The translations under genes and the position numbers were made by a program. DNA of 64,000 nt from contig QPGO01000141.1 of assembly GCA_008632985.1 (NCBI GenBank), forward strand, positions 62,001 to 126,000, in the 5' to 3' direction. This stretch comes from Psammoneis japonica. Lineage: Eukaryota. The notes beneath the pieces are model-generated. The model had not been told where the DNA came from, searched no databases, and saw nothing but the letters and a program-made list of their open reading frames with translations. This document shows positions 1-64,000 of the stretch, in pieces (the first letter of the stretch is position 1; every line of letters starts with the position of its first letter).

Positions 1-117
1 CACGTGGCATACATCATACTCCATCATCATTGGGAGGAGAACCGAGTGTGACAATGCTGTATTGTACGACTATATCGTCTTGTCCACCATTGGAAGTTCG
101 CGAGTCGTTTCTCGTGG

Positions 118-143
118 CTCTCTCTCTCTCTCTCTCTCTCTCT
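118..143. repeat. (CT)n microsatellite
   Basis: Uninterrupted ctctct run. Confidence 0.9.
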
Positions 144-174
144 TCCGTGCACCGTCATCCTCACTTGCTTTCTA

Positions 175-1053
175 CTACCACGTTCGCCCAACGATTTTAC
201 CACCATTTTTCTGAACCATCTTTCCAATGAGTCTCGAATATCCACCCGTACTCACCATGATTTGTTGGGCATGACTGGCATAATAAAAATCTTCATCAGG
301 ACCTGCACCATTGATGCGTTTGGTCACTGAATAACCCGAATAGACTAGAGCCGTTTCAAGACATGTGGCATAAATCGTACTCTTGAATGTGGAATCGTGT
401 CGTTGATGTGCTCCACCCATCAATTCAATTCTTGTAAAATTGGTAGCTTTTCGGATTTGTTTCAAATACTCGTAAATGCTTAGAATGGATCCACGAAAAT
501 TCACGTGATGAGCGGGATCGGCGCCTTTCAACAGCATGGTGGTGGCATTGGCTTTTGCGTTTTCAATCACATCTCCAAGACGCAAATGAATCACGAGTGT
601 GTCGGGATCGGGAATGTGAAATCCTTTGGTGCCGTTTCTCTCTTGAAATAATTGTTGGACCGTTGTCAAATTTCCACCCATGACAAAATTAGGATTGGTC
701 GAGGGACACGCTCGCTGTCGATACTCTTGCATTAAATTCTTGTTTTTTCTCCTCCAAAAATAGTGACGATCACAACTCTTGCATCCCTTGATACAATCCC
801 CGAGTTGATACCGATTGAGTTTGGGATGAAATTTGGATTTGCGAGATGCGTGGAGAGAAACGTTACGAGCGCATGCCATGATCCATTCATTCGTCAAATT
901 CCAACCTTGCGGCGATTTGTCTTGTTGGAGAAAAGCATCATTGTTGAACAGACCTCTCGAAAACGAATGGAATCTCAAAATCAAATTTACAGCTCCAACA
1001 ATCACAAGAACAGCACAAATGGGTCGAATGTTCCGTCGTAATGGATTCTTCAT
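175..1053 (-). CDS. Hypothetical type II membrane protein, fucosyltransferase (GT11)-like
   Basis: 292-aa ORF with an N-terminal TM segment. VIHLRLGD resembles the GT11 HxRxGD motif; C-terminal DEDF...STGGYS resembles the D..S.FS motif. Confidence 0.6.
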   Translation of the reverse strand: MKNPLRRNIRPICAVLVIVGAVNLILRFHSFSRGLFNNDAFLQQDKSPQGWNLTNEWIMACARNVSLHASRKSKFHPKLNRYQLGDCIKGCKSCDRHYFWRRKNKNLMQEYRQRACPSTNPNFVMGGNLTTVQQLFQERNGTKGFHIPDPDTLVIHLRLGDVIENAKANATTMLLKGADPAHHVNFRGSILSIYEYLKQIRKATNFTRIELMGGAHQRHDSTFKSTIYATCLETALVYSGYSVTKRINGAGPDEDFYYASHAQQIMVSTGGYSRLIGKMVQKNGGKIVGRTW

Positions 1054-1163
1054 ATTTTTACTTATATTTTTGGAACGCCAGCGGCAGCGTTCTCATGGCT
1101 ACTGCTCCCATCCTGTATCGTGCGTTGGTCCTTTTCTGGTTTTCTTGGAGGGAGCACTCGCGT

Positions 1164-1259
1164 ACGCACGACTCACAGACGTTTTGGCGGGTCATTACGC
1201 ACGACTCACAGACGCGATCATGTTTTGGAGGTACCGTAGTCACGCACGACTCACAGACG
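1164..1259. repeat. Three copies of ACGCACGACTCACAGACG in a divergent intergenic region
   Basis: Identical 18-mers at about 1164, 1197 and 1242. Confidence 0.85.
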
Positions 1260-1692
1260 CGACCTCTCACTTTTTTTTGATTTTTTGCGCTCGCATCTCG
1301 CAGAGAGGTTATTATCGTTGCAACAAGGGACGTATTGAATCAACACAAGAGACGGTACGTTTGCAACCTCGTTGTCGTCATAAGAGCTGCATTATAGACT
1401 GGCAGAATGTTGTCGTTTCGTAGTCACACAAGCAGACAAGAGGCAAAATATCCGTCGCAAGTGTATGTGCACGATTTTCTTCAGCCACACATTTTCTACG
1501 TACGACTCAGTACTGATTCTACGTGACGATCCGATGCTCACATTTTTGGCGATTCGAGACGCACATGGAGAGCGAATGAAACGTGTGCTCACCAAAAGCT
1601 GCGTGTTCGACTCATTAATCATTTTACCATTTGCTTACTCTTTTCAATTGTATAGTACTAGCTAGTAATTGTGAAACAACAGACGAACAACG

Positions 1693-4175
1693 ATGGAAGC
1701 TCCAAAAGAGGATAAGAACAAAAAGCAACCCAACGAAAAGAAAAAGCCACAAAAGCCACAACGAGAATGGACCGATGAATTACAGCAAGACTTGGAACGC
1801 ATCTTGACGGTGGTGAAGAATGTATTTCCGAAAAGGAATTGCGTGCTCTCTTGCTTGCCAAGGGTCGTGGTTCGGATTTGACCGGGATTTAATTTATATG
1901 ATGGCTTTGAACCATCGGGACGCATGCACATTGCACAAGGCGTTTTCAAGGCGATGAATGTCAACAAGTGTACCCTAGAGGGTACCAATGCGACCTTTGT
2001 TTTTTGGGTGGCCGATTGGTTTGCACTCATGAATGATAAGGTAAGTTAACGACGAAGAAATGAAAGAGCGTATATTGTATTGATGTGATTGTCTCTCTCA
2101 TCTTTTATTTTCAATATACTATCGCATATGTCTCTCTCTATAGATGGGCGGAGACTTGGAAAAAATCAAAACCGTCGGCAAATATCTCATTGAAGTTGGA
2201 AGGCTGCCGGTATGGATTTGACCCATGTCGTTTTAAATGGGCCTCGGAAGAAATCACAAATCACGCCGATACGTATTGGCCAACCATGTTGGATGTGGCT
2301 CGTCGATTCAATGTAACACGCATCAAGAAATGTTGTCAAATCATGGGACGACTCGAGGGTGCATTGACATCGGCACAAGTTTTGTATCCACTCATGCAAT
2401 GCACCGATGTCTTCTTTTTAAAGCGGATATTTGTCAACTCGGGTTGATCAACGTAAAGTCAACATGTTGGCACGGGAATATTGTGATGCTGCCAATATCA
2501 AACGAAAGCCTGTCATTTTGAGTCATCACATGTTGTACGGATTAAAAGCGGGACAAGAAAAAATGTCCAAATCCGATCCGGACAGTGCCATTTTTATGGA
2601 AGATACGGCGGAGGATGTCAACGCAAAATCAAGGCAGCGTACTGTCCAACCAAGGAAGAGGACGATGCAGGAGCGGAGAATACAACACCGTCTCCACGGA
2701 AGAAGCGGAGGACGCGGGAAAGCAATCGATGCATTTGACTGTGGACACGCTAAAGAATCCGTGTTTGGATTACATTCAACACATTATCTTTAGTCCGCCG
2801 GGTGCAACCTTTGAAGCAGGAGGTACTACCTACACGGATACAGTGCCGTCAAGGCTGATTTCTTGGCGGGAACCTTGCACCCGACCAACTCAAGGATGGA
2901 CTTATTGCTGAATTAAATCGTCTATTGGAACCTGTCCGTACTCATTTTGATACAGACGAGACGGCCAAAACGTTGCTTGCACAGGTACGACAGTACAAGA
3001 AGGAATCAGCTGCAGCATCTGAAAACAAACAAGTACGACGACTCGATTTGGTACAGCTGGGTAAGGTTGATGCTGGTTGTCATGTAGTGTTTGCGCCACT
3101 ACCATCCGCTACACCGACGCTACAAGAAGCTGTAGATATCTTGTCTCGGCTCAAACTCGCTCCAAATACTGATCAACAACAACCTCTTGTTTTGTTCTTG
3201 TCGGATTGGACCGCACGAGTTTGCAATGCATGCAATGCCGAAACCAAGGTGATTGATGCCTACTACACCATTTTATTGTTGGCGTTGAAATCTTTGGATG
3301 CCGCCCTCATGGACAAGGTCACAGTCGTCTACCAGAGTCACGCCATTTTGATGGATCCGTCCAATTACTGGATCAGTGTCATTAACGTGGGACGGCACTT
3401 TATGCTAAATGACGTGATGGGTCCGAAATGAAGGATGCCGATGGTGTGGGCAAGGTGATTGGACGGTTAATGCAAGTGGCAGACGTCATGGGACTCGAAC
3501 CCAGCAGTGTGGCGCTGTCGGCCAAGAATGTCGACTGTGCCACCGAGGCATCGTTGATTGGTCGTTTCTTTGCCGAGAAGCTGGCCGGATCCAATATGGA
3601 GTCGCCACAGATACTACGAGGTGATGGACCATTGCTATCGTTGCAAGAAGAACGGGAATCCGAGGCTTACAAGACGGAAAATGATGAATACTTCTTGATG
3701 GATGATCCAAAGGTAAGAAACGATTTGTTGTGTCGGTTTTGTCAATTACGTAATGGACTAGTACAACTCACCTGCTTGTTTTGCTACTTTACTTTACACG
3801 TTACCCATACTCCTCAGGTCCACGGCAAATCCAAAATGAAGAAAGCCTTCTGTCAAGCGGGCAATGTTTCGTTTTGTCCTCCCATTGCCTTGGCTTGCTG
3901 TTTTGGCCTTACATCTACGGAAAGCGAAATTGTCGTGACTCGTACTCCCGAAAACGGAGGCGATGTCACTACACATCGCAAGAGGCAATCGAAAAGGATT
4001 TTGCCAGCGAAGCATTGCATCCCGGTGATCTCAAGGCGGCCGCCACGAAAATCATGGTGGGCGTGCTCGAAAACATGACCAGAGCGTCAAGGCGGACAAG
4101 GATGCCACCAAGGCTTCCAAAACGCTCAAGGCCTTTATGAAAAAGCAGCAAAAACAAAAGGGTGGTAAAAAGTAA
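1693..4175 (+). CDS. TyrRS: Cytosolic tyrosyl-tRNA synthetase, double-length (pseudo-dimer) type; introns at about 2041-2143 and 3712-3817; several apparent frameshifts
   Basis: YDGFEPSGRMHIAQG, YPLMQCTD, DQRKVNMLAREY and KMSKSDPDSAIFMED motifs; degenerate second half with KMKKAFC and LHPGDLK; GT-AG introns. Confidence 0.93.
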
Positions 4176-4340
4176 GAAAAAATGTAACAAGGAATATAAA
4201 AAGGATATGGATTGCAACGACAACTAGAGATGCTACGAATGAGCTGTATTGTAGCTAGAACGGAATAGACTAAAAGTTGATAACACAACCTGTGACTAAC
4301 AATAGTATACCCAACTATTACACTATCGGTAAATACGGTT

Positions 4341-7616
<3,276 letters not shown>

Positions 7617-8087
7617 GGCGGCGTTTTTGCTGTTGTTGTTATTTTCTGCTGTTTTGCGAGGCCGGATTGCGCAAAAAATGAAGGTGCTGAAAAAATGGCG
7701 CGCCAGAGTATGCACATATCTTATCTACATGGATGGAGGGTTATTTTAATGAAATTGATTACCGTACATAAATTATTCGTAATTCCTCATTCCAGATTCC
7801 ATTGTTGACATCACCTTTTTTTTCATTGGCTGGTTGTTGAGTTTGGCGGGAACAAGAAAAGATCGGCAGGTACGTCATTATCGTGTAACGGCTACGTGGA
7901 TTCAATACGAGCCATGAAGGGTTCGCGTATCTTTGTGACTGCGTGCTCCATGCTTCCCACTCATCAACGGCACCTTTATTTCTGGCGACGAAAGCGTGTG
8001 TGTGTGAGGTGTGACGAGGATCTTGTTTGGGTACTGTGCTCTATCCGTCTTTTTGATGTTGCTATTGTACAGTACAACAAAAGAGTA

Positions 8088-9406
8088 ATGTCAGAGGCTG
8101 TTGACAACAATCATGGTGATGAAACTGGGGATGCTACTACTGCTACTAATGAAAATACAATCATAGACGCCACAGCTGGAGTAGGTGGAGATCCTGATGC
8201 TGCTACTGCAACTACTTCAGAAGCGAATCATCAAGCAATTATTGCAGAGACAGCTCCTCCTCCCTCCGCAACCAGCTCCAGTGGCAACTGAAACTTCTAT
8301 AGCTGAAGCTTCTGCACCAGAAGCTGCTGTTGTAGTACAAGCTCCTGCTGTAGCAGAAGAAGCTCCTCCTCCGCAAGAACATCATCATCATCACGAGCAG
8401 GAGTATCAGTTTCATTCGGAAGAAAGTGCCGCTGCGACAGCTGCAGCAGAAGCCGTAGTTGCAGGCCGAAGCTGCTGCTGCCGCTGCCGCCGCGGCTGAA
8501 ACTGCAGCTGCCGTTGCTGTATCAGCTGCACCAGCAGTATCCCATCATCATCAAGAGCAAGAACAACAACACACTACTCCATTTGTGTGTCGCATATGTG
8601 GCAAGGACGCTGATAATGGCAGTGGTCGTAAGCGGTTGCTCATTCGCTTTGTACCCGTCGAACCTTTACAAGAAGATGCATCCACCAACACGTGGGCTCA
8701 AGATATTGTGTTGCACGTGTTTTGTGGCAAGACGGCATCGATTTTACCGGCTGTCAATCGGCCGGAATTGGAAATCCTTAGCAAGGCGGGGATCAAGAAC
8801 AAGCATGGGATTGGTCCCGAAGTCAATGCCGCGTTGGCACGGACACGGTGTGCTCAACTCGTGAATCTCGACGAGATTGTGGGAACACAACGAGAACGAG
8901 AATTTTATCTCGTCAAGGAATTTGAAGCTCATTTGCTCACGATACGAGCTGTACACAATACGACCGCAACGTCCACGTCAGCGCAACATGCAGCGTCGGT
9001 CGAAGCAGCCTTTCATCATCATCATCCGTACCATTATGCATCCATGGTGGCAGCTGCGGAAAAGCCAATGGTACACAAGGCGGGACAATCCTACCATAAA
9101 CATCATCAACGTCGAGATGAATGGGCATTGGCAGCTGCAGCCGATGATCGCTTTACTACCGCCGCATCGTCGACACCCGTGGAGCACCATCATGCTTCAG
9201 CAGCAGCAGCAGCAGCCATGCATGACCAAGAACAACAAGACGATGAAGATGAAGAACCAGACGCACCGGGTAAGGTACGTTGTGGTTGTGGCGGAACACA
9301 TTATCCACCCGATACACCAAAGGGGGCTGAATCATGGAAGGTTCATGTCATGACCAAGAGACATCAGAAATGGATGCAAGATAATGGTATGCTTGGTGCT
9401 GTTTAG
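8088..9406 (+). CDS. Ala/His-rich protein with Zn-binding motifs (CRICGK...HVFC; C-terminal CGCGG...HVMTKRH C2H2-like finger)
   Basis: Overlapping ORFs 7896-8291, 8185-8499 and 8459-9406 join through frameshifts; normal composition. Confidence 0.65.
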
Positions 9407-9451
9407 TTTGTATGGAGTTGGACAGTAGCATTTCGAAACATACATATGCAG

Positions 9452-9606
9452 GTGAGGGTGGTGAAGGGGAGATCTAAACGAGAGTGTAATTTTGAAAAAA
9501 TACAAGAGCTTAAAAAATAATATAGGGAAACATTAAGACAAGGCATAGTATATGTAGGGGGCAGAGATTGAGGCATATCTCCTCCCTAGTAGGTGACATC
9601 TTTTGA

Positions 9607-9643
<37 letters not shown>

Positions 9644-9800
9644 CTCTAGAGAGCTACACTTGTGCAGCCTTGGTTGAAAGTGGGGACTACTGTCGTCCAG
9701 TGTACATTCGCGTTTTTATCGCCGTGAAACGGGACAGAGGCGGGGATGCGACGTGTGCTGATTTCGCGCGCATGCATGCGTGCACACGATGATGTGAGAG
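9452..9800 (+). repeat. Dispersed repeat copy A (TpA intact), containing a (CT)n tract
   Basis: GGGGAGATCTAAACGAGAGTGTAATTTTGAAAAAATACAAGAGCT...GGTTGAAAGTGGG...CATTCGCGTTTTT is homologous to 26948-27525. Confidence 0.85.
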
Positions 9801-9913
9801 CGAGGTCGTTTGTGTTCGGAATGCGGTTCAGTCGTAGAATTAAAAAAGCTAGACAAAAAAGCTAGACTTTCTGCGGTTGCCTACAAAATTTCTAGATTCC
9901 ATACGAGTTGATT

Positions 9914-11698
9914 TTATCTTTCGTCTCCTTCCATGGATTTATATCTGCAAGACGTCTTTGCGCTACTTGTGCATTTGAACTTGAGTGGTACAGGCCGGTC
10001 GGATTGAAATCGCCGTGGACGCTCTTCATTTGAAACTGGGAATCCTCCAAGGCTCTTGCCTAGCTTCTTGTACGCCTTTCTTCGAGAAGTTAGTTTGTAC
10101 TTTGCAGCAAAAGTACAGGCAAGTGAATCCTTCATGAGGTAGCTCTTGTGACTTTTACCCTTCCCACTCCAGCGTCCCTCAAACGCCTCGAGCATGCGCG
10201 AATAGTAGGAACGAATATCATGTTCCTTCCAATTGATACACCTATCGTGTCTTTTTCCACAAAATTCAGTTTGAGTGTTCTGCGACGTTCTTTTGATAAA
10301 GCCCGCACAAATCATGCATCTTAATTCTTGTTTGCTTTCTGGCAAACACACAATTTCGGCTTTTCTGAGAGATTGTTTCCTTTCTGATTTAGCCATGCTC
10401 GTCTCTGGCGATGTTCTCCCTCTATTGAAGTGGTTAGAGGGACACTCAGAGTCCTTTTCGATATTAGAAATTGCTGCTCCAGTGCCGATGTCAATCCAAC
10501 GCCTTGCTTCGTCATTCATACAGACAATGGGAGAGCTTCGATTGATTACAAGGCTATCAGAGTGATTTCTGCTCACAGCAGACGATCCATTCGCTATTTC
10601 ACTTTTGTCTTCAAACAGCATTCCACCCAATTGACCAGCTTGGCATTTTCTCACCAGATCGTGCACCACTCCCGCACCATCTTGATTGCTAGTTGCTGCA
10701 AATGCCTCAAAGAATTCTGTTGGATCTTCGGTTGGAGCTTTCAACCCTAGCGCTTTGACATAAAACAGGTCTTTTACAAAGGACCCGTGTCGATTGAGAG
10801 CCTTCAGTATGACCTCCACAATGGCTCGCGATAACTCGTCGTCCATCATTCCCTTGGTAGGTTCCATGGCTCCACAGGATATCAATAGTGCTTTTGAATC
10901 AATGTCATTGTGCACATGTTTTAACCTTGGTCTCATACCGGGAGTGTCAATTAATGTAATGGATTCCTTATTTCCTACTTCCAATACGTGCTTTTTGGTC
11001 GACAGTGTCCACCCAGCCGTTTTCGAAATCTTGGGTAAATGATGTCCCTTTTTCTTTTTCACCTTCATGGTTCGATGTTTTGTAATTGGTAGAATAACAC
11101 TACTCTTTCCTGCATTGGGTGCTCCGCAAACAAGTGCGGTGTTGGAAGCATTGTCATTGGGATGAGTAGTGGCAGCAAGTTTCGCTCCACCCAACAGGGC
11201 ATTCACGACTTGCCGTAGTGACTTTGCTTTCAACTCGTTTGCGTTTCGTAGATTAAGTGCCATCACAGCAATCTTTCTCTTGTTATTATTCTTTCCACAT
11301 TGTTCATGCTGCACTTCCACTTGTTTCATTTGAAACAAAAGTGCCTCATCCGACAGAAAATCAGCACGAGTCAGAATCCTCATCAAGACTGGCGCGTTCT
11401 GCAGTGGAATTGTGCTCGGTGGAACTGCGTCAAAGAGCTTGTGCGTAACTCCAACATTACAGATATTCATGACTTCCACCACCAAGTGCGGACGATTCAT
11501 TATTTCTTTTATCAGTCGAACTGCCTGCGCAATGTAATACTCTTCCGAGGTACCACCCTGACCGCGTTTTATTCGTCGGCGATTGGAAAAATGACAACGC
11601 GAGACATTACCCGTGCATTGGAAGTTAGACCCGAGAGGAGCAGGGCGACGGAAATATGCCCAAGAACGTCGCTGATGGTGCCGAAAAGAATACATCAT
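9914..11698 (-). CDS. Circularly permuted GTPase (RbgA/YlqF/MTG1-like), probably organellar, with a C-terminal group II intron maturase domain-X-like segment
   Basis: G4-like LTRADF, then G1 CGAPNAGKSS, G2 AGWT, G3 LIDTPG; Arg-rich N-terminus; SLACTFAAKYKLTSRRKAYKKLG near the C-terminus. Confidence 0.75.
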   Translation of the reverse strand: MMYSFRHHQRRSWAYFRRPAPLGSNFQCTGNVSRCHFSNRRRIKRGQGGTSEEYYIAQAVRLIKEIMNRPHLVVEVMNICNVGVTHKLFDAVPPSTIPLQNAPVLMRILTRADFLSDEALLFQMKQVEVQHEQCGKNNNKRKIAVMALNLRNANELKAKSLRQVVNALLGGAKLAATTHPNDNASNTALVCGAPNAGKSSVILPITKHRTMKVKKKKGHHLPKISKTAGWTLSTKKHVLEVGNKESITLIDTPGMRPRLKHVHNDIDSKALLISCGAMEPTKGMMDDELSRAIVEVILKALNRHGSFVKDLFYVKALGLKAPTEDPTEFFEAFAATSNQDGAGVVHDLVRKCQAGQLGGMLFEDKSEIANGSSAVSRNHSDSLVINRSSPIVCMNDEARRWIDIGTGAAISNIEKDSECPSNHFNRGRTSPETSMAKSERKQSLRKAEIVCLPESKQELRCMICAGFIKRTSQNTQTEFCGKRHDRCINWKEHDIRSYYSRMLEAFEGRWSGKGKSHKSYLMKDSLACTFAAKYKLTSRRKAYKKLGKSLGGFPVSNEERPRRFQSDRPVPLKFKCTSSAKTSCRYKSMEGDER

Positions 11699-12280
11699 CG
11701 TTCTTCTTTTGCCATATCAACTTTTGCCTCTCTATGAGTTACTTCGATAGTTGATGGGTGTCGCCATGTCGCTATCAGGAAAAAGAAAATCGAAAATAAA
11801 TCGAAATGCGGCGTTCTGTCGCTGTCGGTACCGGGCGGTATGTATACGACGATATCTATCTACGTCTATTGGTTCCTCCTCTTTTAGGTGGAACTCTCTA
11901 GATCGAAGTCTGAAACCGAAAGATTTTGGATTGCCGCCCTCGCTACTATCAGAAAATAGAGCCATGACGATTGCCTGCACCAATCATTTTGCTGCATTTT
12001 GCGCCGGGCGTTCGAATTAATTATGACACATGACGGTCATTTCGGTGCGCACTTTTGCGCGACCCACGCGACATGACTAACATGCGTTAGTGCGTGGTGC
12101 TGGTTGTTTTGCTTCTGACCGTTCTGTCTTCTGTGAGGTTTCATGAGGCTGTCTGTGCATGTTGATGTTGTCCAGTTGTGCATGTTGATGTTGTCTGAGG
12201 CAAGCTGCGTTGGATTAAGTGAGTGTGGAAATGTGCGAAATTTGCGCATTGTTGCAGCTTCTTTGCCAAACAGTCAGTCC

Positions 12281-12856
12281 TCATTTGTGGCCACACTCAA
12301 TCCGCGGCGGCTTGAGTGAAAGTCCATGTGCATGCATTTTGCACATTGATGCAGTTGTCTTTGCCAAATGGTCATTTGCAATTTGCTCATTCCATTCTTT
12401 CTGGCCACACTTCTTCTGAAGGGACTTTGCTTGCTCCTTCTCCTGCTCCGCCATCTCCTCCTCGGTGAAAAATCTCCCCGACCGCTGTGGAATCGCCGCT
12501 GCACATGCTGCCTTTAGCTCCTCCATGGTTGAATCATCCTTGGGCGTGACCGTTGTTTCCACATGATGGCTGTCCGCTGTCGTGTTGTCTTGCACAAGCA
12601 CAGAAGTGACACCAAAATTTCCCGAAGCAAGGTCAAACGCCGCTCTTGCTTCTTCCAAGGTGATCTCCTCTTCGTCTTCCTCATTCATCAATGACTGAAG
12701 AAGTTCCGCATGTGTCTGCACCTTTTTCTTGTCCTCACCAGTTTTCTTTGGCTCGTCTGCCTTCTTTGTTTGTTGTTGCAAATCCATGTTTTCTCCATTG
12801 CTGCGTTTTCTGTGACGGTTGCGTTCGCGTTTCTTGGTTTGTTGGTTAAAATCCAT
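12281..12856 (-). CDS. Hypothetical charged protein downstream of RepHel
   Basis: 191-aa ORF with K/E-rich, protein-like composition; no recognised domain. Confidence 0.35.
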   Translation of the reverse strand: MDFNQQTKKRERNRHRKRSNGENMDLQQQTKKADEPKKTGEDKKKVQTHAELLQSLMNEEDEEEITLEEARAAFDLASGNFGVTSVLVQDNTTADSHHVETTVTPKDDSTMEELKAACAAAIPQRSGRFFTEEEMAEQEKEQAKSLQKKCGQKEWNEQIANDHLAKTTASMCKMHAHGLSLKPPRIECGHK

Positions 12857-12921
12857 TCGACGTTGTGTGATGTGTGTGCAGATTTCTGCGCAATGTGCTG
12901 ATCTGATCGAAATGTTTTGTT

Positions 12922-15900
12922 TTACGAAATTTCCGCATTTTTACGGTTGGGGTCGCTGAACAGTTGTGCAGTGGTTGAGCATCCTAATCCAATGTTTGCG
13001 CACTGCATTGACATTTCTGCGCACTGTTGCTGAGAAAAATGCGTGGCGCTTCTCTCCTTCATGAGTCTTGTCAAGGCTTTGTAGCCTTCTGGGACCTTGC
13101 ATTTTCGCAGGTCCTTGCTTGGTGGCTGTTGCATGAACAGCCCTTCTCTGGTCTTTACTCTGGAGAGCACAACATGCACCCAATTCTGAGCGCAGCTCCA
13201 AGAGTGTGCAAACAACTGCAGGACTCCACTCCCTTGCAGTTTGTGCCCTGCAGTGGCATTGTTGATGACAAACGGCAGCTGGGTTGCCTTCAGTTGGAAA
13301 GTGTGCCTTTGTTCATCGCCTTCTTCTAAAATTGGGCTGGGCTTGGCGATGCAAGCCCTGAAAGCATTTGTTTTTGGCTCAACTAAAAACTTCGCGGGGT
13401 CGATGCTTTTGTTGCAGTGTTCCAATGCAACGTGGTCTACCTGGCTGGCAAGCAAAGCAGGAATGCCAATGTTGTTGTCTAAAGTTGCCAGTCTTGGTTC
13501 CTGTCCTGGTTTGAGAACGACCTCATCAACAGTGGCTTGCGTTCCGTTTGCTTGACCGTTTGCTGCATTTTCGTTGAAAGGTGTCATGACTCTGCATCTT
13601 CTGTAAATTCGTAAGACTGGATCCATTCTTCCTGATTGCATGACAACGTCTCCTTCACCACAGTTGTTCCAGAAGCTGTTGCAAACCGGAAATGGTTGGC
13701 AGAGTCTCGTGCCATTCTGCACCTGCAAGTCATCACTGAAAATCAACATTGAGTCAAGGACGTCTCCATCTCTTCCATGCAGTGTTTCCACTCTTTTTTC
13801 GAACAGGCCAGTGTCAATTGCATCTCTGTCCTTATTTGCACATGCAGCATGGCGGAGGTCACTGGGCAGATCATCTTCGTTCTGAACTGCTCGTTCGTTG
13901 ATGCACTCTACATCGTCAACTGCAATCTCACCAGTGCGGAATCTCTTGAGCAGTTTTCCCCATGATGGATCGTCTTTAAACCTGTGTGCACCACGAAGTT
14001 CTATGTGGCAGTTGATCCACTCGTGAAACTCGGGACGTGCATCTTTGCATGGTGGTTTCACTCCTTTTCCGACTGGTTCTAGTTGCCTGAGGTCACCTGC
14101 AAAAACAATGTTCACACCACCGCACGGCTTGCTTGATTCGCTCTTCAATGCTGTTAAATTCTCATGGAGTTTTTCTAGTTCTCTCTTGCTTGCAAAAGAA
14201 ATCTCGTCTGCCACCAAAAGTCTCGTGTCTGACCATGCTTCAGTTTGCTCTTCGGTCATTTGCTTTCTTCTCATGAGGCATGCAACTCGGTGGATTGTGC
14301 CCCCTTTGAGAATGGTCGCAGCCACTCCGGTCAGTGCAGTCACTCTGATTGTGCTTGTTGTGAACGGCTGCTCAACAAGCGAGCAATGCTCTCTTCCGCA
14401 TTCCACGACGAGGTCTGTTGTGGTTGATTTGCCACTTCCACCTGCACCATGTAAAAAGCACACAAGTTGCAACATTCTGTGTCTTTGCACTTCCACGAGT
14501 TTCTTCTATCGGTGAAGGTTTGTTGCGAATTCGTGTCTGCTGTTTCTCCCATTAAGTCCATTGCATGACGTCTCATCTTGAAGAGCGTCTTGGCAGCAAG
14601 TGAGCACAAAGGTTCCTGCTAGAATTTCAAAGGCACGCTGCTGTTGCCCATCCAGTCTTGCTTTCCCAGCCCAGTCTACGACACTTGCTGCAGATCCGTT
14701 TGCTTGACGTGCATCGACGTGTTCTTCCAAACCTGTCATGTCCTCAAATGACCTTCTTGTTCTTTGCGTTCTAGTCAGTGTCACTCGAACAATGTTGTCT
14801 CTTGACAGTGGTCTGCTGTGGATGTGTTGTTGCACTCCTTCATTCTGGTCTTCCTCGTCGGTGTCATCGCCGCCCTCTAGATTCTCAAAAAGTTGTTGTT
14901 CGTTGACCTGGCTTTCCTCGTTTGGTGGGTCAGTGTGCATGTCTGCCAAGCATTTGCAACCACCCATGTGTGAACCTTTCTGTCTTGCACGTTTGCCGCT
15001 CAAATGCGCAGGAACAACTGCTTGGTCGCTCAACCCAATGTCATCGTCTTCTGGCTGCTCTGCCATTTCTTCCAAGAGTGCATCCAGCAGTTGACCCTGA
15101 ACGGCGCCTGAAAGACCTTCTTCCTCGTCACTTTTGCAACAGTCAAACGCAACGTCAGCAGGTCTAAATTGCTCCGTCTTTCTTTGCAGATCATCAGATG
15201 CACTTTTGAGATGAAGGCAGTTGGACTTAGCATCCTGCAGGTTCTGCAAGAAGTTCAAGTTTTCCTCTGCAATGACACCGGCTGCTGCAGAGAGTTGGAA
15301 TTCACACAGGCATGCATGGGTTGTTGGTTTGAGTTCCGTCATTGTTCTGTGAGGCGCAAACAAGGCCAATGCCAACTTGCAGTGCAATTCTTTGTCCAGT
15401 GTTGTTGGTTGCTGCGGATCTGTGAGGCAACCACCAAACTTGGCTGCATCAGGAAAATCACACTGAAGTGCTTTTAACAATCGCGGTTGCTGTCGCTGTC
15501 TGACACCTTGAAGAAACTTGTTCTTCGTTGAATTGTGAGACGGGTGCCTGTGCGCTCTGTTGTCAAACATCATCATGCTGTGTTCGTTTTTCCTTGTGTT
15601 GCGAAGAACTTCGCATTCGCTAAAAAACGCAAACGGACTGAGATTCTCCAGTGCTGTTGGACGACATGGGCAGTGCAAGGCCTGGCATTGGAAGAACGGT
15701 GCATCGCCAAAATGGGCTACAGTCGCAGACACTTCGTCTCTTTCTAGTGTGCTGACAATGTCTTTCAAGGGGCACCATGCGGTCAAATGAGATTTGATGA
15801 AACGGCTTCCGTTCCTTGTTGTGCAAGATGCAAGTGGTGGTCCAATGACGTCCGTCTTGTCATGCGAGCAAGCACCCCACATGAGATGCCTGATTGCTTC

Positions 15901-18652
15901 CGATGCATCAGATGCGTGTTTCCGTAATTCCGTTGCTGTCCTGTTTGCAGTTCGAAGCACTTCGTCGTACGATGCAGTGTCATCTTTCTGGGTGTCTTTT
16001 AGGATGCACTCAATCGTGCATTGAGCAGACGGTCCAGGCATCAACAAAGCAATGTTTGTGTTGCATGTCAGTTTTGATCTGCTTGTTGCAGGGCACGACA
16101 CGTTTTGAAAAGCATCGCACTTTCTCTCTTCGGAACAACTTCCTTCACACACCGACACGTGAAAGTTCCATCCCAGCTGAACCACTTTATCTGAGTGTCA
16201 TCTGCGTTCCTCACTGGGTCATTTGGACATGAAGCAGCTGGTTGCCTGTGACGGCAGTCACCTGGTTTGAGCTCCTCTCGTTTCCTTTTCTTGACTGCGT
16301 GTCCAGTTCCTCGTGTGGGGTTTTTTTACGCATTTTACGCAACTCTGCGCATTTGGGAAAACACGACTTCGTGACGTGCATGTGATGGTTGTAAGCTGCG
16401 TCCGGCATGCATGCCTCTGTTGTCCCTTGCGGACCACTTCGCTGGCATTGCACACACATTGCTTTTAGTCGCTTTGCATGGTTGTCTGGGTGGCGAGTCA
16501 GGCCAGGCACACGGTGCCGTGACTGCAAAAAGCTTTCTACAAACTCGACGTTTGTCCAGCACTTGGTGCAGTGACGACAATGAGCAAACATTCCGTTCTT
16601 CGACTGCTGGCCGTCTTCATGCCTCAGGTTTCTCAGCTGTTGGTTGTCTGCCACTTTTGGAGAGGTGCGACACATTTTTGGCACTGCACAGTCATGATCG
16701 AATGCTTCACGCAACGCGCCAGTGCTGAAGTCCTCGCTGCAGATTAATTCCGTGCTGCAGATCTTCTGAACTGTGTTGGCAAGGTGCTCAGCACCTTTGC
16801 GTCGGATCTGTCTCATTGGCGAATGCAGCTTCTCTCTTGCATTGTTGATCAATGCGAGCCAGATCTGCATGTGTCCGTGTGCTGTCAGACGTCCCTGCTC
16901 CTCAACTGTGGCTAAAAATGCGGCTGGCCTGCCAATGCAGAAGTTAAAGTTTTCTCTTGGTTGGTCAGTGCTCAGATCCCAACCCACTGCCTCTTCTGTT
17001 GCAATGTCAAACAAGCACTCGAATGCAAAGGCTGTTAGACCGGGAAACTTTAGACGCAGTTCATTACATTGCTTGGCCCTGCCAGCAAGAATTTCGTCCG
17101 TCAGTTGTGTCACGTCTTCGTTTGGGTCCAGGATGACACCCGAGTGCAGTTGCACAAGAAATGAATTTGCATCGTCCGGACTGACGGTTAAGAAAATGCC
17201 ACCCTGACCAAAATGATGCTGATGAGTTTCGGCGTTTCTCCTCATTTTCTTTGCTGCTTCGTTGCTGTGTGGCAGAGACGCAGATGCAACGTTGAGTGAA
17301 GGCAAAAAGTGGTGCCCGAGTCCACAATCTCTTCTCTCGCCCAAGTTGCGATCACAAACAGCTCTGTCCACATCGTCCACTGTCAGTTCGTTTGCAAACT
17401 GTGCAGCCTGATTGTTGTCCCTGACTTTCCACCCTGCGCTCTGCAGCATCCTTTGCTTCATTGTCAAGTTGCAGCACATTAACACGAAGAGCTGCTCGTG
17501 GAAGTGAGGCTGGGAAATCCGCGCCAAGTGGTTGGCATGGTGTGCAAGGTTGGTGCCATCTGTGAGACTTCCATCTTTCTTCATTCTCGTCTCATTGATT
17601 CCTCCTCTGCCAAAAGGAAACTGCAGCAGACACGCGTTGATGAAGTTGTTGCCTTTGAAATCACTCGCAGATTCTTCAGACAACTGTGCTTGTGCCTCTA
17701 AATCAAATCCGTTGGCAGCAGCTTCGTGTGCAAGATCTTTGAAGCAGCCCAGGTTGCGCTGACCACCTGTCGCAGGAGACATGGTTCCATCAGGAAAGTG
17801 AACATGAAATGACTCTGAGGTCTCAACATTCGCATTTTCTCCTTCTTCTTTGCTGGTGCTGTCGACAAGTGCGGGATTCCGCAGATTGTGCCTGGCTTCG
17901 TCTAGATTTGTCTGTTGGTGCACCCACTCTTGGTCATGGCACAACAGCCATTCCATCGCCCTTGGCATGCAGTGCATCCTAATTCTGTTCTTTGAACGCG
18001 CAAGTTGTCTTTGCTCCGGAGTCATCTTTCCAGTCATCAGCACAATCACATTCTGATGCAAATTCAGCACGTCGAAGTGCACAACAGTTCTTACGATGCT
18101 TTGCATCTTGACTTTGTAGCACGTCAGACTTCCCTGAAGCTTCTTCTGTTTGCCGCCAAGGCAACTGAAGCAGCACCCGCATGTTTTCACTGGTGTGAGC
18201 ATTGCCAATTCTACTTCGGTTAGAGACAACAGTTCATGCGGCGGGGCACCGAAACAGCAGTTGTTCGCTGTCGCGTGCATTGGCACAACGGCTCTTCCCA
18301 GGCTTCTTCGGCATTTGCTGCAGCAAGTGAATCCGTCGACGCATCGTCTGTCTTCCTGCACTGCGTGTTGGGCGCGGGGAGAAAGTGGCAGGTCTTTGAT
18401 CCAATCAGCATCTTCATGCTCTACAGTGCAGCAGGACTTGAGACGATCAGATGCGCTGTTCCAGTCTGAAGGGGTGAGCAAGTTTCTTGCTGATTCCAGT
18501 GTTTCAAGCGGCAAGCAGCAAACTTCTCCAGGTTTCAGCAGAACGTCACAGACTGAACATGCGTGTGGTCTAAATTCTCCATCTCCATGTAGACAAAGCA
18601 TCTCAAACTTTCTGTTGATTGCACTGCAAACACGGGAGTTGGCCTCGTCCAT
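12922..18652 (-). pseudogene. Helitron Rep/PIF1-helicase (RepHel), split into three ORFs by frameshifts at about 16270 and 14500
   Basis: HUH Rep: FPFGRGG, IFLTVSPDD, VEEQGRLTAHGHMQIW, HHMH...SC, CNTNI...QCTIECILK (YxxxY eroded to CxxxC). PIF1: GAGGSGKS, LLVADEISF, GGVNIVFAGDLRQLEPV, HRFKDDP, ANGT, QLPF..NNATAGHKLQG, HVVLSRVKT. Confidence 0.92.
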
Positions 18653-18738
18653 TTTAATTTAAGCTGATGCTTCAACTCAACAAATTTCAAGAAGTTGCTC
18701 AGTAAAAACAGTTGTTTTTTCAGTGCGATCACCGTGAA

Positions 18739-19380
18739 GCTGCGATCGGTGCTGTCCAATCACCACAGCGATGTGTGTTTTCTCACCACCTGTGGCACTG
18801 CGACTGGTGTCGTCCAGTCACCACAGTGGTTCTGTCCAGTTGATCAACGAACCGCGTCGGTGCCACCCGTTCACCGTGGTGCTGTGTCGTCTTCTCACAA
18901 CCTGTGCAATCAGGTCGATGTGAGCACTGCGACTGGTGCTGTCCAGTCACCACAGCCGAGTCAATTGGTTGCTTGACGAACTGCATCGGTGCCACCCGAT
19001 CACCACAGTGTTGTGTCGTGTTCTCACAACCTGTGTGATCAGGTCTCTGTGAGAGCTGCGACTGGTGTCGTCCAGTCACCGCAGCTGAGCTTGTGCATCA
19101 TCTCACAACCCACGTTACGAGGTGCAGCGCTGTGTTGTTTGCTCACAACCTGTGCAATCAGGTCACTGTGAGAGCTGCGACTGGTGTCGTCCAGTCACCG
19201 CAGCCAAGTGAATTGGTTGCTTGACGAACTGCATCGGTGCCATCCGATCACCGCAGCGTTGTGTCGTGTTCTCACAACCTGTGCGATCAGGTCTCTGTGA
19301 GAGCTGCGACTGGTGTCGTCCAGTCACCGCAGCTGAGCTTGTGCGTCATCTCACAACCTGCGTTGCCAGGTCACTGTGAG
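18739..19380. repeat. Array of same-architecture hairpins upstream of RepHel
   Basis: GCTGCG-ACTGG-tgtcgt-CCAGT-cac-CGCAGC, CTCACA-ACCTG-tgcaat-CAGGT-cac-TGTGAG and CTGC-ATCGG-tgccay-CCGAT-cac units recur in ~120-130 bp modules. Confidence 0.85.
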
Positions 19381-19573
19381 AACTGAGAACTGCGATCGAT
19401 GTGGCCCAACCACCGCAGTTGGATGCTTTTCGTTTCCCTTTGTGCAAAGGTTCTGTCACAAAAAAGTGAGACGAAAGTGTGCCTCTTTCACCTCGATGGA
19501 AGAGTGATGTGTGCGTTCCTCCCACGTCCTTCTTTGCACCAGACGCACGATGTCCCACCCAGTTTCGTCGACG

Positions 19574-19685
19574 TTGAACATCCCATGGGACAAGATTTGG
19601 ATCTTGTTCAAGTTGTTTTGACCATCTGCTCTGAACATTCCATGGGGTAAGATTCGGATCTTGTTCAAGTTGTTTCGGCAATCTT
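19574..19685. repeat. ~57-bp tandem duplication with a small hairpin (AAGAT-tcgg/ttgg-ATCTT)
   Basis: CCATGGG..AAGATTYGGATCTTGTTCAAGTTGTTT occurs twice. Confidence 0.75.
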
Positions 19686-20048
19686 GGTGGTGGGCACAGC
19701 TTTGCGCAAATTCCATGGAATCACGCTTTGACGAGTGGCGGGGCAGTTGAGTCAGTCGTGTGGCAATGACAACGCGATTGACGTCATTCGTGTTTCCAAA
19801 GTGCGCGCGAATCCTCCAAATGGGTGATGGGCCCACCTCAGCTAACTGCCGGCACAGCAGTGACAGCGATGGCGTCGACCATTTGGCGACTAGATTTCAT
19901 GCGCGATGGCCGCGCGGCAGCAACGGCTGAAAGCACATGAAGCACGGACGGAATTGCACGTGATTTTGTGCATTTTCAGTGAGCTCAGTGCGACTTTGCG
20001 TGCTCCAATCCTTGCACCTGTTTTGTTCAAATTGAGTCCACACACCAC

Positions 20049-21092
20049 TTGCAAGTGCTGACACCTGGAAGGTCACCTTGTTGCAGTTCGACGTGTTTGG
20101 ATCTAGTTGCTGACGTTGCCAGTTCTCCTTGGCATGATGTGCGCAGCTCTGCTGGGTCTTTCTTGGCACTTCTGAACGATCGCACTTTTTGTTCCCACAA
20201 TTTCTCTCCGACTGATTCGATGGCATGCAAAAGAAACACAATGACCTCCCCGGCTGCGAAAGCCAAAGTCGCCGAAACCAAACAGAAGAAGGCAAAGACG
20301 AAGTTTTCTGATGCTCTGTTGAAGAAACTAAGTCCGCCCCGCAAGACCAACGGCTTGACCGACGACGACCTTAAACCGGAAGACTGCCTTGCCAAGCACG
20401 GGTTCAAGCTTTCCAAATCCGCCGGTTCTGACGATGGCAGCCATTCCGACAAGGACGCCCTCCTGCGCTGCGCCACCGTCACTGTTGGCCGCAAGAAAGG
20501 CGTCGTTTTTTGTCTCCAAGCCAAGAATCCCCTTTCAACCAATGTTTGGTCAGAGAAGGTTCTGTTTGACAACCTTCGCAGCAGGACTCCGTGGGCGGTT
20601 CAAGTCGGATTCCACCCTTGCGCTGGCAGGTGGGTTCACGAAGGCGAGTTGCAGACAAACGCCAAGAACTGCGCCGTGCGTCTCTTCTTCATCTTCCTCG
20701 AAGAAGTCCCAACCGATGCTGAAGTGCACGGCCTCGGGAAGTGCATTGCAAAGCAGCTCAACGATGACCCTGAGAACAACGCCGAGGTCTTCGTTGAAGA
20801 CGACTTCTTCTGGATGAAGGATGCTGTTTGGTCCGAAGTGATCAGCAACAAGGCGGCGCTCACCAAGCTTCAGAAGGAAGGTGGTCAGTTTCACATCGGT
20901 TGGTGCGCCCAAAACAAGAACTTGCTTCACAGTCACTTCTACGAGGGGTCGTTGCCTGTGGAACTCTGTTGTCTCATTGGAGCTCCAGTGGAAGAAGCTG
21001 GAGAAGAGGCCGACGATGATGTCGAGCTCAACTGCGAAGTTGACCTGAATGTCGATGACAACTTGGTGCTTCAGGACAGCAACGAAGACTGA
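20049..21092 (+). CDS. Hypothetical cargo protein (likely start about 20220-20241)
   Basis: 347-aa ORF with a basic N-terminus, globular middle and acidic tail; almost Tyr-free. Confidence 0.5.
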   Translation: MQVLTPGRSPCCSSTCLDLVADVASSPWHDVRSSAGSFLALLNDRTFCSHNFSPTDSMACKRNTMTSPAAKAKVAETKQKKAKTKFSDALLKKLSPPRKTNGLTDDDLKPEDCLAKHGFKLSKSAGSDDGSHSDKDALLRCATVTVGRKKGVVFCLQAKNPLSTNVWSEKVLFDNLRSRTPWAVQVGFHPCAGRWVHEGELQTNAKNCAVRLFFIFLEEVPTDAEVHGLGKCIAKQLNDDPENNAEVFVEDDFFWMKDAVWSEVISNKAALTKLQKEGGQFHIGWCAQNKNLLHSHFYEGSLPVELCCLIGAPVEEAGEEADDDVELNCEVDLNVDDNLVLQDSNED

Positions 21093-21180
21093 GTTGTTTT
21101 TTTTTTTTGCCGGTGTGGTGTAAATTTGCAAATGTTCAGTGAACTGAGTGTCGATTGCAACTCAGCTTTCCTCTGTCTCT

Positions 21181-22224
21181 TCAAGTGTGCACCATCTCCG
21201 ACAACAACTTGTCGTTACCGCGAAGCAATGGCGAATTGAGCAGAGTAACTAGCGTGTGACGTCCAGTGCAGTGACAGCAAAAAAACAGTTCAGTTGAGTT
21301 CTTAAGTGAAATTGGCTGTTTCGCGACGGGCAAATGCTTCCGTTCCAAGTGTGTCGGAGTGGGACATCGCATGTGCTGGCTGGTTGACTGAGAAGTCTCC
21401 TCTTTCTTGGTGCACTTGTGGAAGACGAGATGTTTCACGTCTCCGCTGTGCCACAAAAAGTCGCCATCATGGCAATCCGCCATGAAGGACTCGCACATCC
21501 ACTCTCCCGCGTGCGACGCGAACAGTGGATCTAGCGCCACCACCACGGTCCCAGCACGACACAACTTCGAAAGCATTGCCTCTGCCTTCTGCTGTGTGTT
21601 CTTGTCGTCGACCATGCGGGAGTTGCAGTTGTTGAAGAACACCTTGAGTCCTTTCTTTTTCCACAAAGGAGCCAGCCTCTCGTCCAAGAATGACTTGTTG
21701 ATCAACTCTGACCCGCCGTTTCAGCGAAGGCCAGCACGATGAGCCCAACGTACAGCCTCTTGGTGATGATCGTGGTCGGCCTCGATGCTCACCATGGTGC
21801 AACGGCGACGAAGTAACTTGAGCCCAATGCTGGGTCCGGCAACTCCCCCGCCCATGTCGACAGATGCATCGCAGGTGTGATTCATGCCAAGAAGGCGTTC
21901 GTTCAAAAACACTTTGCTGCTCAAAGCGAAGCCAACTTCGCCGCTGTGTGAAGATCCGCTTCTGTCTCCGGAGACACGCCTGCTCTGGAACGCGGAGTCC
22001 GGAGCCGTTTGAAGACAAAACTCCCCAACACTTCTGCAACGATGGTTCATTGCACCCAACCTTGTGGCAACATCAACCTTGCTTGCAGCGGGTTCGACCA
22101 GACGTCGCGTTTCCAAACCAAACTGTGATGTGCGCAGAATGCGTAAAATTGCCGTCGCGCCCTCTGTGCGCGCGAAATTTTCAAACGCGGCGTGCCACCT
22201 CTGCCTGCACATGGAGCGACGCAT
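21181..22224 (-). pseudogene. DOT1-like SAM-dependent methyltransferase, single frame interrupted by a stop at 21721-21723
   Basis: SGEV...DASVDMGGGVAG (cf. YGE...DxFxDLGSGxG), VSIEAD, KVFFNN...LCRAGTVVVALDPL (cf. VIFVNN...LKxGTRIVS); ORFs 21721-22224 and 21181-21705 are in frame. Confidence 0.55.
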
Positions 22225-22461
22225 GAAGTCATTTTAAACAGACATGCAAACGCGTTGAAACAACAAGACGCCTTTAGGCAATAAAATTTGTTTTGAATCT
22301 CGGCCTGCTTCTCATCGTCACCGTACTTGCACATCGGTGTAATTCAAACGCACAAGCTGGCACGGCATGCAACGCACTTCTACGTGAGAACTCGCACCGA
22401 GATTGCCGTGGGATGATCCTCCCTCCGCGGAGACAAAAACAACGCGACAACACTTCCGTCA

Positions 22462-23931
22462 TTGCATTTTGAAACACATTTCAAATTGAGACACACCATG
22501 TCGCAACTGCCTCGTGCCTCGCTGCGTCGTCCCACCAATGACAAGCACTTGTCGCGATCGAGTTGCAGCCGGTCTCGACAGTGTGGGGGTTTGGGACGTG
22601 CAGCTCGCAGCCCGACAACAAGCAAACACTTCTCGCGATTGGGTTTCGACCCCACTCCCCTGGAGTCCGCCGGTCCCTGTCAACAGAGTTTTGCTTTGGG
22701 TGCTCTTGAGGCAACGGAAAGCAGACACATCTCTCGATTGGGTTTTGACCCCACTCCCCTGGAGTCTGCCGGTCCCTGTCGACAGAGTTCTGCTTTGGGC
22801 ACTGTTGAGACGACAGCGACAGTGTCAAGCAGCGGAACATTTGCCGGCGAGTTCGCACACACGTTCTCTGCAAACACCGCATCGTCAATGCGCACCAGGA
22901 CACACGAGAACGTGTTGAGGGCTCAACCGCCACTTCGCAAGGCCCGCCGCAGCCGCAGGCGAATCCGCAGCCGCGCCAGCAGGAAAACATCCAAGATTGC
23001 TTGCCTCATTCCACTCGCACCATGTGCCACTAAGAGTCTCTCCATGCACTGCATAGCCAACCGCACTCCAGTTTGTGACGGCGACTACACTCAGCCTGCA
23101 CCACCTTGTCTTGCTGACATTGACTTTGCCGAGTTGGCTCCTCTGGTCGTCTGTGACCCTGTGCTCGATCTGAAGCCTTTCTTTGGCTTGGACGGTTGCC
23201 GCTGCGACAACACCTGCACCCTGCTGCCGCGTTCTGCTGTGGTGTTCAGCTCCCCCAACCCAGCAGAACTGGTTGCTCAGTGCCGAGCGCTCGAAGCACT
23301 AGAATGCTGCACCGCCCAGTCCACCGTGCGCGGCAAACAACGCGTCACCTTCATGGAGACGGACAGGAGCAAGCATTCCACGATTGGCCTGGCTGCCACG
23401 AGAGATGCTCGAATTTCTTGCAAGCAGCCTGGCACAGCCGACCAACACACTCACCACCTCACCAGACTTCTTTCACGCATGGAGCACCTTGTCAATGAGT
23501 GCGTGGACCATGCCATCCTTGAGGGCATCGCTCGTGTCAAAAAGTTTCACAACTGGAAATCCCTGGCACGGTCAGATGGCATTTTCTCCTCTCTGGCGGC
23601 TGGGCGCAATGTCTTCCTCAACGCCCATCGGGACCAGGACTTCTTCCTGTCAGTGGTCACCGTGGTGGGAGTCCCTCCGTCCGGCAGCCACACCATGAAT
23701 GACGGGATTGTGGCGCACTTCTGCTTCCCCACCGAAGGCATCTCCGTTGCACTCTGGCTTGGTGATGTCATCATTTTTAACCCCACCAAGCACCACTGCA
23801 TCTCCAGCAGGACAAACTCAAACGACGAGTTCTTCTGCGTGTCTCTCTGCCTGAAGAGTGCTGCAGTGGGCAAGAATGACAATTCAATCCCCCTTTCTCT
23901 AGAGGAAGAGACCATTCTCAGGCGATTGTGA
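22462..23931 (+). CDS. 2OG-Fe(II) dioxygenase, TET/JBP-like
   Basis: C-terminal DSBH signature: LAAGRNVFLNAHRDQDFF (HxD), FCFPTEGISVALWLGDVIIFNPTKHHCIS (distal H), then a final strand CVSLCLK. Confidence 0.6.
   Translation: MHFETHFKLRHTMSQLPRASLRRPTNDKHLSRSSCSRSRQCGGLGRAARSPTTSKHFSRLGFDPTPLESAGPCQQSFALGALEATESRHISRLGFDPTPLESAGPCRQSSALGTVETTATVSSSGTFAGEFAHTFSANTASSMRTRTHENVLRAQPPLRKARRSRRRIRSRASRKTSKIACLIPLAPCATKSLSMHCIANRTPVCDGDYTQPAPPCLADIDFAELAPLVVCDPVLDLKPFFGLDGCRCDNTCTLLPRSAVVFSSPNPAELVAQCRALEALECCTAQSTVRGKQRVTFMETDRSKHSTIGLAATRDARISCKQPGTADQHTHHLTRLLSRMEHLVNECVDHAILEGIARVKKFHNWKSLARSDGIFSSLAAGRNVFLNAHRDQDFFLSVVTVVGVPPSGSHTMNDGIVAHFCFPTEGISVALWLGDVIIFNPTKHHCISSRTNSNDEFFCVSLCLKSAAVGKNDNSIPLSLEEETILRRL
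22622..22805. repeat. ~102-bp in-frame tandem duplication (SRLGFDPTPLESAGPC x2)
   Basis: Two near-identical units within the dioxygenase ORF. Confidence 0.85.
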
Positions 23932-24153
23932 CAGCACAAAATGGCTTGCTAAATTTGCGTAAATTTGCTGACTTTCTGTGCTCAGGCGACTGTGCAGGCA
24001 CCTGCCAATTCACCAGATTTGCGTAAATTTGCCGACTTTCTGTTCTTCCTCGTTCCCATTTTTCGAACCACAACTGGGGCTACGCCTTTCCAACTGATGC
24101 TGCAGTTTCACTGAAAAACACCAACACACTGTGCCACTAATTTACAGAGCACA

Positions 24154-25611
24154 CTACACGGCAAACGTTTTGCCAGATGCAGAGCTTCTCCCCCCCGACT
24201 TGGGGAGTAGACGCAATTTCTTCTTCCGATTCATGGCACCCGACGTTGCCTTCCTCTTCTTCTTCTTCTTCTCCGATTCATCCAAGTTGCATCTGCAGAG
24301 AAATTCCTCCCCGGGCATGATTCGCTTCGTGACCACCAAGCACCCGTCGTTGTAGAACTCGCAGTTGTTGTCCGCGTGTTGGCTTGCCTTGATCTTCTTC
24401 TTGTCCTTGAATGACTCAGTGGCATCGTTCACGCAGTGCATTCCGAGGTAGAGTGGATGGGAATTCTTGTTCCCTGGACCACTAAAATCAAGTGGTTTTG
24501 GCTCCACTGTGACGCAGTGGCCCTCGCTGTCACGGATGGCAGAGCAGCACACGCTGTCTTCTCCAAACTTGCTGTCGTGGTCGCACCACGAGTGGCTCCT
24601 CGTTGCACCGGGCACCCTGGGGCCCACATAGATTCCAACCGCACTGCCTTTCTGGAACTGGCGCAAAGCAAAAAAACCAATGCCTGTGCCCCTCCGTTGC
24701 GACACGCGTGGCTCGCCCACCTCCACCTCCTTGGGGCCTGCGGAGCGAACGGACTTTTCGAGGCAAAACAACGCAGGTTGAAGTGACACGGCGCCTCATC
24801 CAAATGTGCACACTTCTGCACTTGCTCTCTTCACGAGGCAGACCAGTGCAAGTGACCACCCCGCTTCGAAAGCCTCGACGGCGGTCTTGAACACTTTGTT
24901 GCTCTTTGGCGTCGAGTCTGGGATGCCCCTCTTGCCGACTTCCGTGCGGTGCCTCCACACCCACTTGCAGTGTTTGCCGTGAGCATTTGCGACGGCTTCA
25001 GGGTCGCTCCTGATGCACCCCAGTTCTCCCAGCGTGGGGAACCAGAGGTGGGGATTGTTCGGCGCATCCTTCATCAGGCACATGGACTCCTGGAAATTGT
25101 CGGATTTTTCGTGCCGCAACACCCAGCCCCACAAGTCGAATGACGGATCGTTGGGGTCCAGAAATTGCTCTCCTTCTTCTTCCTCTTCCGCCGTTGCTTT
25201 CGCGACCACTTTGGCCGTGGGCTTGGCTGCCTCCTCGCTTTTGCCGCTGCAAAAAGGTGGGACCTCCGGTTTCACAAAGGTGGCCTGATCACCCACCAAC
25301 TTGATCTTGTAACCGGCCTCAAGGAGCTGCTCGGCGGTGCAACCCAGCTGCTGTGCTTCATTCCAACCACAAATTTGAAAGGTTGGCTCCGGCGGCACGA
25401 CTTTCTCCCTCTTTTCAGTTTGGGACTGCGCCGGCTTCTCCGACATCCTTGCGCGTTCGGACTCGACGGACACACCCTCGGCACTTCCCTCGGCGCCAAG
25501 TGCAGTCATGGCAGCTGCCGCCACGCCTTTGGCGCCCGTGAGTTCTGCCATGACTTCCGGAGCTGCTGCATCCTCTGCTTTGCCAGACGCAACGATGTTG
25601 TCCTCTGCCAT
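24154..25611 (-). pseudogene. SET-domain protein, single frame with an internal stop at 24796-24798
   Basis: GIGFFALRQFQKGSAVGIYVG, LGMHCVND, NNCEF...VTKRIMPGEEFLCRCN (final catalytic Tyr position is Cys); ORFs 24796-25746 and 24154-24789 are in frame. Confidence 0.8.
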
Positions 25612-26947
25612 TCTAGTGCCGTGATGACAGAGCTGCACTGACTGCTGTGTGGTGTGCTGCTCCACTCCAGCCGTTGGCGATCCACATCCTTCTGCGCACG
25701 TAAACGTGTGACACTTCGCACCAAATTCCACGCAGCGCGTCTGCACCTGTCTGCGTCCGTCTTCACTGCTGTGCGCACTGCGGTGCTGCAGCGCACCCTT
25801 TCAAACCTTCATCAATGTTTGTTTTTTCCTTCCCTTTCCTTTTCTCTTCTTCTTCCATCTGGCTGGGAGGAACTGCTGGACAGCCGGCCTCATTTTGCAC
25901 TTGCGTCAGTCCGTGCCACCTCAAGAGCATCACACCATGCCGCGGTCCGTGTGATGATGATGTCGCACCGTAGTGCTTCTCGCCACTCGATCGCGCTGTC
26001 GCTTTTGCATGTCACATCAGCATGCTGCCAACAGAACAAAATACATTGTTGCCATTGTGCTGTCATTTTTTGTCATTCCACTCCTTGAATCGATTTAGAG
26101 AAAAAGCAAAAAACAACAGAAAATGAAATCAAGTGATTGAAAGAGAAAAGCCAAGGAAGAAAAAGATTGAAATCAATCCATGCGAGCATTGAGATTTTGC
26201 CAAAGTGATCAAACTGGCCATGGAGCATTTCTCCAGAAACAAAGAAGCTGCCAGGCAGCTCATCATTGAGTGCTTGCTTGAGGCCTCCACTGAAGGGGAG
26301 CTCACATCTGCCCAGCAAGAGCAAAAGGATTGTGCAGAGTTGCTTTCCAGAGAAATGGAAAACATGTCATTGGCGACAAAAGAAAAGGAGAAGCAGGTCA
26401 GGTTCTTGCCCAAATTGTGCAACATGACGATCAACCTGTGGCTTCAGAGCAACAGAGGTTGCAAAGATTTTAAAAAAAAACTCCATGGTTTGTCTTCCAC
26501 CCATCACCTGACACTCAGTTGTGATTGCTGCTTTTCCTGCTGTGCGACAGTGGACTTTGCACCACTGAATGGAAAGTTGCATTTTCAAGCAGCATCCCAT
26601 GGAAACGACAAGCTGTGGTTGTGCGATCCTGCAAGTGACACAACTCAAATGCAGACAACATCCATTGCATGATCCCGTTGGTGACACGACTCAAATGATC
26701 ACAGTCAGGCAGGTTGATGGAGGATGAGTTGACTGTTGCAGATGGAAAGCTTTGTTTTTTGGCAAGTGATGACACACACACAGATCAGAGCTTTGGGTTT
26801 GCAACCCTGAGAGCAACATGGCTTGAATGGCTGGAAACATCAATCTTGGAGAGGAAGGTTCATCCACACAGAAAGTTTGATGCCAGTGGATGGAAGGCTG
26901 CATTTCCTTGCCTTTGGCAAAGCAGCAGCACATTTTGTGCAGCACGC

Positions 26948-27525
26948 GGGTGATGAAAAGGGGAGATCTAAACGAGAGTGCAATTTTGAAAAAATGCAAG
27001 AGCTTTAAAAAATGCAACAGGGAAACACAAGACAAGGCATGTGTGGCAAACCAACAATGTGTCATGTGGGGGGCAGATGCAGAGTGCAGCTTGCGACACA
27101 TCGTTGTCCTCTCTCCAGCTGTGCTTCTGCCACTCTCTCTGGCAGCTGGCTTTGCCACTTTGTGCATCTTGGTTGAAAGTGGGATGATCCTTGGTGTGCA
27201 CAAGTGTTGCATTCTCTCCATGCACTTTGTGCATCTTGAAAGTGGGACGGTCCTTGGCGAGCCAGTGTTGCGGCTGGTGCACCTGCTGCTCTCCAGCTGG
27301 CTCTGCTCTCTGGCTGGCTGGAGGAGCGGCTCTCTCTGCTGCCAGCTGCTTCAAAGCTTTCCAGCTCTAGCAGCTGCTCTAGCAGCTGCTCCACCACTGC
27401 CAGCAGTAGAGAGAGAGAGAGAGAGCATGGCACTGTAGAGCCGCCGCCGCCGACGGTTGCAACACATTCGCGTTTTTTGCTTTGGTTTTAAAAAATAGTT
27501 CGTAAACGCATGCGTGAGATGATGG
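26948..27525 (+). repeat. Dispersed repeat copy B (TpA-eroded)
   Basis: GGGGAGATCTAAACGAGAGTGCAATTTTGAAAAAATGCAAGAGCT...GGTTGAAAGTGGG...CATTCGCGTTTTT is homologous to 9452-9800. Confidence 0.85.
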
Positions 27526-27530
27526 TCAGT

Positions 27531-27560
<30 letters not shown>
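27531..27560. repeat. (CAGA)n microsatellite
   Basis: cagacagaca run. Confidence 0.85.
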
Positions 27561-27561
<1 letters not shown>

Positions 27562-27745
27562 CAGGCGTGCGTGTGATGTCATGACGTCAGTGCTTCTCAC
27601 CACTCATTTTTCTGTGCAATCACACAACGCAACGCAGAACAAATTGCTGTTGATGTTATTCTCATCGTTCTGCTTGTGCTGCTGGTTGCTATTATTGTCT
27701 CACCATTACTCCTTTCATCTAAAAAAAGAAAACCAACAACAGAAA

Positions 27746-28824
27746 ATGAAGTTATTGTTGTTGTTTTGTTTTCGAGTTCTTATCGTTGTTCCAGCGGCAT
27801 TTTCTTTTGTGGTAGTTCGTCCCTCATCTCGTATTGTATTACTCCAAAAGAACAACAACAAGTCTACACAATTAAATGCCATTGGTGTTTGGTACGCAAA
27901 GCAAAGGAGCCAAGTTCGTAAATACTGTGAAGAGGGTGTCGAAGAGGATGTCATGGAAAAATTCAAACAACTGAAAGCTTCCGAAAAGATTGATCTTAAG
28001 GAAGAAGTAGTGGGTCCTCTCCAAGAGGCTTGACGAAACGCAAGGGTACCATTACCGTGATTGCCGAATACAAGCGCAAATTGGAAGAATCGGCCGATGG
28101 ATACATCAATGAAGTCTTTGATCCGGAAATTTTAAGTCCCACCTTTCGTGAATTTGGTGCCTCGGCCATTTCTGTGTTGGCCGATGAACGCATGGGAGGA
28201 TGCAATTATAACGATATTGCCGAATTTGTAAAAGAACAGCGTCGTGCCCAGAATGAAATGCCGGGGCCTCTTCCTATAATCAATAATGATTTGATTGTCG
28301 ATGAGATTCAAATTGCGCGGTCCGCAGCGTATGGAGCACAAGCGGTGGTGTTGAATTGGAGTGCATTGGGAAACGATTTGGTGGTGGAATTGTTGCAAGC
28401 GACGCGAGCTTTGAATTTGGAAGCCATTGTGGCTGTATCGTCCAAACAAGAAGCGCAAGAAGCCATTCATGCCGGTGGACGTATTCTCAGTGTCGTCAAT
28501 GTTCCCGGAGCCGACGACAAGGCGGCCGTGATTGATTCTCTCGAGATACCGGAGGGTGCTCAGATTTGTACCATTGCCAACATTTTGACACGAGACAATC
28601 AAGAATTTGAAGAAATTGAAGAAGCGTGGTCGTGTCGTGATAAGGGATTCAATTGTGTGTGGGTATCGGAAGCCTTGTACAAGGGAGGAACCAATCCCGG
28701 AGAACATCCCGGTGCTGTCATTAATAGCATGAAGGCCAAGAGTTCCGTCAAGTGGGCATCGCCCAAGGCGAGGAGTGGAAAAGGTGAAGGTGCACGAGAG
28801 TATCTTGGTGATATCATGATGTAG
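27746..28824 (+). CDS. trpC: Indole-3-glycerol phosphate synthase-like protein with a putative bipartite plastid leader; frameshift at about 28030
   Basis: Signal peptide ending AAFS-FVV; VIAEYKR, GASAISVLAD, DLIVDEIQIARSAAYGAQAVVL, LEAIVAV. Confidence 0.8.
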
Positions 28825-28996
28825 TTAGTAACGTTGTGTGTGTGAATTATGGAATTCTGTAGCTCGAGTATACAACAAGAACAAAACTACTACCAACATG
28901 AGGCACTATCTCGAGAGACAGACAAGATTATTGAATTGAATACTCTATACCTACCTAACATTGTAAGGCGAGTTGTACTACTTTTCTAAGCGTTGA

Positions 28997-31880
28997 AAAA
29001 ACTACATGGTGGACCGCAATAATAAGGAGCGTAATACTGTACATTGTAGAAATCAGAAGAACTATCCCGTGCATGCCATAGTAGACTTGCTGTGCATCGG
29101 TCCGTTCCGCGCCCCACTCTCCACAGTGATGCGCGCGCGTTATTACGGTCAAAGCACAGACTCACGGAGAGCAATGGGAATTGGTGCCATGCAACAGAGT
29201 GGAGCTTGACCACACAAGAACGAACCTGCCAAGACAGGCGCTGTCTCCAGAGACAAATCTGTTTGGTGCATCGTGCCCACATCTGACATCATTGTGCCGC
29301 GAGTTGAGTGCGCTGCTTTTCTGCTGAGTGTTGTTGGAGAAGAGCCATGTGTGGTGGGTGCCGCAGCATCAACAAGGGGCGTGGTGCTGAGCACTGAAGA
29401 AATTAGAAGAATTCTTTGTGCATCACAGCACAGCACAGCAGGCTGTCATTGGTTGGCCTGTTGACCACTCTCCACTGTGATGCATGCAAGATGCACTCAA
29501 AACACAGACTCAATGTCCGTGGGGGTGGGTCTGTGTGAGCAAAAATTTTCTTCAACCAAGGCCGGCTGGGAGCCAGCGTCATGCACAATGGAACAAGTTG
29601 GCACAGCTGTCCACAGAGGAAGTTTCCTCACAAGCTGAGCAGAAAATGATGCCTTGGTCATGGAATTGCAAAAATGCTGGAGCTGGGTCTTGAGCACTGG
29701 ATTTTTGTTTGAGAGTTGGGAGGAGGGGGGGGAAGTGTGCTGGTGTGTCATCAGCCAACTTGCCAGCCTCTTGACATTGTCAAATTTGCTCAAGTGCTCA
29801 GCTCAACATGTGATGACAGCATTGTCAAATGCCTGAGACTGGAGAGGATGCCCCCCATGAGTGGAAGAAAGCTGTCAAAGAAAATTTGCCTTGGCTGAAC
29901 TTGCAACTGGCCAAGTGTGGGGAAAGCAAATGCTGCCATCACAACAATGGCATCTTTGATGAAACCTTTGGCCACATTTTGGGTCTCAGAGAGCAGGGCA
30001 TGGCAGAAGTCCTTGGCCTCAGCAAAGCTCTGCAATGCAAAAACACACAGCTGCATGTGCAGGAGCATCACAGCTGGCCCCAACCAGTGTGCAAAAGCAT
30101 TGAATTTTTTTTGCAGCCACCATGGCAAAGTGCAACAGTGCACAGCCTCTTTGGGGGTGTTGAGTGCTGTGCTCAGATGCATGTGAAGAGCTGCTTGCAT
30201 GTCTGAAAAGCTGAGATGCAGGCTGAGTGAGCAACGGCACATCTTGTGCAGTGGCTTGATGTGATCCAGCTCTCCAGGTGGGACCTGGACAGAACACTGC
30301 TGGACTGTGACACCAAAGCATTTTGTCCTTCACTGCATGTTGTGCAGGTGCATTTCTGTGTGAATTGTGTGGTGTGGGCAGCTTGTTTTAGAAATTGTGA
30401 GAGGTGCCAGATTGCAATGCTGCAAACTTGGTTGTTCATCTCTTCAGCGCAGCTTGTCACACACAGAATTCTGTGGGCCTTTGACACATGGAGTCCTGCA
30501 GGAGCCCATGTCTGGAGCATGCCATTTGTTTGCCATGAAACCAAGCTGCCATTTCTGACAACTTGATTTTCCAACACTGTGCTGCTCAGACCATGCAAGA
30601 AAGCAAGACGATTTTGTTTGCACTCGCTGCCAGCCCAAGCTGCTCACCTTGCAACAGCAATGACCACACCAGCAATCAGCAGCAAGTGCTTTTGCCTGGG
30701 TGCAAGGACACACATGCATGCTGTGCTGTCTGGCAAATGTTCAGCAGTTTGACTGCACCAGCTGCCATTGCCCAAACAGCGGGCCATGCAGACAGTTTGC
30801 TGACAATTCAAGATTTCTTGTTGACTGCCACCCCAGCTTGTTCTCTGTTGCATGCTGCACTGACCCTCAGCAACTGTGCCAACTGAGCTCACACTCACTC
30901 TGTCAGAGCTGTGTGTTTTGGCTGTTTGCATTTGTTCTGCACATTGAGGGGACAAAGGCTGGGGCATGTGATGACATGCCACCATTTGAAAAATCTTCAT
31001 GCAAGTGCCATTGAGGGCACACTTTTTTGATCTCCAGATCATCCCTTGCATCAGCTCACCACCTCTTGACAATGATGAAAGATTTGCATTCGCACATGTG
31101 TGCGATCAGCGGCACTTGTCTGCATCATTGTTGCACACCTTTCAGTGCAGGTGTCTGTGTGCTTTCTAAAAAATGGCTCTGAGGCAAACTTGTGTGACAA
31201 TCATCTCTTGACATGTGTGGCACGTTGTGTGTGTTGACTTGCAGGCTGCACCACAAATGGCATTTCAGGCATGCAACAGCGTGAGAGTGATTCCCAGTGT
31301 GAAAGTGGGGGGGGAGGGGAGCAAGCCTGTCATTGCAGTCAAACAGCAACAAATTGAGGGGAGGGCACCTGCAACAAAGAAATCACCTGGCCACAATGCC
31401 GCCACTGAGGTGACACTCAGATGTGACAACAACTTCTGAGCCAGCAACAACAGCTGGTGTGATGCGTCATGGGCGTGCACGCATGTGTGCCCAGACACAC
31501 TCCTTGAAGCAGCCAAACTAACCCTGAACTACTCCAACTCAGGTGTGTTGGCTGGCATGACATCTGCCACTGTCATTTTGTGGAGATCCAACAGCAAAAG
31601 TTGTGCTGCGTCCACTGTTCTTGAATGATGATTTGCAAAGGGTGTGACAACAGCATGTCAATTTCTGCAATCAGCACTGGGTCAAAACAAACAACCAACA
31701 GCAATGCACAGAAGTGATGCGCAGTCTCTGGGCTTTAATTTGTTTTTTTTCCCGTTTTGTTGGATTGCACAACTCAAGCAGCAGAGAGATAGGCAGACTC
31801 ATTGATTTTTTGACATGACGAAACATGCATTGTGACGGAAACAAGGCACGCGATGCACGGTCTACAAATGAAACAAACTA
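28997..31880. mobile_element. Heavily eroded repeat/transposon relic, origin unrecognisable
   Basis: TpA and CpG nearly absent beyond about 29300; internal duplication of 28997-29090 at 29340-29440. Confidence 0.5.
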
Positions 31881-31929
31881 CAAAATGCAGTGTGATTGAC
31901 ACAAGAGAATGAAATGTAAAAATGCATTT

Positions 31930-33982
31930 CTAATTGTTGTTTGACTTGAATGCACACGCGGATCCGGAATTCCCGCCATTGACATCAGCTTGACGAGCAC
32001 CAACTCCAACAATGCTTCCGTCTGCCGACAAGGACACGGAATATCCAAAAAGATCACCTTCAGCCTCGCCATTTAAAGGATCTCCGACTTGCATCCATTC
32101 ATCTGCATTGCTGTCATGCTGAAAGATTCGAACTTGACACGCCCACTCCAATCCATTGACGCCACGCCAAATGCTTCCGACCGCCAAGACGTTTCCATTG
32201 CCACTCAATGACACGGACAATCCAAAGCGATCACCAGGCCGTTGTGTCAAGAGAGTTTGGCCGAGTTGATTCCATGTCAGAGTCGAGCGGTCGTACGAAT
32301 AAACCAAAACCCGCCCGTTGTTTGTTCCCCGTTCACCCGCGGTCACGATCAAACCGCTGTCGTCAAGAGAAACCGAATGTCCAAACTCACCATCAACGAC
32401 TTGTCCATTGATTGGACTGCCCAACAAATCCCATTTTGATGACGCAGAATTGTATTCATAGACCGACACTTGACCTGCATTGTCTCCACCCGAATCATTG
32501 TCGTTGGCTCCAACACCGACAATGGTTCCCTGATCATTCAAGGAAACGGAACGTCCAAAATAATCATTAGCGGATTGGCCAATCAGTGTTTGTCCGAGTT
32601 GGCTCCAGGATGAGGAGTCGTGGTCGTATTGAAAGAATCTAACCGATCCTGAATTAGAGCCATTTTCCGTGTCATCCAAATAAGCTCCCACAGCAAGAAT
32701 GTCTCCCGCATCCGAGAGTGACACAGAAATACCAAATAAATCAGCAGCGTCTTGTCCAAGAATATCGTTACCGAGTTGGACCCAACGATCCGATGCCGAG
32801 TTGATTTCAAACACCCGAACATGACCGGCAATCGATCCGCCACTGCCATTCCATGGAGCTCCAACCGCAAGAATTGTGCCGTCGCCATTTAATGAAACAG
32901 ACTCGCCAAATTCGTCGCCGCCGGTTTGTCCAATCAATTCTTGGCCAAATTGTGTCCATTGATGGGTACTTGTATTGTATTGTTGCACAACAACATAGCC
33001 GGGATTGGAAGAAAACTCTTGATTCGCTCCAATAGCCATTACACTACCATCACGAGACAAGGAGACGGAATAGCCAAAATTATCATCTGCAGCTTTGCCG
33101 CGCAAGACTTGCCCAATCAATGGACCAGCTGAGTAAGGAGTTGGCCGGTACATTTCCAAACGGATGTCATCTTTACTTAGCGCCATGTCATATAGGCCGA
33201 CAGAATCCATGTGACCCGTAAAATAATTGTTCCTTTCCTCCTCGTTCTCGTGATACTGTAGTGACTGCCAATGTTGAAGGGTGCCCTGTTGACACAGTAT
33301 GGTCCATTCTTTGGAGGCTTGCCCTCACCCGACAATTCTCCATTAATGTAGATTCTCAATGTAATGCCGTCGTAAGTCATGGCGGTGTGCGTCCAAGTAT
33401 CGGTAGGAATGGGATTGTTGCTCTCAATTCTGAACTTGCTGTTCCCATTACAGCCACTAAAATAGCCACCGGCCCGCACCTTGCCGGTTTCCTGATGAAT
33501 GACGAGCCACGTCGCATATGGTTTCTGAATAATGACCTGAGCAAAGTCGTCCGTAGGGACGTATCGTACCCATGCCATCATGGTATAGGATTTCATGTTG
33601 AGATTGGTAGATTCGGGTACAAGAACATGGTGCCGGCCTTTCAAGCTGAGAGCATTCTTGAAATAACCGACCGATTCGCCGGATGGTCCGCCACTTTGTC
33701 CTTGTTTTCCATTCCATCCCATCTTTCCCGTATCCTTGAAAAGTCCATGAAATCCATCAAATGTATACTCCACAAGCGGTCCAATGCATGGTTTCAAGCT
33801 AGGTAGACTGACTGACGTTGGAAACAGCTCGCGATTCTTACCAACGTAGAGAGGGAAGTGTTCAGGCGAGTTGATGGTAAGGCATGCTTCTTGTCCTTGC
33901 TTCAAGACGAAATTGAAGCCGTCTACATCACCTCTATCCAGCTGAAAGTTGAAATCCGTACCGTTCACCGAATCCATTCCTT
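31930..33982 (-). pseudogene. 5'-truncated paralog of the LamG + FG-GAP repeat gene
   Basis: Colinear with 57484-59545; lacks signal peptide and start; frameshift at about 33250. Confidence 0.85.
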
Positions 33983-34130
33983 AGGATCATGTTAGTTGTA
34001 ACTACGTGGTAAATCACGATAATTAATTTTTCCTTATCTGGTTTCCTTATCTTTCCTTATCTAAGGAAATTCAGGGTCGAATAAGGAATTCCCTACGATC
34101 GAAAACCCTAGTCGCAACAATCCGCGGTCG
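33983..34130. other. Short TpA-rich insert at a deletion breakpoint, possibly a transposon end
   Basis: TTTCCTTATC x3 plus inverted TAAGGAA x2, ending ...AAACCCTA; absent from the paralogous locus. Confidence 0.5.
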
Positions 34131-34720
34131 GTTTGCGGATGATTGGAAGTACCCCTGACCAGGCGTCAATGGAGGGATGGGGCAGAATTCACGCCCATTC
34201 AGGGGATGCTGTTGGTCATTCTGTTCCTGCAGCAGAGAGACCCTCATGTGCAAAGGGGGGTGGCTTTGCACTGGATTTGCTGTCAGACTCTCCAACAGCG
34301 GCCTTTCCACGCTGACCGAAGAGTTGCTGCCCAGAAACTCTGCAAGCCATCTGCAGCTGCACTCTGCCTTTGTGAAGAGGTGGGCTTTGGCTGCCACCAG
34401 GCCAGGCACGTTTTTGTGCAAGCCGTGGGGAAAAAGCAACTTGGGTCATTTTCAAAGGCTCGAGGGGTGGGGTGGTGGGGCAGCACTGTGCCACCTGCTG
34501 CCTTGCCTCCAGCCCCCCTGTGCTGTTGCAAGCCAATGTGCAGCACTGGGGGTGGAGAGGGGCGGCTTTTTTCAAATTTTCAGCGCACAGCTCATGGCAC
34601 GCCACCAGTCTGGCACTGTCTCTGGGCAGGAGAAAGTCAGGCAGGCTGGGTGGAAAATGTGCGGCAAAGGTCGCCAGCCTCCTTGTTGCTGGCTTGACAA
34701 CATCAGGGGCCTGAGTTGAT
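34131..34720 (+). repeat. Eroded upstream region duplicated at about 60057-60900
   Basis: GATTGGAAG..CCCTGACCAGGC...CAGGGGATGCTGTT...CAGACTCTCCAAC...GCCCAGA.ACTCTGCA shared by both loci. Confidence 0.8.
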
Positions 34721-36302
34721 GAGCCCTCACACCCACAGCCGACCGGATCTCAGTCTGGACAAACACATGTGATTGAAAACAAATGAGTGTGTCACGCACC
34801 TTCAACAAATGTCCCTCAGATTGAGCCAGCAACATGCAACCCCGCAAGTTTTTTGTGCTGCCCAAGGAGCAGCCATGCAAATGAGCCAAAGCTCCCTTGT
34901 TGCTTTTGAATGGATCTCTGTGAACATGTCATTGTGGCCTGCACATTGGTGGCTGAGAAACACACCATTGTGATTGTTGTTGTCTTTGATTTGCTTGTGA
35001 TTGCTGGCTTGCCATTTTTGCACATGTGCAAACTTTCATGGCACATGGTTCTCCAATGAAATGCTGTGGCGGGGCAGCAAAATGTGATCAAAACAGCTGC
35101 AGTGACCCAACATGGGTCAACAGCATTGACAAGCTCCTGCCCAGCCTGGCCCTTCTGTTCACACAGTGCTGGGGAGAACAAATTGTCCCTGTTTTGCAGC
35201 TGCCATCTCAGGAGCAGTGCTGCACAAATGCATGTTGTGTGCTCACAGCACTGTGTGTTTTGTGCACTGGATTCATTCATGCATGGATCTTCAAGGCGGC
35301 TGCTTTGATGGCTTTGAGCTGTGACATCATTGGCGCTGCAGCAAGCCGGCAGGTGGAGGCAGGGAACCCACAATTGGCGCTTGTCATGGGTCTCTGGCAA
35401 TGGACTGTTTTGCATGGAAGAGAACAGACTGAAATTCTCCAAAGTGGGGTGTGCAGAAGATTTGAGCCAAAACTGATCTTCTGTGGAAAGGTGTCACCAA
35501 GTTGATGCACCCAACGATGATGAACCCCTCACCCATTCCCCCTTGCTCTCAGGGATGACATGGGTCAAGGAACTTGCCAAACTTCTCAAAGTCCCTGTTG
35601 GAGCAGTTTCATGTGTTGAAGTGGATGGGTCAAAGTCTTGTGGTGTTGACAATTGCTTCCTGCTGCCAGCACGGCAAAACACACAAGGTGGACACAACAA
35701 TGGACCATGACATTTCATGGTTTCCAGTTGCCCCTGATGGCAAAGGTCATTTTCTTCTTGGTCCACAGCACATGAGACGAAAGGAAGGAAACCTTGCACT
35801 TGTTGCAACACCTTTTGTCACAGAGTGAAACGTTCATCTGCATGTTGTGTGTGTCTGAGAATTTTGTTGCAACAGCTGGGTGATTGCACTGTGGCATTTT
35901 CATCCTGAACATCAACACATTGACAAGTCAAACAAGTGCACTGGTGCCTGAATCTGCACAGTGGCAACACAACATTCTGGGAATGGGAAAAGAAAAAGTG
36001 GGTTGGTGGCGTGAGCCAAAGTCAAACCTGAGCTTGAAGGGTCCATCAGAGTGCACGATGTCGCAACATCTGCACACATGACAAAAATGTGCTGCCACAT
36101 TGTAAAATCTGCTCATCCACACATGATGGTTTTTGTCATTTGGTCAATTGTCAATTTCCTGCCATTCTTCATGTTTGAACACAGATGCTTTTTAATTTTT
36201 GTGCTCAGCCTTTTTCACAACAACTGACGATCTTTAACGACAAGCCAAACATTGCAATTGCATGCAATGAAATTTTCATCATGCAAAGTGTGCACTGATT
36301 GT

Positions 36303-37000
36303 TCAATCAACAACTGTGCTCCAATTGGCCTGTTCGTCCGCATCGTCCTCTTCATTCCACATGTCTTGTCCACTCTCTTGCAAGAATTTCAAATGTGCTG
36401 CTGCCGCGTTGGATGTTTCCTCGTCACCGTTCCAAAAAAGCCACACTGCCTTTCTTGCATTTGGGCGAACATCATCGAGAGGAAGAGGTCCCTCGAAATG
36501 CAGAATCGCATCGCTGCTCCCCTCTTGATGTCGTGTCATCTGCTTCTTTTTCTCTTTCTTCATTTTTCCCGTCCTGTTTTTCTCTTCCTTCTTTGTCTTG
36601 GCGCCACCTGTTTTCACCGTCTCCGGCGTCTTTCCATCCGAATCCTTCTTTTTCATCGATCCCGTCGCCGTCACCTTCATCGTGTGTCACTTTGTTTTGG
36701 ATCCATGTTTCTGACTTCTCTCTGTGCTGTCCCCATTTCCGAATGTTTCTTTGTGATTGTTCGCATGCATCACTTGAAGGCACCCACGTGTTCTTCACGT
36801 GCCTTAACGTGCATGTAGAAATCCATGTTGTTTTCCAGCACATGCACCCTTTCTCCTGATGCATGTTTTCACAATGTTTTCTTCCATCAATTCTACACTC
36901 CGCATTGCCCTTTCCCGGCACAATCTCACGTGGGATTTCTCTGGGAGAAGTCACATGCGCGTCTGGCAGGTTTTTGTGTGTGAAACTCCAAATCCTGCCA
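36303..37000 (-). pseudogene. Accessory ORF relic of the Plavaka element (charged protein, frameshifted)
   Basis: Overlapping K/E/D-rich ORFs 36472-37215 and 36303-36680. Confidence 0.3.
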
Positions 37001-37001
37001 G

Positions 37002-37958
37002 GTGCATGTGCAACTTCTCCCACGCACCACTCTGGCACATTTCCACAGAAACCAGAATTTTGTGACTGACGCACGACCAATCTGTTCGGAGGAACAGAGA
37101 GCAAAGGGTGCAAAGGCTGCTGTGTCAAGATCAGCAGAAGCAATGGCAGAAGCCCGTTGTGCTGTTGTGGCTGCAACGACCACACTTGACAGTGCTTTGT
37201 CAAATCAAGCAACAACCACTCGTGAATTTAAGCACATCCATGCGCAGTTCATCAAGTCATCGATCGAGACACACTGTTCAGACAACGACTGTGTTGTTGC
37301 AGTGGAAAATTGCAGCAAAGCGGAAATGAGTTTCCAATGCTTTCTTCACGGCAACGCATTTGACACAAAAGAATTGGGGCTTCCAATCTCCATTGCGGGA
37401 CATCAAAAATCAGAATGCAGGCTAAACATGCTGCACAGCTGTGACTTGGCATTGCTTCTGAGAAGCCTCAGGGCAAATTCTGACACAGACGCCAACAGAG
37501 CAGCAGAGAGGGAGTTTTCTGTGATTGACAGCATCAACAAATCCATCCACTGCCGTGCCGTGCCACTCCTTCGAAGGCGACATCTAACACAGCTGCAGCG
37601 TGTCCTGAAGGATGCACTCACGTTGCTCCACGAGGCCCTTGACGATTTGAGAAGGAAAGACGTTGCCTTGCAGCGACAGTGGCAAGCTTTGCATGATCTG
37701 AGGCCAGGCACAGATCAAATGCGGGGAGGGACATGGACCGCGATCCGGGCTGTGGACGAAGAAGCCGTGGCAAGAGAAAGGGTCCTGCAGTTGGCGTTGC
37801 AAATCAAGGCACAATTGGTGGCTGTCAACCAGCCTGACCACAGCGCCGACTTTCAGCAGGTGATTGTGGCTGCCAGGGAACATTTCATGGTGCAGGATGA
37901 CCAAATGGACCGTGCAAGTGGACACTGCATGGAATCTGTGAGGAAGCAATTGCTCTAA
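37002..37958 (+). CDS. Hypothetical helical accessory protein inside the Plavaka element
   Basis: 318-aa ORF with a coiled-coil-like C-terminal half and no Tyr. Confidence 0.45.
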   Translation: MHVQLLPRTTLAHFHRNQNFVTDARPICSEEQRAKGAKAAVSRSAEAMAEARCAVVAATTTLDSALSNQATTTREFKHIHAQFIKSSIETHCSDNDCVVAVENCSKAEMSFQCFLHGNAFDTKELGLPISIAGHQKSECRLNMLHSCDLALLLRSLRANSDTDANRAAEREFSVIDSINKSIHCRAVPLLRRRHLTQLQRVLKDALTLLHEALDDLRRKDVALQRQWQALHDLRPGTDQMRGGTWTAIRAVDEEAVARERVLQLALQIKAQLVAVNQPDHSADFQQVIVAAREHFMVQDDQMDRASGHCMESVRKQLL

Positions 37959-38193
37959 AAATGCACACACTGTGAGTGAATGACAGATTGACACGCGTGC
38001 CCCATTTTAGAAACAAATCTGACCAACACTTCCTTCTGTCCTGTGCAGCCCAAACAAGTGGGGCCTTTTCTTGTGCTTCCACCACTCCTGGACATTCTTC
38101 ACAAACCAAAACATTGTCCCCAATTGCTTCGACAGGGACAACACGCAACTCAGGTGAGTGCTGAGTCTTCTCAGGCGTTGAAAGCCAGTTGTT

Positions 38194-41100
38194 TCATTTG
38201 TGATCAAGCTGCCAGCAACTGACCAAGTCCGCATGCTGGTCAGCTTGATGAGCAGTTGGATGGACAACTGCAAAAATCGATCCTGTGTCTTCCTGTTCGA
38301 AGAAACACAGCAAACGGGAGGGAAACGGTTGATTGCCCTTTCGTGTGCCAAAGGTCACACAGGCAAAGTCACACCATGGTCCTTCACTTTTGCAATCGGG
38401 GTGCGCACGGCACGTGTCCCTCCCGTTTGCATTGCAAAACTCTGTCTCACAAGTCAGGTGTGTGTTTTCACTGTCTTCACCAACACAATCCTCCCACTTT
38501 TCCGACATGAAGTTTAGCAACACAGGATGAACTTGGCAACGAGTGTGCTCGCTGTTCCACTCAAACGTCACAGCGCCGATCCCTCGGTTGCAGGTGAGAG
38601 TGAGTGCACTTCCTCCCAGCGTGAGATGGTCCGTCCTGACTCTTGATGATTCCTTTTTCCCAGTTGGCAAAATCCAACTGTTGGCTGAAATTGCGGCGTT
38701 GAGCCTCATTTGGTCCTCCATGCGTGACATGACCTGCTTCAGAAAACTGTCGAGGTTGCGTTGTTGTGCGGCAGATGATGGCAGCTTGAAAAAGTCTTTC
38801 AAGAGACACTCCTCCAAGCCTGCGTCAAAGTTCATTGCATGTTGGTGACAACAAAGAAACACTGGGAGATGGAGTGTTTCACAAAGCTTTTGAAGCTTCC
38901 ACCCGCATCCTTCTGTTCGCGGGACGAATTGCACTGTCCGGTCAATGAGGAGACGGATTTTCTTGTTTGTTTTCTGAACAGATGAACCGGGAGTTACGCT
39001 TGTGATGGGTGGATTGCCTGGCCTGTGCCATGCGTGGAAGACAAGAAGGTCCTCGAGCAATTGAATGAATTGCTGGACGCTGCAGTTGAGTCTTTTTCCC
39101 TTGTGTTTTTTCTTTTTTTGGTTGTCGTCACCATCCTCAGCCTCACTCTCCTCTTTCTCATCCTCATTTTTGTCCCAGTCACCCTCTTCGGACTCCTCCG
39201 ACCTTTCATCATCAGAGTCAGCCAAGTGCTCACTAGGTTGGCAGTGACTCTCAAAGTTTGCTTTGGGTGTCTTGCAATTCTCTGGAACAATGGGTTTGTC
39301 TGCGTCCTTGTCAAGGAAGCATGACTCACATGCGTTTCGTCCCTTGCTGGTCAACAGGAGAAGGCAGAAAACAAAAGCCATTCCAGCCCAGTGGTGAGAG
39401 TTGAGGAAGGCAAGCGACGTTGCTCCTCCTTTGAAGTTTGTTCACAAAAAGCATGCTTTGCAAGTTGACCGGTGATTGCTGAAAATCCTTTCCACTGTGC
39501 TGTCCACCTCACTTGCGACCACAGGTGTCATGCTGTCTACAAATGAATTGATTGCCCTTTTCAAGGTGCCATTTTCAAAGAGATGCATCATGTCGCTTGC
39601 TGTCGCAAGGGCAATGCCGCATGGTTGTGCGCCAAAGTCTGCCTCAAAAAGACAGTTGGCAGGTGCGTTGTGTTGCTTGAGGCAACGCAAGATGCCCAAC
39701 CAGTGCTTCCTTTCTTGGTCTGATCTGTCATCGTCATTGGCCTTAGTTTGCACTTGGTGGAGATCCAGTCCTCGGATGAACTCGCATTCAATCCATGGGT
39801 TGTCCAGTTTGTTGAAGCCAGCAAGGCAAAAACGACAGCAACGTTGACGACAGTTGTGACCTCCGCATCGTCCGACGAGACAGTCGCCACTTTTTGCGTC
39901 TCCTGTGATGAGAACGATCAGCGGGATTGCGTGGAGGTGTCGCATCTCATCCCCTTGTCGCACGCATGTTTTCATGCCTCCTTTTCTCATGACTTCCAAA
40001 AGTGGCTCCAAAACAACACGCACGCAAGTGTGGCAGTCTCTTGATGAGTGTCCCTTATCCGCCTTGCGATTGTTTGAGAGATTCTTTGCCGCAGATGACG
40101 ACATCTTTTCCAAATCTGGGAGACAACCAATTGGTTTCCAGACACTGTTGTCTGACCATTTGTTGAAGGCAACATGTGCAGAGGTCATGATCACTTGTTC
40201 TCTGCAATGTGATCCCATCCCTTGTGTCCTGCCAGTCTTGTCGAGGTAAATGACGTTGCACTCAAGAAATTGTTTCTCCGGGTCAGTTGTCCATTCTTCG
40301 TAACTGCGCCTGCACCACTCACCCACCAAAAGGCACTTGTCATCCAGTCCCTTCGCTTTGTGCTTCCCAAAAGGATTGTCTGGATCAGCCGTGTTCTCTC
40401 TGCTGCACCACAGGTGAGGATCGAGCAAAAACTGTTCCCAAACCTTTGTGAAATCCCATCTTGGCACTGACACTCGTTTTGGCAAACCGGTTTTGAAATT
40501 TTTGGTTTCTAGAGTGACAGGAATGGACTCGCTGGGTGGAAGAGGGAAATGCTTGGTTAAGGTGCGCATCAACTCTTTTCTCCTTGGCAGAACTGCACCA
40601 AGCTCAATGTTGCTGTCACCAGTGTGCCTCTCAATGTGAAATCAACAATGCAATCGTGCAACTCCAGGGGAGCACCACATGTGTCCATGAGCTTCTTGCA
40701 CAACTCTGCGCAAGCTCCGTCAAGATTTGTCAAAGAGGGAGCAGAAGCCAAGGCCTCTTCTGCAGGATCGTCACACCTGATCCCCAAACGTTGATCCTCA
40801 TTGTCAATGTCCTCTTCCTCCTCCATTGTCACGTCCAACACTGCAGCAAAGGATTGACTGCCGCCAACATCCAAATCGTTCATTGCTGAAAGTTCAACTC
40901 CTTGCATGCTGTGGTTTGATGAAACAGAGGACATGTTGTCCATTCCATGCGGTGCGTCATCCAGGGAGGGGAACAAGGGGCTGCTGCTCCGATCACTTGT
41001 TGAAGATCTTGGGAATCTGCTGCGAGTTGATCGCCTCGGACAGGATTCATCATCATCAGAGGAAGAAGAGGAAGAACTGCCGCTTTCTTCGGGTGGCCCC

Positions 41101-41255
41101 TCTGTTGTGGCAGGAATGTCACTTTGATCTGGGATTGGATCTTGGGTTTGCAACTCTTGGGCAACTGAGCAACACGTCGGTGAGTGTCTCCAATGGCAGG
41201 CCATTCGCAAAAAACTTTGGCCACAACCGGGACAGAGAAGAGGGTTTCCGTCCAT
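38194..41255 (-). pseudogene. Plavaka transposase
   Basis: VIYLDKT, WKPIGCLPDL, DCHTCVRVVLEPL, IVLITGDAKSGD...CRFC, DMMHLFENG, WKLQKLCETLH...NFDAGLEE..LK, CRAHPDC...WCDFACV. Confidence 0.85.
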
Positions 41256-41706
41256 TGTAAATCAGACAATGTTGACAGGGCCTTCATCAAGACTCATGCT
41301 CGTCGTCCTTGTCTTGTGGATGAGAAGGGAAAAAAGAACAACATGCAAAAAATGGCGGGAAATTGGCAAACATCACACTGTCTTCCAGATTGGGATGATT
41401 CTTGTGGGTGTGACGCATCTGCATTTTGATTTTTTATCTGGCATCCACAACGAATGTTGTGCTTTTTATTTGCTGTCAAAATGCAGGACATTGTCTCCAT
41501 TGAAACGCAATGACAGCCATGTCAAAAAGCAAGTTGGGCCATTCGTTGTTACACACAAATGTGTTTTCAAATTTCAATGTTGCTGACAACAACCCATGCA
41601 ATGTCACAGAGAAAAACAGAGTGCCTGGCTGTCTCAACACGACCCAAACGATGGTTGCACTGTCAAACAGCACCACTCCTCTCATTGTTGCAGTGAAAAG
41701 ATCAAG

Positions 41707-43005
41707 ATGTCATCTCCAGCACAACCGGCAAAGAAGAGAAAGAAAAATGAGACCATTGAGCCAATGAGCCCAAGACTTCAGGCAGTGTTGAAGAGAACAG
41801 GTGCGCAGGCAGCGCATGGTGCATTGGAATCAGAAGTGGAGAAGGTGGCTGGAAATGATCGCTTTCCACAGGTGAAGTTTCTCAGTCCGTCAGAATTGGC
41901 AAGCAATGGGAGCGTCTCAAAGTTTGTCAAGAAACAGATTGCTGGTGGCAACATGGACACTTCAAATTGGTCAGGAACTTGGGAGGAATGGGCAAAAAAG
42001 GTGGCAAAAAGGCAAGTTGACAATTGCAGAAACACGGTGTTTTTGGCTGTTGGGGTGGAGGCAATGGCCCGCAAGTTGAGTGACCAATGTGTGTGATTCG
42101 AGAGTTGCGTGTGTCTCACAAGAAGATGACGGTGATGCTTCATCTGTGTGGGCGTTGTCACTGAGGAAGAGGGAAAGGAAAAAGAAAAGAAACTCAAGGT
42201 GGCAGACAGGAGGAAAAAGGGGAAAAAGTCAAGCCGCGACAAGAATGAAGAGAATGATGTCCCGTTTGTGCCGACATGGGATCCGTTCAGCCTGGACACT
42301 GTCGCCGGTGGCAAACGAAGGAACAAGCAGGCATGCAAGTGGTTCTGTGATCACATCCTGCCTCAAACCAAGCAAAAGCAGGCATGGAGCAGCGCCATCA
42401 AAACTGGGAACACACAGGTCTCACAGTTGTTTGCGGTCGGTGACGAAGCTTTGGCGCCATTGGCTGTGGAGAATCATTGGCAGGTGTGGGCATGCAGGAA
42501 CAAGGAGGAGGTGGTGGAAGAATTGGGTGATGAAATGGAGCCCGAAGAAACAAGGCCTGCCCCTCAGCACACAAAGCCAAAGAAACAATGAGTGTCTTGG
42601 GGAGACGACGGAATCAATCGGTTCAACGATTCACACAAAGAGGTGACGAAAGACAGAGACTCCAAGGAGGGCAAGGAGTTTGAAAAGTGGCACGCAGAGA
42701 TCAAGAAAAGCGAGTGAGAGATGTCCGGAGAAGCAAAAAAGAAGAAAAAGAAAGCACCAGCCGGTGACACGGATGAGGTGAAGGCAATGAACAGCCCAAT
42801 GGTGGAGAGCAGCAGGGACGACAACAGCAACGACGATGAGCAGGAGGAAGGCGCAAAAGGCAAAACGGACGACGGAGGAGATGAGTCCGATGGAGACGAG
42901 TCCGATGATGATCGTCAGCTTAGTTTGAGAGAGTTGTGGCAAGAAAATGTGCACACAGCCAACATGGCACTCGGCCACTGCACTGCAGACGCAACAAGGG
43001 ATTGA
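41707..43005 (+). pseudogene. Divergent accessory gene of the Plavaka element (possibly spliced)
   Basis: FPQVKFL...RNTV and WFCDHILP...GDEALAPLAVENHW segments followed by a K/D/E-rich tail. Confidence 0.5.
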
Positions 43006-43909
43006 CTTGACCGATGAAATGCTTTTCTCATTCAAAACAATGTTTGCAAAAATTGGCAAACCAAGGATTGTGTGGAAATGCAACCACGCATTGGCATGTG
43101 GCAACAAGGTGGAGGCAGATGTGGTGATGTGGACACAGTGAAAAACAGCATGCATGATTCTCATCAAGTCATTGCAACATTGGCACAGCAAACTTGCAAC
43201 CAGAGGTCAGCCTTTCATCACATGACAATGATGTTTTGCAGCATTTTGACAAATTGTCATCATGCAAATCTGCACATTTTTAACATTTCGTGCACTCTGA
43301 TGTCCAAGCAGCCAGGTGATTGCACCGTGGCAATTTCATCCTGAACATCAATGCATGGGTGAGTCAAACAAGCACTGGTGCCTGAACCTGCACAGCGGCA
43401 ATGCAACATTCCGGGATTGGGAAAAAAAGTGGGTTGGCTTCCCCCATCCAAACTGTGTGTGAACTTCCAGTGTTGCATCAGAATTGCCGCAGTGATTTGG
43501 GCTGCTTCTGACTGCACAGAGATGCACCAAGAGGAAACTGAAAACAAGAAGTTCTCTTGTTGGCAATTCTCCCACACAACATGACCTTTTCATCATTTTG
43601 AATGACATGGTCAACACACCAAGAATGACGGCTTCAAGAGCAAAGAAGTGGGTGACTCCAGATGCAGCTCCATCTTTCACAACAAGTGTGCCAGCAGCAA
43701 AAAAGCACACTGCAATCATGACAGCTCAAGCCCAAAGCTGTGATGAAGAACTGGAGGAGACAAAGTTGGAGGCAGAGCATTTGAATGAAAATGGCAGAGC
43801 ATCTGAAAAAAAGCTTGCTGGCAAGGACAGTGAGGCAGAAGAGCTCTGACTCAGAGCAGATGAGCAAGGGAGCAGAACAGAGATGTTGAAAACTTTGGTT
43901 TCTGAGCTG

Positions 43910-44978
43910 GGCGATCCAGGAAACTTCGAAGTTTCGAAAAACATTCAAGAGATTCCCAATTCCTGTCAACACATCTCTGCGTGGACCTCGTGCAGGATGG
44001 ACAAAAGCTTCGAACATTGTGAAATTTCTTTCTCTGTTGCCCTTTGTGCTTCGAACACTTCGAACAACTTCGAAGCACTTCGAACACTTTTGAAGTTTAT
44101 AATTCGTAAATAAAAGCAAGGCAGGGAGACGAATGATGATGTCACGATGACATCCGCAGCCGAATGATGCACGCACTGCTGGCAGCACAACACGCGCGAT
44201 GCGGTGCCGGTGTGACATCTCACGTTGTTGTTTTGTGCTCTCTTCTGCTCGAGTCTCAAGCATCTACCGGCATCAATGAGATGATGAGATGCGGTACGTA
44301 CAATCGAAGCGACAAGCACAGGCAGCTACGAGATGATGCACTGCAAGCTTGTCACGCGCGCTTGTGGCTCAGAGCAGGCCCACGCAGGTTTTCTGCGCCA
44401 AAGCACGACAAAACAACACGTGAATCCTTTGCCGTCGTTCATTTGTCAACCACGAAGAATTGCCAATCCAATGAGACATATATGATCCGCAAGCACCTCA
44501 TTGACGTGGCTGTACCCAAATGGCTTGGTGACTGTTCCGGGTGGGCCCGAACTCGTTCGACGGAACGTGTCATCGTGGTGGTGTCGCGTGCCAAAAATCG
44601 GTGGTTGTCAATTCGTAATGACACATAAATGACTAAATAAATAATTAAAATTCAACTTGTTCGAACACTTCGAACTTGTTCGAATAAGTTCGAACTTTGT
44701 TCGAATAAGTTCGAAGTGACCAAAAGGGCAATGTGAAAAGTTCGAAGAACAAGTGACTCATGTCAAAATCTTTGGAGGGCAATGTGTTTGCGACAAAACT
44801 TCGAACACTTTGAACAATATTCGAAAGCTTCGAACACACAACATATTTGTTCGAACTTTTATCTATTGCCCCTTGTTTATAAAGCACCAACAACCTACGA
44901 GCTCTGCACGTAGAATAATTTGCAGAAATGTCATGGAATGTGGAATCTTTCGAAGTCTTCGAAGTTTCCTGGATCGCC
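43910..44978. mobile_element. Non-autonomous PIF/Harbinger-like MITE, ~1.07 kb
   Basis: Perfect 22-bp TIR GGCGATCCAGGAAACTTCGAAG, CTG duplicated on both sides, subterminal TTCGAA arrays, no convincing ORF. Confidence 0.8.
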
Positions 44979-45418
44979 CTGGAGTCTGAGCTGGAATGTG
45001 CCCACATGGCAAGCTGGTGTAGAGCTGTCTCAGCAAGCTCCTCTGTCACACAAGGACCTTACACCCAGTGGTCACCCGCCAGACACAAACAGCGTGCATG
45101 CTTTGTTCCCTGATTTTGAAGCCAATGAGTGCTTCCTTGCCACACTGAACTGGAAAGAAGGTGGCAATCCAGGTCTTGTGGAAGGACTCCAGTGGTGCAG
45201 CAAGGTTGGTCTGGGAGAATGCAAGCCACCTGCTGTGCTGTCTGCTGAGCCAAAACAGCGGGCTGTTGATTGGAAAACAGAGCACTTCATTTTCGGTCTG
45301 TGCTGCCACATTGGAGATCAACACAATGCAGGAATCAATTGTTGTCCCACTTGTTGGGATCAAAGCCACTTCCATCATTTCAGACATCATTCAGCAGTGG
45401 GCCATTTTTCTTGGCTGG

Positions 45419-47050
45419 TCATTGATGCTGTGGTTTCTGACTCCAAGCTGGAGCAATGTGTTGAGAGCACACCTTGCCAGATTTGTTTGGGCCTTTCCTT
45501 GGTGGCAGCCACAAATTAAAAGAGTGGTTGTCCAGCGAACCCATGCTGCACACTGACTTCTTTGAAATGCCACAGGGCTCCAAAGCTGACATGCCACCTT
45601 TGTCCAAATGTTTCCATGAGAAGTTGCACAGTCTGTCCTTTTCCATCAGCAAACCAGGCAACAGCAACTTCTCAAATGCCATTCCCAGGCCACTGCTTTC
45701 CTGCTTTGTCAAATTTTCTTGGAGGAAGTGATCCAGGTCAAAAAAATTTGTCCCCATTTGAATGACAACAGGTTCGTCAATGTGCCCTTTCATCATGACC
45801 CCCTGTTTTTCAGTTTCGCACATGGCGGCCAAGCCACTTTTGATCAACAAATTTGCACCAGCGTCGGTGAATGGGTTTGGGTTCTGGCCAATGGCAAAAT
45901 GGCACACCATGCGCAGCAGGTCTTCTTGCACCTTCCCAAGGAACCTTTGCTGATCCTCTCCTTTTGCATCGGCAATTTTCCTGCACACTTTTTCAAAGCA
46001 AGCGTGCGCTGAAAATCCGCTGGCACTCCGCGTTTCTTGTCAGTTCATGCTCAATTCCTTCTTGCGCATCATGGCATTCAAGCAATGATCCAAGGCTTCC
46101 ATCAGTTTTGCAGAGTTTCCCTTGAAGTCAACTTGAGTTCTCCAAACCTGATTCACGCTGAGTTTCTCCTTTCGGCTGGGACAGACTTCCAAAAAGCCAG
46201 CAGCCCATCTGGGCCGCCCACAAAGCCAGTTTGCCACATGTTTTGCTGCATCTTCGCGTGCATTGGACAGATCAAGAATTCGGCCCAGGTGCCGTTCAAC
46301 ATGTTTGACACCCAGCAACTTGAAATCAGCAAACAAAACATCAGGTTTGTTGCCCAATGCTTTTCCCATGACAGACAGCATTTGTTCGGAAAATTGGTCA
46401 AAAGACAAACATGCACCACAGAATGCTGGACAGTGCAGAAAATCCCATTTCTTTGCCAGATCCCCAAATCCCCTCACAACTGCAGAGAAAGCAGACCAAC
46501 TCTGTTTGCCATTCTTGCTCAGAAAATGCGTTGCACTCAGATTCAAGTGTGCTTGTGCTTTGTTGACAAAGACGGACCACGTTGCGTTTGTTTCAGCCCA
46601 ACACTCAAAGCGAATCATTCCCTTGATGGAAGCCACATCACAAGCCACCAAGGTGGCAGAAAACACATCCTTGCCAAGGAAAAGTTCCGGAAACATCTGA
46701 TGGAACAACCACTCACATGGATTCATTTCCCTCTTCAAGCACTCTTTGAAGAGCGCTTCAAGCTTCTTGTGGACAATGCACCTGACAAAGAGGATCATTG
46801 AAACCCGGTTGTGGATTCTGACCCTGTTCTGCTCACTGATTCAAGTGTCGTTGCCTGTCATTTGCAGGCTGCAATCCAGAGAATTCACGAGATTGTTTGA
46901 ACCTGGATTCCTCATGAAGCTGTCCACCAAAAAGCAGAATCTTTTGTTTTTGCTGAGATGCTCAAAGACAGTTTGCATCTTTCCTGCACCCAAGGTTCCA
47001 CAAAGAAAAGATGGTGCATGTTTTTGTGCTGTGCAAATGTGGCTCATGGC
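45419..47050 (-). pseudogene. Crinkler-like P-loop NTPase (+REase) relic
   Basis: LCGTLGAGK (Walker A), FVNKAQ (cf. DEAQ), LCGRPRWAAGFLE, IDEPVV and GMAFEKLL appear in the order typical of CRN-type NTPases. Confidence 0.5.
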
Positions 47051-48037
47051 AAGGGGTTGAGACAACTCAGCTTTCTCATTGTCCAGACCATTTGGAAGGA
47101 GGTTCGGGCATGGCTTGGACACAAAGCCATCCTGCTGTGAAAGAGATTGATGCGCAGGGACAGCAAGAACCCAGGCTTCCACAGCAAACCCAACAAGCTC
47201 TCCTTTGCAGGCTGAAACTCATGCAGTGTTGGTGGCACAGCAATGACACCTTCACGCTGCTGGAAGTGGGTTTCCAAAGACTTTTTCACCATTTCAAGAA
47301 CCAGCCGCACAGTGTCCATCTTTCCAGGTTGTTTTGTGTCCAACCCGCTTGTTGTTGTTGTTGTTGTTGCTGGTTGCTGCAGCAACATGCCAAACACTCC
47401 CATGTTTGCATGAGTGGCAATCTGTCTGCACATGTGCGGTGATTTCCATGCATGTTTTGTGCTTTCATCCGTCCACCACCTGCAGCCGGGTTTGGGATGG
47501 AGTTGGTGTGGACGGACAAAAGTGTGCAAAATGTGCGTGGAAATCACAGCACAGGACAACACCGCAATTGCACATGAAACGTGCCATGACAGACACCATG
47601 GAATTCATTTTATTCCAACAAGCACACAACTAAAATGACAAGAAAGTGGATGAGTTGCACAGCCAATGCAGTCGCACGAGCAAGGGGCAGTTGTCGTGCA
47701 CAATTTTTGCAGGCTGTGCACACAAAATTCAAGTTGATTCTGGTGCAGTGTTCAGCATGATGGCAGGTTTTTGTTGTCTTCCAGGCATGATGTCAATGGT
47801 CTCTGTGGACAGCAGGGAGTTGCCTCAAATCTGTTGAAAGGCGAAGCTTTCCCGTCGCGCTTGTGCGTGCAGATGCGGTGCATCTGATTCCAACTGACAA
47901 CTCTGGCAAAATGGACATTTTTGTACGCTGCAACACATGTCCATTGAAGACGTTGCAACTGCCCTTTCCTCACATGAAAATGTTCAGCAACAAATGTTGC
48001 ATCTTCAGTTTACGGTCACAACTCAACGGACAACCGA

Positions 48038-48198
48038 CTTTCAACAAAAAGTTGTTGAAAGTTAGATCTTTCAACAAAAAAGTTGTTGAAAGTTAGATCT
48101 TTCAACAAAAATCTGTTGAAAGTTACATCTTTCAACAAAAATCTGTTGAAAGTCACATCTTTCAACAAAATTCTGTTGAAAGTTGTGCTTTCAACAAA
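48038..48198. repeat. Palindromic ~30-bp tandem array 1
   Basis: About 5 x CTTTCAACAAAAAGTTGTTGAAAGT + ~5-6 nt. Confidence 0.9.
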
Positions 48199-49240
48199 CA
48201 CCACATCGACGCGTGTGGAGACATTGTTTTTGGGGTTGCACTGCAGTCGGGCAACACAAAAGTCAAAGATTGTGACAAGAACAGCATGAGCGATGCATGC
48301 CTTGCCAAAGCCTGAAAGAGTGGCATGACGTTGGCTTGGCAGTTCAGTGCTGGTTCAGCGGTTTTTATCAGAAGCAGTTTGACAATTTATGGTGGCAGTT
48401 TCAAAGTTTGTGGCGGCATTTTCAGAGTGTAAAGTGTGGTGGTTTCAGAATTTTTGGCTTCAGTGGTTTCAGAATTGCTGATTTCTTGAAATCTGCTGGC
48501 AGTGGAGCACCTTCGATGGCTCCAAGTGAGCTGCCATCTGGTGTGCTTCATGCCAAGCAAAGCTCCCACCTGGCAGTGATCTGCCTCTGATCTCACCCAG
48601 TGTGTGGTCAGGCACCATCTGCAGCTCTGAGCGAGAATCATCCCAGTGCCAAACCATCGGCTGCTCCATTCTCTGAGCCCAGCAATCCCATCTGCCATTC
48701 TGAGTTGGGTCCCAGCATGCTGCATCTCAGGTGGTTTCATCCTCGGACAAAAGCACCAAGTCAAGAGCAACTCTGTCAGTCACACCAAGGTGTGGACATG
48801 GCTCAATGCACTGTCTCATTAAAATCAACAAAGGACTTAGAAGTGAGAACATTGGTGACAGCACCGCTGAGATTTGAACGGCACCAACCTGCATGCTTCG
48901 TGTGCACCATTTTAAAAAATTAAAACTGCTTCAAGGTTTCAAACGAAACAGAAATCCACAACTCTCAATGACACACAATGGGACCAACCCAGAAGGATGC
49001 ATTGTGCAATTGCTCCCAATGATGAAAAAAGAAACGAGGAAAATGGTGCAAACATCGTTGATGCATCACACCGCAAAGTGGACGCCGTCTGCTTGCTTCA
49101 TTGTGCTTGCTCAGTTTGCTGAGTGAAGTGCTGCAGCAAACACTGTGTTCAATGATGGATGTCGGTCATGCATGCGCTTGCTTGTCTTAGATGACATCAC
49201 TTTTTCAATCAGATTTTCGTGCCGACAAGTTTTCTGTTGA

Positions 49241-49403
49241 AGTTGTTGAAAGTTGCGTCTTTCAACAAAAAGTTGTTGAAAGTCATGTCTTTCAACGAAA
49301 AGTTGTTGAAAGTCATGCCTTTCAACGAAAAGTTGTTGAAAGTCATGCCTTTCAACAAAAAGTTGTTGAAAGTCACGACTTTCAACAAAAAGTTGTTGAA
49401 AGT
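49241..49403. repeat. Palindromic ~30-bp tandem array 2
   Basis: About 5 copies of the same unit, same orientation as array 1. Confidence 0.9.
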
Positions 49404-51284
49404 TATTTGGCGACAAACACTGCAATGACTTTCTTGTCATCAAAAGCCACAAAGCTGTGCAAATGAGCTCATTCATTTGCAGAGTGCAGTTGTTCATTGC
49501 TTGTGTGTGTGATGGGCAACAGGCTGAATTTTGCACAGTCTAATTTGCCAACAGCGTCGCAATGTGGACATTGCAAAATTTCACAAAGTTGTTCAAGAAT
49601 GTGTCACTTCAATTTGAGCCACAGTTTCAACAACTTTGAGGCGACTCCCAGGTTGGCACACTGTCCGGATTTGTGGGGGGGGCGATTGAATCAGGGTCCT
49701 TCAGTGTCTGCAAAGGGACAGACCTGCACCATCTTCCCACTGGGATTGCCTGGAGCTGATCTGAGAGGAGGGAATGTGGGATCCCCTGAGGCAACGGTGG
49801 GCCGCCCGAGCTGCGGTGACACTCATTCTTGCATTGACACAGCTGCACACTTCAGAACATGGCTTTTGCCACTTGAGCTCTCCTTGACCGACAAACATGA
49901 CAATGCCAAACAAAGAACAAGAAGAAGAGAAATGGGGGCACAGCAAAGTTGTTGGTCAATGTTGTCAACATGCGAGTGTGTGCAGTCAATTGCAACATCT
50001 GTCCTGGCTTGTTTTGTGTGCAATCATTGTGACTTCCAGACAGACTGCCACTGCAATTCTTGCTGCAAGTGGCGACACCCAGAATGACACATTCTTTCTG
50101 CCACTGGGCTCCGCCATGCACAGCACCATGCAGGAGAAAAGCCCGCCGCAGGCAAAGAAATCAAGCCATTTCACTGCTTTTGGCTGGAAAAGAGCTCAAA
50201 TTCTGACTGCAGTTGATTGCAGCAATTGACTGTGATTGCAACCTTGGCTCTTTCCCAACAACCAGGCAACTGCAATTGAGTTTGCAGCAGTGATTGCAAT
50301 CAAAGTGAGGCTGGTTGCAATTGACCCCAGCAATTGGTTGACACTGCTTCAACCACCATGGGGCAAATCTCCACAGATGGAGATTTGCTCCACTTGTTGA
50401 GTTGTGACATGTCATGCATTCATGTGACAGTGCCACATGCACAGCACAAAAATGTCACATCATGTGCAATCTGTGCAAAACACACCACACACATTTGCTT
50501 GTTGCAAGCAAATCTCCACCGGCGGAGATTTGCTCCAAGGGTGTGGTGTCCAGTGCTCTGTTGTGACAGCAACTCACGATGCATTCCAGACACAGGTGGG
50601 AATCTGTGTGACATTGGGCCCATTGAGTTCTGTGTGCAAGCTCCACAGCAAAATCATCAAGTGATGAATGCACCAATGATTGCCAACAGAAAATGAGAGG
50701 CAATTTTGCAAATGCACAAACACGTCCATGATTGAAGCATGTCATTTCTCTCTTGACCAGGTGTGCTCTTCAGACATTGAAGAATGTTGTGTTCCCACAA
50801 TTTTGTCAAAATAGAAAGTCTGGGGTTTTGCAAAACAGCGAGTCTGGAACAGTTTTTTGGAAGATCACATGCAGAAATGTGTGCACGAAACATGCGATCA
50901 TGGATGACAAAAAACAATTGTGTCACACATCAGTGCTGCAAGCTCCCAAGTGAGCCTAGAATGCATCTCATCATCAGCTTCAATGTTGGAGGTTGAGATT
51001 CAGTTCCTCTCTGTTCACAGATGAAGCATGCAAAAAACCTGGTGTTAAAAGTCAACATTGAGCTCTCTAAATTGCAAGAATGGTCCCCCAGAGTTTTTGG
51101 CAAATGCGTGCTCCAAAACAAAATTGTGCCATTTCTTTGCCACTCACATCTGAAAATGTTTTGCTCAACACACTTGAGATGCAAGCAAGCAAACCTCCAC
51201 CCATGGAGATTTGCTCAAGTCTGGTGATTGAACGGTCAAGCAAGCATGGCACAATCTGCCAAGAGAATGTTCATTTGCATGCTG

Positions 51285-51459
51285 TGCAAACTTTACAGCA
51301 TTTTCACAACCAAAGCAAAAAACGGACATGTCACTCATCCCAGTCATCTGTCTGTCCTTTTTCAGCACCAATGCAAACTTTGCAGCATTTTCACAACCAA
51401 AGCAAAAAATGGACATGTCGCTCATCCCAGTCATCTGTCTGTCCTTTTTCAGCACCAAT
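51285..51459. repeat. ~87-bp tandem duplication
   Basis: TGCAAACTTTRCAGCATTTTCACAACC...TTTTTCAGCACCAAT occurs twice. Confidence 0.9.
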
Positions 51460-54400
51460 GGTGTGTTGAAAACATTCTGCAGGGAAGCAAACAATGAATG
51501 AGTTTTGTTGATGTTGCTGTTCTTGTTCTTGTTTTTTTTTTGTGATTTCATGTGCCCAGCAGCAACAACCCAGTGTGCGTGTGGCCCATTGTGCTTCCTG
51601 AAAATGTCTGCAAAAAGCTTTGTCATCAACATGCTCTTTGACACCTCAGCTCCAAAAACTTGAGAAAAATTTTGTGCCAGCACTGCTTTGGGCTTCTTTT
51701 GCCACTTTTTTTGTGGGCAGGAAAAGACTTGTCCCAGACTCAGGTGGAGTGCACATGGACATTTTTGCACCAAAAGCAAACATTTTGGGCTTCATTCAAC
51801 AGCAATGACATCACATTGTTGTTGTCATTGCATTCATGTGCCAGGAATTGAACAGCGGGATGAAATTCAAGCCAAGCGACATCCAAAAATGACCATGGCT
51901 TTCAGCAACCATGACAGCCACTTTTTTAAACCTTTTGGGAAATTGAACAACATGATGATGGCCACAGCATTTCAACTTGTCTGTGGCGTCAATGACAACA
52001 ATGAAAATGCTTCTCACAGGCTGCAGCAGAGCGCAAGAAGACCAATCTGTCGTCAGCAACAATTTGGCCTCATTTCACTCACAATTTGCCTCCAAAACAA
52101 TTTCTTTTCCACTGCCATGTGTGGGCATTTCCTTCATGTCATCAACTGGCACACGCGGCTCAGTTGTTCATGTTGTGTTTCATTTCTTCTCACATCTTCT
52201 TGCACTTTGCAGTCAATGCATGTTGTGTTGAGTCATCCATTGAAGGCATGTCTTGAGTTAAAATGTGGTGTCAAAACACAATTGGCTGCATGTTCAAGAG
52301 CCATTTTTAATGTTGGAAAATTTGCTCCATCTCAATGTCATCACATTGATGCAATCATAAATTTCTCATTGGAAAACCAAAGCTCTCATCTTGTGGCACC
52401 ACATCAGAGCACACGTTCCAGTGATCGAGACCTGCTTTCTCACAGTGATTTTTTTTCAATCATTGCACAAACAACTGGCCTGTGAAACCTTGCCAGTTGT
52501 GCGCCTGGCAACAATTTCTCAATTGTCAAAGACAAAATTGTTTTTCCTGTGAAGCCCCGCTGTTCACGGTCAGAAGAAAATGTTTCACCATGAAGCAGCA
52601 GCATGGTGTCTCTGTGAGAATGCCTGTGCCCTCTTTTCCTGCAGAACTTGACAATCAGTGGTGAATGAATTTTTCCTGTGTTTGGCAGAGATTCCAGTTG
52701 AGTGCAATTTACATGATGTGTTTCACTCAATGCTTGTCCATGAAAACAAACTTTTTCAAGAAATGTTGCTGTGCTGCTTTGCTGTTGGCATTTCTGCCTG
52801 CTGCGCCATGCTTTGGACCATTGCCAGACTTGCATTGCTTCTCAATCATCCTCATCCTTGTGTCCATCACTGTCTTCTTCTTCCTCTTCTTTGTCGTTGT
52901 TTTGCTGTTCCATTTTCTCTTCCTCATCATCCTTGTTGTTGCCAGAAAGCTCTGTCATTGTTTGTGCTCTTGTCTCCAATTCTGCTGGTTCACTTGCACT
53001 CTTCTCACAGATTCCCTTGGCTTTGTCTTCTGCCAATGCAACTGCAGTGAACAAGCATTGTGTCAACCACACCACAGTCAACACCTTCTTGCCAATGCTT
53101 CCCACAGCACTTGCTTCTCAATGCATTCTTCCATGTTGTCTGGGCAATGGTGCTCCACATTGACTGCATTGAAGATGCACTTTTTTGCCCTGTCTTCCCA
53201 TGATCCTGCCCAGTCTTGCTTGTTGAACCTGCCGTTGGCTGTGCTCAACTGTGACACCTTGCCACCACTCACCAGATCTGCCTTGTCAAGGAACATTGCT
53301 TTTGAGAACAGCTCTTTCTAGGCCACCCCCCCTTGACCTCTCAGAGATTGCCAATCTCTGGCAGCTCCCCCCTGCAATGACACCGCCACCAACCTTGGGC
53401 TGTTTGGTGGATCAGCAGCCCCCTCCTTTTCTTCTAGTTCATCATGCTGCAGCTGTTGTGTGCAATCTGTTGTCGGCTTGTTTTGCAGCAATTGTGTTGT
53501 GCAGCTGGTTCTGACAAGGATGACCGCCATTGCACTCATTCAAACATCTCTTCTTGACACTGAATGTGAGACATTCTTGCCAATGCCAATGATCTTTTAA
53601 CTGCCACAACCAATGAAAATCACCAAAATTAAAACCAAATGCTTTTCCCAATGCATCTGCTGCCACCAATGTTGTTTGTCGAATGTCAGGCAATCAAATG
53701 CACAATTCAAACAATGCTCAAAACTGTGGTTTTGGACATTTAAATTCTAGATCAGCTGTCAATGTGCGTGTGCAAACATTGGCCAAAATGCATGCACAAA
53801 CATTTGCACCCACAAAAGTTGTCATTTTGGAATGAACCACCAGTGCTTGCACCCATCCTTCCCACCATTGGCATCCTCCCCCCATGTCCATTTTTTCTGT
53901 GGACGGCTGTGTTGAGTGTTGAGTGGTGCTTTGCCCTCCAGTTTGTGGCCCACGGCACAAATCTCAAGCCCCTCTTGTCAAACAGTGCAACAGTGTCTGG
54001 CATTGTCTGATTTCTCTGAGTTTGTGTTTGCACCAGTGAGAGGATGCATGGCAGTTGGTGCTTGACCTCCAAGCTCTCCTGTGTGGGAGTCCCCGGGCAG
54101 TTGTTGGGGTGGGTGTGCTGTGTGTTGCAACATCAAAGGTGCACTGTCACCGCTGCCATTTTGCACGCATTGTCCTCAAGGGCAGAGCTGTCTCTGTGAG
54201 CAGGTCAAAAAGAACAAAGAACTGCATGTGTCTCAGCACCAAGTTCAAATCAAAAGCAGCAGCACTCTCTGCTGGAGTGTTCATCCTGCAGCAGCAAAGA
54301 CTTTTGCACTCATGCCATTGCTGTCTGCTTCAATGCACGGCTTTTTTTGTGCAGCCTGTGCTGAACTCACCTCTCTAGAGTTGTTTTTTCTGCATCTGAG

Positions 54401-57400
54401 AATGGCGAGATCAGCTTTTCATCAACTGAAATGGCGAAGCACTCACACACACACACATTCTGCAGCACGCACCGTCAAGAAGAAACAGCATGTTCTCCTG
54501 CTTGTCTCCCTCTTCCATGACCAAGCACACATTTCATCCAACACTGTGGGCCTCTCAAGATCCAACTGGACACTGAAAGCTCCGCAATCTGACTCTGCAA
54601 AGCAACAGCTGCTGTCAAAGGACTTCAGGCATGCAGAGCATTGACATGGAAATGTGCCACTGTAAGTGCTTGCAGTCCCGGATGTCCATGCTGAAAAATT
54701 GCAGGCATGAGTGGAGCAACATTGCACACAACAACAATCTGTTGAGGCCACACATCACAGCACACTCATCATGGCACCTTTCAGAGGCAGCTTGGAGTTG
54801 CCTGCCAAGTTTTAAGGCCCCAAGTGCCGCCAGTGGTTTGTGGCATTCAAGCATCCAAGGGTGGGTGAGGAGCCCTGCCGCGCAAGCCTCTGCATGCCCA
54901 TTTCTCCCATTGCAATGCCTGGAGAAGTCAGCACACTGCCAAGATCTCATGAAACAGCATGGATGATGTCATGGCTTGGGTGGCAAAGATGACATGGTTG
55001 CAAAATGGCAAGAAAGGGTCAATGAAGACCAGACACCTGAACACATGAACCTGACTTGCCAAAAAAATGCTGGCAAGGCATGCAAATTTTGTCAAAACAA
55101 GTCTAAAAGCCAGTCAATTGCAGCACACTTGCTGCACTGGCTTCTTTGGACAATGACAAGACTGTCTTGAAAAAATGCCAACATTGTGAGCAGCCCTGAG
55201 GCTCCATCACATTGATTTGTTCCCATGATGTGCACTTTTTGGAAATCATGATGCACGACAAATGACTCGCCAATGTCATGCACCAACAAAGGCCCCAAGA
55301 AGGACATCAAGCACACCTCAAGTCCATCTTGACATCAACAACAGTCACGCCTTGGGGCAAAGCATTGGGCTCCCAAACGGGCATGCTTTGTTGGTGGTGC
55401 AATGCCATGAAAAAGTTGCCAACATTGCAGAAACAACAACCAACCAAATGAGATGATCAACCCACCCACAAAGCTGTGACAAAGCTCAAACAACATCTTT
55501 GGCAAGCATTCAAATGTCACAAAATGAGAAAACAGAGAACAAGCTTGCCACGGCAACATTGTCAACTGCTCAGATCTCAGATGCAATGGTCGGTTGTTGA
55601 CAGGCGACAGCACGCAGAATGTGCATCAACCACAATGGCACACTCTCTTGTTTTTCTGCAGCCCTTTGGCAATCAAAAACTTTGTCCATCATCAGCTTCA
55701 AATGCATGGTTGCAAGCACTGGATCTTTCTGCTTGCGACGACAACAACACATTCAATTTTTTTGTGTTTTTACTTTTGAAAATGGCGCCAAAAGTTTGGA
55801 CCACATTTCATGTGAAAATGGGCATTTTTGCATGTGCAGGCCCACCCAAGTCTGGAACAAATGTCAAGACAGGGTGCACACACATGGTCAAGTGCACAGC
55901 TCGCATGGGGCAGAGGAAGGCAGCACAGCCAGTGAGTTGGTTCAAGTTGCAGCCATCACCCTTGCACACACCAAGCAACTGGGCCATTGTGTGCCTGCAC
56001 ATGCCCCCAAATTGTCTTGTGCAACAACATCTTTGTTTTTGGCAGAACACTGCCTGGTGCCAGCACAATGGAGCCACCATGTGGGCACACTGCCTGTCCC
56101 TCTCTCCTTCCTCTTTGCAATGTTGTGCTGTGCCACAGACAGAACGAAGAGGTGTCAGGAATTTCAGACAAATCCAATTGACCATTCAAGATGGCGCCAT
56201 TGTCATTGATGTTTGGTGCATTTGCTGCTGCATGTGGTTCAAGCAGAAAACTGCAAAAACATGGCTGGTGACAACGATGCCCTGAACTCAGCCACAAGCT
56301 CCTGCATCCACAGTCAATGTGGGCACATGTCTGCACTTGTCACTTGCCACACAACACAATGTCTGGTGCACTCATCACATGCAATTTGATCAATGACATC
56401 GCTGGTGTGGCATGCCATTGTCTCAGAATTGAATGCTGTGCCACAAAAGCACGCGGACAATGGAAACTTGCTCTTCTGTCACATGTCACATTTGTCTGCC
56501 CGTCAACTGTTTGTCTTGTGAAATCTGCACGAACATTCCAACACTTTGACAGTCTGTGCATGCTTCATTTGACACCTGTTTGTTCCTTTGACAACCCTTT
56601 GTTCTGTGCGCAGTGTGTCACACACAAACAAGTGCCTCACTTGCTGCAAGCAACTCATCAATGACATCTTTAGCATTTGGAGCATTGCTGGCCCTGCCAC
56701 CGATGCCACCTGCTGGGAAGCCTTTTTCTTGAGAAGATTCAATGCCTTTGAGACACAAGCTGGGTTGCTGACCCCACTCCGTGACCTTCATCATGGACCT
56801 TGCTGTGTCAATGAAAGGCCCAAGAAAAGTTGCACAACCCTCTCTGCAAAAAAGCCATGAACCTGCCTCTGCACAACAACATCCCAGCACTGCACTCTGA
56901 CCATTCAATTGGAGTGCTGTTTGACCTTGCGCCAGTGGGCATGCTCTTCCAATTTTAAAAACTTGGCTCTGACCAACCCCACTCATGCTGCAAAAGCAAA
57001 GATGAAACTGCCGCCAATCACCGGCTAAAGCGCAGTGTGCATTTTTGAGTTTTTGGGCTTCACATTGTGCCAAATGCACAAAAATGCCTCTTTGTGTAGA
57101 AACGCTCCAGGATTCTTCGCAGTGTCACACCAAAACATTGCAACCTGATCGTGATGAGCCGTCTCTGTTGCATGCATTCTGTTCAAGCAAGTGACAGTGC
57201 TTGCTGTGCAGTCGTTCAAATGCATGAGGATCTCAAGAATCTAGTGAAGGGTCTGGCCATGGAAAATTTAGCCAGTCGTCCTTAACTGCTGAACCTTTGC
57301 CTCTAAACATTCTGGAATGTTCCAACAACTTCGCGCGTTCTACCAACAATTGACATGCAAGTTGCACAACTTAGTGCGCTTGAATGGAGCTTTCTTCTCT

Positions 57401-57483
57401 CACAAAACTTCAGCACGAATTTTCGAAGGATCCTCCTTGGGCAAATCTTCGCTCAACAAGAAGATGAAATACAAAATACATTT

Positions 57484-59853
57484 CTAATTATTGTTTACCG
57501 TGAATGCGTACACGGAGCCGGACTCGTCGCCATTGACGCCAGCCAACCATGCACCAACTCCAACAACGCTTCCTTCGGCCGACAATGACACGGAATGTCC
57601 AAAATTATCACCACCAGCCTCGCCATTTAAAGGATCTCCAACTTGCTTCCATTTGTCTACATTACTGTCATGCTGAAAGATTCGAACTTGACCTGCATCG
57701 ACCAAGCCATTGACGTCATGATAAATGCTTCCGACCGCCAAGACGTTTCCATTTCCACTCAACGACACTGACCAACCAAACTTTTCATCGGGCTCTTGTG
57801 TCAAGAGAGTTTTCCCACTGCGACTCCATGTTGACGTCGAGCGGTCGTACGAATGAACGAAAACCCTCTCATTGTTGCCAGGCGCACCCGCGGCCATGAT
57901 CAAACCGCTGTCGTCAAGAGAAACCGACAATCCAAAATTACCACCACCGACTTGTCCATTGATTGGATCGCCCAACAGATTCCATTTTGACGATGCAAAA
58001 TTGTATTCAAATACCGACACTTGACCCGCATCGCTTCTACCCGAGTCATTTCTGAAAGCTCCAACGCCGACAATGGTTCCCAGAGCATTCAAGGAAACGG
58101 AAAAACCAAACCAATCACCAGCAGCTTGGCCAATCAAAGTTTGTCCAAGCTGGTTCCAGGATAAGGAGCCACGGTCGTATTGAAACAATCGAACCGATCC
58201 AGAATCGGAGCCATTTTCCGTGTCATCCAAAAAAGCTCCCACGGCAAGAATGCCTCCCGCGTCCGAGAGCGACACGGAAACACCAAACCAATCAAAAGCA
58301 TCTTGTCCAAGAATATTGCTACCGAGTTGGACCCAACGATCCGATGCCGAGTTGTATTCAAACACACGAACGTGACCGGCGTCCGTTCCGCCACTGTCAT
58401 TCCTTGGAGCTCCAACAGCAAGAACCGTGCCGTCGCCATTTAACGAAACAGATGTTCCAAAATCGTCACCGCGGGCTTGTCCAATCAATTCTTGGCCAAT
58501 TTGCATCCATTGTTGGTTGCTTAGATTGTATCGATTGACAACAACATAGCCGGGGTTGGAACCAGCTCGTACTGCTCCAACTGCCATGATCATTCCGTCG
58601 CGAGACAAGGATACGGAATCGCCAAAAAAATCACTTGCAGCCTTGCCGTGCGAGACTTGACCCATTAAAGTGAATGGACCAGCGGAATAAGGAGTTGGCC
58701 GGTACATTTCCGAACGAATTTCATCTCTACTTAGTGCCACATTGTACAGGCTGACAGAATCCATGAGACCCTTAAAATAACTGTTCCTTTCCTCTTCATC
58801 CTCGTGATAGTGGCTGCCAACGTTGAAGGGTGCCTCATTGACACAGTAGGGTCCATTCTTTGGAGGGGTTTCCTCTCCCGACAATTCTCCATTTACATAG
58901 ATTCTCAATGTATTTCCGTCATAGGTCACGGCGGTGTGCGTCCAAGTCCTGGTAGGAATGGGATTGTTGCTATCGATTCGGAATTTGCTGTTCTTGTTGC
59001 AGCCACCAAAATAGCCGCCGGCCCGAACCTTACCAGTTTCCTGAAGAATGACAAGCCATGTCGCAAATGGTTTCTGAATAATTACCTGAGCAGCGTCGTC
59101 CGTAGCGTGGTATCGTACCCATGCCATCATGGTGTAGGCTTTCATGTTAAGATTGGTAGATTCGGGTACAAGAACATGGTGACTCCGGCCATTCAAGCTG
59201 ACTGCATTCTTGTAAACACCGATGGATTCACGGGGCGGTCCGACAATCCCCCTGCTTCTGCCTTGTTGTTTTCCATTCCATCCCATCTTCCCTGTGTCCT
59301 TGAAAAGTCCATTAAATCCATCAAAGGTATACTCTAAAAGCGGTCCAATGCATGGCTTCAAGCTTGGTAGACTGATCGACGTTGGAAACATCTCTCGGTT
59401 CTTCCCAATAAAAAGAGGGAAGTGTTCAGGCGAGTTGATGGTAAGGCATGCTTCTTGTCCTTGCTTCAAGACGAAATTGAAACCGTCCACATCACCTTTA
59501 TCCAGCTGAAAGTTGAAATCCGTACTGTTCACCGAATCCATTCCTTTTTCGAGGAGCTTGTTGAAATTACTCTTCATCTTGATGACGTAGTCGTCGCTGT
59601 TTGGAACCAACGAACCGTTGACGAAAGTTTCTTGTCTACCAGCAACCGCACGCAGATACCAGGCATTGGAGGAGCACTTGTTCCATAGAAAGATCCCGCG
59701 GTCCTTTTTCTTGTTGTACGGCGGAAGACCACATGCGGATGACGGTGCTTCGTCGGCAGCAACTTGATGGGATCCAATCAAAAGCCCCAATGCAGCATTG
59801 ACAACGAGAAAGAGACGACGACGACGAGAACGGAAGTAAATGGGGGATTTCAT
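57484..59853 (-). CDS. Secreted protein: signal peptide, N-terminal domain, LamG/ConA-like jellyroll and about 7 FG-GAP (beta-propeller) repeats
   Basis: Intact intronless ORF; YTMMAWV...WTHTAVTYDGNTLRIYVNG...YFKGLMDSV.LYN.ALS (LamG); repeated D.FG.SVSLS.DG..LAVGA. Confidence 0.88.
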   Translation of the reverse strand: MKSPIYFRSRRRRLFLVVNAALGLLIGSHQVAADEAPSSACGLPPYNKKKDRGIFLWNKCSSNAWYLRAVAGRQETFVNGSLVPNSDDYVIKMKSNFNKLLEKGMDSVNSTDFNFQLDKGDVDGFNFVLKQGQEACLTINSPEHFPLFIGKNREMFPTSISLPSLKPCIGPLLEYTFDGFNGLFKDTGKMGWNGKQQGRSRGIVGPPRESIGVYKNAVSLNGRSHHVLVPESTNLNMKAYTMMAWVRYHATDDAAQVIIQKPFATWLVILQETGKVRAGGYFGGCNKNSKFRIDSNNPIPTRTWTHTAVTYDGNTLRIYVNGELSGEETPPKNGPYCVNEAPFNVGSHYHEDEEERNSYFKGLMDSVSLYNVALSRDEIRSEMYRPTPYSAGPFTLMGQVSHGKAASDFFGDSVSLSRDGMIMAVGAVRAGSNPGYVVVNRYNLSNQQWMQIGQELIGQARGDDFGTSVSLNGDGTVLAVGAPRNDSGGTDAGHVRVFEYNSASDRWVQLGSNILGQDAFDWFGVSVSLSDAGGILAVGAFLDDTENGSDSGSVRLFQYDRGSLSWNQLGQTLIGQAAGDWFGFSVSLNALGTIVGVGAFRNDSGRSDAGQVSVFEYNFASSKWNLLGDPINGQVGGGNFGLSVSLDDSGLIMAAGAPGNNERVFVHSYDRSTSTWSRSGKTLLTQEPDEKFGWSVSLSGNGNVLAVGSIYHDVNGLVDAGQVRIFQHDSNVDKWKQVGDPLNGEAGGDNFGHSVSLSAEGSVVGVGAWLAGVNGDESGSVYAFTVNNN

Positions 59854-62800
59854 TTTTGTTGTTTTGCTTTTTGGAATCTCGTTCTTGAAAACATTACGCC
59901 GTGTGCGTGTTCGCAATCGGCTTTGACCTGAACCAAGCAGCTCCCCGCACGCGAATCATTTAGACAGCTCCTGCGTTGCATCACACAAATGTGTTGCTTG
60001 GTTCGGTGCAGGGAAAAGACAAGTGACTCGACTTGACATTCCACTTGTTGTTCTTTGTTCGCGGATTGGAAGCATCCCTGACCAGGCATTTCTGAGGATG
60101 GGACAGAATCCTCACCTGTTCAGGGGATGCTGTTTGTTTTTCTCTGTTCTTCCAGAAAGATGCTCATGTGCCAAGGGAATGGCTTTGCACTAAATTTGCT
60201 GCCAGACTCTCCAACGATGGCCTTTCCACACTGGAGAGTTTCTGCCCAGAGACTCTGCAGGCCATGTGCAGCTGCACCACTGTGTGCATGCTGCCTTTGT
60301 GAAAAAAAAAAGGGCTTGAGCTGCAGCCAGACCAGGCCAGCATTTTCTCAACCAAAATGTCCTTGCAACGTTTTTGTGCAAGTCACAGGAAAAGAGCAGC
60401 TGGGGTTGTTTTGAAAAGACTCCTGTTGCCACAGTGAACCAGGAGGCACCTGGTGTCCCTCGAGCTTGGGAACAAGGGGCTTTTTTTTCAAGACTTTGGT
60501 GGGGCAGCTCCTCTGGCACACCCAGCCCAGTGCTGTTTTTGGGTGGAAGAAAGTTGTGCAAGATGGGTGGAAAATGTTGCAGAGCAAAGACCATCTGCCT
60601 TGCTCACCCTGGCTGGCTGCAAGTCAAAGATGCAGGCATCAAACCCAAGTGACAAAAGCACCAGCCAAGTGCACCTGCTGCCTTTTTGCTCAGAGCCCCC
60701 TGTGCTGCCGCAGCCAACAAGCAGCACTGGGCATGAAAGGGTGTTTTTTGAGACTTTGGTGGGGCCAGGCCAGCACTGTTTTTGGGTGGGAGAAAGTTGT
60801 TTTGTGGACCAGGCTGAAAATGTGGGGTGGCAGCCGTCTGTCTTGGCTCAACCCTGCTTCTCCATGGAGCAAGACAAACAAACAACCTGCCAAAAAGAAA
60901 GAGCAGCTTGTTTTCAGCTTGAGCTGCCCACACCACAGGTTGGAAACAAGGGTGCAGGCATCAAACCTGAGCACCAAAAACTTGCATCAAGAAGTGACAG
61001 CTGTCAGGATGCCAGCAGCTGTGGCCAAAGGGGAGTGTGGAAAGGAGCTGCAAAGCCAGGGGGCCTTGTGCTGCTGTCTTTTGTTGTCCAGAGCTTGCAG
61101 GTCACAACTTCTTTTGCAGCCTCCCCATGCCACAAGCAGTGCCCTGAGTGTTCATTGCTGGTGTGGTCTCCCTGGTTTTCAAGCTGGCAGCTTGTGTGTG
61201 TGATGGCAGAGCAGAGCTGCACTTCCTTTCTGTCCAGAGAGAACTTTGCACTGTTGTGACATCATGACAATTGGATGATGTGTGCATCTGGTTGAAAATG
61301 GGCTTGTTGTAATTGCGCGTGGCATCAAGAAGCAGAGATGGTGCAACTGTGGCTTCATCGGGCGGTCGAGCAGTCAGTCCGTTCGTGTGAAAAGTGGTGG
61401 CAGATGCTGAAAAAAAAACACTCAAAGGAAAAATTTGAGAGCAGCAATTTCTGCACGTTTCTACACAAAGCGATGGTTGCACTTCGGCTTGTCCCAGGAC
61501 GCTGTCAAATGCTGCGTTTCCTTCAACCAAGTGTCCTGCATTCTCAATTGGTGTCTGCTTGACTTGCCCATGGAAAGAAACTGCAAGTTTCGAGAACATG
61601 TCAACAAGACATTCCTGTCAGCAAAAAAAAGGTCCTGTTTTTTTGCCCCAAGTTTTTGAATTGGACACTTGGATGGGAAAAAGTGTCGAAAGGTGCAGTT
61701 TCTTTCACTCGGCAGGAAGCTAAGACAGCAGAGAAAGTGTCTGCATGCTTGAATTCATGAGTGTTTTTGTCTTGGAAGTGCCTTTCATGGCCTTTCCAAG
61801 ACACGTGGAGAACGAGGTGACAAATGAGCGATCGCCAAAACAGAATTTCCGTTGAGCGACAAACTTGCAATCACGCGCATGCCGACCCATGTGATTCGCC
61901 AACAAGGCACAATGCTTTTGTCTAACAACGGATTCCTGATTCCCGTGATTTTCAATGAAAATGCGCGCGGAAACGATTTTCACAATTTTTGTCTCGCACC
62001 ACCTTAAAAAATGGGGGACAGTGCGCCGCGTGCACGAAAAATCGAAAAGAAGATGACCAAAACATCGAAAGATCCGCGACATCAAGTGGTTGTGAGAAAG
62101 CCAGCTGACAAGGTTGCAAGAGACAATGAGGTTGAAACAACTCCTGCATTGGAAATGCAAAGAAACAATCATCAACATTTCACACTTGCAATGCAGGCTT
62201 GTGCATGAAATCACAGAAGATTCTTCCGATCCACGGCAACACCCGAACTCTCAACAAAGCCTGCTCCACAGGGCGCCCACGTCACATGTGGGACAACTGC
62301 ATTCCAAGCAAAAGACAAATCAAGTGTTGGTCGATCAAGTGCAGACACGCAACTGCTGGCATGCAACAAGGCACACGGTTGCCACTTGCGGTTGCCACTT
62401 GCGCTGCTGCCTCTTCTTGCTGATGATGCGGGTCCACTGACATCATGATTGCCATTTCCGAGACAAGCCATTGGCATCAACATGCAATGAACAAGTCGTC
62501 TCTGCCCCGCACTGTGCTGCACGTGCACCATCGCTCTTCCGCAAAATGGTGCATGAGTCATCAACCGGCATTCCATCTTTGTGGAGAATGTGGCGCACCA
62601 GTGATCCGCAGCCTTTTGTCTCCACAGCGGATGCAATGGGGTTCTGGTGTCTTACACAGCAACAATGCAGACCACCGGGATGAGATGGATGCAACAAACT
62701 GATGGTCATGGAGGTGACAGTTGGTTTTTTCAATCGCGGAGTGTTGTGGATTTCGGTGCGCGTGCGTGCTGTCCCCCGTTTCTCAAATGTCCAGGTCTCC

Positions 62801-63207
62801 ATTGCCACACCACATGCGCTTCCCACAGGGTTTAGAGAGTCATTGCAGATGCGATTGCCACTCAATTTCCAACATTGACGCCGCCGTGAACGATTTGCTC
62901 ACCATGGTCGAAGTCTTTTTTCTCGTGCAAAAAGCACGAGGATTGTGGGGTGGCGGACGAATGTGCCAAAAATTACATTTTAGTCGAGTCACTCAGCTGC
63001 GCTTGCCGGCCCATGCCCAATCGAAAGCACACGAGGCCACATTTGATGGATCGTCAGGTCAGTCACCCGCCATCTCTCGCATCACGCAATGATGATGAAA
63101 GATCCATTTCAGCCGCACATGCCTATCCATTGCTGAATTGCTGCAGCTAATAATAATAGCACTCATACTTGATCAATAAGACTCTCTCAACACTTCTCAT
63201 CTCAAAA

Positions 63208-64000
63208 ATGGCTCGGAGAAGGAGATACAATTATGTATTGGTGTACGTGGCGTGTTGTGTGTATCGACTCGTTAACGCGTGGTTACTTTATACACAATTT
63301 GATCCAGATGAGTATTGGCAAAGCTTGGAGCCCGCGTACTGTCGAGTGTTTTCTTCTTCTTTGCAAAAAAACAATTGTGCACTGACATGGGAATGGCTTG
63401 GAGACGAACCGATACGATCCTACGTATCGATAGTACCAACGTTTCTATTTTACAAGACTGTGCATGCGTTGCAACACTTTCTTACAGATGCTACAATTTC
63501 GTGGCTTGTTTCGAGAGGACCGTTGTATTTGCATGCGATACTCGTGACGGTTCCTACGGATTTGTGTATCTACTGCTTGTCATCATGTGAAGGGTGGTGT
63601 TTGTTTTGTTCCCTGACGAGTTGGTTTCACGGATACGCTCTGGCACGAACCTATAGCAATTCTCTAGAAACCGTGTTGCTTTTGTTGGGTCTGGTGCTAA
63701 TTCAACACAAAAAGACAAAATTGGCCTTTTTCTTGGGTGGAATCAGTGTATCGATTCGATTTACAGCCTTGGCGGCTTGGATTCCACTGGGAATGCACTT
63801 GGCGTTTTTTCGACAAGAAAACAAGCGCACCTCGATACGAAATTTGGTAACGTTTTTGTTTTATCCCTGTGCCATTTTTGGATTGCTCGGGGTGCTTGCC
63901 GCCATGATGGTGGATTATCACTTTTACGGAAAATGGACCTTAACGCTCTTGAACAATGTTGTATTCAATGTTGTGGAGAACAATGGAGCCTTGTATGGGA
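63208..64000 (+). CDS. PIGB: GPI mannosyltransferase 3 (PIG-B/GPI10), runs off the window end; apparent frameshifts
   Basis: YRLVNAWLLYTQFDPDEYWQSLEPAY, TWEW, RTYSNSLET. Confidence 0.85.
   Translation, partial: MARRRRYNYVLVYVACCVYRLVNAWLLYTQFDPDEYWQSLEPAYCRVFSSSLQKNNCALTWEWLGDEPIRSYVSIVPTFLFYKTVHALQHFLTDATISWLVSRGPLYLHAILVTVPTDLCIYCLSSCEGWCLFCSLTSWFHGYALARTYSNSLETVLLLLGLVLIQHKKTKLAFFLGGISVSIRFTALAAWIPLGMHLAFFRQENKRTSIRNLVTFLFYPCAIFGLLGVLAAMMVDYHFYGKWTLTLLNNVVFNVVENNGALYG

Follow-up and report, generated by a model that had tools for sequence, protein, structure and literature searches.

Known hypermutation systems

A targeted A-to-G DNA mutator acting at TpA has so far been described in only one 2026 preprint, on the rhizarian alga Bigelowiella natans (Mettrop et al., bioRxiv 10.64898/2026.01.13.699255). 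According to the main text of that preprint, two viral regions integrated in the genome gathered 231 mutations in mutation-accumulation lines, of which 230 were A-to-G or T-to-C, all at TpA, and the TA-to-TG/CA changes came in bursts within single generations. The targets were integrated NCLDV and virophage DNA; TE-like coding sequences were enriched in the long-term signature, low TpA with high CpA+TpG, and the authors proposed an ADAT2-like adenine deaminase as the candidate enzyme. A literature search returned no report of TpA hypermutation from fungi. The ADAT2/ADAT3-type mRNA editing of Fusarium and Neurospora converts A to I independently of ADAR, with a strong -1 U/T preference, in RNA hairpin loops and with a +1 order of A ~ G > U > C, as described in the text of Liu et al. 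2016 (PMC4817773). RIP, known from Neurospora and other Ascomycota, requires duplicated sequence and changes C to T at CpA, which makes TpA and stop codons.

We analyzed 64,000 nucleotides of Psammoneis japonica DNA (contig QPGO01000141.1, positions 62,001 to 126,000; hereafter the window). In every transposon-derived (TE) stretch of the window nearly all TA had been turned into TG or CA, and the adjoining genes were spared. As far as the main text of the preprint describes it, the B. natans process shares with the window the restriction to TpA, the TpG/CpA products on either strand and the confinement to foreign or silenced DNA; the first-pass annotation of the window, which knew of no such system, is superseded in this respect. 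B. natans is unrelated to the source of the window, and its process was caught in action, whereas the window shows the end state alone. The Helitron, Plavaka-like and MCM6 sequences of the window have a fungal or opisthokont look. The depletion in the window was near saturation (o/e 0.08, compared with 0.45 in the B. natans NCLDV region) and extended to all TE classes present. A +1 pyrimidine rule was also resolved here, while the words 'context', 'flanking' and 'trinucleotide' do not occur in the main text of the preprint.

The process in the window resembled RIP in its regional saturating transitions, TE inactivation, dinucleotide preference and sharp borders. However, it destroyed TpA and can make no stop codon, and a duplicated gene pair was spared while low-copy relics were affected. 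With ADAT2/ADAT3-type editing, as portrayed in the text of the editing study, it has in common the conversion of A to I/G and a strong -1 U/T preference; it differed in being a heritable DNA change on both strands with a +1 order of T > C >> A ~ G. Decay of 5-methylcytosine (CpG to TpG/CpA) gives the same TG/CA products and co-occurred in most blocks of the window (CpG o/e down to 0.08), but it cannot remove TpA, and one block had lost its TA completely while its CpG was undiminished. APOBEC3 and ADAR hyperediting in animals is likewise a deaminase-driven hypermutation of selfish elements that is recorded in the genome. Unlike the process in the window, these enzymes act on single-stranded cDNA or dsRNA, mark one strand and affect retroelements only, and their motifs are different (C-to-T, or A-to-G with +1 G).

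TpA loss is confined to transposon-derived blocks

The TE blocks (43,325 bp) contained 219 TA (o/e 0.08), 1389 CG (0.53), 4562 TG (1.65) and 4441 CA (1.68), whereas the host sequence (20,205 bp) contained 781 TA (o/e 0.54), 1140 CG (1.04), 1518 TG (1.23) and 1527 CA (1.20). This confirmed the earlier description of TE blocks as almost free of TA and rich in TG/CA beside host genes with normal TA (chi-square for TA 1012, p = 4e-222, with block ends slightly different from those of the counts). Some 1-kb windows, such as 35001-36000 and 46001-47000, held no TA. The TG+CA surplus of 57.1/kb compared with a TA deficit of 33.6/kb plus a CG deficit of 24.3/kb, together 57.9/kb. The counts of TGY and RCA were equal in seven of nine TE blocks in the strand-symmetry test, indicating that both strands were affected.

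Border calling by TA sites in sensitive context delimited TA-poor blocks at 12022-27407, 29144-31790, 34150-44098, 45060-57097 and 59895-62974. The drop at the TE/host junctions was abrupt, with 0-6 TA per 300 bp in block 1 compared with 7-24 in the flanks. These borders matched those of the first-pass annotation, except that its continuous block at 34.15-57.3 kb was interrupted, at about 44.1-45.06 kb, by an island with normal TA.

Judging from word depth in run X1, block 1 (12022..27407) consisted of a high-copy Helitron-family unit (about 11.9-26.0 kb) followed by an older, CpG-poor relic in about one to two copies (26.0-27.4 kb). Block 2 (29144..31790; TA o/e 0.02-0.21) was an unclassified, strongly CpG-poor TE relic (CpG o/e 0.08-0.40), single-copy across the stretch with an X1 contig. 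Block 3 (34150..44098) comprised an unclassified part (34150-36000) with one TA and a Plavaka-like DNA transposon. Block 4 (45060..57097; TA o/e 0.00-0.15, CpG o/e 0.15-0.50), also TE-derived but unclassified, contained short tandem repeats, and a Pfam search of the ORFs of at least 150 aa lying wholly inside it gave no match at E <= 0.05. The start of block 5 (59895..62974; TA o/e 0.02-0.08) was paralogous to that of block 3, the homologous segments 34141-34407 and 60064-60337 forming the TE edge of a segmental duplication.

The spared host DNA at 1..12021 (TA o/e 0.41-0.73, CpG o/e 0.76-1.28) carried MCM6 (about 4.5-7.2 kb; Pfam MCM domains and PDB MCM6 matches) and a GTPase ORF (9917-11716; Pfam MMR_HSR1), both on the minus strand. 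A TA-normal host island at 27408..29143 contained an exon of indole-3-glycerol-phosphate synthase (Pfam IGPS). Two minus-strand copies of a host gene with Laminin_G_3 and FG-GAP Pfam domains were located in the spared segments 31791..34149 (copy A) and 57098..59894 (copy B, itself at 57456-59546), and a plus-strand Alg9-like mannosyltransferase gene (Pfam Glyco_transf_22; TA o/e 0.62) at 62975..64000. The island between blocks 3 and 4 (44099..45059) had no Pfam match and was normal in both TA and CpG (o/e 0.38 and 1.25 at 44001-45000).

In the block at 18.7-26.0 kb, CpG was undiminished (64/kb, compared with 56/kb in the host), and three T-A-T strand motifs were present against about 159 predicted from host density. 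TpA loss was saturated in this youngest block with CpG still intact, and is therefore not secondary to 5-methylcytosine deamination.

Conserved tyrosines reveal the direction of change

The direction of change was derived from protein comparisons. The Helitron Rep/helicase gene (12284..18658, minus strand; Pfam Helitron_like_N, DUF6570 and PIF1), spread over four stop-to-stop ORFs (16214-18658, 14509-16197, 12925-14505 and 12284-12940), encoded 5 Tyr in 2124 aa, whereas 25 of 27 relatives had 2.8-4.6%. At the 30 columns with Tyr in at least 60% of 23 relatives (Y-columns), the window had Tyr 4 times, Cys 18, His 4, Phe 3 and Lys once, while other conserved residues were kept (W 13/13, H 19/19, Q 20/20 and G 47/50). 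A single TG/CA-to-TA reversal undid 47 of the 155 departures from the consensus, and a CpG reversal undid nine. The Rep motif QYxFKY of the relatives read QCTIEC, both tyrosines of the Y..Y motif being Cys, and the PIF1 motif WVYVMLSRV read WVHVVLSRV.

The Plavaka-like transposase ORF (38197..40641, minus strand), whose 815 codons include a single in-frame TGA (39442-39444), matched Pfam Plavaka at E = 0.0037, under the cut-off, and had 1090 phmmer relatives at E <= 0.001. Its composition was 2 Tyr in 815, 5.3% Cys and 4.4% His; the 12 Y-columns read Y2, C5, H4 and R1. The 16 Tyr of its closest relative, P0029, corresponded to nine Cys, three His, three Ser and one Ile, so that YRAHPDY..WYDFAY read CRAHPDC..WCDFAC, and the in-frame TGA stood opposite Arg. 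The replacements proposed by the first-pass annotation in Rep, PIF1 and Plavaka thus held, and intact relatives have Tyr at the 30 Helitron and 12 Plavaka-like columns. Its fourth example was only weakly checkable: the SET-like ORF within the Helitron-family unit (24157..24795, minus strand) does read ..PGEEFLCRC.., but its Pfam SET match (E = 0.0075, 17.1 bits) lay under the curated cut-off of 22.4, and a comparison with PDB sequences matched no SET protein. This ORF is possibly a captured gene fragment.

The same signature was detected outside the window. One of 17 metagenome Helitron loci, L009, had a TA o/e of 0.03, with 13 TA in 7761 bp and no RTAY. Its Helitron ORF was unbroken (1882 aa, 2 Tyr); 31 Y-columns read Y1, C19, H6 and F5, and conserved F (42/48), L (75/81) and T (30/32) were kept. 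Tyr-poor TE proteins were also found among public predicted proteins from the JGI and ENA sets (P0005, P0026, P0191, P0192, P0123 and P0125), P0192 having no Tyr in 866 aa. The replacement of conserved Tyr by Cys or His in two unrelated TE families and in L009 shows the direction of change to be TA to TG/CA. These Tyr fates, together with the TGY/RCA symmetry, supported the A:T-to-G:C process at TpA on both strands of TE DNA that had been proposed at first. As the Helitron and the Plavaka-like element are DNA transposons and yet were affected, an RNA intermediate is not needed.

Surviving TA follow a one-strand rule

RTAY accounted for 5 of 218 TE survivors, compared with 271 of 781 host TA, and YTAR for 121 of 218, compared with 95 of 781, in agreement with the by-eye impression that survivors are mostly YTAR and RTAY is almost gone. 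Uniform TA survival across contexts was rejected (X2 460, 15 df). A 4-parameter two-strand model, on the premise that ancestral TE 4-mer frequencies were like those of host genes, fitted the 16 NTAN counts (X2 18.9, 12 df) with cumulative hits of 3.07 for TAT, 1.70 for TAC, 0.27 for TAA and 0.23 for TAG, and a T-A-T survival of about 0.05. The survivors fit a one-strand rule, 5'-T-A-Y (TAT > TAC >> TAA ~ TAG), applied to both strands, so that TA is kept only where neither strand offers T-A-Y, that is, in YTAR. All nine surviving Tyr codons were TAC, and eight of them followed a pyrimidine. A-to-G at T-A-Y is indistinguishable from T-to-C at R-T-A on the opposite strand at the level of sequence.

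Copy number and duplicated sequences

Host bins had a summed word depth of about 52-66 in run X1, whereas the depth was about 2000-5400 between 12.0 and 26.0 kb and 69-122 between 26.0 and 27.3 kb. A 3011-bp X1 contig with a depth of 60.9 matched 29113-30000 with no substitution and one gap. Logan contigs with a word depth of about 52-61 covered low-copy TA-poor stretches with no substitutions in 887 bp and none in 386 bp. Over 1896 host positions, the runs with those contigs disagreed with the window at 16, indicating that the contigs are not a copy of the window consensus; the three runs compared represent one sample, from which the assembly itself may have been made.

Among the 24 TE rows listed for contig-versus-window differences (480 rows overall), 13 were of CpG type, two were single TA/TG differences and two were adjacent TG<->CA pairs. 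The small number of TA-type differences among these listed rows suggests that most TA loss is common to the window copy and the contig copies, and it occurred either before family amplification or convergently, the result at a site being largely dictated by the motif. Where the duplicated TE edge aligned well, the site pairs (TG|TG 20, CA|CA 16 and CA|TG 1) likewise gave no sign of independent resolution.

Host gene copies A and B were 83% identical over 2103 columns and differed mostly by CpG transitions. Both had normal TA, 69 in 2082 bp (A) and 64 in 2091 bp (B), while the near-single-copy stretches at 26.0-27.4 kb and 29.1-30.0 kb were fully TA-depleted. With a 2.1-kb host duplicate spared and near-single-copy relics affected, these data do not demonstrate a trigger by homology like that of RIP, and the 'reverse-RIP' label with its repeat targeting was not borne out. 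The earlier interpretation as a whole is partly supported.

Proposed mechanism and alternative explanations

We infer a TE-specific TpA-to-TpG/CpA hypermutation by a DNA adenine deaminase cued by chromatin or RNA, of the B. natans type, a reading that we place just on the probable side. The hypermutation itself is shown: TE-derived DNA has undergone transitions at the DNA level, from TpA to TpG or CpA on both strands, with a sharp stop at host junctions, and the A of 5'-T-A-Y-3' would be the changed base. The process is self-limiting because one hit leaves no TpA at the site. TE genes are inactivated by missense, through Tyr loss including that in the Rep Y..Y motif, while long frames stay open; a new stop codon is impossible by this change. 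The putative enzyme, of a type already named as a candidate in the first-pass annotation, would deaminate adenine in DNA to hypoxanthine, then read as G. Cues from chromatin or RNA, and not sequence duplication alone, may guide it to silenced or foreign DNA, and the process is probably of the same kind as that in B. natans. The +1 Y preference counts against this reading, being the reverse of that in ADAT-type fungal mRNA editing and matching ADAR no better.

A thymine-directed chemistry, with a lesion on T in 5'-R-T-A-3' (such as an enzymatically modified thymine able to pair with G) causing T-to-C and A-to-G as its mirror on the other strand, is unlikely, although the motif is equally expressible as R-T-A (A-T-A > G-T-A) and, with symmetric strand counts, the attacked base of the pair is not revealed by sequence. 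We know of no enzyme-driven T-to-C pathway, whereas the chemistry of A-to-I deamination is established. Adenine deamination is also what the main text of the B. natans preprint favors.

We regard as quite improbable an error-prone repair in which TE DNA that is heterochromatic or methylated draws in mismatch repair, and a Pol eta-like polymerase then mutates A at WA, as it does in somatic hypermutation. TA conforms to WA, A-to-G is the commonest Pol eta error, and the CpG decay shows past cytosine methylation of most blocks. Nevertheless, AA showed no depletion (o/e 1.33 in TE and 1.19 in host), the changed Y-columns were mainly transitions (C+H 22/26 in the Helitron, 9/10 in the Plavaka-like ORF and 25/30 in L009), and TA was saturated where CpG was not lost; Pol eta, a candidate of the first-pass annotation, is a poor fit on the first two counts. 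A strict +1 pyrimidine rule is, to our knowledge, not a Pol eta feature.

Biased correction, in which a T:G-specific glycosylase fixes rare T:G mispairs left by replication in methylated DNA to C:G and slowly turns T:A into C:G, has very little probability. Most TA-poor blocks were also CpG-poor, suggesting 5-methylcytosine and its repair machinery, but to reach saturation in a high-copy family that has kept its CpG intact, the rate must lie far above that of CpG decay, and the context here was TpA, whereas known T:G glycosylases act in TpG context.

Miscalling of modified TE bases, with TA read as TG or CA, is highly improbable even though all runs containing the window came from one sample. 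The Logan contigs reproduced TA-poor low-copy stretches, the unrelated L009, an independent metagenome contig, carries the same signature and makes an assembly artefact unlikely, and Tyr-poor TE proteins occur in the JGI and ENA sets. Strand-dependent miscalls also predict mixed TG/CA at one site and some CG, while CpG was actually depleted.

Hardly credible is A-to-I editing of TE transcripts by an ADAR- or ADAT-like enzyme, followed by reverse transcription and reintegration. The -1 U/T preference is common to ADAR and, in the text of the editing study, fungal ADAT-type editing, but the +1 preference is reversed, the elements identified are DNA transposons, and both strands and non-coding parts were affected alike, the strand symmetry already contradicting this route. 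Equally remote, and already contradicted, is an ancestrally low TA in TEs that came from or evolved under a TA-avoiding regime, as, despite a TA o/e of 0.54 in the host genes themselves, conserved Tyr gave way to Cys or His in two unrelated families, both Rep tyrosines and the PIF1 motif included, a loss incompatible with a functional, selected state, and unrelated TE relics had the same signature and the same context rule.

Depletion of TpA in the transposon-derived blocks

The sliding-window analysis of dinucleotide composition resolved the window into two states. Host stretches had observed/expected (o/e) ratios of 0.41-0.73 for TA with CpG near 1, and five transposon-derived (TE) blocks at 12022-27407, 29144-31790, 34150-44098, 45060-57097 and 59895-62974 had ratios of 0.00-0.21 for TA, 1.4-2.3 for TG and CA, and 0.08-1.1 for CpG. 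These five blocks were affected and six host stretches were spared, with sharp borders. The low TA and the richness in TG/CA noted in the first-pass annotation were borne out, apart from a TA-normal island at approximately 44.1-45.06 kb that had been overlooked. The pooled TE blocks (43,325 bp) contained 219 TA (o/e 0.08), 1389 CG (0.53), 4562 TG (1.65) and 4441 CA (1.68), compared with 781 TA (0.54), 1140 CG (1.04), 1518 TG (1.23) and 1527 CA (1.20) in the pooled host stretches (20,205 bp), and the difference in TA gave a chi-square of 1012. The G+C content was 0.49 in the TE blocks versus 0.465 in the host. The loss was limited to TpA, as AA (o/e 1.33 in TE, 1.19 in host), CA and GA were not depleted. 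The excess of TG+CA in the TE blocks (57.1/kb) was balanced by the missing TA (33.6/kb) and missing CG (24.3/kb), 57.9/kb together, indicating that the losses of TA and CG, which have the same products, jointly account for the TE composition. The decay of CpG in these blocks suggested cytosine methylation there.

Fate of tyrosine codons

The element at 12284-18658 on the reverse strand carried Pfam Helitron_like_N, DUF6570 and PIF1 domains on consecutive ORFs, and the Helitron architecture of a two-tyrosine HUH Rep with a PIF1-like helicase was found at 12.3-18.7 kb. Its ORFs encoded 5 Tyr, 96 Cys and 94 His in 2124 residues, and Tyr accounted for 2.8-4.6% in 25 of 27 full-length relatives. 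No close paralogue of the Helitron ORF was found among the public proteins, the best match showing 48% identity. Alignment columns with Tyr in at least 60% of 23 relatives (n=30) were used for the comparison, leaving out two Tyr-poor proteins (P0005 and P0026) and two short or distant ones (P0023 and P0027). At these columns the Helitron of the window had Tyr at 4, Cys at 18, His at 4, Phe at 3 and Lys at 1. Conserved columns of the other residue classes were retained at 43-100%, including Trp (13/13), His (19/19), Gln (20/20) and Gly (47/50), with the lowest retention for Met (3/7), Ile (12/25), Val (21/36) and Lys (13/22). The low values are partly effects of TA loss as well, since a single reversal of TG/CA to TA repaired V>A in 6/7, I>T in 4/4, L>P in 3/3, T>A in 4/4 and I>V in 3/5 cases. 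One such step explained 47 of the 155 departures from the consensus, and CpG decay explained 9. The motif changes that had been read from the sequence were confirmed by the alignment: both tyrosines of the Rep motif were now Cys (QYxFKY to QCTIEC), and a PIF1 tyrosine had become His (WVYVMLSRV to WVHVVLSRV).

The second comparison concerned the Plavaka-like transposase ORF at 38197-40641 on the reverse strand, recognized from a sub-threshold Pfam match and phmmer relatives. Pfam PF18759 scored 17.0 bits, under the curated cut-off of 26.3, and no Pfam family matched the entire read-through ORF at E <= 0.001. The label is therefore provisional, although homology to a large transposase-like family was clear (1090 phmmer relatives at E <= 0.001) and the closest relative, the public protein P0029 (60% identity), has the YRAHP..WYD motif. 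The ORF contained 2 Tyr in 815 residues, the median of 150 relatives being 2.9%. At 12 Tyr columns defined with 45 relatives, picked by a length of at least 550 aa and at least 1.8% Tyr, it had Tyr at 2, Cys at 5, His at 4 and Arg at 1. None of the 16 Tyr of P0029 was retained, and these positions were occupied by Cys (9), His (3), Ser (3) and Ile (1). The sole in-frame stop of the 815-codon ORF, TGA at 39442-39444 (-), lay opposite an Arg of P0029, which would fit a change from CGA through CpG decay, not through the TpA process.

From the Helitron and Plavaka-like comparisons, it follows that ancestral TAY codons changed to TGY and CAY in the lineage of the window. The depletion is thus real, with an established direction of change; on the indirect evidence of the aligned Tyr columns, the single-step reversals and the balance of TA, CG and TG+CA, A-to-G and T-to-C transitions are restricted to TpA.

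As conversion of TA to TG/CA turns TAA only into TGA, no stop codon is ever created, which accounts for 92 stop-free frames of at least 150 codons in the window. TAA and TAG were nearly absent, and long stop-free frames lay on both strands of the TE blocks. Gene callers may report spurious Tyr-less 'proteins' from such frames. Most of the TE ORFs of the window had no Pfam match.

Sequence context and strands

The contexts of the surviving TA, previously judged by eye, held up on counting. YTAR made up 121 of the 218 surviving TA in TE blocks versus 95 of 781 in the host, and RTAY was nearly gone (5 of 218 versus 271 of 781). A two-strand model was fitted in which A is lost on each strand at a rate that depends only on the base 3' to it, and both strands have to escape for a site to survive, with expectations taken from host 4-mer counts by assumption. 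The model fitted the 16 NTAN classes (chi-square 18.9, 12 df), whereas uniform survival failed (chi-square 460). The modelled cumulative hits were 3.07 for TAT, 1.70 for TAC, 0.27 for TAA and 0.23 for TAG. The remaining Tyr codons in the TE ORFs of the window and in L009, an independent metagenome contig bearing a Helitron, matched the prediction, as 9/9 were TAC and 8/9 were preceded by a pyrimidine. When the blocks were taken as a dose series, TA sites with two sensitive strands fell from 13.5/kb in the host to 0-0.7/kb in TE, and those with one sensitive strand from 20.5/kb to 0-3.9/kb. The density of YTAR was 4.7/kb in the host, 5.7/kb in the Helitron core and 0 at 34150-36000.

No consistent strand bias was detected in the comparison of TGY with its complement RCA over nine TE blocks. 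The two were equal in seven blocks, and the exceptions were the Helitron core (TGY 464, RCA 332), where the imbalance is not interpretable because of the strong A/T skew, and the block at 18.7-26.0 kb (p = 0.025).

Support from other sequences

Contigs assembled from the sequencing runs X1 and X2, which came from one sample with no library type on record, were compared with the window. In TA-poor low-copy DNA, the X1 contigs showed 0 substitutions in 887 bp, 0 in 386 bp and 5 in 1089 bp. With both runs, 16 of 1896 positions differed in the host gene at 10001-11896 and 0-1 at 28.2-30.0 kb; the former could stem from a heterozygous sample, from a second haplotype or from a different isolate.

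Support independent of the assembly of the window was provided by L009, and Tyr-poor TE proteins, which may come from the same organism as the window, also occurred in public protein sets. Scanning of metagenome contigs with the Helitron alignment A3 gave 17 loci, 16 of which had a TA o/e of 0.35-0.90, and L009 had 0.03, with 13 TA in 7761 bp and no RTAY. L009 carried the full Helitron domain set and an ORF of 1882 codons (2047-7692) with 2 Tyr, unbroken as expected when TA loss creates no stops. At 31 Tyr columns it had Tyr at 1, Cys at 19, His at 6 and Phe at 5, and retention in other classes was high (Phe 42/48, Leu 75/81, Thr 30/32), indicating an otherwise well-preserved element stripped of TA. 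No close relative of L009 at the DNA level was present among the 17 loci. Tyr was below 1.2% in 4 of 48 public Helitron relatives, including P0192 (0/866), and in 3 of 150 Plavaka-like relatives, two of which, P0123 and P0125, had a single Tyr. A search for related loci with the Tyr-free P0192 as query returned none. The TA density of L009 rose in its last 70 bases (7693-7731), directly past the end of the ORF, which may be the border of the element.

Targeting and timing

Duplication alone probably does not explain the targeting, and the junctions between TE and host are respected. A duplicated pair of Laminin_G_3/FG-GAP genes (2.1 kb, 83% identical, 25.5 kb apart) kept its TA (69 and 64) and differed mainly at CpG, with selection possibly being protective, and stretches of low present copy number were TA-poor, at 26.0-27.4 kb (depth 69-122 in X1) and at 29.1-30.0 kb (depth about 61). 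The gene pair belongs to a segmental duplication (31901-34407 and 57456-60337) that also includes a TA-poor TE edge (74.6% over 283 bp); the gene parts were TA-normal and the TE-edge parts TA-poor. Marking of the target may involve chromatin or guidance by RNA.

The block at 18.7-26.0 kb had lost its TA with CpG intact (64/kb versus 56/kb in the host), and the TpA process was thus fast relative to 5mC decay. Most of the TA loss was common to the window and the compared copies, as indicated by the contig differences and the duplicated TE edge. Among 40 of the 480 differences between the contigs and the window, 24 concerned TE, and these comprised 13 of CpG type, 2 single TA/TG, 4 that form two pairs of adjacent positions with TG and CA exchanged, and 5 others. 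The well-aligned part of the TE edge had 20 TG|TG, 16 CA|CA and 1 CA|TG, states mostly common to both copies. Either TA was lost before amplification, requiring mobilisation in trans of an element with a dead Rep, or the loss was convergent, as could happen since the motif leaves a choice of outcome at RTAY sites only. The only paralogues within the window were the duplication of gene and TE edge and a 134-bp repeat pair (35873-36006 and 43309-43437). Double differences of TG and CA were the commonest adjacent class in them (9 and 4), with 8 of the 9 in the poorly aligned part, and an ancestral CG would yield the same pattern.

For the Helitron-family unit at about 11.9-26.0 kb, word depth in X1 summed to about 2000-5400, compared with about 52-66 in host bins. 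In X1 contigs, 12977/12988 was also joined to 24965 with about 12 kb of the unit missing in between, which points to non-autonomous family members with internal deletions in this sample.

Candidate mechanisms and known systems

TE-confined hypermutation of TpA to TpG/CpA in the window is very probably real. The full reading, in which a targeted process would deaminate DNA adenines at T-A-Y, is somewhat favoured. We know of no natural DNA adenine deaminase; the adenine base editors of the laboratory were obtained by evolving TadA, a tRNA enzyme. An enzyme of this kind, if the reading is correct, would be a natural one deaminating adenine in DNA.

The kind of process is already known from one recent preprint (10.64898/2026.01.13.699255), and it is found here in what would be a far-removed lineage. 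According to the main text of that preprint, 231 of 302 new nuclear mutations in mutation-accumulation lines of Bigelowiella natans fell in two integrated viral regions, and 230 of them were A-to-G or T-to-C changes, every one of which hit a TpA, with a rate some 1000-fold that of the background (10.64898/2026.01.13.699255). It also describes enrichment of transposase and reverse-transcriptase domains among TpA-poor, CpA+TpG-rich coding sequences, and an ADAT2-like candidate (10.64898/2026.01.13.699255). The words 'context', 'flanking' and 'trinucleotide' do not occur in its main text (10.64898/2026.01.13.699255). As in B. natans, the window shows transitions at TpA in TE (foreign) DNA with normal surrounding host DNA. 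In contrast to the de novo events in those lines, the window gives only a relative rate, with TA saturated where CpG is intact.

ADAT-type mRNA editing in Fusarium shares the preference for U/T at -1. Its +1 base was A in 39%, G in 37%, U in 17% and C in 7% (PMC4817773), while the window showed T > C >> A/G at +1, unlike the A/G preference of that editing. Pol eta, proposed in the first-pass annotation for its WA hot spot, produces many transversions; AA was undepleted and the Tyr fates were mostly Cys and His, which argued against this polymerase. Editing of the ADAT2/3 type acting on RNA only was rejected, as genomic DNA itself was changed, with both strands and also non-coding parts affected. 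RIP acts in the opposite direction, with C-to-T at CpA, TpA excess and AT enrichment; the TE blocks were instead poor in TpA and slightly richer in G+C than the host. A full-text literature search, with most subscription journals outside its coverage, turned up only RIP papers and the B. natans preprint, and nothing on a loss of TpA from fungal TEs.

If enzymatic and targeted, the process would make this the second lineage, very distant from the chlorarachniophyte, with TpA-specific A:T-to-G:C hypermutation, in a version that is transposon-aimed, saturated and resolved to a T-A-Y motif. We consider it possible, though rather doubtful, that it constitutes a dedicated genome defence, in which a T-A-Y DNA adenine deaminase guided to TE or foreign chromatin would erase TpA on both strands in a few generations and kill TE genes through loss of Tyr codons, as an A:T-directed counterpart of RIP sharing ancestry or mechanism with the B. 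natans process and hence representing an ancient form of immunity by mutation in eukaryotes, with a naturally occurring editor of adenine in DNA. An enzymatic and targeted process would in any case mean that adenine editing serves mutational defence more widely among eukaryotes, and it would account for 'tyrosine-free' predicted proteins and for the numerous spurious long ORFs of assemblies rich in TE. Affected genomes could be screened for Tyr-less TE ORFs, TA o/e <0.1 and survivors restricted to YTAR, a signature that RIP-index tools would miss or score as 'no RIP'.

Other features of the window

Arrays of a unit of about 30 bp at 48050-48221 and 49210-49441, about 1.1 kb apart, matched in direct and inverted orientation and could represent the subterminal repeats belonging to some DNA transposon. 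Tandem repeats in the TE blocks were found at 18752-19371 (about 243 nt, 3 copies), 22620-22814 (96-99 nt, 2 copies) and 51285-51458 (87 nt, 2 copies, 97% identical).

The host genes identified by Pfam and PDB matches were MCM6, a GTPase, IGPS, two Laminin_G_3/FG-GAP genes and an Alg9-like gene. The PDB matches of MCM6 were MCM6 of several opisthokonts, and Zoopagomycota was the commonest phylum in the nearest MCM6 protein cluster (12 members with known phylum). Among the host genes, the best relative retrieved by protein homology was 54% identical. By their protein similarities, both MCM6 and the TE families have a fungal or opisthokont look. The 600-codon host ORF at 9917-11716 (-) matched the MMR_HSR1 GTPase domain and, weakly, the Type II intron maturase (Intron_maturas2, E = 2.2e-5), and both of its closest relatives have MMR_HSR1 and Intron_maturas2 together. 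A 94-bp match with 87% identity connected the host side at 9456-9546 with the TA-poor relic at 26948-27040.

Follow-up and report, generated by a model that had tools for sequence, protein, structure and literature searches.

Transposons that carry anti-silencing enzymes of their own are known mainly from fungi, where the enzymes are of the TET/JBP type, and from oomycetes, where they contain SET domains. In fungi, TET/JBP genes are borne by the Helitrons Helitron1 and Helitron2 and by other DNA transposons, according to the available portion of Kojima 2025 (PMC12730594), in which the proposed role of the gene is escape from methylation-based silencing and the gene appears to be mobile among transposon lineages, including Plavaka. 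The same portion cites Iyer et al. 2014 for KDZ/Plavaka transposons with TET/JBP genes, and also cites HarbingerS and MuDR transposons of Phytophthora that carry SET-domain genes. A host process that converts TpA to TpG or CpA in foreign DNA is described for Bigelowiella natans in the accessible part of a recent preprint (bioRxiv 10.64898/2026.01.13.699255).

Here we describe a locus of Psammoneis japonica that combines elements of these systems. The window, meaning the whole 64-kb stretch of DNA that was analysed, contains a block at ~11.9-25.9 kb that we judge, with a probability of roughly 60%, to be one degenerate copy of a ~14-kb high-copy Helitron family with RepHel, a TET/JBP-like gene, a DOT1-like gene and an ORF that possibly encodes a SET domain. 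The features of the block are as follows.

11897 to 12030, no strand: left boundary zone, 3′ side of the minus-strand element; the unique flank contig stops at 11896 and TpA depletion begins near 12030
12281 to 18658, minus strand: RepHel gene, broken here, with DUF6570, Helitron_like_N and PIF1 profile matches
about 14038 to 14463, minus strand: PIF1 helicase domain in RepHel ORF 12922-14505 (E 5.5e-15)
about 16868 to 17506, minus strand: Helitron_like_N domain in RepHel ORF 16211-18658 (E 7e-10)
about 17894 to 18286, minus strand: DUF6570 domain in RepHel ORF 16211-18658 (E 2.7e-11)
18752 to 19371, no strand: array of hairpin-forming units repeated in tandem (periods of 129 and 248), immediately upstream of RepHel
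19575 to 19684, no strand: 53-nt unit repeated directly, the two copies 87% alike, from a repeat search
19983 to 21092, plus strand: open frame of 369 codons, inside the 19837-22225 segment that a variant copy lacks
21328 to 22050, minus strand: predicted DOT1-like methyltransferase coding region within ORF 21181-22233, by homology to the protein P0008
22620 to 22814, no strand: 99-bp tandem repeat of 1.8-2 copies in the upstream third of open frame 22417-23931
23044 to 23931, plus strand: predicted TET/JBP-like 2OG-Fe(II) dioxygenase, by homologues, HxD...H motif and Foldseek
24154 to 25800, minus strand: open frame broken at 24796-24798 by an in-frame TGA, with a sub-threshold SET match at about 24295-24684
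25864 to 25893, no strand: right boundary zone, on the 5′ side of the element, which is read from the minus strand; a unique contig of depth 62 with zero differences begins at 25864

The Rep/HUH domain (Helitron_like_N) and the PIF1-type helicase lie in one minus-strand gene and in the order expected of a Helitron, which bears out the RepHel gene of the original prediction. However, the gene was there taken to be full, and it is interrupted by two stops (TGA at 16211-16213, TAG at 14506-14508) and two frame changes (near 16197-16211 and 12922-12940), leaving it without the intact frame of an autonomous copy. In the majority state of the other copies found in X1, a DNA run from the same species, the TAG at 14507 is gone and one base is added after 16125 and another after 16289, and these changes yield a single continuous RepHel frame from 18658 to ~12922. 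The spacer parts of RepHel have no NCBIfam or PHROGs match, and a transposase other than RepHel was not found inside the block.

Upstream of this gene, the hairpin array described from the sequence folds far better than its shuffled versions, none of 100 of which equals it (z −6.2). The 99-bp repeat region is probably non-coding. An additional ORF proposed in this region does exist as the open frame at 19983-21092, but no search result backs it as a gene: neither the profile libraries, including NCBIfam and PHROGs, nor 80 environmental loci with TET-like relatives (see below) yielded a family or a relative for it.

The block is repeated as a unit. All 22 bins of 650 bases across 11604-25925 have summed depths of 2280-5836 in X1, compared with about 50-58 in the flanks; these values are sums over contigs rather than copy numbers (3939 contigs were placed), and X1 possibly derives from the same sample as the window assembly. 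Depth steps are confined to the two outer ends of the block. Moreover, two X1 contigs connect 12977/12988 directly to 24965, a joint that is a deletion derivative retaining both ends. The high depth throughout, together with this joint, indicates that RepHel is repeated together with the cargo region as one unit with shared ends, as far as sums from a run possibly not independent of the assembly can do so; X1 repeat contigs are at most 450 letters long, and no single record connects RepHel to all three cargo genes. A variant copy without 19837-22225, the segment that holds the 369-codon ORF and the DOT1-like gene, is also present in X1, so the DOT1-like gene is missing from some copies. Thus the proposal of a single ~14-kb element with RepHel and three cargo genes, and its expectation of further copies with common ends, hold for the multi-copy block and its deletion derivative but not for every cargo gene in every copy. 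A second copy of the block was not found within the window. The sole repeat in its vicinity, a 94-bp sequence unrelated to it, occurs at 9456-9546 and 26948-27040.

Helitrons typically have 5′-TC...CTRR-3′ termini and a 3′ subterminal hairpin, and they insert at A^T without target duplication. Short hairpins are present at 12030-12057 in the left boundary zone, and neither canonical ends nor an A^T insertion site was identified at either depth boundary, in agreement with the earlier statement that the termini are not firmly identified. Depth places the left end at ~11897-12030, compatible with the 12030 given originally, and the right end at ~25864-25893 rather than 26076.

Two of the three cargo assignments are supported by profile and fold tests. 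The predicted TET/JBP-like protein retains the iron-binding HxD...H arrangement as H195-x-D197, read as H195-R-D197 in the window, and H251; five homologues were found, and H195, D199 and H251-C-I-S-S are invariant across six sequences. A low-confidence structural model (pLDDT 55.4, pTM 0.63) gave 17 Foldseek matches in the PDB at E≤0.001 that are consistent with the DSBH fold and span fungal, human and Naegleria TETs, with CcTet at ranks 1-10 (E 5e-6 to 9e-5) and TET2, NgTet1 and CMD1 thereafter. The Pfam Tet_JBP family (PF12851) does not match the window ORF, and matches to two of six family members stay below the gathering score (best E 0.061). A profile of the TET-like family found nothing significant among PDB sequences, and viral contigs contained no relative of the TET-like or DOT1-like proteins.

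Likewise, ORF 21181-22233 is a predicted DOT1-like methyltransferase, an assignment supported through P0008 and its relatives. Its alignment with P0008 spans 243 residues, the full length of that protein, at 50% identity; the ORF contains an in-frame TGA at 21721-21723 and zero tyrosine codons. Neither sequence matches Pfam DOT1 (PF08123), which matches 8 of 20 P0008 relatives at E≤0.01, five of them reaching the gathering score (at least 23 bits). A model of P0008 (pLDDT 86.3) is, among class I methyltransferases, closest in fold to Dot1/Dot1L: among its best 33 Foldseek matches all are Dot1L or Dot1 (E from 1.7e-9, TMq 0.59-0.66 for Dot1L/Dot1p) except a catechol O-methyltransferase at rank 30.

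The third assignment, a SET-domain gene, stays below threshold. ORF 24154-25800 may contain a SET domain, judging from a Pfam SET (PF00856) match of 17.1 bits (E 0.0075; E 0.036 over the whole frame), which falls short of the 22.4-bit cut-off. No homologue of near length was found for this frame, nor any significant PDB sequence match for the SET region or any NCBIfam or PHROGs match for the frame. Profile searches, which had been named as a test of the domain calls, sustain TET/JBP and DOT1 when relatives and folds are included, leave SET below threshold, and place every one of the three window ORFs below its Pfam threshold.

Relatives of the TET-like protein are widespread in aquatic metagenomes, chiefly on Plavaka-type elements. 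Tblastn confirmed 174 in metagenome contigs, and the counts given here refer to 80 loci retained from these. A Plavaka-like ORF of about 950 amino acids adjoins 50 of the 80 TET-like loci, and a RepHel adjoins one (L076), whose RepHel lacks significant BLASTP similarity to that of the window. Neither the DOT1-like ORF, nor the SET-like ORF, nor a window-like RepHel occurs at any of the 80 loci. The window TET-like protein is placed outside the environmental Plavaka-linked clades. In the window itself, Plavaka-like ORFs match solely at 38260-40626 by tblastn, corresponding to a remnant at 38-41 kb that lies 14 kb from the block, beyond host genes. Because its relatives mostly accompany Plavaka-type transposases and such a remnant is present nearby, we infer that the Helitron family may have acquired its TET/JBP gene from another DNA transposon.

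The window copy is dead: it is interrupted by stops and frameshifts and has lost almost all tyrosine codons. Within the block, the observed/expected ratio is 0.07-0.20 for TpA and 1.2-1.8 for TG and CA. The block had been described as compositionally uniform, but GC increases along it from 0.48 to 0.58, and its composition is not special to it, since TpA is just as low in almost all of the non-genic DNA of the window (host-gene kilobases have 0.3-0.7). Tyrosine makes up 0-0.7% of residues in the block ORFs versus 2-6% in host ORFs, a near-absence that results from conversion of TpA to TpG/CpA. Conserved tyrosine positions are Cys or His in the window: at six of the nine tyrosines of P0008 it has Cys (five) or His (one). 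Among the 24 best-supported differences between the window and the X1 copies, 13 are TG/CA in the window and CG elsewhere. Loss of TpA with gain of TpG and CpA, limited to foreign or non-genic DNA, is the pattern of the B. natans type and is what the window shows. Such hypermutation by the host would have stripped nearly all tyrosine codons, with CpG decay, stops and frameshifts adding further damage.

Three other accounts of these sequence properties were rejected. Use of TGA as a sense codon, which the TGA breaks in both cargo frames might suggest, conflicts with the TAG/TAA ends and frame changes of RepHel and with a RepHel TAG that is private to the window copy relative to X1; CGA-to-TGA change by CpG decay fits the private CG-to-TG/CA differences. 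Long ORFs do not arise simply from loss of TAA and TAG, as the block has 3.25 ORFs per kb compared with 2.94 in the left flank, a density not markedly raised because TGA is enriched. Finally, thymine oxidation by the TET-like enzyme is not the source of TpA loss. None of the 80 relative loci is TpA-depleted (observed/expected 0.53-0.79), and TpA depletion is therefore a host trait.

The block could instead be composite, with a Helitron at ~12-19.4 kb lying beside or nested with a separate cargo repeat at ~19.4-25.9 kb that holds the TET/JBP-, DOT1- and SET-like genes, similar copy numbers arising by chance or by joint segmental duplication. Such an arrangement would accommodate the lack of Helitron termini at the depth boundaries, the variant without 19837-22225, the predominance of Plavaka-type carriers among TET-like relatives (50/80) and an uneven X1 depth, which reaches 5836 in the array bin and falls to 2280-2780 at 23973-25925, about half that of the RepHel bins. 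However, RepHel is the only transposase in the block, Plavaka-like matches being restricted to the distant remnant; depth steps are absent between the outer ends; and the 12977/12988-24965 joints are what a single element with an internal deletion would be expected to leave. We consider a composite unlikely.

Enzymes of the DOT1, SET and TET/JBP classes are ordinary host proteins of many eukaryotes, and the cargo ORFs might accordingly be host chromatin genes or pseudogenes beside a Helitron insertion. This explanation is highly improbable given a cargo region at 40-100 times flank depth that equals RepHel in its depletion of TpA and its scarcity of tyrosine, in contrast to the host genes of the window. 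It is scarcely credible that the window copy still works and that its epigenetic toolkit is active: its TET-like frame is open with the HxD...H motif retained, and the breaks in RepHel are few for a gene of this length, but RepHel is nevertheless broken by two stops and two frame changes, an in-frame TGA interrupts both the DOT1-like and the SET-like frame, and tyrosine codons are nearly absent, with Cys or His at conserved positions.

A degenerate copy of a single Helitron family therefore remains our preferred reading. By analogy with the TET-carrying transposons of fungi, the enzymes of intact copies would modify the chromatin or DNA marks of the element itself and counter silencing. The self-encoded epigenetic toolkit originally proposed thus keeps two of its three enzyme identities (TET/JBP and DOT1), has SET below threshold, and might operate in the family but not in the window copy, which is inactivated. 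A more ambitious version is improbable, namely that a recently active, high-copy, non-fungal Helitron family combines TET/JBP and SET enzymes with a DOT1-like one, the first of its kind as transposon cargo, and uses this module against a TpA-directed hypermutation defence, its majority RepHel frame remaining continuous despite near-total loss of TpA and tyrosine. Because its foreign DNA is marked through TpA hypermutation and loss of CpG, the host offers a system for asking whether cargo shields an element, and for studying the interplay of host mutational defence and transposon counter-measures.

The novelty of the element is reduced by the TET-carrying Helitrons already reported in fungi. 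Like Helitron1 and Helitron2 as presented in the available portion of PMC12730594, it is a RepHel transposon bearing a TET/JBP-type dioxygenase gene. Unlike them, it resides in a host whose TpA hypermutation signature has to date been reported from a chlorarachniophyte rather than a fungus, and its TET-like protein falls outside the Plavaka-linked environmental clades. As in the KDZ/Plavaka transposons cited there, the TET-like family adjoins Plavaka-type transposases at most environmental loci, whereas the window gene lies within a RepHel-bearing repeat and the lone Plavaka-like remnant is well removed from it. The parallel with HarbingerS and MuDR of Phytophthora, as cited in the same text, is a DNA transposon carrying a gene of the histone-methyltransferase type, a candidate SET gene here, but the carrier is a Helitron and the SET domain is putative. 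With B. natans, as covered by the accessible part of the preprint, the window shares TpA depletion and CpA and TpG enrichment in transposon-like and non-genic DNA with host genes spared; depletion in the window differs in being near-complete (observed/expected 0.00-0.2), in affecting most non-genic DNA and in being coupled to CpG loss. Searches of the literature, within the coverage of one library, found no report of DOT1 with a Helitron or as transposon cargo, and DOT1 has no occurrence in the available text of PMC12730594. Beyond what is described there for the fungal TET-bearing Helitrons, a predicted DOT1-like gene, and possibly a SET gene, accompanies the TET/JBP gene within a single Helitron family.

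A block at about 11.9-25.9 kb of the window was originally predicted to be a giant Helitron-like element (12030-26076) carrying a full RepHel gene, which encodes the Helitron Rep and helicase, together with TET/JBP-like, DOT1-like and SET genes. This observation is mostly confirmed, with two of the three enzyme calls (TET/JBP and DOT1) upheld. The principal features, with positions counted along the window, are as follows.

Main features of the block
12922-14505, minus strand: third RepHel frame, PIF1-type helicase (E 5.5e-15)
16211-18658, minus strand: first RepHel frame, DUF6570 (E 2.7e-11) and Helitron_like_N (E 7e-10)
18752-19371: tandem array directly upstream of RepHel, periods 129 and 248
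19983-21092, plus strand: unassigned ORF, downstream of the array in window order
21181-22233, minus strand: DOT1-like ORF, 50% identity to the relative P0008
22417-23931, plus strand: TET/JBP-like open frame, homology from 23044 onward
24154-25800, minus strand: SET-like open frame, sub-threshold Pfam SET match

No second copy of the block was found within the 64-kb window. Depth was taken from X1, a single DNA run from this species that contains the stretch and is possibly the run from which the window was assembled; each of its unique flank contigs departs from the window sequence at 0-16 letters. With contigs placed at a likeness of at least 80% and word depth summed over contigs (those of the repeat are short), depth is ~48-53 left of 11603 and ~58-66 right of 26577, and reaches 2280-5836 in all 22 bins between 11604 and 25925. 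We favour the view that the block is one repeated unit of ~14 kb, present at some 40-110 times the flank depth. One unique contig stops at 11896 and another starts at 25864. These contigs place the ends of the repeat near 11.9-12.03 kb and 25.86-25.89 kb; the right one lies ~180 bp inside the predicted 26076. A 94-bp direct repeat (87%) at 9456-9546 and 26948-27040, 2.4 kb and 1 kb from the block ends, is probably a small dispersed repeat outside the element.

That the block is a single element is supported by its high depth throughout and by two X1 contigs linking 12977/12988 to 24965, a junction that has the form of an internal-deletion derivative with both ends kept. Against this reading, canonical Helitron ends were sought at the depth boundaries and not found, and one contig carries 106 other letters in place of 19837-22225, so that the unassigned ORF and the DOT1-like gene are missing from some copies. 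The single-element reading nevertheless is the best supported, with a probability of roughly 60%.

The RepHel gene consists of four consecutive open frames on the minus strand (16211-18658, 14506-16197, 12922-14505 and 12281-12940). The prediction of a full gene holds for its DUF6570, Helitron_like_N and PIF1 domains but not for its reading frame, which in the window copy is broken by two stops and two frame changes (TGA at 16211 with a frame change just below, TAG at 14506, and a frame change near 12930). At position 14507, nine of nine X1 contigs carry a base that makes a sense codon of the TAG, and most X1 depth has one extra base after 16125 and another after 16289. Translation of the unaltered window in its three frames shows that this majority state would yield one continuous RepHel frame from 18658 to ~12922. 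It is thus probable that the Helitron family was intact until fairly recently; the window copy, which is dead, is a decayed member.

Most differences between the window and other copies in X1 are transitions (A>G 112, T>C 99, C>T 104, G>A 85); no type of transversion occurs more than 12 times. Among the 24 best-supported differences in the block, 13 are TG or CA in the window against CG in the other copies, and two of the 13 form TG-to-CA swaps with their neighbours; a further 4 involve TA, and 7 are of other kinds. Thus, copy-private decay is mostly CpG loss, and the copies have the TpA-poor state largely in common. The predicted hairpin array beside RepHel is borne out: its units contain short inverted repeats, and none of 100 shuffles folds as well as the array does as single-stranded DNA (z = -6.2). 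For the ORF at 19983-21092, neither a family nor a relative was found in Pfam, NCBIfam, PHROGs or 80 metagenome loci with TET-like relatives.

A 99-bp tandem repeat makes up the upstream third of the TET/JBP-like frame. Five sequence homologues match the part from 23044, led by P0003 (46% identity, E 4e-65), and the alignment retains invariant H195, D199 and H251-C-I-S-S, with the window reading H-R-D at 195-197. Pfam gives no match to the window ORF, and Pfam Tet_JBP matches two of six family members below threshold (best E 0.061). The AlphaFold model, built from six sequences, is weak (pLDDT 55.4, pTM 0.63). Used as a Foldseek query against the PDB, it returns 17 matches at E<=0.001, with Coprinopsis TET at ranks 1-10 (best E 5e-6) and then human TET2 and Naegleria Tet. 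Given the conserved H/D/H residues, these structural matches and the Plavaka-type neighbours of its relatives, we accept 23044-23931, as far as fold and family context go, as a putative 2OG-Fe(II) domain of TET/JBP type, because the relatives show the transposon association known for fungal TET/JBP genes.

Those relatives are encoded in 174 stretches of metagenome contigs, from which 80 loci were kept for a survey of neighbours. A convergent ORF of ~950 aa adjoins the TET-like gene in 50 of the 80, a second and a third type of large unannotated ORF in 6 and 2, and RepHel in 1; in the other 21, mostly short contigs, no neighbour was classified. Pfam Plavaka is matched by 6 of 64 neighbour proteins scanned (E 1e-6 to 2.6e-11), all six of the 950-aa type. 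The RepHel locus, L076, has at 205-7586 an intact RepHel (Helitron_like_N E 2.4e-34, PIF1 E 1.3e-14) and then a same-strand TET-like gene of 435 aa, with normal TpA (0.75); its RepHel-TET link is independent of that in the window. On a quick tree with long branches, the window protein pairs with P0003 (support 99) and stands apart from both the L076 clade and the clades linked to Plavaka; on this tree, two changes are needed to account for the two RepHel links. Some environmental TET-like proteins (L011:1806-3764, L063:515-2614) have a Zn(2)-Cys(6) cluster domain of fungal type at the N-terminus, which hints at aquatic fungi as the source of many of these loci.

On the minus strand at 38194-41261, three frames in succession (415, 399 and 230 aa), all poor in tyrosine, match the Plavaka-like transposases of the metagenome TET loci (best E 1.7e-10; similarity at 38260-40626). 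They form a decayed Plavaka/KDZ-type element with no TET-like gene adjoining, and such elements therefore live in the genome of the window. A Plavaka-like element could have been the donor of the TET-like gene.

The DOT1-like ORF has an in-frame TGA and lacks tyrosine. When the stop is read through, residues 62-302 align with P0008 over its full 244 aa (50% identity, E 2e-82). Neither protein matches Pfam on its own. A full HMMER scan with P0008 finds 24 proteins at E<=0.001, and Pfam DOT1 matches 8 of 20 scanned relatives at E<=0.01, five of which reach the gathering score. The structural model, which is that of P0008 rather than of the window ORF, is confident (pLDDT 86.3, 22 sequences), and its Foldseek matches listed to rank 33 are all Dot1L or yeast Dot1 (E from 1.7e-9, TMq 0.59-0.66) except for a catechol O-methyltransferase at rank 30; such methyltransferases are common lower in the list. 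Homology to P0008, the closeness of its model to Dot1L/Dot1 and the Pfam matches of its relatives uphold the DOT1-like call. The DOT1-like part is N-terminal in the relatives P0010, P0011 and P0013 (~600-640 aa), and P0010 and P0013 match a methyltransferase weakly a second time, near residue 400.

The SET domain is a candidate. Its sole support is a sub-threshold Pfam SET match (17.1 bits against a cut-off of 22.4, E 0.0075) covering model positions 1-102 of 105; homologues of the frame were sought at near lengths and none found, and searches of PDB, NCBIfam and PHROGs gave no match.

Up to 12000, every kilobase has a TpA observed/expected ratio of 0.41-0.73; throughout the block the ratio is 0.07-0.20. 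Most non-genic kilobases to 64 kb show TpA of 0.00-0.15, TG and CA of up to 2.3 and loss of CpG, while host-gene kilobases (an IGPS gene, an Alg9-like gene and two FG-GAP/Laminin_G genes) have TA at 0.3-0.7 and CpG close to 1. Composition in 26076-64000 is a mosaic, with CpG observed/expected of 0.08-0.6 in non-genic kilobases and normal-composition host-gene kilobases at 28-29k, 32-34k, 44k, 57-60k and 63k. TpA is also depleted at 26.6-27.5 kb, where the DNA is unique and of single depth, and therefore the depletion process is not confined to repeats. Tyr makes up 0-0.7% of block ORFs, and Cys and His 3-5% each, against 2-6% Tyr in host ORFs; of the nine Tyr of P0008, five correspond to Cys and one to His in the window. 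Since TpA is not scarce (0.53-0.79) in the 80 environmental loci, the depletion is a trait of the host and does not come from the cargo.

Several other features lie outside the block. The two copies of the FG-GAP_2 and Laminin_G_3 gene (31901-33982 and 57456-59546) are 84% identical over 2.1 kb and have normal TpA. Just left of the block, a 600-aa minus-strand frame (9914-11716) matches the GTPase domain MMR_HSR1 (E 2.6e-8) and, weakly, a group II intron maturase (E 2.2e-5). Arrays of a 30-bp tandem repeat at 48035-48198 and 49240-49405 are 1.1 kb apart and partly inverted.

The TpA signature of the window is that described for Bigelowiella natans in the available text of bioRxiv 10.64898/2026.01.13.699255, where de novo mutations in integrated viral DNA occur only at TpA, giving TpG/CpA, and transposon domains are enriched among TpA-poor coding sequences. 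The Helitron family of the window sits under such TpA-directed mutational defence. The available text of PMC12730594 places fungal TET/JBP genes on DNA transposons of eleven lineages, including Helitron1, Helitron2 and Plavaka, proposes that they serve escape from methylation-based silencing, and cites SET genes on Phytophthora HarbingerS and MuDR elements; DOT1 is absent from that text, and the literature searched holds no report of DOT1 with Helitrons or as transposon cargo. Since the window copy is dead, a "toolkit" function of the cargo would follow by analogy with the fungal TET-carrying transposons. The Plavaka-type neighbours of TET/JBP-like genes found here repeat the known fungal association; the variant described here is marked by its host signature of non-fungal type, its DOT1-like cargo and its high copy number.
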